64,000 nucleotides of DNA, from NCBI RefSeq assembly GCF_040938485.1, contig NW_027270938.1, forward strand, positions 1,674,001 to 1,738,000, given 5' to 3'. Position 1 is the first letter of the stretch. Each line of letters begins with the position of its first letter. Below the pieces are notes generated by a model. That model made no database searches. It was not told where the DNA came from and was given only the letters and a program-made list of their open reading frames with translations. This DNA is from Diadema antillarum. Its lineage: Eukaryota. Below are positions 1 to 64,000 of the stretch, piece after piece. The position numbers and the translations under genes were made by a program.

Positions 1-614
1 GTAATTCTTGCTAAAGCGCAGCCCGTGATGAATAATCATCAACTATCACTCTATGAATTAATATCTATAACCTGTGAAACCAATTTACATCATTCATTCT
101 TTCAACATATCCTTATCACTGTTACCGGTACTTTTATCCATGAAAGGGTCTGTATCTGCTTTTAGCAACATGGACAATTGTATTATTTTGCAGACTATTC
201 GCAGAAATAGCTTATCGATCACCCTTATCTTCTTTTTACTCAGATTTTCACTTTCGTTTTCAATCTCTTGCTCAAGTCCTAACAACTTTTCCATCCCTTG
301 TCTCGCTACTCCGTGATTTAGTGGCAATAACATTTGCATGGACTCGGGTAAATTCGATTTGAGTTCTCGCTGCCTATGAAATGCATTAGAACCATGATGA
401 TAATTGAAGGTAGTAGCATTTTGTTAGGATCTTCCGTTATATTTGTTTTTGGGGAGCAAAATTGGATTCTATTCTCTGTTGCAATGAACGCACGTCGTAG
501 ACGCACGGCACTTTGTGTGGAATATCTGTCGATTGCAAACTATGCATTTCGTGATCCACTCCTGTTTTTCAAAACACTATTAGTCTACATATCGTCGCAT
601 CCGCCCCACAAGCA

Positions 615-656
<42 letters not shown>

Positions 657-745
657 ATGTCCACCTAATTATCATGTATGAAATTGATATTTCATGATAT
701 GTTTTCAAGGCAATTTTCTTTTTATACTTGTTTAGACTATATCCT
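1..745 (-). repeat. Duplicated upstream flank of an A-type GPCR gene whose CDS lies left of the window
   Basis: Matches the segments upstream of A1 (~7330-8100), A2 (~18580-19250), A3 (~25790-27560, interrupted) and A4 (~32580-35040, interrupted). Shared motifs include catggactcgggtaaattc and aactatgcatttcg. Confidence 0.8.
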
Positions 746-751
746 GTATTA

Positions 752-1461
752 AAGTTGAGATCACACAAACATACCAATTTCATCTCCACAGTCTTTACTG
801 CATCCCTTGATTTCGCAATTTAGAATTAAAACCATGTCATGAATATATGCATTTGTACAAAGTGGATGTGGCCTGTTCGGCCCACGCTGGAGAAGAGGGA
901 TGGATCGAGACGGGGGACGATGACGCTTGAGGCGAGGGGAGGAATAAAGTTTTGTTGAACTTACTTAAGTCTGGCATGGAGGTGGTTATTTGTTTGTTGT
1001 TAGGAATGTGTGACATGTTGTTGTGCCACCAATATTTTCCTCCCTACCGTAATAACAGGAATGCAAATTATCAATCATAATATATCCATGCAAAGTGTCA
1101 ATTATACCTGGTTTAGAAATTCTTAGAAGAGCAAAACGTGTGATATTGCCGTAAACCGTCAATCAAAGAGGTCGGGAGCGTAGTGAAGCATCGACTAAGC
1201 TCATGGTGTCTCAGGGAAATGTATTTAACTAGGGGCGGATCCAGGAATTCTGTAAAGAGGGGGCGTGTTTACAAAAATAAAGGGGGGGGGGGGCGCACGC
1301 ACCCCTCCCCCATTTTTTTCTTTTTATTTATTTTGTTTCAACAAAAAAATAAAGGGGGGGGGGGCGTGCGCCGGTTGCTGTCCTCCCTGGATCCGCCCCT
1401 GTGACAGAGGAATAACATCCAGTCCTAAGGAATTCCCTGCTAAAGTTATAATATACATCAA
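752..1461 (-). pseudogene. Orphan relic of an A1-like 5'-UTR intron end plus first exon, with no CDS attached
   Basis: 752-830 matches 6940-7020, 1055-1229 matches 7020-7188, and 1412-1461 matches 7184-7233. It retains the minus-strand donor AG|GTATAA at 1107. It is joined abruptly to unrelated unit segments on both sides. Confidence 0.7.
1231..1400. mobile_element. Small TIR element (MITE) with G-rich interior
   Basis: 15-bp TIR aggggcggatccagg / cctggatccgcccct. Absent at the homologous A1 site (gtatttaacatcc, ~7180). No clean TSD was found. Confidence 0.75.
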
Positions 1462-2253
1462 TTCGTTTGATAAATGGTGATTATGTTAGTAATATATGAA
1501 CCATGAAACTTTTGCGTGTTGTTTATTTCATATAGACGGATAGCGATTATAGTATGGTTTTGCGCATACATTAGATGCAAAATATATGGCACATTTACAT
1601 TTGGCTCTTTAGGAAAAAACAACGACAACATCCGCGACTTTCCCAGGGTTCCGTCAGAGGGCGGAGGAGGGGGGTTCCATTGAAACTTCACCCTACTTGA
1701 CCCGATTTCTGTGAATACTTAATAACCATTTTTGGAAACAAAGACATCTAGACTTTCTATGAATTAATATGCTGTTCATTCTCTATTTAGTGCATAAAAG
1801 TCTCTTCAAGGACTTTCATCGTGATAATGGTGTCTGTCAAGACAACTGTATACCATTAAGTGGAATCAAACTCACACTAAATAGGTAACTTTCATGTTGT
1901 GAAATATTCGAAATGTGTGTCTTGTATCATTTTCCCTTTGAGCCATTGCACACGTACACGTGCCAGAAGCTCGATCGTTAATTCCATGTCTTCATTCTAA
2001 TTATCGTATTTCAAAAGTACCAGAATCCATTAACAGTATAGAACGTACTGTGACTCTAAAATAAAAACAAGCAACATCAAAATTAATTTCATTACTCAGT
2101 CACGAAAGAGAAGAAAACATTTTTTTTTAGTCTCACACTACTTTTCCCTACGATTTTTAATCAATATGCATGTTTTAATCAATATATAGGGTCTACAAAA
2201 TTAAAAAAAAATAAACGAATGACTCCGAAAATCTTTTATGAAGAGGCTAGGTA

Positions 2254-3062
2254 CTAGGTGTTACAAAAAAGAAAAAAAAAAATTCCCACTTTTGATGCTT
2301 AATAGCCCGAAAACTGTACATCAAATAAACCTGTCAATGATATGAGTAATAGCTGAATAGTGTACAATTCAATTGGAGATGGTTTGAATATGAAAACCTA
2401 TATCAGTTTCATGAAATCCATGATTAATTTCAAAGTTAGATTCGAGATTTTGGTCAAAAACCCTCTGTACAAAACCTGACCTTTACACAGGAACCAATGA
2501 TGTGTATGTGAGTGTGTATTTACAATGACCCTGAACAATGGACATGGCTACCACCTGTTCAGAGCTTTACTCCAAGGCACATGAATGCTTTATCAATTAT
2601 TCATGATGGATTGCCCTGGGCACTGCTAGTCTGAATTCCTAGCAAAGGGTAAAATGCATGCACATGAAAAAAGTAAGCACATGTTTCCATGCTCATTTCA
2701 GAATGAATAAAGACTAGCTGTGATAGTGGAATTCCTCATGAATAAAGAATAGAGCATTCAAATCCTGGTCATTGTCCAGGACCATTGTCTGGGTGTCAAC
2801 TACACACTCCCATACACACCAATTGACTTCTGTGAAAAGTTAAAGTTTTGTAATGAGGGTTGAAAATAGAGCGAAATTTGAAACCTTACTGAAAAATTAA
2901 CGTTTAATCTAATGGAACTGAATTATGCTGTCATTTTAAAATTGCCTCAAACAAAATTGTACACTATTCAGGTATTGCTCATATTATTGTCAGTGTTACC
3001 TGATATGTAGTTTTTGAACTATTAAGGATCAAAAGTGGGAAATGTTTTTTTGTAACACCTAG
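2254..3062. mobile_element. Tc1/mariner-type non-autonomous element (809 bp)
   Basis: TA duplicated at 2252-2253 and 3063-3064. ~65-bp imperfect TIRs beginning ctaggtgttacaaaaaa. Empty site seen in the paralogous flank at ~8575 (gaagaggccagatatttcgtgtact). Confidence 0.85.
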
Positions 3063-3708
3063 TATTTAGTGTACTATATAAAAAGAAACATTGATTACTG
3101 ATACCTCTGCACACGATTTGCTAATTCCATATGAATAAATGCTTTTCCCCACTTTCTTAATTAGGAGCAAGCTATACATGTCAGTATTTGTACTTAGCTG
3201 AAAAGTATATTTTCCGCTCAATGGATATAGATAACAAGCTCAGGAAATTGTTTTATCAATTTTAATCATCACCAGAGTTGCCAACGAATACGTGATGTTA
3301 AAACCTAATTGCCGACTTCCTATTCAAGAAATCATTTGTGCTTTGTTATTCTTAAAAATACGCCAATGTGACCATGTACAGTGCAAAAAAAAAAAATAAT
3401 CAGCTTACCTCGCTTCTGTTGAAACTTACACTTTGCCCCGTTCACAAAGGGCATGGGGATACATTAGAAAAGTGTACTAAATTCAAACAGAGCTTCGACG
3501 AGCTATTTCAATCTATTTTTCAAAGATCTCGCAAAGAGAGAGAGAGAGCAAAAAAAAAAAAACTTTACCTATCAAATCTTGAAGAAAACAAAAATGACAT
3601 TTACGAATTTGACGTTAACACAAATAGAGTACATCACGCCATGTAAGATTTACAATCTCATTTGAAAATAATGACCCAAACAAAAATCAGTTGAGCTGCA
3701 AATTGTGA

Positions 3709-3975
3709 ATTCTCACATAACCCCCATTCTGAAGCAGCTACATTGGCTTCCTGTTCAGTCACGTATAGTTTTTAAGATACTGTTAGTGACTTATCAGTGC
3801 CGCCATTCAATGGCACCAGAATATCTCAGGAAGTTGTTGGTAAGGTACGCTCCCTCTCCTTATCTAAGATCGACACAAAAAAATCTTCTCCAATGTCCTG
3901 CTATCACAACGAAGTTTTATGGTGAGCGATCTTTTGCTCATGCTGCTCCAACACTGTGGAACGCTGTTCCAAAAT
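3709..3975 (+). mobile_element. LINE (L2/CR1-group) ORF2 C-terminal fragment
   Basis: Translates as SHITPILKQLHWLPVQSRIVFKILLVTY...RS...YGERSFAHAAPTLWNAVP, the typical post-RT C-terminal motif of L2/CR1-group elements. Absent from the paralogous flanks. Confidence 0.85.
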
Positions 3976-4535
3976 GTCCTATCAAAATGTGTCCAGTCCC
4001 TTTGTATTTGACTAAAAACAAAAGTACACAGTAAGTCTGCCACGCTGTAATAATACAGAAAATTAGCGTTAAGAATGTGAAATATGTATGAACTACAACA
4101 TGCCAGACTTAATTTCTTGCAAGTGTACTCAGTATTTTTATAGTCAAATACAACATTATACTGGGCAAGTTCTAACAGTAGAAAAGCAAAGCGTAGTTTT
4201 GAGAATTGTGTTGTAATGGTTTCAATGAACCTCTGGTCAAATCTTTCGTTATTGACGTGTATCGTATCTATATCAATCTTTTGTCCAGCTATCAATAAAT
4301 AGTTTTGATATTCAAAAAGTAGATTGAATCTCAGAAAATAGATGTGTAATTATGGATACATGTATGTATTATTTGACACTCACGAAATAATCACAATTTA
4401 CCTCGCAGTACCCTTTTTCTGCTGTCGTTGTGTTTATTACAAACCGCATAAAACTATATGCTATTATGCCACAGCAAACACCTTAGCTCCCTGTACGCCT
4501 TCGATTGTTACATAGCCGATCTCTTTCGAGATTAA

Positions 4536-4988
4536 AGGGGCATTCAAGACGATTTTCATAATGTCACATCATGTAGTACATAAATCAACAGCTCTGTGTA
4601 TAGATTTGTGGAATTTATTGTGGTTCTTGAGCAGAGAAACAATACTTTCAAAAACCTTACACAAATTACACTGAGCAAGGAAGATGACATAGGAGGCTCA
4701 CATATTTCAGAAATGTAGCAGTATAGTTCCGTTACAATACCGCTTGTTTGCAAGTCCACCTGTGTATAATCTATGCATGTCTTCTTCTTTTGTTCTCCTT
4801 CCTTGAACCCCAACTCATGCATTCTTATGGTGACCATGCCATGTCATCATCCTTGTTCATTGCAATTTGTTATAAATTTTGAAAATATTATAATTCTTCA
4901 TCCCAATTATCATAAATTCTGAAACTAATTTAAATCTAATTTATAGTTGTTCAAATGTAAAAATCTGAAAATCATCCGGAGGTCTCCT
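4536..4988. mobile_element. Kolobok-type MITE (453 bp) inserted at the A1 stop codon
   Basis: TTAA at 4532-4535 and 4989-4992. Imperfect TIRs aggggcattcaagacgattttca / tgaaaatcatccggaggtctcct. Empty site gaaattaattatctttac in A3 (~23872). Confidence 0.8.
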
Positions 4989-6374
4989 TTAATTATCTTT
5001 ACAAAACATCTTCCTAATTGTTTGCCTTAATAGCGGCTGGGCTAGAGTGTATGCAAGGGGATTCAGTGGGCTGTTGCAGTAGGATAGCCATCTTCCGGAC
5101 TCCCGAAGCTGCACCTCAAAGGGAAGGCTGGTAGTCCAGGCCGGCGCTGCTGAGCGGAGTATGATATTCAGGGTATTCAGGAACCATGTCAAGTAAAAAA
5201 TGACGACTAAAAAAGCCAAAGTGCGCAAGGCCTTGCTACCGTCTGAGATCCTCTTCTCGCCCTGATTTTTCGCTGTGGTGATTCCCTCTAAAAGAGGATC
5301 TGGGCTGGCCTTACGTGCTGTTACAGAGCTGCGTTCACCGACGTTCAATGAGACTGGAACCCGGTAGCTGTGGCTCACATCGATAGAACTGAGAGCATTA
5401 CATCTATCCTTGGGGACAGTGCAAGACAATGTATGCTCGCCATCGGGCGGCGAGCCGATCACTGAACCAGATTTTTCTTGCTCTAAAGTGCCAAAAGTGT
5501 CTACATCAGTGGGGGTAACCTTCTCCTTTTGCCGTCGTGCAATGATTTCTTGCCCGTATATGGAAGGAATGTTCTGTTTCACTCCATTTGTTTTCACTTT
5601 TGTGGAAATCTTGTCGTCAGTGACCCTGGGAAGGGAAATATGATGGCTGCCTTTGAAAACCGTTTTTCCCTCCTTCTCGACTTCGGTAGCAAACGATACA
5701 TGATCAACCATTCGGGTACGGCTGGCAGATTTCGCGCGGTAGAAGATTCGAACAGAGAGCACTAAAATCACGCCAAATGGGATACCAGCTCGCAGGACTA
5801 TGATAACGAGCATTGATGCAACATGCTCAACATAGTTTGGATGACAAAACCCTGAAGGCACCACACGCGTATTGGGACTAACCAGGTCCCAAATTGTGCT
5901 CAAACTCATCCAAATAGATAAAGGAATCAACCAGGTCAACACGTTGACAACTATGGCCACCTTCTTGCTCTTCTTCCGGTAGTGAAGGAGTGGGTATGCG
6001 GTTGCTAGGTAACGGTCGAAGCAAATTACCACCGTCCCAAAAACCGATACGCCGGGGAGAACAAGTTGGATGCCTACGAAAATATGACAAAAAGTTTGTC
6101 CAAGAATCCACGTGCGATCAAAAGCAAATATCAACCCACGGATGGGCATACAAATGAAGCCAACCAACAGATCTGCTATCGTTATGTTAATGATGTAGTA
6201 ATTGTTGTATGTCCGTAACTTCTTTTCACAGTAGAAAGCTTGTAGGACCACCAAGTTTACTATTACGGTGATCAGAGAAATGGAAAATAAGACACCTGCT
6301 TGCCAAGAGATATCCAGCGTTGCCTTGAGAACTGTTCCTCCATGGACATCGATCTTACTTGTGACGTTGTTCAT
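4989..6374 (-). CDS. Class A GPCR A1 (aminergic-like orphan receptor), 461 aa
   Basis: Seven hydrophobic helices with N1.50, IADLLVG (D2.50), C3.25, DRY, W4.50, ECL2 Cys, P5.50, long ICL3, W6.48 and NPLAY. Predicted 5'-UTR intron 6385-7068 (AG|GTATGA ... TTACAG). Confidence 0.95.
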   Translation of the reverse strand: MNNVTSKIDVHGGTVLKATLDISWQAGVLFSISLITVIVNLVVLQAFYCEKKLRTYNNYYIINITIADLLVGFICMPIRGLIFAFDRTWILGQTFCHIFVGIQLVLPGVSVFGTVVICFDRYLATAYPLLHYRKKSKKVAIVVNVLTWLIPLSIWMSLSTIWDLVSPNTRVVPSGFCHPNYVEHVASMLVIIVLRAGIPFGVILVLSVRIFYRAKSASRTRMVDHVSFATEVEKEGKTVFKGSHHISLPRVTDDKISTKVKTNGVKQNIPSIYGQEIIARRQKEKVTPTDVDTFGTLEQEKSGSVIGSPPDGEHTLSCTVPKDRCNALSSIDVSHSYRVPVSLNVGERSSVTARKASPDPLLEGITTAKNQGEKRISDGSKALRTLAFLVVIFYLTWFLNTLNIILRSAAPAWTTSLPFEVQLRESGRWLSYCNSPLNPLAYTLAQPLLRQTIRKMFCKDN

Positions 6375-7562
6375 GGCGTCCTCACTGTAATCATGTGAAT
6401 GAAATTAGAATTAAATCATAATTAATTTTCCGCAAACAGCCTTCATATCATTCTATCCTTCACAGTTCGAATAACTACGACTGAGAAAATGCATGGATCT
6501 GTACGTACAAAGTAGAAGCAAAAATCTTAAGAAATCCCTGTATTCTCTTTTTAAGAAAAAGTGACATTCATCGATTGTCAGCTCCCAAAGCGTTCTTCGT
6601 TTTTAACCACTGCATGGTAAAGTCAGGGATTTCTCGACCAAAGGTATGTGAATTTCACCTTATTGGTGAACGGAGTACTAATGGCTAGAATTTGTAGAAT
6701 AAGGAAGCAACCTAACACCAGATTATGTAATTTCCTGTAAAGTAAGAATATAATTCCGCTAATTCAGCTATCTAGAAATAATTTTTTTTATCAAATCGTA
6801 GTACTGACACCACATAAAGATATTGAATAATATCGGACATAAAACATGACTCTTTGAATGAAAAAATGCCAAAAAATGACTCTTCATTTCAAATGAATAC
6901 CTTGGAAGCTAGTAATCGTTATTGAACGTGTCATACTATCAGTTGAGATCATAGAAACATACCAAATTCTTATTCACACTCTTTAATACATAACTCGATT
7001 TCGCAACTTCGAACTAAAATAGGATTACAAAGTATCAATCATTTATCCATACAAAGTATCAATCATACCTGGTTTAAAAATTCTTAGAAGAGCAAAACGT
7101 GATCGCAGTAAACTGTCAAGTCAAAGAGGCCGGGAGAGTAGTGAAGCATCGACTGAGCTCTTATTCTCTCGGGGAAACGTATTTAACATCCATTTTTCAG
7201 GATTTCGTTGCAAAAGTAATGATTTACATCAAATAATAACCTAGTTACTCCTCCATCACAACCCATACTTCCAATCCACCGGGAAAGGCGAGAGTCATAC
7301 ATTCAGAAAACTAATCTTTTTCCCGGCCTGTTGCATTTCTGCAAATGATTCTTGCTACAGCTCAGCCATTGATGAACAGTCGTTGATGTAACCCGCTACT
7401 GATCAATATTCATAACCTTTTTCACCAATCGGAGTCATTTCTTGTCCCCAAGAATTCTAGTGTCAATGGTGCCGCTACTTTTTATTTCCGTTATAAAAAA
7501 TATGCTTCGAGCAACATGCCCATTTACTCACTGATGCTGTTACGTAAATTCTTCACACACAC

Positions 7563-7614
<52 letters not shown>

Positions 7615-9451
7615 CGATTTTTCCATGTACTTTGATAAGAAAAATAAAACTGCAGAGGTTTCGTGCGGAAAAAATGAACATTTTTTTTTTTCATTTCCAA
7701 CTTTTCCTTTCAATCTCCTAAGTAATTTCCATCCTTCATCTCACTACTTATTGATTAGTGGCAGTAACATGCGTATGGACTCGGGTTAATTCAATATCAA
7801 TATCGGTATTGACGTTTAATACTGCTTCTCGACTTGTCGAATGCACTAAAGACATATGATACGTCAGCTCTTGGTAAGATCATCCGATCTATATTATTCG
7901 TTCAAGTATCTACACTCTCTATCATACGCGAAGAAGAGTTGATTCCCTTTTTCATTGCTATAAAAGCGCAATGTCTTTACGTATGTGGATATACTTTGTA
8001 TGGAATGAATATCTACCGTTTGCATTCTATGCATTTCGGACTCCACATCTATTTTCAAATTAGTATCATTACATAAATATTGTCACACCAGCACCTCACA
8101 CAGGTATTCATACACTTTTTTTTTCTTTTCATGATGTTTCCAAGCTGTTCTTATTAGACTTGTCTGGGCAATTCCCTTGGCACGATTAAAGATACCTTAT
8201 GAGCGATTTAAGAAGCCCTTTCATATTTTGAAAAGTTTGAAAGTGTCTCGAGTTTTGCTATTGCTTCAATTGATTTCTCATTTAAACCATATCGCGCAGG
8301 TACACATGCAAAGAAATCAAGCATTTTTTTTTCATGGCTTTATTTGAATCGTCACATTTCAAAGGTAGACCGACCATTAATCTTGTGTAGAACATTAAAC
8401 TGTGCCAGTCAAATAAAAGCAAGCAAAATCAAGTGTTGGCATTCAGTCAAAAAAGAGAAACATTTTTGCATTAAGCACTTGTGTCACCTGCGGTACTTTC
8501 TAAATCAATTTTCTTATTTTAATAGGTACTTCGAAGTCAAACAATGACAAATGATCCCAAAAATCCATTATGAAGAGGCCAGATATTTCGTGTACTATAA
8601 AATAAGAAACACTGATCACTAATGCCTCTGTATTATACTCAATTTGCTAATTTTTAAATGAATAAATACAATTTTCTCAGTTTGTTGATCAAGGAGTACG
8701 ATATGTATACAAGCTTTGAAAGTAGATGTTTTTACAGAGTAGACTATTAACAAACTCATTAAATGCGATTACTTTACATAATGTATATTTCGTTTAGCGG
8801 TTACGATACGAAATATACAGATCAATAAATTGTAATTGCATTTCTAATCATCACCAGAATTGCAAACGAGCTGCCCATTGTTGAAACCTACAGTGTCCCA
8901 CATGTTACGAGTGCTGAAAGATTCTTTAAGTACGCTAATGTCACCACGCAAAGTACAAACAAATAATTATCTTACCTCGCTTCTACAGAAACATGAAACT
9001 CTCACAAAGGACTTTGGGATGAATTAGAAAACAAAGTGTGCTAAAGTCAAATAGAGCTCGAACGACCTATTTCAAAGATTTCATGATAAAGGAGAGAGAT
9101 AAGAAAAAAGAAACACTTTTACGGAGCAAATCTTTTTAAAAAAATGACATGTACGTTTAGGTAGATGTCGTTGACACAAATAAAGTAAATGACGTCATGC
9201 ACGTTCCTTTAAAAGTGCGATTTAAAGCAAAAATCAATATCACTGCAAATTGCAAAGATGGCGATAGGTTGTTTTTTTTTTTTCTAAATCAAGATTTATC
9301 TCACTCCTGTACATGTTGACTGTCCCTTTGGGATCGTTCCAACCGCACTGACTGATATCAAATCTTGTCACTATCATGACTACTGAGTATTGTAAGATTC
9401 TTTGCCTATTTACTTGACAAGCTCCGGTTATTTCTTAGCTGAGTGAGTTTG

Positions 9452-9486
<35 letters not shown>

Positions 9487-12400
9487 GTTCATATAGGGGC
9501 TACATGTTTTGCATTTACATGTATTTTGAAGTGTAACGTTCTTTGTCAACCTCATCAACATGCTGTTTCGAGCTTTCATGAGTGCAAAAGCTACGAAGCA
9601 AATAAAATAATTTTGCATTACACGTCCCATACCGAAGTAGCCTTCAATGGGGTTTCATGAAGTTGTTCTAAACAAGATAATGTAGATACTTAACTGCATC
9701 CCAGTCCCTAACATCGAACGGTAGACACTCTGTCTCGAATTTTGCGTAATGTCCAGTAATAAATACCAAAAAGTGTGAAGTTTGTTTCACGATGTAAAGA
9801 GATTGAACATATCTCTTACAAACGAACCGTTCTTTCGGCATGCACCATGGTAGTTTCATAAACAGAAATACCTTCCGGTAGACTGTACTCATAGATAACC
9901 TAATAATAACAGTTGATAGGTAAAACATAACACTGTTTGGATAATTACGTTTTGTGAAACTATAGAAGATTTTATAGTTAAACTTTATACATACACAAAA
10001 AATTCAATGAAAACTGGACAAAGAATTGATAGAAATAAATTTAATGCATTATTGGATTTCCATTACCAATGAATCACCTCAAACTGTCAATTACCACAGA
10101 TTCTAACAAGACTCATTAAAGCATTTACAACACAATCAAATCTACGCTTTGCCTTTGTGTCAAAATGTGTCCTGTCCCTTTGTATTTGGATAAAAACCTG
10201 AGTAAAGTTGCAAGAAAGAGAGTTATGCCATGTTGTAGGTCATACACATGTTACATTATATTGTTATTAATGTGTGCCAATATTAATGGTTATTATCTGA
10301 CTCTCATGAATGATCCAAAGTTACAGCGCAGTTTTGATTTTTTATCGCTATGTCTGTGACAGACCGCATATATGTTTATATACTATTATATAGATATATA
10401 GATATATATATATATGCCTCAGCAAAAACGCCTTTGCTAACTATACAGCTTTGATCATTACATAGCCCACCTGTCTCAAAATTGGCACTTTTTACAAAAC
10501 ATCTTCCTGATGGTCTGTCGGAGCAGCGGCTGGGCTAGAGTGTAGGCGAGAGGATTCAGTGTGCTGTTGCAGTAGGATATCCATCTTCCGGATTCCCGGA
10601 GTTGCACCTCAAAGACAAGGCTGGTGAACCAGGCCGGCGCTGCGGAGCGGAGTATGATATTCAGGGTATTCAGGAACCATGTCAAGTAGAAAGCAACGAC
10701 TAAAAAAGCCAAAGTGCGCAAGGCCTTGCTACAGTCTGAGATCCTCTTCTCGCCCTGACTTTGTGCCGTAGTGATTCCCTCTAAGAGAGGGTCTGGCTGG
10801 GGCTTAGGTGTTGATGTTACAGAGTTGCGTTCACAGATGTTCATGGACATTGGGACCCGGTAGCTGTGAGTTACATCAGTAGAACTGAGAACATTACATC
10901 TATCCCTTGGGACAGAACATGACAACGTATGCGCGCCATCGGGCGCCAAGCCGAGCACCGAACCAGAATTTTCTTCTGAATACCTTCCTTGCTCTGGAGT
11001 GCCACAAACTTCTAGATCTGTAGGGGGAACCTTAGCTTTTTGCCGCCCTGCAATGATTTCTTGACCATATATGGAAGGAATGCTTTGTTTCACTTCATTT
11101 GTTTTCACTTTTGTGGAAATCTTGTCCTCAGTCTCCCTGGGAAGGGAAATATGTTGGCTGCCTTTGAAAATTGTTTTTTCCTCTTTACCTGCTTTGATCA
11201 CGAAAGACACATGATCAACCATTCGGCTACGGCTGGCAGATTTCGCGCGGTAGAAGATTCTGACAGAGAGCAATAAAATCACGGCAAATGGGATAACAGC
11301 ACGCAGGAATACGATGACGACCATTGATGCAACGTGCTCAGCATAGTTTGGTTGAAAAAACCCTGAAAGCACCACACGCGTATTGGGACTAACCAGGTCC
11401 CAGATTGTGCTCAAACCCATCCAAATAGATAAAGGAATCAACCAGGTCAATAGGTTGACAACTATGGCCACCTTCTTGCTTTTCTTCCGGTAGTGAAGGA
11501 GTGGGTATATGGTTGCTAGGTAACGATCAAAGCAAATTACCACGGTCCCGAAAACTGAGACTCCAGGGAGAACTTGATTGATGCCAGTGAAAATGTAGCA
11601 GAAAGTTTGTCCAAGAATCCAGGTGCGGTCAAACGCGAACATAAGCCCACGAATGGGCATGCATATCAAGCCAACCAACAGATCTGCTATCGTTATGTTA
11701 ATGATATAGTAGTTATTATACGTCCGTAATTTCTTTTCAGAATAGAACGCTAGAAGGATTCCCATGTTTACTATTACGGTGATCAGAGAAATGGAAAATA
11801 AGACACCGCCTTGCCAAGAAATCTCCAGCGTAGCCTTGAGAACTATTTAGTCTGGTAGGAATGGGGGGTCCCCATGCACCCCCCGAACACATTTTTTTAA
11901 CTTACTTTTTTGTAACCCTTAGGGTGTCTAGTTAATGATTTTTTTTGTTCCCAAGAAAAAATCGTGTCCCATGGGGGTCATTGGCGGCCATCTTGGCAGC
12001 CATCTTGGATTTTCAGGGAAAATCATTATCTTCCATAACTTTTGAACTACACAGCATAAAATTATAAATAAAGCATTTCTTCAGGGTAAACGTGACACGA
12101 GGAATCGATTGCAATGGTTATTTACGTGATTAAAGCAAGTCTGAAACAAGAAAAGCCTAAGAATATGCAAATTTCGGTGTCATTTTCACCGAAAAATACC
12201 TAAATAGTTTAACTTTTGAATTACACAACATACAGGGACAAATAAAACAGTAATTCAGAGTTAATATGGCATGAGGAATCGTTTGAGAGAGTTATTTACA
12301 TGATTAAAGCAAGTTACATACAAGAAAAGTCCAAACATGCGAGGAAAACCAGTGTCGTTTACTCTAGAAATATTCCCAAGTAGTCTATATACATACATAC

Positions 12401-12964
12401 ATGACAATCTCATATCTCCTAAGAGTAAACTAACCTCTTTTTCTTAACAGTCTGGTAGGAATGGGGGGTGGGGGGTCCCATGCACCCTCCTTTTTGTATC
12501 CCTTAGGGTGTCTATTTGATTCTTTTTGTCTCCAAGTGAAAATCGTGTCACATGGGGGGGGGGGGGGGTCATTGGCAGCCATCTTGGATTTGCGAGGAAA
12601 ATCATTAATTTCTATAACTTTTGAAGTTTCCAACATACAAGGACAAATAAATAATTTCTCCAGGGTAAATTTGGCATGAGGAATCGATTGACATTGTTAT
12701 TTACATTTTCACAATTATGATACATGAAAAATCCAAACATGCGAATAAAAAAACAGTGTTGTTTGCTCTGCCCAAATAGTCCATATACATACATGACAAT
12801 TATATACCTCATATGATTGACTAACCACTAAAGTCTAGGAATGGGGGATCCTCATGCACCCTAAATTTTTGTATCCCTTCAAGGTGTCTATTAGATGATG
12901 ATTTTTTTTTTTGTTTCCAAGTAATAATCGTGTCGGGGGGGGGGGGGGAGTCATTGGCGGCCAT

Positions 12965-14170
12965 TTTTTATTTGAGAGGAAAATCAGTAAATCACACATT
13001 GAAAGTGTGAGTGTCCGGGCATTGAAAGTGTGAGTGTGAGTGTGAGTGTCCGGGCACTAGCATTGGTATTCTATATTTTTTCCCAACCGGTGTATCTCAA
13101 AATAATTACATGTATATTGTTATAGAATAGTATATAATTTACTCATTATTTGTCTAGCGATCCACGTCCGACAAGCTATGCTTTTTAGTGGATCACTATT
13201 TTCCATAATCGAATTTATTTTCCGCTCGCCCACGAAGTATTTATACAGTGTTTTCCTAAATATTGTACATGTTATATGTTGTTCTATAATATGTCTCGTA
13301 TATATATTACATGAATCTTATGCAAACGTTTGAACAATATTTCATCACATGTATACTTTGTACTATGTTTTTTGATTTTCGATGATTGGAAATAAACTAT
13401 GATTGAATTGATTGAATTGAATTGATAAGGTTGCCTCTGCCAGGTGGGAGCAAGGAGAAATCCACCTTGGATTTGGTCATCAGTTGCTCGCCCTCTCCCA
13501 CCATCTGTTTCAGCATGATGCTGCGAACGCCATTATGATAGACTTCTCCCGGACCTCGCTATACATTTTAGGCATGTGAATGCTTCCATGTCATCTGTCA
13601 CCTCTGGCTCCACAGACCACCCATCACCAAGATTTGTGAGGAAAAAACACTCAACTTGGCATATTGTATAGTCATATTCTAATATTTTAGTAGTGTTTAT
13701 TATGATATAATACTGAGCAACTTATTAGATTTCAGTAAAATACTTCTGAAATCACGAAATCAAACAACTCTCACCTGAATGCTATGTGGTATATGGGGTG
13801 GCTTTTGTTGATTCTTTAGGGGTCCAACTTTTCCCAACCCATTAAGGCACTTTAATTGTTACATCTTCCCCGGTAGTCCAGGTATTTTGGTATACAGTAT
13901 ATGAGCTCCCGTTGATTCTATATAAATGCAAGTTAATTGACATTGACAACCTGGCAATACGTGACAGTCCGTTTATCAAGAAAGATACTACATTGTAGAA
14001 TGGATTAAGCAAGGACCAAGGGGATCAAGGAACTGTGTGTCTGGATCCCTCACCAAAGCTACCTTGTACCTAAGTTTAGCAGCGCACTTGAGGTAAAGCA
14101 CGACCCTGGTGTCCGTCTTCTTATACTGGTTAGACAGTCACTCATGGATATCGCGCCATTGTCTCTTGGA
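12965..14170 (-). pseudogene. Second, inverted decayed copy of the same transposase 3' region, left arm
   Basis: The reverse complement reads SNQYKKTDTRVVLYLKCAAKLRYKVALVRDPDT, ggggaagatgtaaca...ggacccctaaagaatc and NLGDGWSVEPEVTDDMEAFTCL...KQMVGEGEQLMTKSKVDFSLLPPGRGNL. It is colinear with 14270-15050. Confidence 0.75.
13045..13423 (+). mobile_element. 5'-truncated LINE 3' end nested in the left arm of the Academ-like element
   Basis: Interrupts the inverted transposase copy. Has AATAAA at 13391 followed by a (TTGAA)n-like tail. Confidence 0.5.
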
Positions 14171-14269
14171 ACATATCATTGTGTAAACAAAAGGAATGTA
14201 ACAGAAATCACATTCTCTGAAGCTTAAGTGATTCCTGTTACATTCTTTTTGTTCACCTAATTACTCATC

Positions 14270-15302
14270 CCAGGAGACAATAAGCTCTATCCATGAGCTG
14301 CCGTCTAACCAGGAGAAGGACACCAGGGTAGCGCTCTACCTCGAGTATTCCACTATTAAGCTTGGGTACAAAGCAGCTGTGGTAAGGACACCAGACACAG
14401 ACATTTTCTTGATCTTCTTACGCCATGCTCACTCCGTCACCCTCACTATCCTCCTTTATAAATGGACTGTCGAGCATTGCCAGATTGTGAATGTTGTTGA
14501 ACTGGCATACTGAATCAAAGGGAGCGGGCTACTGTACCACAATACTTGGACGACATGTGCTTACAGGGGAAGATGTAACAAGTGCCTTCAAGAGTAGGGG
14601 CAAAGTCGGACCCCTAAAGAATCTACAAAGCCACCCCATGTACCATACAGCATTCAGGAGAGAGTAGTATGACATTATAATCTCTGCAATATTTTACTGA
14701 AATGTGGTAAATTGTTCAATATTACATTATAATGAACACTGCAGAAATCTTACAACATGACTTTGAAATGTGCCAATGTTTTTTCGTCCTCCACTTAAAC
14801 CTTGGAGATGGGTGGTCTGTAGAGCCAATAAGAGGTGACAGAAGACATTGGAGCATTCACATGCCTAATGTATGACCATAAGAGGTGGAGAAGTCTATTT
14901 ACAGCAGCATCATCCAAAGCTGTGTGCAGCTGCAGCAGATGATGGGAGAGGGCGAACAAATGACGACAAACTCCAATGTGGATTTTTTCATGCTCATATA
15001 CACCTTGCAGAGACAACCTTATCCCACACATTAAATGTGTGACCCATCGCCTTGCCATCTTAAAGAGAGCTGACCAACCATTCTTCTGGTGCTCTGTATA
15101 TGACTCCTTTGATTCTGGACAAGGATGGCAGAAAGTAGCCTTTGTTATGATGGAGCCAGTGTGGTCAAGTGGCCCTATCTTTCCGACTTCCCTCATTGAC
15201 TTGCTTCAGAAAATTACTGAGGAAATGAAGGAGGATGAAGAAGAGGACCCAGACATTGATTACAATGATCGTTTTGATGATGACTACTGGTATAGAAATT
15301 AA
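14270..15302 (+). pseudogene. Decayed 3' part of Academ-type transposase (XPG/FEN1-like motifs), right arm
   Basis: Fragments HELPSNQEKDTRVALYLEY...VVRTPDTDIFLIL, GEDVTSAFKSRGKVGPLKNLQ, NLGDGWSVEP and PCRDNLIPHIKCVTHRLAILKRAD...GQGWQK...EPVWSSGPIFPTSLIDLL with an acidic tail. Broken by frameshifts and stops. Confidence 0.75.
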
Positions 15303-18300
15303 AGAAGTGTGAAATGAAAACCTGATATATCGCATAACCGCTTCTGTGGTTTGTACAGTTACACAGGGTGAGCATTCAGAATACTTTTTAAGAAAAGTGA
15401 AGTCATATTGTGTTACTTTATATTTTTTCAATATACGTTAATTCCATACTTCATGAAAAGCATATACACATGTCACAAACGTTGAAATATATAGATGATG
15501 ACTGGCGGCGGAGGGAACATACCCAATGTTCCACCCGAAGGGTTTGAAATGCTATTGAGGGAGGTTATGAGTGCGCTGCGGTCCATCACGTGGAAATGTT
15601 TTCCCATGGGAGAACATTACAAGAATGTTCGCCCGTGGGCCAACATAACGAATGTATACTTCCATCACGTGACTGTGTTCAGCCAATCACTAATCGGTAT
15701 GTGACTAACCCTTTCAAAATATCATTATGTCTTTTGATAATAGCTTGAATATTGCGTCTTATATCAGACAACTTTTAACAGAATTCGAAAGGAAACTTAA
15801 TTCCAATCAATGTGAACTTGAATTGAATGCATACAGGATGTAAGCACAAAAGCGATTCACATGCAAATATTTCTAAATTAAAGTAGCAGCAATCCACATT
15901 GATATACAGTCCCTATTCACAGGCTAGATTTCCGGCTGTCAAATGAAATGTTTCTCTTTTTGTTTTCGGACAATAAACTTTAAACAAATACATTTGAATG
16001 AACTGCTTTTTTAACTTGAGAATAAATGAAACCATTTTGGCATCTAAATTTTTGAAATCGGCTCGACATTTTGACACAGTGATTGTTTCCTTGAATATAT
16101 CCCAACTCAAACTCGTTTTAAATATAAAATGAAACGAAATTGAACGCGCACAAAGAGTATCAAATTTAAGTTCCAGTTTTATCTTTGTCCATTAGTCACT
16201 TTTAAGTGTTGTGATCAACATTATTATCATGTGTCACCTCTTTTTAAGGGTATTTGCATATGAATTACCACAGTGCTTACATTCTTATTCTATTTCACCA
16301 AGTGAGGGGTGACAATGCTTGAAATTAATTTTCTCTTCAGATTCTATTTAATGTTTTTGATACAAAACAAAAAAGGCCTATTTGGGCAATGATCTAAAGA
16401 CAGAGTTGTTAGTCACTTTTGTGAGGTATGCAATTTGTCATGTATGTAGCATGAAATATTTTGGCCATTTCCAGAGTAACAGCACTTAATTTTTCAGTTT
16501 TGGGACATTTCTTGTGTCAAATTTGCTTTCATTATGTAAATGACAATCTCAATTGATTCCTCATGCTGTGTTTCGTCTGAAGAAATGTTTTATTTGTCCC
16601 TGTATGTTGTGTATAGTTCAAAAGTTGAACTATTTGGGTACTTTTCAGTGTAACCGATACAGAATTTATCATATTTGGGACTTTTCTTGTATCAAGCATT
16701 TTTTAATCATGTAAATAACCATCTCAGTCGATTTCTCATGTCACATATACCCTGAAAAAATGTTTTATTTTTCCTTGTATGTTGGAAACTTCAAAAGTTA
16801 TAGAAACTAATGATTTTCCTCGCAAATCCAAGATGGCTGCCAATGACCCCCATGTGACACGATTTTCACTTGGAGACAAAAAAAAAATCAAATAGACACC
16901 CTAAGGGATACAAAAATGAGGGTGCACGGGACCCCCCCCCCCCTTTCCTACCAGACTGTTAAGAAAAAGAGGTAAGTTTACTCTTAGGAGGTATGAGATT
17001 GTCATGTATGTATGTATATAGACTACTTGGGAATATTTCTAGAGTAAACGACACTGGTTTTCCTCGCATGTTTGGACTTTTCTTGTATGTAACTTGCTTT
17101 AATCATGTAAATAACTCTCTCAAACGATTCCTCATGCCGTATTAACTCTGAATTACTGTTTTATTTGTCCCTGTATGTTGTGTAATTCAAAAGTTAAACT
17201 ATTTGGATAGTTTTCGGTGAAAATGACACCGAAATTTGCATGTTTTTAGGCTTTTCTTGTTTCAGACTTGCTTTAATCATGTAAATAACCATTGCAATCG
17301 ATTCCTTGTGTCATGTTTACCCTGCAGAAATGCTTTATTTATAATTCTATGCTGTGTAGTTCAAAAGTTATGGAAGATAATGATTTTCCCTGAAAATCCA
17401 AGATGGCTGCCAAGATGGCCGCCAATGACCCCCATGGGACACGATTTTTTCTTGGGAACAAAAAAATTCATTAATTAGACACCCTAAGGTTTACAAAAAA
17501 GTAAGTTAAAAAAATGTGTTCGGGGGGTGCATGGGGACCCCCCATTCCTACCAGACTAATTCCTCCAGGGGCACTGATATCACCTGAACGGTTATTCATG
17601 GTTCCCTCACTGTATGAAATAAGAGTATAGAAATGATCATTATTAATATACCGCACCCAGCTTTACAATCATTTTTAGGGAATTCTTGTGCGTTCGTGCA
17701 TTTTAGAATGAGAATTATGGCTATGTATAGGTACAGAGTACAAGCGAAAATCGGAAGAGGTCCATGTTCTCCTTGGAAGAAAAATTACTTGTAATCAATA
17801 ACATGCTTCCAGGCTGTTTTCTAGTTCAGACCTTTTATGATCAACGATATGCGTATTACACCAGTGTACACGTCGCTAGTGAAGTGAATTTTTTAGAAAG
17901 GAAACGAGCTCCAGATTGCGTCATGTCACGTTGTTAATCAAATTATACAACCTCATATTTAGCTGCAAAAATATCAAAACGGAATATCAACATTTTGACT
18001 TTAAAGCAAAATTGGAGTTGAAGTATGGCTCTTGTAATAAACATCATTTCAAATAAACATCTCGGAAACCAACAGTTACCACGTAACATACTATTTATAT
18101 ATTGATTTAGTTGAGATAACAGAATCGTTAAACATGCAACTCATCTTTATATTGTGGAATGCATTCTTTGATTCTGCGAATTAGAATTAGAACAGAATTG
18201 CTCGTCCGAACAATAATCATTTCAACTCATGAGAACAAATTCATCTTACCGAGTTTAGTAAGCCTTAGATCCCTTAGAAGAGCAAAAGCATGAAGCATGG

Positions 18301-18480
18301 CCGTCAATCGGTGGAATTAAAGGTACCGGTGGCAGGTGCCGCTGAAGTCCAGGAGAGCACTGAAGCACTTTGAGAGCCCGCGATTTACGGGGAAACGTTT
18401 CCAACCTCCGGGTATTTGCAGAAATAATTCTGATGATGTAACTTAAATAATTACACTTATACCTCTTCCATCACAATCTC

Positions 18481-18498
18481 TTTTATAATCCAACCAAT
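18481..18498 (-). promoter_or_regulatory. Candidate core promoter of A2: TATAAAA plus adjacent CCAAT
   Basis: Minus-strand TATAAAA at 18487-18481, ~230 nt upstream of the conserved donor at 18249. The same arrangement is found in A4. Confidence 0.5.
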
Positions 18499-20086
18499 AA
18501 TGAGGCGGGAAAGGGCAGGTTGATCTAACACTCAGAGAAATTATTTTAGTCTTTATCTGACACATTACATTTCCGAAATTATTCTGTGTAAAACGCAGAC
18601 AATGATGAATAATCATAAACTCTAATACAATACAATTGATATGTATGACCTGTTCCACCAATCAGCATCGTGTATTATTCCCGTATCACTGTCGCTGGTA
18701 CTTTTATCCAAAAAAGGAGTCTATAAAGGTGCATTTGAGAACATTGACAATGGTATTCACTGATGCTGTTTTTTCCTACACTATTTGAAAAAAAAAAAAC
18801 TAGATATGATTATATCAACCGCCATTGCCTTCTTTGTACAGTATTCTGTTTTCACTTTCGTTTTCAATCTCCAGTTCAAAGTCTAACAATTCTTATTCAA
18901 CCGTTGTCTCGCTGCTCCTTGATCTAGTGGCAATTATATTCGCATGGACTCGGGTACATTTTATGCCGCTTGGGTTTTAGCTATTGATGGAACTTCATTA
19001 AATGCATAAAAGACATAATAGCCATTCAAGGCAGTAGGGTTTAGTAGGATCTTTAGTATATTTTGTTTTGGGAAAACCTAACTTGATTCTCTTTTTCGTG
19101 TAATAAAAGCACATCGTTGATGCACTGTTATTTGTATGGAACATCTGTCGTTTGGAAACTAGAAATTCATTTCGTTCTTTACTACTGTTTTTCAAAATAC
19201 GAGTCTGATTATCGTAGAACGCGTACCGCAACCAATCATACACATACAGGCAAATCCTCACGTCTATTATCTATTACAAATAATATTTCACGATCTTTTT
19301 TTTTTTGTTCAAGGCAGTTTTCGGTTAACACTTGTTTTGGGAATATCGCAGGCACAAAGGAGGTATAGATAATGGTCAAATGAGTCGGTGTGCGTGTGCA
19401 TAGTCTTAGTGTCTTTGTGTCAGAAGTCCAAATCTTTGCCATGTGATTCTCGAATTATTAGATGAAGCAAAATATTCATGTCAACTGGAAAGCGTATGAT
19501 CCTTTTACTTGTTAATAACAAAGTAAAAAGAAAGTAGATGCTATACATATATAATAGTACAGCAAGAATCAGAAAAAATTACAATTACGCAGACTACCAG
19601 TGAAGAGATTGTTTGATTTTGAATGGGATTATTTTCCATATTCAATTCAATTTTTTAATTCATTTAATTTTAGACTTCTCGTTCATGAATATTACATCAG
19701 AAATAATAGTACAAGTTCTTTTACCTTGTCAACAATGTGCAAAAGAAAACAATATACTTGGTAATAACACAGCAATTATAATGATTATATGATAGACAAG
19801 GAATTTCAGAGTTTCTTCAGTCATGCAACCTTTGTGATTTCTAACGTAAACGGCTCCAGTAGGATATGCAATAGACAGGTGTGGCATATGTGAAGCTGCA
19901 TGCATGATGAGTTAATGATGCACAGGTTAATCACGTTACGCTGCCAGGTAGTATAAATTCTACTGCTGCTATTGCTCAGGTTGAATCAGGCTTAAGTCAG
20001 ATCCAATATTTGTCATTCTAAAACAGCCTCGATTTCAATCTTGAGAAAATTGAAGTTATACCGATGAAATCTCGCAAAATCTTTAA

Positions 20087-20468
20087 AGGGATCGTACAGT
20101 TTTGGTTGAAACCTAATTTCAGGTTTCTAATATTTTTTGGTGAGATGATGAGAAACCTCGTATGAAATATGAAGGAGCATGTAATTTTATGAGGAATTCA
20201 ACGTTTATTTGATGAAAATTGGTTTTGAAATGGCTGAGATATCCAAAAAAGAGCGATTCTAATAAAGTGTGGGACCCACACTTTATTACGATCGCTTTGT
20301 TCTACTTTGTTTTTGGATGTTTCAGTCATTCCAAACCCGATTTTCATCAAATAAACTTTGAATTCCTCTTAAAATGGTATGCTCTGTACAATATCATAAG
20401 TTTTTTCTTGGTATCTCGCAAAAAGTTAAAAACCCAACTCTCATATCCACCAATACTGTACTATCCCT
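20087..20468. mobile_element. Kolobok-type palindromic MITE (382 bp)
   Basis: TTAA at 20083-20086 and 20469-20472. Termini agggatcgtacagt / actgtactatccct. The whole element is an imperfect palindrome centred on taataaagtgtgggacccacactttatta. Empty sites aaaatctgtaacattt at ~28140 and ~35637. Confidence 0.9.
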
Positions 20469-22921
20469 TTAACATTTCTGTCCGCCGATATTTGTGATAT
20501 TCCTGCTCTGTCAAATCGATTAAGTTTGTCTTGGTATGAAAGCATGCGTTCAGAACATATGCAAATCGGCATGCGATCGGTATCCCTTACTGGTTTAGGC
20601 TACACAGGACTAAAATTCTTCAAAACTTTCTGTATAGAACTTAACTAGGAAAGCATGTTTATGAGTTGTTGTTTTTTAGTCACACTTACAGTTATGATTA
20701 TTGTTCGCTAATTGAACTGCCTCACTCTCACCTAAAAGGAATACTGGTATACAGCATTCAGCATCACTATAAACATGCAAAGGTAATTGAGCACATAACT
20801 TCTACCCCTTATAGTCTCCAGTGGTAGCCGAAAAGGGTTTGTATTAAGCATAAGGTTTACATACGAACTATACTTGTCTTCAAATCATGGAAATGCCCCT
20901 GTCTTTCTCAGTGAACTCATTAAGCCATATAATCCCGGTTATAATCTACGTTCAAAGTTAAGAACTTGCTCTGTGATATAATTGGTGAAACATTTGGTGA
21001 TTGGGATTTGTCAAAATGACACCAGCGTCAGCACCATCACCTGACTTCTTCCTTGCACATCACATAAATCAATATAGATTTTAATAAATTCAAATCTGTG
21101 TTCAAAAATATTCGTTTGAAAAAAAGTTGTGATTATGTCAGTGATATATAAAAATTGAAACTTTTGCATGTTGTTTATTTCATATACGCGGATAGCAACT
21201 ATAATGGCTTTGCGAGCAAACTGAATACAAAATATGTGGCACACTTACATTGGGCTCCTTAGCAAAAAAAAAAAACAACAACAACAACAGCTTCCGCAGC
21301 TTTCCCAGGGTTTTGTCAGAGCGCGGGGAAGGGGAGTTCCATTGAAACCTGACCCTACTTGACCCGACTTCTGTGATTAATCACTATTTCTGAAATCAAA
21401 GACATCGAGATTTTCTATACATCAATATGCTGTTCATTTTCTATTTAGTGCATAAATCTCTTCAAAGACTCTCTAAGTTTCATCGTGATAATGCTTTCTG
21501 TGAAGACAACTGTATACCTTTAAGTGGAATCAAACTCACACTCGCTTTCCTGTTGTGAAATTTTCGAACAAACAATGTGTTTCGTGTTTCATTTTATTTT
21601 CCCTTTGAGCCATTGTACACGTACACATACCAGAACCTTAATCGTTACGTTCATGTCATGCATGTCTTCATTCCAATCATCGTATTTCAAAAGTACCACA
21701 ATTCATAAACAGTATAGTATAGAACATAGGCATGTACTGTAACTCTTGAAATAATAAAACTAAGCAACATCAAAATTAATGTTTCTACTCAGTCTCAAGC
21801 CAGAAGAAGACATTTTTTAATCTTACAATCCTGTTCCCTACGGTTCTTACCAAATCAAATTTTAATCAGTTTATATATTGTCTACAAAATTAAACATAAT
21901 AAATATATGACCCCGAAAATCTATTATGAAGAGGTTAGGCATTTACTGTACTATTTTACGAAAAGAAACACTGATTACTTATGCCTCTGCACACGATTTG
22001 CCAATTCCATATGAATAAATGCCCCCCCCCCCCGTTTCTTAATTAGGAGCGAGCTATTAATACATGCCAGTATTAAATGTTCTTAAGAGTAATATTTTCT
22101 GCTGAATAGATATAAATATCAGCTCAGGAAATGCGATTACGATGTATATTTCCTTTCATCCGTTACGATCGGAAATCGGAAATGTTAAATAGACAGACAA
22201 ATTGTTTTATGATTTGTAATAAAAACCAGAGTTGCCGACGGGCTACGCAATTTCAAACCTTTAATCACCCACTTCCTATTCAAGAAATCATGTGTGCTTT
22301 CTTATTCTTTTAAATATTCCAATGTGACCATCTACAGTTTAAAAATAATCAAGTGTACTTCGCTTCTATTGAAACTTACACTTTGCCCCTTTAACAAAAG
22401 GCATGGGAATACATTAGAAAACAAAGGAAGCTGAATTGAAATAGTTCTTCGACGAGCTGTTTCAATCTATATTTCAAAGATCTCGCAAAGAGAGAGAGAG
22501 AGAGAGAGAGTGAGATAGGAAAAAACTTTACCAAGCAAGTCTTGAAGAGTAAAAAAAGACATTTACAATTTACCGTTGACACAAATTGAGTAGGTCACCT
22601 CATGCAAGATTTATAAACTCCTTTGAAAATATTGCCCAAAGTAATATCAGTTGCACGGCAAATTGTAAAAATATGTGTAGACTATCCATCTGGGAATATT
22701 TACTGACTCTCTTGTCACTACAGTAACTGTCATGACTGTTGTAAGATTTCTTAGGTTTACTTGCTGAACTGCGGTTATTTCTTACCTGAATGAGTTTGAA
22801 AAGAAATTTGTTTGTGAGGGTTTATGAATCAGCATGAACATGCTTACAACCGAGTTTGTATGTCCTTTGAAGTGTAACGTTCTTTGTCAAACACGTTGAC
22901 ATGCTGTTTCGAGCTTTTTTT

Positions 22922-23237
22922 TTCATCAGGCGTCCGCAACCAAATTAAGCAACTCCTCAAAACATATCTGTTTAATTCTTGATTGTGAATAAAATATGAT
23001 TGTTATAATTTGAGTTGTTTTGTTCACATACTGCATATTTAGTACATGTTTGGTTTTCCTTATGTTCAGAGATCAATTTCGTTATGTATAAAGCATTTTG
23101 TTTGTTTTTGTTATCGTATTTGATTAATGTATGGTTGTATTATATACTGTTCATGCTGGTTATGTAACAGCGCCATGAGCATCATTTCTGATGGACTTAA
23201 GCGCATTATAAAAGGCCACTATCATCATTATTACTAT
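22922..23237 (+). mobile_element. L2-like LINE 3' terminus
   Basis: Encodes ...IKQLLKTYLF-stop, followed by a 3' UTR ending agcgccatgagcatc...tgga...agcgcattataaa and an (ATT/ATC)n tail. Absent in the A2 flank. Confidence 0.65.
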
Positions 23238-23875
23238 CAAAAATTAAAATCATGTTAGCATTACGATTCCAATGTAAAATCAGCCCACTAGAGTTACCTG
23301 AATCCTTACTTCAAACAAGATAGTGTAAATACTTCAAAACTACGCTTTGCCTTTCTACTATCAAAATGTGCCCAGTCCCGTTGTACTTGGCTAAAAACAA
23401 AAGTACACTTGCAACACAGTAAAGTCTGCCATGCTGTAATAATACAGAAAATTAGCGTTAAGAATGTGATATATGTATGAACTAAAACATGTCAGACTTT
23501 ATTTCTTGCAAAATGTGGAAAGTAATTTTTATAGCCAAATACAACAATTTACTGGACAAGGATTGTGTTGTAATGGTTTCAATGAACATTTTGTCAAATC
23601 GTTCGTTATCTATGTGCATTGTGTTTATATCAATCATTTTTCTAGCTATCAATGAAAAGCTTTGACATTCAAAAAGTAGAATCACAGAGAATAGATGCGA
23701 AATTACAGATGTGTATTATTTGACATCCACGAAATAATCACAATTTACCTCGTAGTACTTCTTTCTGCTGTTGTTGTTTATGGCAAACCGCATAAGACTA
23801 TTTGCTATCTTGCCACAGCAAACATCTTAGCTCCCTGTACACCTTCGATTGTTACAAAGCCGATCTCTCTCGAAA

Positions 23876-25099
23876 TTAATTATCTTTACAAAACATCTTC
23901 CTAATTGTTTGCCTTAATAGCGGCTGGGCTAGAGTGTAGGCGAGAGGATTCAGTGTGCTGTTGCAGTAGGATAGCCATCTTCCCGACTCCCGGATTTGCA
24001 CCGCAGAAGGAAGGCTGGTGGACCATTCCGGCGCTGCGGTGCGGAGTATGATATTAAGGGTATTCAGGAACCATGTCAAGTAGAAAGTGACGACTAAAAA
24101 AGCCAAAGTGCGCAAAGCCTTGCTACCGTCTGAGATCCTCTTCTCGCCCTGACTTTTCGCTGCGGTGATTCCCTCTAATAGAGGATATGGGCGAGTCTTA
24201 CGAGCCCTTACAGAGCCACAAGTGTCTTCATCAGTGAGGGCAACTTCATCTTTTTGTCGTCGTGCAATGATTTCTTGGCCATATATGGAAGAAATGTTCT
24301 GTTTCACTTCATTTGTTTTCACTTCTGTTGAAATCTTGTCCTCAGTCTCCCTGGGACGGGAAATATGATGGCTGCCTTTGAAAACTGTTTTTTCCTCCTT
24401 ACCTGCTTTGATTACGAAGGACACATGATCAACCATTCGGCTACGGCTGGCAGATTTCGCCCGGTAGAAGATTCGAGCAGAGAGCAGTAGAATCACAGGA
24501 AATGGGATACCAGCTCTTAGGACTATGATAACGAGCACCGACGCAACATGTTCAGCATAGTTTGGATTACAAAACCCTGAAGACGCCACACGCGTATTGG
24601 GACTAACAAGGTCCCAAATCGTACACAAACTCATCCAAATAGATAAAGGAATCAACCAGGTCAATACGTTGACAACTATAGCCACCTTCTTGCTCTTCTT
24701 CCGGTAGTGAAGGAGTGGGTATGCGGTTGCTAGGTAACGATCAAAGCAAATGATCACGGTCCCGAAAACTGAGACTCCAGGGAGAACTTGATTGATGCCA
24801 GTGAAAATGTAGCAGAACGTTTGTCCAAGAATCCAGGTGCGATCAAAAGCGAACATAAGCCCACGAATGGGCATGCATATCAAGCCAACCAACAGATCTG
24901 CTATCGTTATGTTCATGATGTAGTAATTGTTGTATGTCCGTAACCTCTTTTCACAGTAGAAAGCTTGTAGGATCACCAAGTTTACTATTACGGTGATCAG
25001 AGAAATGGAAAATAAGACACCTGCTTGCCAAGAAATCTCCAGCGTTGCCTTGAGAACTATTCCTCCAGGGGCACTGATATCACCTGAACGGTTATTCAT
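23876..25099 (-). CDS. Class A GPCR A3, 407 aa (short ICL3)
   Basis: Same 7TM motifs as A1. In-frame 180-nt ICL3 deletion relative to A4. Predicted intron 25110-25449. Confidence 0.95.
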   Translation of the reverse strand: MNNRSGDISAPGGIVLKATLEISWQAGVLFSISLITVIVNLVILQAFYCEKRLRTYNNYYIMNITIADLLVGLICMPIRGLMFAFDRTWILGQTFCYIFTGINQVLPGVSVFGTVIICFDRYLATAYPLLHYRKKSKKVAIVVNVLTWLIPLSIWMSLCTIWDLVSPNTRVASSGFCNPNYAEHVASVLVIIVLRAGIPFPVILLLSARIFYRAKSASRSRMVDHVSFVIKAGKEEKTVFKGSHHISRPRETEDKISTEVKTNEVKQNISSIYGQEIIARRQKDEVALTDEDTCGSVRARKTRPYPLLEGITAAKSQGEKRISDGSKALRTLAFLVVTFYLTWFLNTLNIILRTAAPEWSTSLPSAVQIRESGRWLSYCNSTLNPLAYTLAQPLLRQTIRKMFCKDN

Positions 25100-26108
25100 G
25101 GTTCCCTCACTGTATGAAATGAGATAATAGAAATTAATGATCTTTATTGATATTCCATATCCAGCTTAACGATCATTCCTATGGAATTCTTGTACGTTCA
25201 TGTATTCTACAATGACACTTTTATGGCACTGTAGGTACAGAGTACAAATGCCTGTATATCATATCAAGGAAATATCTCGGACACCAATAACCGTCATTGA
25301 ACGTTGCATATTATTATTTAATCTGATATCACAGAAGAATATGTAATTCATCTTCACATTATGGAATGCATAATTTTGCGAATTAAAATTAAAACAGAAT
25401 CGCTCATCTCAACGATAATTATTTCAACTCGTGGTAAAGTCAATCTTACCGAGTTTTGTGAATCTTTGAAGACCTTAGACGAGCAAAATCATGAAGCATG
25501 GCCGTAAACCTTAGAATTAAAGGTATCAGGGGTCGCTGAAGTCCAGGAACGCACAGAAGCACTTTGACAGCTTGCCATGTATGGGGAAATGCATTTAAAT
25601 CCACCTTCCAGGTAATTGCAGCAACAGTTCTGATGATATAACTCAAATAATTATATTCATACCTCTTCCATAACAATACATAATCCAACCAATAGCGACT
25701 GAGTGAGGAGGGAAAGGGCAGGTTGATTTTAATATTCAGAAAACTGATGTTAATCTTTGTCTGGCCTATTGCATTTCAAAATTCATTCTCTCAAAAGCGA
25801 CACCTCTGATGGATACTCATACTATCATCCATAAAAGGGGTCTCTATAGGTCCTTTTAGGAACATTGTTAATAGTATTCATTGATGCTGTCGTTTCCACA
25901 CACTTTTCGCGAAAAAAATTCTTCTTGTTACTCTGTTTTTTCACCTTCGCTGTCAATCTCCTTTTCAAGGCCTTACAATTCTTTTCAGCCCTCTCTTACT
26001 ACTCCGTGATGTAGTGACACTTACTTATATTCTCATGGACTCCGGCAAATTCTGTGTGACTTCTCGCTATTGATGTTATTTAATGAAACGTAAGAAAGAC
26101 ACAGTATA

Positions 26109-27278
26109 GGTTTTTCCGCCCAATTTCATCAGATTTGCACTCGATTTAACGATGCAGGCATTCAAGTTCGAGTGAATTTGAATGATCACTGAGATCGACA
26201 TTCAAAAATGTACCTAGCTCATTCAATTTAATTTCATCAGCATGCGATTTCATGAGTTTCTCACACAAGGGTGTAATAAAGGCATTCAAATTAAAAATGC
26301 AAGCGCAACGCATTCGAATTCGCATCAGCATCGCCGTGGAGAGCGTTAAGGATTTCAAATTCATTACAATGCAAACAATTGCAGAGTTTGTGAAGTCTTC
26401 TCCGCTGTTGCTTTTATTCTTTGTAGTTACGCAGCTGTTTGAATATGCAAATCTAATATACATTGAAATGTGATCTTTGACTCGTACTAGCTAATAACTC
26501 GTCATAACCCCACTTTCAGACACATGCATATACATTTTATTCATACGCGATTTTAGCCGCTGCTACATTACAGAGTATGCATGATCATATCGAATGCGGA
26601 CAGAATTAGTGTATGAAGCATAATCTTGACAACCAGCGAAACTGGAGATATAACCCTTTGGTGAAATAGGTCTATCTACAGCTGATCCGATTGGGGCAAC
26701 TTATGATATGAACACGAGGAAGTAAGGAATGAAATGAAAATAGATCAATATGGATTTGGACGTACAGGACTCCTAAGATATTCAGGGATATGACTATTTC
26801 CTAAATGTTACATCCATACTGTAAGGGGTGAATTGAAAATGAAAGAAAGGTCTGTAGCAAAGAAATACATACAAGACAATTAAGATGATTAAATGAGACT
26901 TTGAAATGAAAATGAAATTTCATCATCCAGTAAATGCTAGTAAAAAAAAAGGCCCGTAAAAATGTTGCATGTTGATTTAATTCGAACGTTAAAAGTGCGA
27001 AGTTGTGTTCCTATAAATGAAATTGAAACTGGTATTTTGTGAAAATTTGAACGTCTATCCAGGTGGCGCGAAATCGAATGCTAAATTTGTGCCTTTAAAT
27101 TGAGTGAATTTCTCTCTAAATTGAATGAATAAAATCTAAAAGGAATGACATGAAATGAAACTGAATACTCAAAGAATTACAATGCACCGTGAGAGTAGAG
27201 CAGAGACAAAAATCCCTTGGATTTGAACGCCTTGTCATTAATTCGAATGCAAATCTGCAGAAATTGGGCATGGAAACC
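26109..27278. mobile_element. TA-flanked TIR element, unclassified (1170 bp)
   Basis: TA at 26107-26108 and 27279-27280. ~55-bp imperfect TIRs (ggtttttccgcccaatttcatcagatttgcactcg vs ggtttccatgcccaatttctgcagatttgcattcg). Absent from the paralogous flanks. Confidence 0.75.
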
Positions 27279-29573
27279 TAGCAATTGAAGGCAGTAGGAC
27301 ATTCCGTAATTTATTTTCTTTGGGGAAAGAAAATTTGATTCTCTTTTTTGTGCAATAAAAGCACATCGTTGATGCACTGTAGTTTGGATGTAATATACTA
27401 ACAGTATTCTGTCGTTTGCAAACTATGCATTTCGGGCTCCACTACTGTTTTTAAAGATAGCTACTGCTAGTCTGATTATCATAGATAAAACAGATAAAAT
27501 CCACACGTGCATTATGTACGAAAATGATATTTCATGATATGCTTTCAAAGCAGTTTTCTGTTTGGATAATATCACAGAAATAACAGATACATAATTTCAA
27601 GTGAGTGAGTGTGCTTGTGTATAAGTGTGTTTGTGTGAAAAAGATAAATCTTCGCAACGTTATTCTCGTATAATTAGACCCAATACAACATTCATACAAA
27701 CACGGGAGAATTGGATCCTTGTGCTTGACTTGCCAGTAACTGTAATGTGCCTTCAAAACTGGAGAGAGTACATAATACGATGCAATATATTTATAGACAA
27801 TCAGAATTCCAACTATCAGACCGCCAATGCAAAGTAGTATTGTTTGATTTTACTAGGGATAATTATTTTATGTTAAAAAAACAAGGGGTCCCTCAGGTTC
27901 GTAGGTTGTTGAATCTTTATGATTGCTAATGTTAACCCCCTCCACTGGGAGATGTGATAGAGAAGTCTGACATGAGTAAAAATGCGTGATATTCTGACGA
28001 TACACAGATTAAAGTTTCACTACCAGAAAGAATGAATTCTACTGTGGTCATGGCTCAGATTGAATCATGCTTAAGTCTGGCCCAAGATATGTCATTGTAA
28101 AACAGGCTCAATTTGAATCTATACACGTGAGATCTTGCAAAATCTGTAACATTTTTGTTTGTCAATGTTTGTGATGGTTTGATGACACGTGACGTTGGTT
28201 CGATCGTCCAAGATGGTCTTAGAAGCATACATTCATAACTTGTAAATCGGTAGCCCTAATTGGTGTACACAGAACTTCGAATTTTTCGAAACTTTCTGCA
28301 TTGAACAATCACATAGAAAGCGGTACATGCATTTATTTGTAATCACTTAGACAATAACAATGATTTTCTCATTGGAGTAATGGAATCTTAGCCCGAAAGG
28401 TTATTGGATATTTTATACAAAATTCAGCCGCATGATTTGTAACATGCAAAAGGAATTGAACACAAAATTTCTATCCGTCATTATAATAGTCTCCACTGGT
28501 TGCCGATTTGGGCTCCTATCAAGCTTGATATTGTATATGATTGGGAGCAGTGATTAAAAAGAAAAAGGTGTTTGAGTTATCACACGTGGTCCACATTATA
28601 TATAGTTGAGTTGTATCACAAGACATACTACATATATGAGAAAAAATGCAATAAATATAAGGAGATATTACTAAATTTCTCGATAAACCATAACTGAAGA
28701 CGGTTTATTCCAGAAATGATTTTGATAAAACCATACATTTTATATGTTTAACCATGTTAACATTCATTATACTGATAAACATTGTAACATTCATTTTCTT
28801 CCTATCCCTAACTCACACTCTGGAACTATTTTGAAGCACGATAGCTGGTAAATAGTGGCTGTAAGGTTCTTAGTAGAAATATACGCGCTTTCAAATCTTG
28901 GAAATGCCCCTGCCTTTCTCAGGGAAGTCATTAAGCCATAAAATCCTGGTCATAATATAAGTTCAAATTTAAGAACCTGCATTCTGAAATAATTGTAATT
29001 CTAGAACATGTGGTTTTGATTTGTCAAAATGACACTATTATTAGCACCAGCAATCAGCACCAGCGACATAACACATATTGATACAGATTGTGATAAATTA
29101 TGTGCTTAAAAAATTTAATCGTTTGATAATTGGTGATTGAAGTTGGTGATTGAAATTTTTGTGTTTCCTTTGTTTTGTACATGCGGATAGCGACTATGTT
29201 ATGGATTTTATGGTATCTATGTATTTATGTTAAGGTATCTTCCATTTATGACAATGAAAGAATAACGATTTTTCTGACGAGGGGCGACGATCTGTTTTTC
29301 ACTATGGGGAGAGGAGCGGACAAAGCTCTAGCTCTAATACGTTACGTTCGAGAGATCGCAGCGGGCAGGGTGTAGGATGGGGTATTTCTTCCATTCACAC
29401 GAAGGAGAGTTCCATTTTCAAACCTTGAATTCAGCAATCTCATGCACACTTTTGGTGAAGTTTTCGATCTTTTTTTTTGATAATGAAGAAAAAAATACAT
29501 TGAAATGTGAATAAGTACTTAAACAACTCGGTATCTCGGGGTCCTTTGAAACTTGACCCTACTTGACCGATGG

Positions 29574-29654
29574 GTCGCATGGCCTATTTTCTATATGAAA
29601 TCAGTCATTTCGTAGCCGAAATGACTGATTTCGTAACGAAATAGGCCATGCGAC
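29574..29654. repeat. 81-bp near-perfect hairpin
   Basis: gtcgcatggcctattt..gaaatcagtcatttcg-tagc-cgaaatgactgatttc..aaataggccatgcgac. Confidence 0.9.
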
Positions 29655-30194
29655 ATTGTTTAAACCATGCGGACAAAGATTGTACTACCTTCGTGAATTC
29701 GGGCCAGTGAGTCTGCCATGATGTAATTATACAGAAAATTAACGTAAAATATGTAAAAAAAGTAAAATATTTATGAGCTATGACATGCCACACCTAATAA
29801 ATTGCAAAGGTACTCAGTATTTTTATAGCCAAATACATCAGAATACTGGGCACGTTCCAACATTAGAAAAGCAAAACGTAGTGTTGAGAATTGTGTTGAA
29901 AAGGTTTAAGTAAACCTTTTGTCAAATCTGTCGTTATTGACGTACGTTGCATTAAGTTATCGATGAACAACATTTTTTTTAAGTCGACTAAATCACAGAA
30001 AACAGATGTGTTATAATAGATAGATTATGTATTATCTGACACTCATGAAGTAATCACAATTTACATCGCAGCACCTTTTTTCTGCTGTCGATGTGTTTAT
30101 GACAAACCGTATAAGACTATTTGCCATTAGACCACAGCAAACACCTTAGCTCCCTGTATACCGTCCATTGTTACATAGTCGATCTTCCTCGAGA

Positions 30195-31598
30195 TTAATT
30201 GTCTTTACAAAACATCTTCCTAATTGTTCGCCTTAATAGCGGTTGGGCTAGAGTGTATGCAAGGGGATTCAGTGTGCTGTTGCAGTAGGATAGCCATCTT
30301 CCGGACTCCCGGATTTGCACCGCAGAAGGAAGGCTGGTGGACCATTCCGGCGCTGCGGTGCGGAGTATGATATTCAGAGTATTCAGGAACCATGTCAAGT
30401 AGAAAGTGACGACTAAAAAAGCCAAAGTTCGTAAGGCCTTGCTACCGTCTGAGATCCTCTTCTCGCCCTGACTTTTCGCCGTGGTGATTCCCTCTAGAAA
30501 AGGACCTGGCCGGGGCTTAGGTGATGTTACAGAGCTGCGTCCACTGCTGTTCAAGGAGATTGGGACCCGGTAGCTGTGGCTTTCATCGGCAAAACTGAGA
30601 GCACTACATCTATTCTTGGGGACAGTGCAAAAAGATGTATGTGCGCCAACGGGCGGCGAGCCCAGCACTGAACCAGATTTTTCGTCCGAATTCGGCCTAT
30701 CTCGCTCTGAAGTGCCACAAACGTCTGCATCAGTGGGGGCAACCTTCTCTTTTTGTCGTCGTGCAATGATTTCTTGACCATATATGGAAGGAATGTTCTG
30801 TTTCACTTCATTTGTTCCCACTTTTGTGGAAATCTTGTCCTCAGTCACCCTAGGAAGGGAAAGTTGATGGGTGCTTGTTTTTTCCTTCTTTCCGGCTTTG
30901 GTCGCAAAAGACATATGATCAACAGTTTTTACTGATCTACTACGGCTGGCAGATTTCGCCCGGTAGAAGATTCGAACAGAGAGCAATAAAATCACGGCAA
31001 ATGGAATAACAGCCCGCAGGAATACGATGACTACCATTGATGCAACATGCTCAGCATAGTTTGGATGACAAACCTCCGAAGGCACCACACGCGTGTTGGG
31101 ACTAATAAGGTCCCAAATTGTGCTCAAACTCATCCAAATAGATAAAGGAATCAACCAGGTCAATACGTTGACAACTGTGGCCACTTTCTTGCTTTTCCTC
31201 CGGTAATGAGTGAGTGGGTATGTGGTTGCGAGGTAACGATCAAAACAAATGATCACGGTCCCGAAAACTGAGACTCCGGGGAGAACTTGATTGATGCCCG
31301 TAAAAATGTAGCAGAAAGTTTGTCCAAGAATCCAGGTGCGATCAAACGCGAACATAAGCCCACGAATGGGCATGCAAATTAAGCCAACCAACAGATCTGC
31401 AATCGTTATGTTAATGATGTAGTAATTGCTATACGTCCGTAGTTTCTTTTCACAGTAGAATGCAAGTAGGATCCCCATGTTTACTAATACGGTGATCAGA
31501 GAAATGGAAAATAAGACACCTGCTTGCCAAGAAATCTCCAGCGTTGCCTTGGGAACTATTCCTCCAGGGGCCCTGACATCACTTGAACGGTTATTCAT
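30195..31598 (-). CDS. Class A GPCR A4, 467 aa
   Basis: Same 7TM motifs, with an intact ECL2 Cys (EVCHPNY). Predicted 5'-UTR intron 31609-32272. Confidence 0.95.
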   Translation of the reverse strand: MNNRSSDVRAPGGIVPKATLEISWQAGVLFSISLITVLVNMGILLAFYCEKKLRTYSNYYIINITIADLLVGLICMPIRGLMFAFDRTWILGQTFCYIFTGINQVLPGVSVFGTVIICFDRYLATTYPLTHYRRKSKKVATVVNVLTWLIPLSIWMSLSTIWDLISPNTRVVPSEVCHPNYAEHVASMVVIVFLRAVIPFAVILLLSVRIFYRAKSASRSRSVKTVDHMSFATKAGKKEKTSTHQLSLPRVTEDKISTKVGTNEVKQNIPSIYGQEIIARRQKEKVAPTDADVCGTSERDRPNSDEKSGSVLGSPPVGAHTSFCTVPKNRCSALSFADESHSYRVPISLNSSGRSSVTSPKPRPGPFLEGITTAKSQGEKRISDGSKALRTLAFLVVTFYLTWFLNTLNIILRTAAPEWSTSLPSAVQIRESGRWLSYCNSTLNPLAYTLAQPLLRRTIRKMFCKDN

Positions 31599-32497
31599 GG
31601 CGTCCGCCCTGTATGAGATGTACGAATAATTGATTGCACTCAGCTTTATGAATATTTCAGTGGAATTCTTGTACGTTCATGTATTTCAGAATGAGAATTG
31701 TGGCTCTTTAGGAACAGAGTACAAGCGAAAATTGGAAGCGGTACATGTTCTAGTTGTTAGAAGAAATATTGATTGTCATCATTAGCATGTTTCCAGGGTT
31801 TTTTCCAGTGGAGCTTTTTAGTAATCAATGGTATGTGCGTTACACCAGTGTATATGAGTCACTAGTGAAATATCTAATCGAGAAAATTTTTAGGAAGGAA
31901 ACGAAATTAACTCAAGATTGTATCATGTCACGTTGTAAATCAAGTTATACAACCTCATATTGAGATGTCAAAAATATCAAAACGGAAATTTAACATTTGT
32001 AAAACACTATTGGAGTAGAAGTATGACTCTTGTAATTAAAGTGCGGAGAAGACGTCTATGCATCATTTCAAATAAATATCTGGGAAACCGATAATGGCCT
32101 TAAACATTACATGTTATTATTTAAGTTCAAATCACAGAAACATTATATCGGCCTACTTCATCTTCACATTACAGTAAAAGAATGAATCCTTTGATTTTGC
32201 AAATAAGAACTGAAATGAAATTGCTTGTTAGAACAATAGTCATTTCAACTCATTAAAATAAGTCAATCTTACCGAGTTTAGTAAACCTTAGAAGACCTTA
32301 GAAGAGCAAAAGCATGAAGCATAGCCAAAACCGGTGGAATTAAAGGTAGCAGGTGCTACTTAAGTCAAAGAAGGCACTGAAGCACTTTGATAGCCCGGGA
32401 TTTATGGAGAAATATATCCAACCTTCGGATATTTGCAGCAATAACCTTGATGACAGAACTCAAATAATTCTACTCGCACATCTTTCAGCACAATCCA

Positions 32498-32515
32498 TTT
32501 TATAATCCAACCAAT
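32498..32515 (-). promoter_or_regulatory. Candidate core promoter of A4: TATAAAA plus CCAAT
   Basis: ttttataatccaaccaat, positionally equivalent to A2 18481-18498. Confidence 0.5.
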
Positions 32516-33035
32516 AATAAGGCGAGAAATCGTAAGTTGAATTCAGTTGTTGTTTTTTCTGTATGTTGTAGTCCCGAAATTCATTTGGTATAAAGCGCAG
32601 CCCTTGATGAATAATCATAAACTGCAACACACTACGATTAATATATATGATCCTTCCCACCAATCACCATCGTTTACTCTTCCCATATCACTGTTGTTAG
32701 TATTTCTATCCAAAAGGGGGTCTCTATGCGTGCTTTTAGGAACATTGACAATGATATTCATTGATGTTGTCGTTTCTCACACTATTCGCGGAAAAAAAAG
32801 AAAAAAATATCGATCACCCTTATCTTGTTGTTGTTTTTTACCTTCGCTGTCAATCTCCTTTCAAGGCCTTACAATTTTTTTTCAACCCTCTCTTGCTATA
32901 CTGCGTGATGTTGTGATACTTTTATTCGCATGGACTCCGGTAAATTCTGTGTGACTTTTCGCTATTGATGGTATTTGATGAAATGGAAGAAAAACATAAT
33001 AGTAATTGAAGGCAGTAGCATATGATAGGATCTTG

Positions 33036-33069
<34 letters not shown>

Positions 33070-33126
33070 TACATATATTATGTATTATATATTTTTTACA
33101 TATGCATATATATATATATATATATA

Positions 33127-34689
33127 CCGTGTCCCAGAAAAAACGAAACCGAGTTTCATTGCAATTCTTTGCGATCATAATCACACATTTGCTGTATGAG
33201 ATATACATGGATTGAAAGATACACTTCTCTTCTTTCATTTGATGTACAACTCATTGTTCAAAATTCGTGCCTGACTGAGTTAGAACAATAGACAGTAGTG
33301 CTACTAAATTTTCATTTGCACGAGCAAATGGCTACTTTAAATGAGTTTTTCAGACTTTTTCAGCAATCTTTTGCAAAAAATAAAATCAAAGCCTTAATAT
33401 CCATTCTTTTTTCTTTTTTCTTTTTTTCATATGATATCCCATGCGTAAAATATGATCAACCCCTGCTCGAGAAAACTTAACTTGAAAATATGCTTCCATT
33501 TTACCCAGATAGATAAATAGTAAATATAGAGTCAGTTAGCTTTCCCCGACATTCCCAACTTGGCAGATAACAATGGCCTTCATGCTTCAATGAATTTACA
33601 CATAGGGCCTACATGAAGGGAAGGGGTGAAAGGGATTGTTACTTCGGTTGTGAATAGGGTCGTAAATTAGAACATGATCATGGGCTTGCCTGACCATGCA
33701 GCTAACTACAGAGCTCAGGATGTTCATCAGCGGAATGTTTGGGAAGGTGGGGTGGGAGTAACGGACCGAAAAAAACCTTCCGAGCCCCCCACCCCCCCCC
33801 CCCCAAAAAAAAACCCGACTTTCTGCCCTGCACTTGCGCCTTTTAGAAGCGCAAGTTCAATGATGAATAATGGGATGTACCCTCTCTTATTGCTTCACCT
33901 TCCCCTTCAAAACTTCAAATCCCTGTCAGTGATGAAAGACTAACCACGAGTGAGGGAAATGTAGAGAGGAATGAAAACAGTGAAATAAGTTTGAGGTACA
34001 AAATCATCAAAATGTGTATCATTGTTGTAATGTTGATTCCCCATAGCCATTGGACTACGTGCAGCTGAGAATACTCACGATATTAGTCTTCAATTATTGG
34101 TTATGTCTCATAGCTTATTCTAAATAAATGACAACAAAGGGCTTTCCGTCTCATACAGCATTCTCTGTAAATATCTCCTCCTCCCCCCCCCCCCCCCGAA
34201 CAACATTCATTGTAGCACTGCGGTTGTTTTGTGTGAATCCAATGGTGCAGATGAGCCCATTGTCTAATTGCTAAGTCGGGAGAGCTGAATGCTTGTTTTT
34301 CGACTATACGTAGAATCGGTAGAAATTAAGCATGTTTTCATGCTAATTTTTCTCAAGCATGCGTTATTCATATTTGCCGCGTGAGATCTCATATGAAAGA
34401 AGAAAATATGAATATTTGGGTTATGAACTTTATTTTTTGGAAAACGTAACGTTAAAAGTCTGAAAAATTCACTTAAAGTCACTTTTTGCGCGTGCAAATG
34501 AAAATTTGGTAGCACCATTGTTCATTGTTCTAAGTCAGTCATGCATGAACGATGAACATTAAGTTGTACATCAAATGAAAGAAGAAAAGTTTATCTTGCC
34601 ATTGATGTATATCTCATAAAGAAAATGTATGATTTTGATAGTAAAAAGTTGCATGGAAACCCCGCTTCGTTTTTTTCTGGGACACGCTG
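33127..34689. mobile_element. Tc1/mariner-type long-TIR non-autonomous element (~1.56 kb)
   Basis: Ends ta-ccgtgtcccagaaaaaacgaa / ttcgttttttctgggacacgctg-ta. ~400-bp diverged inverted arms. Embedded in TA-rich microsatellites and absent from the paralogous flanks. Confidence 0.8.
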
Positions 34690-36599
34690 TATATCTATAT
34701 CTATATCTATATCTATATATATATATGTGTAGATAGATAGATAGATATAGATATATTTCTTTTTGGGAAAGGAAATTTGATTCTCTTGTTTGTGCAATAA
34801 AAGCACATCGTTGATGCACTGAAGTTTGGATGGAATATATTCTGTCGTTTGCAAACTATGCATTTCGGACTCCACTACTGTTTTAAAAAATAGGCAACTA
34901 CTATTCTGATTATCATAGTTCTCATACCACAAGCAAGCATGCGCCATACTGACAAATCCACACCTGCATCATGTATGAAAATGATATTTCATGATGTGCT
35001 TTCAAAGCAGTTTTCATTTTATACTTGTTTGGACAATATCACAGAAACAACTGGAGATACATAATTGTCAAGTGAGTGAGTGTGCGTGTGTATAAGTGTG
35101 TTTGTGTCAAAAAGATAAATCTTTGCGACGTGATTCTCGTATAATTAGACGAAATACAACATTTATATAAACTTGGGAGTGTTGGATCCTTTTGCTTGAC
35201 TTATCAATAACACTGTTATGTGTCTTCAAAACTGGAGAGAGTAGATGATATACGATGCAATACATCTATAGTACAACAAGAATCAGAACAATTGCAATTA
35301 TCAGACTGCCAGTGCAATGTAGTATTGTTTGATTTTACTAGGGATAATTCTTTTATGTGAAAGACAAGGGGTTCCTCTGGTTCGTCTGTCGTGGAACCTT
35401 TTTGCTTGATAATGTAAGCCCCTCCACTTGGAGATTTAATAGAGAAGTATGGCATAAGTAAAGTTGCATGATATGCCGACGATACACAGATTAACGTTTC
35501 AATACAAGAAAGTATAAATTCTACTGCACTTATTGCTCAGATTATATCATGCATAAGTCTGGTCTAAGATTGGTCATTGCAGAACAGCCTCGATTTGAAT
35601 CTTGAGAAAACTGAAGTTATACACATTAGATCTCGCAAAATCTGTAACATTTCGGTTTTGTCAATGTTTGTGATGGCCTGTTCTTTTCAATCCTATGGCA
35701 CGTGACCTCGGCTCGATCGTCCAAGATGGTCTTAGAAGCATACATTCATAAAGTGTGAATCGGTAGCCCTAAAATTTGTGGTACACATGACCTAAAATCT
35801 TCGAAACTTTCTGCATGGAACAACCACAGAGAAACCGGTACATGCATTTATTTTTAATCACTTAGACAATAACCATGGTTTGCTCATTGGAGTACTGGAA
35901 TCTCAGCTCGAAAGGTTCTTGGAAACGGATACAAAGTGCAACCGCAAGATTTGTAACATACAAAAGGAATTGAACACATAATTTCTATCCGTCAGGTATA
36001 GTCTCTACTGATTTCCGATAAGGGCTTCTATCAAGCTTAAAACTATTGTTTACCATTGGGAGTGATTGAAAAAAAAAGGGTGTGGGTTATCACACTTAGT
36101 CTTTATGCATATTACGTATAGTTCAGTTGTATCAGAGAACACACCACATATAAACAAAAATATCGCAATAAAGTCACAATATTAGTAGATATGACCCATT
36201 TTCTCAATAAACCATAACTGTAGACGGTATATTCCACAAACGATTTTGATGAAACTATTGTTAAGATTTTGTTTTTATATAACCATGTTAACATTTATTA
36301 CGTCGATTTACATTGGTTTTTTTCTATCCCTAACTCATACTCTAGAACTATTTCGAAGCACTATTCAAAGCTGTCTATTTTCTCATCTGCAAATGGTAAA
36401 TAGCGGCTGTAAGATTCTTTGTTGAAGAATAAAAAATGCTTTCAAATCATGGAAATACCCTTACTTTCTCAGCGAAGTCAATAAGCCATACAATCCTGGT
36501 CATAATCTACGTTTAAAATCTAAGAAATTTCTCTCTGAAATAATTGTGAATCCAAGACCTTGGTTACTGGGGTTTTGTCAAAATGACACCATCATTAGC

Positions 36600-38170
36600 A
36601 TCGACCGAGTAGGGGGAGGGTGTGGGATTGGTATTTCCTCCATCCACACGAGGGAGAGGGGTCATTTCCAGGCCTTGAATTCAGTAATCTGATGCGCACA
36701 TTTTATACATTAAAATCTGAATATCCAAGTACTTAAACAACTTGGTATCTCACTGTATACTAAATGTTAGGAGTTTATGGTGAGGGAGGGGGTTTCTGCA
36801 TTTTCGTAATTGAAATAAAGCTATCTAATGCACACTTTTTATGGAATATTTGATAGAAAGATTGTCAATCCCAAAAGTACCGTGTTAGAGAAATGAAAGG
36901 AACCTAAAGGTGGAGAGAGATTTTACATATTCCGCATTGAATTTAAACGATCTATTGGACAATTTAATTGGAATATCTGGGCAATTTTCTATCAAAAAGC
37001 AAGAAAATTTTCCGCATGTGGGAATCATTAGGGGCAAAATGATATGCTCATCCCTCTTTTGCATATTTAGCATTGAAATTCAACGATCAACGAGAGCTTC
37101 TGCATTTTTAGAATTCAAGTAAAGATATCCCGTAAGCATAGTTTGATGTAATTGGGAAACTGTCATTCCCCCATAGTGTTTATATGGAGCGGGACCGAGG
37201 AAGGGGAGGTTAGGAGGGGGATTGATAGTGGGACCTTTTGCATTTTTAGAATTCAAATTCAACAATCTGACGCATGCTTTCGGTGTGGGATAGCTGAAAA
37301 CCGGCCTGGGAGGAGGTATCCCCGTCCCTTACGAGGAAGCTTTTGTATTTTTTTTTTTGATTCAGTGCAACAATCTGTTGCACACTCTTGGTGGCACATC
37401 TGGAAAATTGTAAATCCCTCTAAGGTTAGCCGTGGTAAATGAATGTATGGGGGGAGGCTACCAGGGCAGGAAGAAGGAGTGTACATGGAAGGGGGTATCT
37501 CCAATCCCTCCCCCTCCCCCTCCCCCCCCCCCCCAAAAAAAAAGAGAATTTTGGAATTGAAATGAAGTTATGTCTTTTCATGGAATATTTTGAAAATTGA
37601 AAAATTAAAAAAAAAAACTACAAAATCTAGTCGCATTTGGTTGGGAACCGAGTGGGAAGGGTAAATTGAAAGGGGGTGACCCTCTGATATGAGCGAATCT
37701 TTTAAATGAAAGGAACCCAGCAGGAGAGAGAGATTGTAGATTTTCAGAATTGAAGGACGACATTCTATTGCACAATTTACGTGCAATGTGGACAATTTTC
37801 TATTTAAAAAAATTTCCCCGTATGTCGGGAATTGTTTGGGCCAAAATGATACGTTTGCCCCATCCCCCCCCCCACTCCATTATTTTCATGCAGGGAGGGG
37901 GTGCTCTCATCGTCCTACAGGGTTGATCCCTTCTGCATATAAGAGGGAGCTGATGCATTTGTAGAATTTGAATAGAAAATAGCTCGTAAGTTTTGATGTA
38001 ATTTGGGAAATTGTCAATCCCCAAAGTGCACGAAATCTATGGAAGGAACCGAGGGGAAAAAGGGTTGATTGAAAGAAGACACGAGGAAACTTTTGCACTT
38101 TATTAATAGATTTTTATACTTCTGTTGGACTACGGTGTGGGACAATGAATTGTACGAAATCTTAATTTCA
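36600..38170. repeat. Patchwork of short G-run-rich subrepeats in the B-unit 3' flanks (also ~41450-43270 and ~47280-48130)
   Basis: Recurrent modules such as gcatttttagaattcaaat, ttttgatgtaatttgggaaattgtcaatccc and ggaaattgtaaatccctctaaggttag. Probably decayed MITE families. Confidence 0.6.
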
Positions 38171-38225
38171 TTCAGTTATCATTTTCATATCGATGCTGAC
38201 TTAGTAATCGGGTTGTTTAATTAGT

Positions 38226-39509
38226 TTATACTGCTAGGCTCGTGGAGAACATTTTTAAGATCACACGACGAATGAGAGGTTGGGCCACGGCATAGGCCAG
38301 CGGGTTGATGGTGCTGTTACAGAACGCTATCCATCGGACAGATTCCCTCAATTGCATTATGTAAGGCAGACTTGTGATGAGTGTCGGTGAAATAGAACGT
38401 GAGATTAGGACAACTGTGCTCGGCAGCCATGTAATAAAAAAGGCTATGACCAGGAGAAGCAACGTACGCATGGCTTTTGCCCCATCGGCGCTTCCCTTCC
38501 CGCGCTTCATTTTAGTCCCAACTCTTTCAGCAAAACTCAGACGAGCGTTAACGGTTGGTTTATCAACCGACCCTTGACCGGAAAGATGGTCTTAGGAATT
38601 AACCGAAATCGTGAAAATCTTTAGGCCACTTGATTGAGGTTTATTGCATATTTGCTTATCATGCAATCCGCGTTTCAATTGTGAAGATGTACAGTTTACA
38701 TGTTCAGCTTCGACGTTCGATGAAGGTGTGTCAGTGGAACGTTCCGGGCTTTTTGCTTCCGCCTCATACATGATTTGGTCTTGGCTGACTGAAAATTTAT
38801 CATCTCTTTTCGTTGCTGGCATAGATCGAATGCTTCTGCCTCCGAGACGCTTCTGCCCGGCGGATTTTGCCCGACGGTAGATCTGAACACTCAAAATCGC
38901 GATCGTCACGAATGGGATGCATGCACGAAGAAGCACAGTGATAGTGCTTGAGATGAAGTACCTGGAGTAATTTGGATCGCACCATCCAGACCGTGTCACC
39001 GCACCGCTTGGTCGGGCCAAGTCCCAAAACGTGCTGATACTCAACCAAATGGAGCATGGAATTAACCAGGTCAACGCATTGACGACAACCGCTGTCTTCT
39101 TAGTCTTCCATCTGTAGTGATGCAGAGGATACGACGTTGCTAGGAAACGATCGAAGCATATCACAACCACGCCAAACACGGACACACCGGGAAGAGCGTT
39201 CTGCACCCCTATGAAGATGTAGCAGAAGGTCCCGCCCAGCATCCAGGTGCGATCGAAGGCAAATATTAGCGCCCGGATTGGCATGCAGACAAGGCCTACC
39301 AGAAGGTCAGCCACCGTCATGTTCAATATGTAGTAATTGCTGTAAGTCCGGAGTTTCTTTTCGGTGCAAATTGCCAGAAGAATGAGCGAATTTACAAAGA
39401 TTGTGATCAAAGAAAGTCCAAATAAAGTACCTGCTTGCCAAGTAAACGTCAGTCCCACTGCCGTGGTCAGAATAAGCGTTTGACTCGAGTCGTTGATACT
39501 TTGGTTCAT
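38226..39509 (-). pseudogene. Class A GPCR B1 with an in-frame nonsense codon in ICL3 (would be 427 aa)
   Basis: TAA at 38592-38594 where B3 has CAA and B2 has CAG (NS-Q-DHLSG). The frame continues for 27 codons into the 94-aa TM6-TM7 ORF. Predicted intron 39534-40435. Confidence 0.9.
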
Positions 39510-40631
39510 AGTGTTGTTGAGGTCGTTCAGGCTCTAGATTTAAAAAGGGAAGAAGAACCACGGAGACATATTTAACAAGAATGTTTCTTCCACAATATTG
39601 CCCTGCATTTCATACGTATTCTCTCTTTATTACTTATACAACCAGCGGAATATCTTCCATTCTAAGAATATCACCAAATCACAATAATTCCGAAAAAAAA
39701 ATTGTTGCTGTATTACTAATTCTCAACCTTAAAATATATTTGTAATATAGCAGTCATCGCATTATTGGATGTGGTAAAATGTCCATTATCTTTCAAATTC
39801 TCGAGAACTGGAAACTCCTAAATTAATTGAATTAAACTTGCAAAAGATTGATTTCAGAATTATTAACGTTAATGATAAAAAGTGAAAAAATTACCATTTG
39901 CTCATACACTTTTTTTTTTCAAAACATTGGTTCCGACTTTACTTATTGAAAGCTTTGAATCGATTCTAATAACAAAGAAGAAACAAACTTATTGGTTTAT
40001 CTAACAAAGCGATGTTTTATTCTGCCACTTTACATTTAAGACAAGAGAGACTTTCTATGATGTCGAGATCACTTCCTAATATACAGATCGAAATAAGGGC
40101 AGGAGAAATCAGTCATGAAAAGAAAGAAGAAATAACAAGCAAATGTAGCTTTATATTTCTAGCTGTTCCTGATGTCATAAGATTTCAGTTTTCTGTAGAA
40201 TTTGTTTTTTTCTTTTTTCTGTTCATTTTTTTTTTCGGAAGGAGATATTTGCAGACCCATGTACATTCATTATGTAAATAATCACTGAAAGAAAATGATA
40301 GGCCTACAAAACAGCCTACGTGAGCCTAATTCAATGAAGGTCTGTGTAATATCGTCATAAAACAAAACTCTGACAATTGCAATTAAAAAAAAAAACTTCG
40401 TGAAGCGCACGGCTGTAGATTAGCAAAGTACGTACCTCACTGAACAGGACAGAATATACTGTGAAGTAATTCCCTGGAGTACAGCCTGCGCAGATAATGC
40501 TGTGTCAAATAGGATCAACCAGCCTCAGAGTGGAGAAGTAATATCTGTTCTCAGGTCTTCATCTCTGATCGCTTTTTTTGTATGAAACATTGTTTGATAG
40601 ATGGGAGCAATCTCTTGCATCCTTGCCCCTG

Positions 40632-40636
40632 ATTGG
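40632..40636 (-). promoter_or_regulatory. CCAAT box (CCAATCAG) of B1; equivalents at 46488-46492 (B2) and 51323-51327 (B3)
   Basis: cctgattgg is conserved in all three B units, ~200 nt upstream of the conserved G|GTACGT donor. Confidence 0.55.
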
Positions 40637-41392
40637 TCAATTATAGCCATCCAATGGCATAAGATGTGTAAGACTAGAATTTTGCGTGTGTATATTTGAA
40701 ATAGAGCGGGATTATGAAGGAAAATATTCGCGGCATTATTTATATCATATTCATATTCACATATGCGTAGCACCCTCTCGCATAAGGAAATAGTGTGATC
40801 ATAGTCATAGCGACCTCGATGGCCCCGGTAAGAAAGAGAAATGTCGGAAGATCATTGGCTGATGCCAGATTGACAATAGCTGATGTTATGTAGTTACCAT
40901 GCAGGCAACTACATCAATATCGTCTTTTAAATTTGAAATTTTCTGTCAAGCATTTACCGATGCGAAAGGAAGCGCTATCCATATTGCATTAGGAATGTCA
41001 GAGATGATATTTGTCACAATTGCTTTCTATTACCAAGGAGTTTAAAGAAATGGAATCACAACAGTCTTTCTTCCCTTAAAATAGCCTTGATTCCAATATC
41101 ATTTTAAGTATGAGCAAAAATGCATCGGTCTCATAGATAGGAAAGTAGTTCATCTATGTCTCACTGCATAATCACCATCCCCTCTCTAAAAAAGATCTAT
41201 GTCTTTGAAACGGTAATAATTTTAACCAACTATACTTAAATATGAAAGATGAACGCGACATAAAGACAAAGACACGAGAATGCGCATATAGAAATTGCGC
41301 AAAGATTGATGAAATTAAAACTTTAATTACTCGACTGGGGCATGTCTATTCACTATTGCGACATTATTATTAACTAATAAAGATCTGTACTT

Positions 41393-41450
41393 GGGGTGCT
41401 GTGACATGGTGGATAAGACTCCCGGCTTCCGATCGGGGAACCCTGGTTCA
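41393..41450 (+). mobile_element. tRNA-derived SINE head, truncated
   Basis: ggggtgctgtgacatggtggataagactcccggcttccgatcggggaaccctggttca has an A-box-like motif and breaks off at the B-box. Paralogous copy at 52104-52161. Confidence 0.55.
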
Positions 41451-43359
41451 GGGCCGTCGGAACAATGGGGGAGGGGGAGGGACTGTAAGAGTAATGAAAG
41501 GAACCTGGCGGTGGAGGGAGATTTGCATATTCAGCATTGAAAGTCAACGGGACAGTGCATAATTTACTTGGAATATTTGGACGATTCTCTGTCAAAAAAA
41601 AGCAAGAATAATTTCCGCATGTCGGGTATTATTAGGGGCAAATTGAAAAGCTTAACCTCCCCTAATATTTCAAGGGGGGCAACTGCCCCCTCATTCCCTG
41701 ATCGATCACTTGCATATAAGAGGGATCTCTTGCATTTTCAGCATGGAAATTAAACAATCAACGAGAGCTTTTGCATATTTAGAATTCAACATAACTCGTA
41801 AGCACATTTTGATGTAACTTGGGAAACTGTCGTTTCCCCATAGTGTTTATGTTGAGCGGGACCGAGGATGGGGAGGATGGGGAGGGTGGGGAGGGTGGGA
41901 GGTGGAGAATTCCCTTTCCATTAGTGGGAGCTTTCGCATTTTTAGAATTAAAATTCAACGATTTGACTCACACTTTCGGTGGAATAGCTGAAAATTTGCA
42001 TCAAATGTAATAAGTCTGTTATCTAATGAAGGGGGGGCTATACACCGGCTTGGGAGAGCTTGTTGGAGGAGACATCTTTTTGTTTTGTTTTGGTTTTTTT
42101 TTGTTTTTTTTTTTGTGATTGCAGTGGCTTATCTGGAAATTGCAAATCCCTCTAAGGTTAGTTATGTTCAATGCATGAAGGGGAGGCTATACCAGAGCAG
42201 GGATAGGGAGTGGAAGGGTGTATCCCATACCCTTCCCATTCGAAGAGAATTTTAAAACTTAAATGAAGTTACGTTTTACAGACATTTTTGAAAATATTTG
42301 AAAAATTGAAGAATGAAAAAAGTGTACAAAATCTGCTTGTATTTGGTTGGGAAACAAGCAGGGAGGGGTGAATTGAAAAGGGGTGTTCCTCTGACATAAG
42401 CCACCTTTGTTGAAATAGAAGTGGCAAATTTTGTGCACACTTCGTGATGGACTATTCGGTATTTTTTCTATAAGTGTAATGAAGGAAACCGAACGGGACA
42501 GGGAGATTGTACATTTTCAGGATTGAAAATCAACGATCTAGTGTACAATTTAAGTCAAATATTTGGTCAATTTTCTACCAAAAAGCAAAAAGTTATTTGG
42601 GGCAAAATAAAATGCCCCCACCCCCACATATTTTCATGGGGGGGGGGGGGGCAATTGCTCCCCTTGTCCACCAAGATCGACTCTCCTATGTATGAAGGGA
42701 GCTATCACATTATTAGAATTCAAATTTTCAAAAAAAAAAAGTCTCTTAAGCACATTTGGATGTAATTTGGGATATTGTAAATCAAACAATAGGGGGGATG
42801 GGGAGGGTCGATTTAATGAAGCTATCCCCTCAACACCGCTCAACAAGAAGGAACTTCTGCATCTTATTAATGGATATCTACACCGCTACACCGCTATTTG
42901 GAAAATTTTCCACTAAAATCAAGGAAAATGGAATGTCTGAAATTATTTGGGGGCAAAAGGATATGTTTGCTCCCCCCTCCAGATAAAAATATGGGGGGGG
43001 GGCTCTTTTGCTCCCCTTGTCCCCCAAGGTCAACTCTCCTGAGTATGAGAGGGAGGTATTGAATTTTTTAAATTCAAATAAAGATATCTCGTAAGCACAT
43101 TTTGATGTAATTTGGGATATTGTCAATCCCAAAATGTACTAAATGTATGGAAGAAAACCAAGGGGGAGGGGGAGGGTTGATTTAAAGAAGATAATCCCCT
43201 CAACAAAAGGGAACTTCTGCATTTTATTAATGGATATCTATACTGCTATTTAACTGCAGGCAGGACTACGGTGTGAGACGACACGAAATCTTTGATTTCT
43301 TTAATTTTCTATCAATTCTTTCTTATCGATGCTGACTTTATAGTGTTGGGTTCGTTAGT

Positions 43360-44649
43360 CTATTCTGACAATCTCGTGCAGACCATCTTTAAGATGACAC
43401 GGCGAAAAAGAGGTTGAGCCACGGCATAGGCCAGCGGGTTGATGGTACTGTTACAGAAGGATATCCATCGGACGGATTCTCGAAGCTGTATTGCGTAAGG
43501 CAGACTTGTAAGGATCGTCGGTGAGATTGAAAGTAGGACTAGAACGATGGTGTTTGGTAGCCATGAAATAAAAAAGGCTATGAGCAGGAAAGTTAAGGTA
43601 CGCATGGCTTTTGCCCCGTCGGCGCTTCCCTTCCCGCTCTTCATCTTAGTCCCAATTCTATCAGCAAAACTCAGACGAGCGTTAACGTTTCCAATATCAC
43701 CCTGCCCTTGTCCGGAAAGATGGTCCTGGAAATTAACCGAAAGCGTGAAAATCTTAAGTCTACGCGAGTGAGGTTTATTGCATATTTGCTTATCATGCAA
43801 TCCGCGTTTCAATTGTGACGATCCACTGTTTTCATGTTCAGCTTCGACGTCCGATGAAGGTGTGTCAGTGGAACGTTCCGTGCTTTTTGCATCCACCTCA
43901 TACATGATTTGGTCTTGACTCACTGTCGAAGGAAATTTGTCATCTCCTTTCGTTGCTGACATAGACCGAATGCTTCTGCCCCCGAGACTTTTCTGGCCGG
44001 CGGATTTTGCCCGACGGTAGATCTGAACACTCAAAGTCGCGATCGTCAAGAATGGGATGCATGCACGAAGAAGCACAGTGATAGTGCTTGAGATAAAGTA
44101 CCTGGAGTAATTTGGATCGCACCATCCTGACCGTGTCACAGAGACCCTCGGTCGGGCCAAGTCCCAAAACGTGCTGATACTCAACCAAATGGAGCAGGGA
44201 ATGAACCAGGTCAACGCGTTGACGACAACCGCTGTCTTCTTAGTCTTCCATCTGTAGTGACGCAGAGGATACGACGTTGCTAGGTAACGATCGACGCATA
44301 TCACAACCACGCCAAACACGGACACACCGGGAAGAGCGTTCTGCACCCCTATGAAGATGTAACAGAAGGTGCCGCCCAGCATCCAGGTGCGATCGAAGAC
44401 GAATATTAACGCGCGGATTGGCATGCAGACAAGGCCTACCAGAAGGTCGGCCACTGTCATGTTCAATATGTAGTAATTGCTGTAAGTCCGGAGTTTCTTT
44501 TCGGTGCAAAATGCCAGAAGAATGAGCGAATTTACTAAGATTGTAATCAAAGAAAGTCCAAACAAAATACCTGCTTGCCAAGTAAACGTCAGTCCCACTG
44601 TCACGGACAGAATGAGCGTTTGACTCGAGTCGTTGATACTTCGGTTCAT
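43360..44649 (-). CDS. Class A GPCR B2, 429 aa
   Basis: 7TM motifs: D2.50, C3.25, DRY, ECL2 Cys (GWCDPNY), SWLP and NPLAY. Predicted 5'-UTR intron 44668-46287. Confidence 0.95.
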   Translation of the reverse strand: MNRSINDSSQTLILSVTVGLTFTWQAGILFGLSLITILVNSLILLAFCTEKKLRTYSNYYILNMTVADLLVGLVCMPIRALIFVFDRTWMLGGTFCYIFIGVQNALPGVSVFGVVVICVDRYLATSYPLRHYRWKTKKTAVVVNALTWFIPCSIWLSISTFWDLARPRVSVTRSGWCDPNYSRYFISSTITVLLRACIPFLTIATLSVQIYRRAKSAGQKSLGGRSIRSMSATKGDDKFPSTVSQDQIMYEVDAKSTERSTDTPSSDVEAEHENSGSSQLKRGLHDKQICNKPHSRRLKIFTLSVNFQDHLSGQGQGDIGNVNARLSFADRIGTKMKSGKGSADGAKAMRTLTFLLIAFFISWLPNTIVLVLLSISPTILTSLPYAIQLRESVRWISFCNSTINPLAYAVAQPLFRRVILKMVCTRLSE

Positions 44650-45526
44650 AGTATTGTTGTTCAGGCTCTAGATTTAAGAAGGGAAGAAGAGCCATGAAAA
44701 CACATATAACGAAAATGTTTCTTCCAAAAAATATTGCCATGTATTTCATTCGTATTCTCATTTTATTGCTTATACAACCACAAAAAATATCTTCTATTTT
44801 GAAAATATTACCAAAATGCAATAGTTACGAAATAGAAAAATGTGTTGCTGTATTACTAACTCTTAACCTCTTAAATTAGTCATAGAACAGTCATAGCATT
44901 ATTGGATTTGGTAAAATGTTCGTTATCTTTCAAATTCTCTAGAACTGGAAACTCCATAAAGTTATTGGATTAAACTTGAAAGGATTGATTTCAGAATTAT
45001 TAACGTAAAGATAAAGAATGAAAGAATAACCATTTGCCCATACATTTTTCTTTCAAAACTTTGGTTCCGACTTTAGTAATTGAAAGCTTTGAACCGTTTT
45101 TAATAACAAAGAAGAAACCGACTTTGTTGTTTATTTAACAAAGCGATGCTTTACTCTGCCACTTTACTTTACATTCAAAGGTCATGTTTACCTTTAGGAG
45201 CAGTGATTTGAAAATGTTCAGGATATCACTTCTGATGCATACGTGTAGGTCAGTTGTATCACAAAACGTCTTACCACATTAATTTTTTGTAATAAAGCCT
45301 AAAAAAAAAACAAGAGATAACACTATTTTTCTCATTAAACCGTAACTGTAGACGGTTTAATCTGGAAACATTTTCATCATAACATTGTTAACATTTTGTA
45401 TATTTAGCAATACTTAACATCGATTATACATTGGTTGTTTCTATCCCTAACTCACATTTTAGATTTAGTTTGAAGCACTAATGCTGGGTTTTTGTTTCAC
45501 CTGCAAATGGTAGATTATGCTTATAA

Positions 45527-45893
45527 AGGGGATGGCTAGCAACTGATCACTGAGAATCAGTGGGAATGCTGGGGGATGATTGTTCCAATCCTTGTGGGAT
45601 TCATTTAAGAGTACATTATATATCTATTGTTGTGGGAAAATTATTTACTTCAGAATGGTCTCATATTCAAGTAATGTGCAGTTAATCGTTAACGATCGCC
45701 CCGTCACTGTACAGGCATGCTAACCTGGAAACATTAAACTGCACATTACTTGAATATGAGACCATTCTGAAGCAAATAATTTTCACTCAACAACAGATAT
45801 AAAATGTCCCTTTAAATGAATCCCACAAGGATTGAAACAATCATCCCTCAGCATTCCCATTGATTCCCACTGATCAGTTACTAGCCTTCCCCT
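45527..45893. mobile_element. Kolobok-type foldback MITE (367 bp) in the B2 5'-UTR intron
   Basis: ~165-bp inverted arms aggggatggctagcaactgatca... / ...tgatcagttactagccttcccct. TTAA at 45894-45897 and ATAA on the left. Absent from B1 and B3. Confidence 0.85.
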
Positions 45894-46543
45894 TTAAGAT
45901 AAGAGAGGCTTTCTGTAATGTCGAGATCACTTCCTGATATAAAGATCGAATTAACGGCAGAAGAATTCAGAAATGAACCAAAAACACATGAAATTCGCAG
46001 CAAATGTTACTGATATTTTTAGCAGATCCTGATGTCATAACATCACAACTTTCTGTAGAATGTGCTTTTCCTTTTTTATTACTTATGAAGGAAATGTACA
46101 GCAGACCCATGTACGTCCCTTATATGTAATAAAAGAATCACTAAAAATGAAACGATAGGCCAACAAAACAGCCTCCTCAAGCCTAATTCCATTGATGTGT
46201 GTGTAATATGGTCATAAAACAAAGCTCCGACAATTGCAATAAAACATTTTCGTGAAAATTAAAGCTGTAGATTAGCAACGTACGTACCTCACCAAATAGG
46301 ACAGAATAGACTGTGAAGTATTTCCCTGGAGTATAGCCTGCGCAGACAAAACTGTGTCAAATGGGATCAACCAGCCTCAGAGGGGACGAGTAATATTATG
46401 TTCTCAGGTCATCATCTCTGATTGCTTTTTGTATCAAACATTGTTTGAAAGATACGATGAGAGCAATCTCTAGTAACCTGGTCCCTGATTGGACAATTAC
46501 AGTCATCCGGTGACATGGGATTTATGTGATTAAAAGTATGTGT

Positions 46544-46593
<50 letters not shown>

Positions 46594-48194
46594 GTTTGAA
46601 ATAGAGCGGGTTTATGAGGGGAAATATTCGTGGCGGCTTACATTTCCTATAATTTTGTTAACTGTTTTTCGTTTACTTCTGAGTAGCACTCTTTTCGCAT
46701 GAAGAATTAGTGTGATCATAGTCATAGAGACCTCGATGGCCCCAGTAAGAAGGAGAAATGCCAAAAGATCATTGGCTGATGACAGATTGGCAGTAGCTGA
46801 TGTTACGTAGTTGTCAAGGCAAATAGATCAATATCGTCTTTTCCACTTGAAATTTTCTGTTTAGCATTTATCGATGCGAAATGAAGCGCTATCCACATTG
46901 CATTAGGAATGTCAGGGTTAATGTTTGTCACAATTACTTTCTATTACCAAGGAGGTTCAAGAAATAGAATCACAGCAGTCTTATTTCTCTTTAAACTAGC
47001 CTTGATTCCAATATTATTTGAAGTATGAGCAAAAATGCATCCGTCTCATAGATAGGAAGGCAGTTCATTCATGTCTCACTGCATAATCACCATCCACACT
47101 CAAAGGAAGATATATGTCTTTGAAATGGTAATAATTTTAACCACCTCCACTTTAACATGAAAGATGAACGTTACATAAGGGCAAAGACACGAGAATGCGC
47201 ATATAGAAATTGCGCAAAGATTCAGGAAATTAAGAATTTAATTGTCAACGATTATAATGATAATAATCAACGATTTGACGCATACTTTCGGTGGAATAGC
47301 TGCATCAAGAGAAGTGTAATAAGTCTGTTACCTACGAAAGGAGACTAACCGGCTTGGGAGAGCATGTGGGAGGAGGTATCCTTTTGCATTTTTGTGATTG
47401 CAGTTCAACGATCTCGTGCACACGTTTGGTGGCATATCTGGAAAATTGTAAGGTTAGCTGTGGTGATGCATGAAGGGGAGGCCATACCAGAGCAGGTATA
47501 GGGAGTGGAAGGGGGAATCCCAAACTTTTCCATACGAAGAGAATTTTGGAACTGAGATGAAGTTATGTCTTATACGCGTTTCTGAAAATATTTGGAAAAT
47601 TGCAGAATGAAAAAAAGTGTACTAAATCTATTTCATTTGGTTGGGAAACGAGCGGGGAGGGGTGAATTGAAAGGTGGTGTTTCTCTGACATGAGCGACCT
47701 TTTAAATTGTTGAAATAGAAGTGGCAAATCTTGTGCACACTTCTTGATGAAATATTTGGTATTTTTCAGTCTCCAAAGTGTCCTATAAATGTAATGAAGG
47801 GAACCTAACAGGACAAAGAGATGGTGAATTTTTCGAATTGAAATTTTCATGGGGCAACTGCTCCCCTTGTCCCCCAAGATCGACCCTCCTGCGTATAAGA
47901 GGGAGGTATCGCATTTTTAGAATTCAAATAAGAAAATCTCTTAAGCACATTCTTTTGGGATATTGTCAATCCCCAAAGTGTACTAAATCTATAGAAAGGA
48001 ACCAAGGGGAAAAGGGTTGATTTAAAGAAGATGTCCCCTCCCGCACGAAGGAACTTTCGGATTTTATCAATAGTTTCTACACTGCATGCAACTGTTGGAC
48101 TACGGTGTGAGACGATTGTACGAAATCTTCAATTTCTTTAATTTTCTTTTAGTTATTTCATATTGATGCTGCCTTAGTGTTGGGGTTCGCTGGT

Positions 48195-49484
48195 TTACTC
48201 TGACAGGCTCGTGCAGAACAGTTTTAAGATGACACGACGAATGAGAGGTTGGGCCACGGCATAGGCCAGCGGATTGATGGTACTGTTACAGAAGGATATC
48301 CATCGGACAGATTCCCTCAATTGCATTATGTAAAGCAGATTTGTGATGAGTGTCGGTGAAATAGAACGTGAGATTAAGACAACAGTGCTCGGCAGCCACG
48401 TAATAAAAAAGGCTATGAGCAGCAAAATCAAGGTACGCATGGCTTTTGCCCCGTCGGCGCTTCCCTTCCCGCTCTTCATGTTAGTCCCAACTCTTTCAGC
48501 AAAACTGAGACGAGCGGTAACGGTAGGTATATCAACCGACTCTTGACCGGAAAGATGGTCTTGGGAATTAGCAGAAAACGTGAAAACTTTAAGGCCACCT
48601 GAGTGAGGTGTATTGCATATTTGCTTATCATGCAATCCGTCTTTCAAACGTGAAGATGTACAGTTTTCATGTTCAGCTTCGACGTTCGATGAAGGTGTGT
48701 CAGTGGAACGTTCCGTGCTTTTTGCATCCACCTCATACATGATTTGGTCTTGGCTGACTGTCGAAGAAAATTTGTCATCTCTTTTCGTTGCTGATATAGA
48801 TCGAAAGCTTCTGCCTCCGAGACTTTTCTGGCCGGCGGATTTTGCCCGACGGTAGATCTGAACACTCAAAATCGCGAGCGTCACGAATGGGATGATTGCA
48901 CGAAGAAGCACAGTGATAGTGCTTGAGATGAAATACCTGGAGTAATTTGGATCGCACCATCCAGACCGTGTCACCGAAACCCTTGGTCGGGCCAAGTCCC
49001 AAAACGTGCTGATACTCAACCAAATGGAGCATGGAATGATCCAGGTCAACGCATTGATTACGACCGCTGTCTTCTTAGTCTTCCATCTGTAGTGATGCAG
49101 AGGATACGACGTTGCTAGGTAACGATCGAAGCATATCACAACCACGCCAAACACGGACACACCGGGAAGAGCGTGCTGCACCCCTATGAAGATGTAACAG
49201 AAGGTCCCGCCCAGCATCCAGGTGCGATCGAAGGCGAATATTAGCGCCCGGATTGGCATGCAGACAAGGCCTACCAGAAGGTCAGCCACCGTCATATTCA
49301 ATATGTAATAATTGCTGTAAGTCCGTAGTTTCTTTTCGGTGTAAAATGCCAGAAGAATGAGCGAATTTACTAAGATTGTGATCAAAGAAAGTCCCAATAA
49401 AGTTCCTGCTTGCCAAGTAAACGTCAGATCTACTGTCATGGACAGAATAAGCGTTTGACTCGAGTCGTTGACACTTCGGTTCAT
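48195..49484 (-). CDS. Class A GPCR B3, 429 aa
   Basis: 7TM motifs as in B2. Predicted 5'-UTR intron 49509-51127. Confidence 0.95.
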   Translation of the reverse strand: MNRSVNDSSQTLILSMTVDLTFTWQAGTLLGLSLITILVNSLILLAFYTEKKLRTYSNYYILNMTVADLLVGLVCMPIRALIFAFDRTWMLGGTFCYIFIGVQHALPGVSVFGVVVICFDRYLATSYPLHHYRWKTKKTAVVINALTWIIPCSIWLSISTFWDLARPRVSVTRSGWCDPNYSRYFISSTITVLLRAIIPFVTLAILSVQIYRRAKSAGQKSLGGRSFRSISATKRDDKFSSTVSQDQIMYEVDAKSTERSTDTPSSNVEAEHENCTSSRLKDGLHDKQICNTPHSGGLKVFTFSANSQDHLSGQESVDIPTVTARLSFAERVGTNMKSGKGSADGAKAMRTLILLLIAFFITWLPSTVVLISRSISPTLITNLLYIMQLRESVRWISFCNSTINPLAYAVAQPLIRRVILKLFCTSLSE

Positions 49485-49552
49485 AGTATTGTTGAAGTCG
49501 TTCAGGCTCTAGATTGAACAAGGGAAGAAGAACCATGAAAAGACATAACTCA

Positions 49553-50254
49553 TGTGACCTCTTCATCACAAAACATACAAAAAGTCGCGCCCCTTGATTT
49601 GACGTGAGGTCTCAAGAAAGGTGAAATGGGTCAACCAAGTCAATTTTGAGTTTTCCATATTTTCTGAAGTTGCCATTCTTCTTCTACATTATTCTTGAGT
49701 TTGGGATCATAAATTGAATGGGAAAGTGTGTTTTCAGTAGTTTTTCTACAACCCCTGTTTTGGTAGAGTATTGTGATCAGGTGTTTTAGAGGCCCCTTTC
49801 ATTTCTTGAAGATTCTTTGCACCCTCTTCACTTCCAACTCTAATAACTTTGGAAAAGATGATGCTACTGCTGTGAAAGTTGACATTAATCATGGTCAGAA
49901 TGTGGTAATAGACCATGCTCAATTTCAGCTCAATCTGATAATCCCTTAATTGTTGGTGCGACAGTGGGTAACATTCTGTTTTTATCCCATTCATGGAACA
50001 GGTAACACGGTTTAGTAAAGATTTAGCACTTGAATAGATAGTGTACTTCAGAGCCTCTTTCTCATATCTTACTTTCCACAGTGTGCGCTCTCTTTCAAAT
50101 ATTCATATCGGTTAGGAGAATTCATTTTTATTGAGTTGTATATCATTTTAAGGCTTAGAGTCTGTTCTTTTAGAATCTGCCCTTAACTAAAAATTCATGT
50201 CTGCCGACTTTTTGTTTTTGTTCTTGTTTTTTTTTTTTGTGGTTCAGGGTCACA
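49553..50254. mobile_element. TIR element (~700 bp) in the B3 5'-UTR intron
   Basis: Imperfect TIRs tgtgacctcttcatcacaaaa..aaaagtcg / cgactttt..ttttgtggttcagggtcaca. Absent from B1 and B2 at the homologous site. TSD not resolved. Confidence 0.65.
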
Positions 50255-63800: not shown

Positions 63801-63979
63801 GTCCAATATAGCGGTGTAGAAGTCGAGATTGAAATGGACGAACTCGACGACGACACTGTAGTCTTCCGCAGCGGTGATCACCCACACCTCGTGATGGTTG
63901 CTCTCGTAGTCTCCCGGGTAGTTCGGCGAGGCTAGCTGGGTGATCTCTTGCTCACGCACAGTTATGCGAGAATTGTCAT
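56577..63979 (-). CDS. Fibropellin-like protein (CUB, 6 EGF, avidin-like domain), 5'-partial, ten exons, ~483 aa in window
   Basis: Exons 63979-63602, 63132-63019, 62344-62219, 61679-61572, 60475-60368, 59640-59524, 59163-59050, 58479-58351, 57413-57215 and 56637-56577. All have AG/GT boundaries and join in one open frame ending ...[19 protein letters not shown]-stop. The C-terminus closely resembles the sea urchin fibropellin avidin-like domain as I recall it. Confidence 0.92.
57215..57413 (-). CDS. Fibropellin-like exon: avidin-like domain part 2
   Basis: [65 protein letters not shown]; 199 nt, phase 1-2. Confidence 0.92.
58351..58479 (-). CDS. Fibropellin-like exon: avidin-like domain part 1
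   Basis: [42 protein letters not shown]; 129 nt. Confidence 0.92.
59050..59163 (-). CDS. Fibropellin-like exon: calcium-binding EGF
   Basis: [37 protein letters not shown]; 114 nt, phase 1-1. Confidence 0.92.
59524..59640 (-). CDS. Fibropellin-like exon: EGF
   Basis: [38 protein letters not shown]; 117 nt, phase 1-1. Confidence 0.92.
60368..60475 (-). CDS. Fibropellin-like exon: EGF
   Basis: [35 protein letters not shown]; 108 nt, phase 1-1. Confidence 0.92.
61572..61679 (-). CDS. Fibropellin-like exon: EGF
   Basis: [35 protein letters not shown]; 108 nt, phase 1-1. Confidence 0.92.
62219..62344 (-). CDS. Fibropellin-like exon: calcium-binding EGF
   Basis: [41 protein letters not shown]; 126 nt, phase 1-1. 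Confidence 0.92.
63019..63132 (-). CDS. Fibropellin-like exon: calcium-binding EGF
   Basis: [37 protein letters not shown]; 114 nt, phase 1-1. Confidence 0.92.
63602..63979 (-). CDS. Fibropellin-like exon: CUB domain
   Basis: [10 protein letters not shown]...VWVITA...[10 protein letters not shown]...[10 protein letters not shown]...RGF; 378 nt, phase 1-1. Confidence 0.9.
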
Positions 63980-64000
63980 CTTAACAAAGAAAACAACGCA

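Follow-up and report, generated by a model that had tools for sequence, protein, structure and literature searches.

The window analyzed here (64,000 nucleotides of Diadema antillarum DNA, positions 1,674,001 to 1,738,000 of contig NW_027270938.1) carries seven long open reading frames on the minus strand, all of which are intronless class A GPCR genes, and the seven encoded proteins all match the Pfam family 7tm_1 (PF00001) with E values of 1e-33 to 1e-45. The window holds part of a tandem cluster of such genes; in both Diadema species, other subtypes share its contig or chromosome (P0004, P0058, and P0009-P0013). An earlier note on this DNA had spoken of seven receptors. The genes are located where it placed them, but only five (A1, A3, A4, B2, and B3) are intact, A2 and B1 being disrupted (Table 1).

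Table 1. Receptor genes and associated features of the window (position 1 is the first nucleotide of the window)
Feature	Position	Strand	Description
A1	4989..6374	-	Intact, intronless, 461 aa; Q3.32-L3.33, P3.36, R2.61, R5.46, R6.58, R7.35, E7.36, R7.39; P6.50 replaced by Leu
A2, 3' part	10476..11847	-	Codon 14 onward; N3.32-Q3.33; ECL2 Cys replaced by Phe
Transposon in A2	11848..17558		5.7 kb; inverted arms of ~900 bp, 93.6% identical
A2, 5' part	17559..17599	-	ATG at 17599 plus first 13 codons, MNNRSGDISAPGG
A3	23876..25099	-	Intact, 407 aa; N3.32-Q3.33, arginines as in A1
A4	30195..31598	-	Intact, 467 aa; N3.32-Q3.33, arginines as in A1
B1	38226..39509	-	Full-length homologue with one premature stop in ICL3
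B2	43360..44649	-	Intact, 429 aa; Q3.32-N3.33, P6.50 retained, Leu at 6.58
B3	48195..49484	-	Intact, 429 aa; Q3.32-H3.33, R6.58
Three tandem duplication units, ~5 kb each	37822-41454, 42933-47243, 47859-52165 (span 37822..52165)		One B gene plus flanking non-coding DNA per unit; units 78-88% identical to one another

The transposon sits inside codon 14 of A2, with a 3-bp duplication on either side that reads AAT in the orientation of the gene, and the region upstream of A2 is homologous to that upstream of A4. Because the insertion parts the coding region from its start codon, A2 is probably a pseudogene. In B1, a TAA at 38592-38594 replaces the codon that reads CAG in B2 and CAA in B3; as this stop falls within ICL3, TM6-7 would be left untranslated, and B1 is, to judge from its reading frame, a recent pseudogene or a null allele. 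The ICL3 of A3 carries an in-frame deletion of ~60 residues. The NCBI assembly of D. antillarum is an uncollapsed diploid (PMC13511894), in which P0001 and P0002 are B3 and B2 of the other haplotype. A haplotype artefact as the source of the seven copies was nevertheless rejected: a single contig carries all the copies in tandem, with 44-89% identity among them, and they are hence paralogues. The genes are presumably expressed. Three public sequencing runs, all from one study, were found and rejected as RNA evidence, since their contigs are spread as evenly over intergenic DNA as over the genes and are ~3% divergent, so that they look like genomic DNA of other individuals.

Residue positions were assigned by HMMER alignment to the muscarinic receptor M3 (4daj) and, independently, by counting from the DRY, P5.50, and NPxxY anchors in all seven proteins, and the two methods agree. 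In the M3 alignment, Asp3.32 becomes Gln, Tyr3.33 Leu, Ser3.36 Pro, Ala5.46 Arg, Trp7.35 Arg, and Tyr7.39 Arg. More specifically, positions 3.32 and 3.33 read Q-L in A1, N-Q in A2 to A4, Q-N in B1 and B2, and Q-H in B3, and P3.36, R5.46, R7.35, E7.36, R7.39, W7.40, and Y/F7.43 occur in all seven proteins. Both methods thus bear out what had been reported from the letters alone, i.e., Gln or Asn at 3.32, Pro at 3.36, and Arg at 5.46, 7.35, and 7.39 throughout. Two further arginines had been missed, namely R2.61 (7/7) and R6.58 (6/7, B2 having Leu). Position 6.51 is Asn or Ser, 6.52 is Thr, and 5.42 is Ile or Thr.

The general build is that of a short N-terminus, a long ICL3, and a short tail, with W4.57 present. 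W6.48 and NPxxY are found in all seven proteins and DRY in six (DRF in B1); the C3.25-ECL2 cysteine pair is likewise present in six, A2 being the exception. P6.50 is kept in the B genes and replaced by Leu in every A gene, which casts some doubt on canonical activation of the A receptors.

Among the canonical pocket positions, 3.32 and 5.42 included, only 7.36 holds an Asp or Glu. Scored over 36 canonical positions, pocket charge is +5/-1 in the window proteins (+4/-1 in B2) and averages +3.5/-0.9 across the sea urchin clade described below, versus +0.4/-1.6 in muscarinic-type relatives that bear Asp3.32; the pocket is therefore charge-reversed, as had been proposed. The extracellular loops are roughly charge-neutral, which counts against an anion-binding reading. 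As residues are shared through descent, the seven genes do not amount to seven independent observations, and conservation across the clade is the meaningful statistic.

An aminergic scaffold had also been noted, and sequence, fold, and tree comparisons support it. A sequence search of the PDB returned M3, M5, M1, M4, H3, and H1 as best matches, and all 60 among the matches listed are amine receptors; a fold search returned M5, M4, H1, and M1 as best, and all 50 among the matches listed are again amine receptors. Proteins with a true muscarinic signature rank with the closest relatives that bear Asp3.32, both in the profile search and in the tree, which nests the family among muscarinic-like proteins. 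There, 37 rows from Diadema, Lytechinus, and Strongylocentrotus (e.g., XP_030852554) form a clade (SH-aLRT 95), so far of sea urchins only, marked by R2.61, Q3.32, N3.33, D4.65, R5.46, E7.36, and R7.39. R5.46 and R7.39 occur in 35 of the 37 rows, and R7.35, R6.58, and P3.36 are largely limited to the Diadema cluster. This clade lies within a larger echinoderm radiation of muscarinic-like orphans lacking Asp3.32 (66 rows, SH-aLRT 99), whose other groups are similarly mislabelled and often tandem. In those groups, in contrast, position 3.32 is Arg, Ser, Asn, Glu, Lys, or Gly, mean pocket charge is ~+1.2/-0.9, and the combination of R2.61, R5.46, and R7.39, which is confined to the sea urchin clade, is absent from the sibling groups. 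Judged by its sequences, the clade is a descendant of muscarinic-type amine receptors.

The ligand site departs from that ancestry. In M4, M2, and M1, the agonist is contacted by D3.32, Y3.33, Y6.51, N6.52, Y7.39, and Y7.43, and W7.35 lines the vestibule (PMC9126879). Although muscarinic receptors (M1-M5 and invertebrate mAChRs) are the best sequence and fold matches and share with the cluster the build described above, together with W4.57, W6.48, W7.40, Y/F7.43, DRY, and NPxxY, five of these six contacts are replaced here (D3.32 by Q/N, Y3.33 by L/Q/N/H, Y6.51 by N/S, N6.52 by T, and Y7.39 by R). Only 7.43 survives, the vestibule tryptophan is Arg, and the pocket charge is reversed. Histamine receptors (H3, H4, and H1) also rank high in sequence and fold, and NCBI names the cluster proteins muscarinic M2-like or, in several cases, histamine H1-like, which is the mislabelling that had been foreseen. 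In H4R, however, E5.46 ion-pairs with histamine, which D3.32 also binds (PMC10589313), whereas the cluster has Arg5.46 and Gln or Asn at 3.32, a reversal of charge at both anchors. With these substitutions, the encoded proteins cannot, as far as their residues tell, bind amines in the classical manner.

An AF2 model built on a 16-sequence alignment has seven TM helices plus helix 8, at modest confidence (mean pLDDT of 57, with 65-80 in the TM helices and a lower 55-68 in TM6-7). Each of the five arginine positions deviates by no more than 45 degrees from the conserved face of its helix, the face being computed without those positions, and the individual moments are non-significant (p of 0.1-0.28). 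The same positions are pocket-lining in receptors of known structure, and the arginines may face the cavity here too, to which the helix analysis lends weak support.

The best explanation overall, which we advance tentatively and at somewhat less than even confidence, is that a muscarinic-derived sea urchin clade has had its amine site replaced by an arginine pocket for an anionic or zwitterionic ligand, such a ligand being the most likely reading of the residues. The signalling core is retained (DRY, W6.48, NPxxY, the long ICL3, and the short tail), and the amine site has been dismantled through the change of Asp3.32 to Gln or Asn and the loss of the tyrosine lid at 3.33, 6.51, and 7.39. Guanidinium groups would take its place, with Arg5.46 and Arg7.39 across the orthosteric cavity from each other and its entrance ringed by Arg2.61, Arg6.58, and Arg7.35. 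A small carboxylate, sulfate, or phosphate ligand, perhaps di-anionic or a zwitterion also using Glu7.36, could then be clasped between Arg5.46 and Arg7.39/Arg6.58, with Gln/Asn3.32, residue 3.33, Asn/Ser6.51, and Thr6.52 as hydrogen-bond partners, and its binding would shift W6.48 and TM6 and so activate a G protein.

FFA1-3 use Arg5.39 and Arg7.35, and we know of no counterpart to Arg5.46 or Arg2.61 in acid-sensing class A receptors. The closest parallel is the succinate receptor SUCNR1 (GPR91), whose proposed succinate site consists of Arg7.39 and Arg6.58 (PMC5699910). Like SUCNR1, the cluster proteins have several cavity arginines, and Arg7.39 (7/7) and Arg6.58 (6/7) are found as a pair in six of the seven genes, a likeness of residue identity only. 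SUCNR1 groups with P2Y-type receptors (PMC5699910), whereas the cluster family is nearest to amine receptors, so that any likeness would be convergent. It is possible, albeit a view we hold with limited confidence, that the muscarinic-derived clade changed in stages into receptors for acids (for instance dicarboxylates, acidic amino acids, or small molecules bearing sulfate or phosphate) serving as metabolites or cues, thereby converging on the same Arg6.58/Arg7.39 pair as the unrelated succinate receptor. R2.61 and R7.39, which are common to the sister group, would have come first, followed by R5.46, and then by R6.58 and R7.35 in the Diadema cluster. Our literature search found no paper describing this arginine-pocket family.

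A different question is what role such receptors would play, whatever their chemistry. Instead of endogenous transmitter or metabolite receptors, the genes might form an environmental chemoreceptor array for many external cues, like the sea urchin surreal-GPCRs (groups A-F), with which they share an intronless structure, tandem arrangement, and lineage-specific expansion. We consider this role rather unlikely. It would fit the tandem duplication of genes together with their flanks, the pseudogenisation of some copies, the further subtypes on its contig or chromosome in both Diadema species, and the large tandem GPCR expansions that sea urchins express in tube feet and pedicellariae (PMC7042368, PMC5442662). 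The family is small, however, its expansion amounting to a modest ~30 clusters at 50% identity in the sea urchin genomes sampled versus hundreds of surreal-GPCRs, and its long ICL3 is typical of neurotransmitter-type receptors. Its 7TM core is under purifying selection (dN/dS of 0.17-0.27, the highest pairwise core value being <= 0.39; at synonymous sites, the A and B genes of the window have diverged to saturation), and the extracellular half has no excess of variable sites (Fisher p of 0.44-1.0). D. antillarum and D. setosum share conserved subtypes, and the retention of the A1-type Q-L motif in the D. setosum orthologue indicates stable subtypes rather than rapid diversification. No chemoreceptor-style diversification was seen, and the suggestion that variation in pocket and loop residues tunes such an array was not supported.

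The arginines might instead be structural, with salt bridges or hydrogen-bond networks to E7.36, D4.65, and ECL2 acids shaping or filling the pocket, in which case the receptors would respond to a peptide or to a ligand that is polar but neutral, or would show constitutive activity, and no anion would be involved. There is precedent in P2Y1 and GPR91, where two pocket arginines (3.29 and 6.55) are held by an ECL2 aspartate and make no ligand contact (PMC5699910). Consistent with such a network, E7.36 and D4.65 are conserved alongside the arginines (each in 29 of 35 clade rows), an Asp directly follows the ECL2 Cys in the B genes, a Glu sits atop TM5 in the A genes, and E7.36 is missing from the two clade members that carry W or H at 2.61, a hint that 2.61 and 7.36 may pair. 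On the other side, the 36 pocket positions include four or five arginines and a single acid, E7.36, and R5.46 sits far down TM5, a single turn above P5.50 and far from D4.65 at its helix tip. Moreover, R5.46 persists in five members in which D4.65 has become Asn, and both R5.46 and R7.39 persist where E7.36 is Gln or Asn (P0015, P0016, and P0007). We regard a structural role as unlikely.

That these are still amine receptors with a non-classical counter-ion, Glu7.36 or Asp4.65, is highly improbable. In its favor, E7.36 is conserved, W6.48, W7.40, and Y/F7.43 are retained, and the non-classical TAARs of teleosts, which likewise descend from amine receptors, lost Asp3.32, and expanded in tandem, still bind amines, so that loss of Asp3.32 is by itself compatible with amine binding (PMC4695389). 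Their acidic anchor has moved to Asp5.42, however, whereas the cluster has Ile or Thr at 5.42 and no relocated acid. The four or five arginines that it has gained within the cavity and at its margins would repel a cationic amine, and the cation-pi aromatics of mAChRs at 3.33, 6.51, and 7.39 (PMC9126879) are all substituted.

These observations bear on how echinoderm receptors are named and studied. Dozens of sea urchin genes are publicly named muscarinic, histamine, serotonin, adrenergic, or TAAR-like although they would lack classical amine binding, and such names would mislead any study of echinoderm neurotransmission or of histamine-triggered settlement that trusts them. Should anions prove to bind in the pocket, the family would illustrate a switch of ligand class on one receptor scaffold through reversal of pocket charge, and would provide both a convergent counterpart to SUCNR1-type acid sensors and the first acid-sensing branch to arise from amine receptors. 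The cluster is a small, testable candidate set of receptors through which a keystone reef grazer might perceive chemical signals as yet unknown.

Seven open reading frames longer than 250 aa were detected in the window, every one on the minus strand, and all seven matched Pfam 7tm_1 (E 1e-33 to 1e-45); a tblastn search of the window with A1 and B2 as queries returned these loci only, with no extra fragments. The genes form two groups, A1 to A4 and B1 to B3, with protein identities of 73-89% within a group and 44-47% between A and B. Each B gene lies in a tandem unit of ~5 kb whose noncoding flanks are also duplicated, and the A genes likewise share homology in their upstream and downstream regions. 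The earlier note spoke of seven receptors: the seven loci were confirmed, but A2 and B1 are disrupted, leaving five intact genes (A1, A3, A4, B2, and B3). More specifically, A2 is broken by a clean transposon insertion inside codon 14, and its ECL2 cysteine is replaced by Phe; B1 can be aligned end to end with B2 and B3 and carries a TAA codon where B2 has CAG and B3 has CAA. The transposon (5.7 kb) is palindromic, with inverted arms of ~900 bp that are 93.6% identical, a 3-bp duplication at both insertion edges, and ends that match each other perfectly in inverted orientation (TAGTCTGGTAGGAATGGGG and its complement).

Coordinates of the receptor loci and associated features in the window
Feature	Position	Strand	Details
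A1	4989-6374	minus	
A2, ATG and first 13 codons	17599-17559	minus	
A2, remainder	11847-10476	minus	
A3	23876-25099	minus	in-frame ICL3 deletion of ~60 residues relative to A1, A2, and A4
A4	30195-31598	minus	
B1	38226-39509	minus	
B1 TAA codon	38592-38594	minus	
B2	43360-44649	minus	
B3	48195-49484	minus	
Transposon	11848-17558		inside A2
Intergenic repeat	45200-46000		very high-copy repeat or satellite-like element

Three sequencing runs, apparently of genomic DNA, were found; in all three, contig depths over the intergenic repeat sum to between 1e5 and 1e6, and the stretch has many internal joints. The NCBI D. antillarum assembly is an uncollapsed diploid (PMC13511894), and two proteins from another contig, P0001 and P0002, are B3 and B2 of the other haplotype (98% and 99% identical, respectively). 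The seven window copies, being in tandem on one contig, are true paralogues. At 3.33, a putative ligand-contact site, P0002 has His and window B2 has Asn, a difference that is either allelic or due to gene conversion from B3. The cluster also runs past the window on the same contig or chromosome (P0004, P0058, and P0208; P0009 to P0013 in D. setosum), and at least two further subtypes lie outside it, one with a short ICL3 that keeps R5.46, R6.58, R7.35, and R7.39, and a second that has His3.32 and has lost R5.46.

The residues assigned in the earlier note, including Gln or Asn at 3.32, Pro at 3.36, and Arg at 5.46, 7.35, and 7.39, were reproduced exactly by anchor counting from R3.50, P5.50, and P7.50. 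HMMER alignment to M3 (4daj) placed Gln at D3.32, Leu at Y3.33, Pro at S3.36, and Arg at A5.46, W7.35, and Y7.39. We found two further arginines, R2.61 in all seven receptors and R6.58 in six, with Leu at the latter position in B2. Across 36 canonical class A pocket positions, there are five basic residues (four in B2) and one acidic residue (E7.36), and the Diadema cluster is distinguished by a net pocket charge of +4. All five arginine positions are on the conserved face of their own helix, with helix moments that are not significant. Some of the arginines could be neutralized by conserved acids, namely E7.36, D4.65, an Asp that directly follows the ECL2 Cys in B genes, and, in A genes, a Glu at the top of TM5; the overall charge of the extracellular loops is about neutral. 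Separately, Leu replaces the near-universal P6.50 (motif TWFLN) in all A genes, in D. antillarum P0004, and in D. setosum P0006, and receptors bearing it are still under purifying selection.

To place these receptors, a profile built from 16 relatives was used to query a set of 1.84 billion representative proteins, all matches were aligned to the profile, and key columns were compared. About 30 representatives share the signature R2.61, F3.28, Q3.32, N3.33, W4.57, D4.65, R5.46, W6.48, E7.36, R7.39, W7.40, and Y/F7.43. Every carrier with a species name is a sea urchin (D. antillarum, D. setosum, Lytechinus pictus, L. variegatus, or Strongylocentrotus purpuratus); a few ENA and Logan entries were not placed. 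The next-nearest matches are groups without Asp3.32 (Arg, Ser, Asn, Glu, Lys, or Gly instead), one of which includes the sea cucumber Apostichopus, and further out are proteins with the complete muscarinic signature (D3.32, Y3.33, S/C3.36, A5.46, Y6.51, N6.52, W7.35, Y7.39, and Y7.43). In a maximum-likelihood tree (97 rows, 277 core columns), for which SH-aLRT is the only support because the search was quick, the signature clade comprises 37 rows (SH-aLRT 95); R5.46 is missing in two of these: P0012 has Ala there, and P0081, which sits on a long branch, has a gap. Its sister is a Diadema group with R2.61, E7.36, and R7.39 but Thr5.46 (SH-aLRT 97). Both are nested in a 66-row clade without Asp3.32 (SH-aLRT 99), which, once another four rows are included, becomes a 70-row clade (SH-aLRT 99) at an unresolved fork with muscarinic-type clades. 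The signature clade is distinguished by its conserved R2.61, R5.46, and R7.39 set. The tree, of unrooted quality, suggests the gain order that we infer: R2.61, E7.36, and R7.39, then R5.46, and last, within the Diadema cluster, R6.58, R7.35, and P3.36. A fold search with a moderately confident AF2 model returned M5, M4, H1, and M1 first. C3.25 and the ECL2 cysteine are both missing in many clade members (P0017 to P0023 and P0044 to P0047, which come from Lytechinus, Strongylocentrotus, and in part from Diadema), so that in these lineages the two halves of the conserved class A disulfide have disappeared together.

The expected mislabeling by automated annotation was borne out, since the closest database proteins (86-100% identity) are D. 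antillarum models that bear the names "muscarinic acetylcholine receptor M2-like" or "histamine H1 receptor-like"; the proteins are already public and misnamed. A literature search, which for surreal-GPCR groups A-F covered citing papers, found no paper on this family. One NCBI model, P0003, fuses the first (5') half of B1 with the second (3') half of A4 and bridges the B1 stop codon, and D. setosum model P0008 similarly fuses a B1-like gene with an A2-like one; such chimeras are either annotation artifacts or real read-through splicing.

Pairwise Nei-Gojobori estimates gave a dN/dS of 0.17-0.27 for the 7TM core inside each group (dS 0.22-0.36), reaching 0.39 for B1-B3, as would fit a B1 gene that began to decay recently; ICL3 is looser than the core (0.33-0.68), and dS between A and B is saturated. 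Within-group amino acid differences were not enriched in the extracellular half or loops (26/145 versus 18/120 sites; Fisher p 0.62), nor under the other groupings tested (p 0.44-1.0). Because the A1-type motif (H3.26, V3.29, Q3.32, and L3.33) and the N-Q type at 3.32/3.33 recur in D. setosum (P0014 and P0006, respectively), the subtypes are older than the split between the two Diadema species. The pattern is that of a few stable receptor subtypes and not of a rapidly diversifying odorant array, and it does not support the chemoreceptor-style array, tuned by variable loops and pocket residues, that had been proposed.

In the nearest solved relatives, the sites occupied by Arg in the window receptors belong to the pocket or the vestibule: agonists of solved muscarinic receptors contact D3.32, Y3.33, Y6.51, N6.52, Y7.39, and Y7.43, with W7.35 and 7.36 lining the outer vestibule (PMC9126879), and in H4R, histamine forms an ion pair with E5.46 (PMC10589313). 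As the window receptors keep just one of these six muscarinic contacts, 7.43, classical acetylcholine or amine binding is very unlikely. For GPR91, the succinate site has been proposed at Arg7.39 and Arg6.58 (PMC5699910), a pair that six of the seven window receptors also have, and on that basis, a putative ligand with a carboxylate, sulfate, or phosphate group is rated most likely. R5.46 would grip such a ligand on one side and R7.39/R6.58 on the other, while Q/N3.32 and the polar residues at 3.33, 6.51, and 6.52 would form hydrogen bonds with it, and a zwitterionic ligand could use E7.36 too. This reading is weakened by the moderate confidence of the AF2 model, the conserved acids, the near-neutral loops, and Leu at 6.50 in the A genes, and also by the same succinate-receptor study, which shows that pocket arginines can be structural (PMC5699910).
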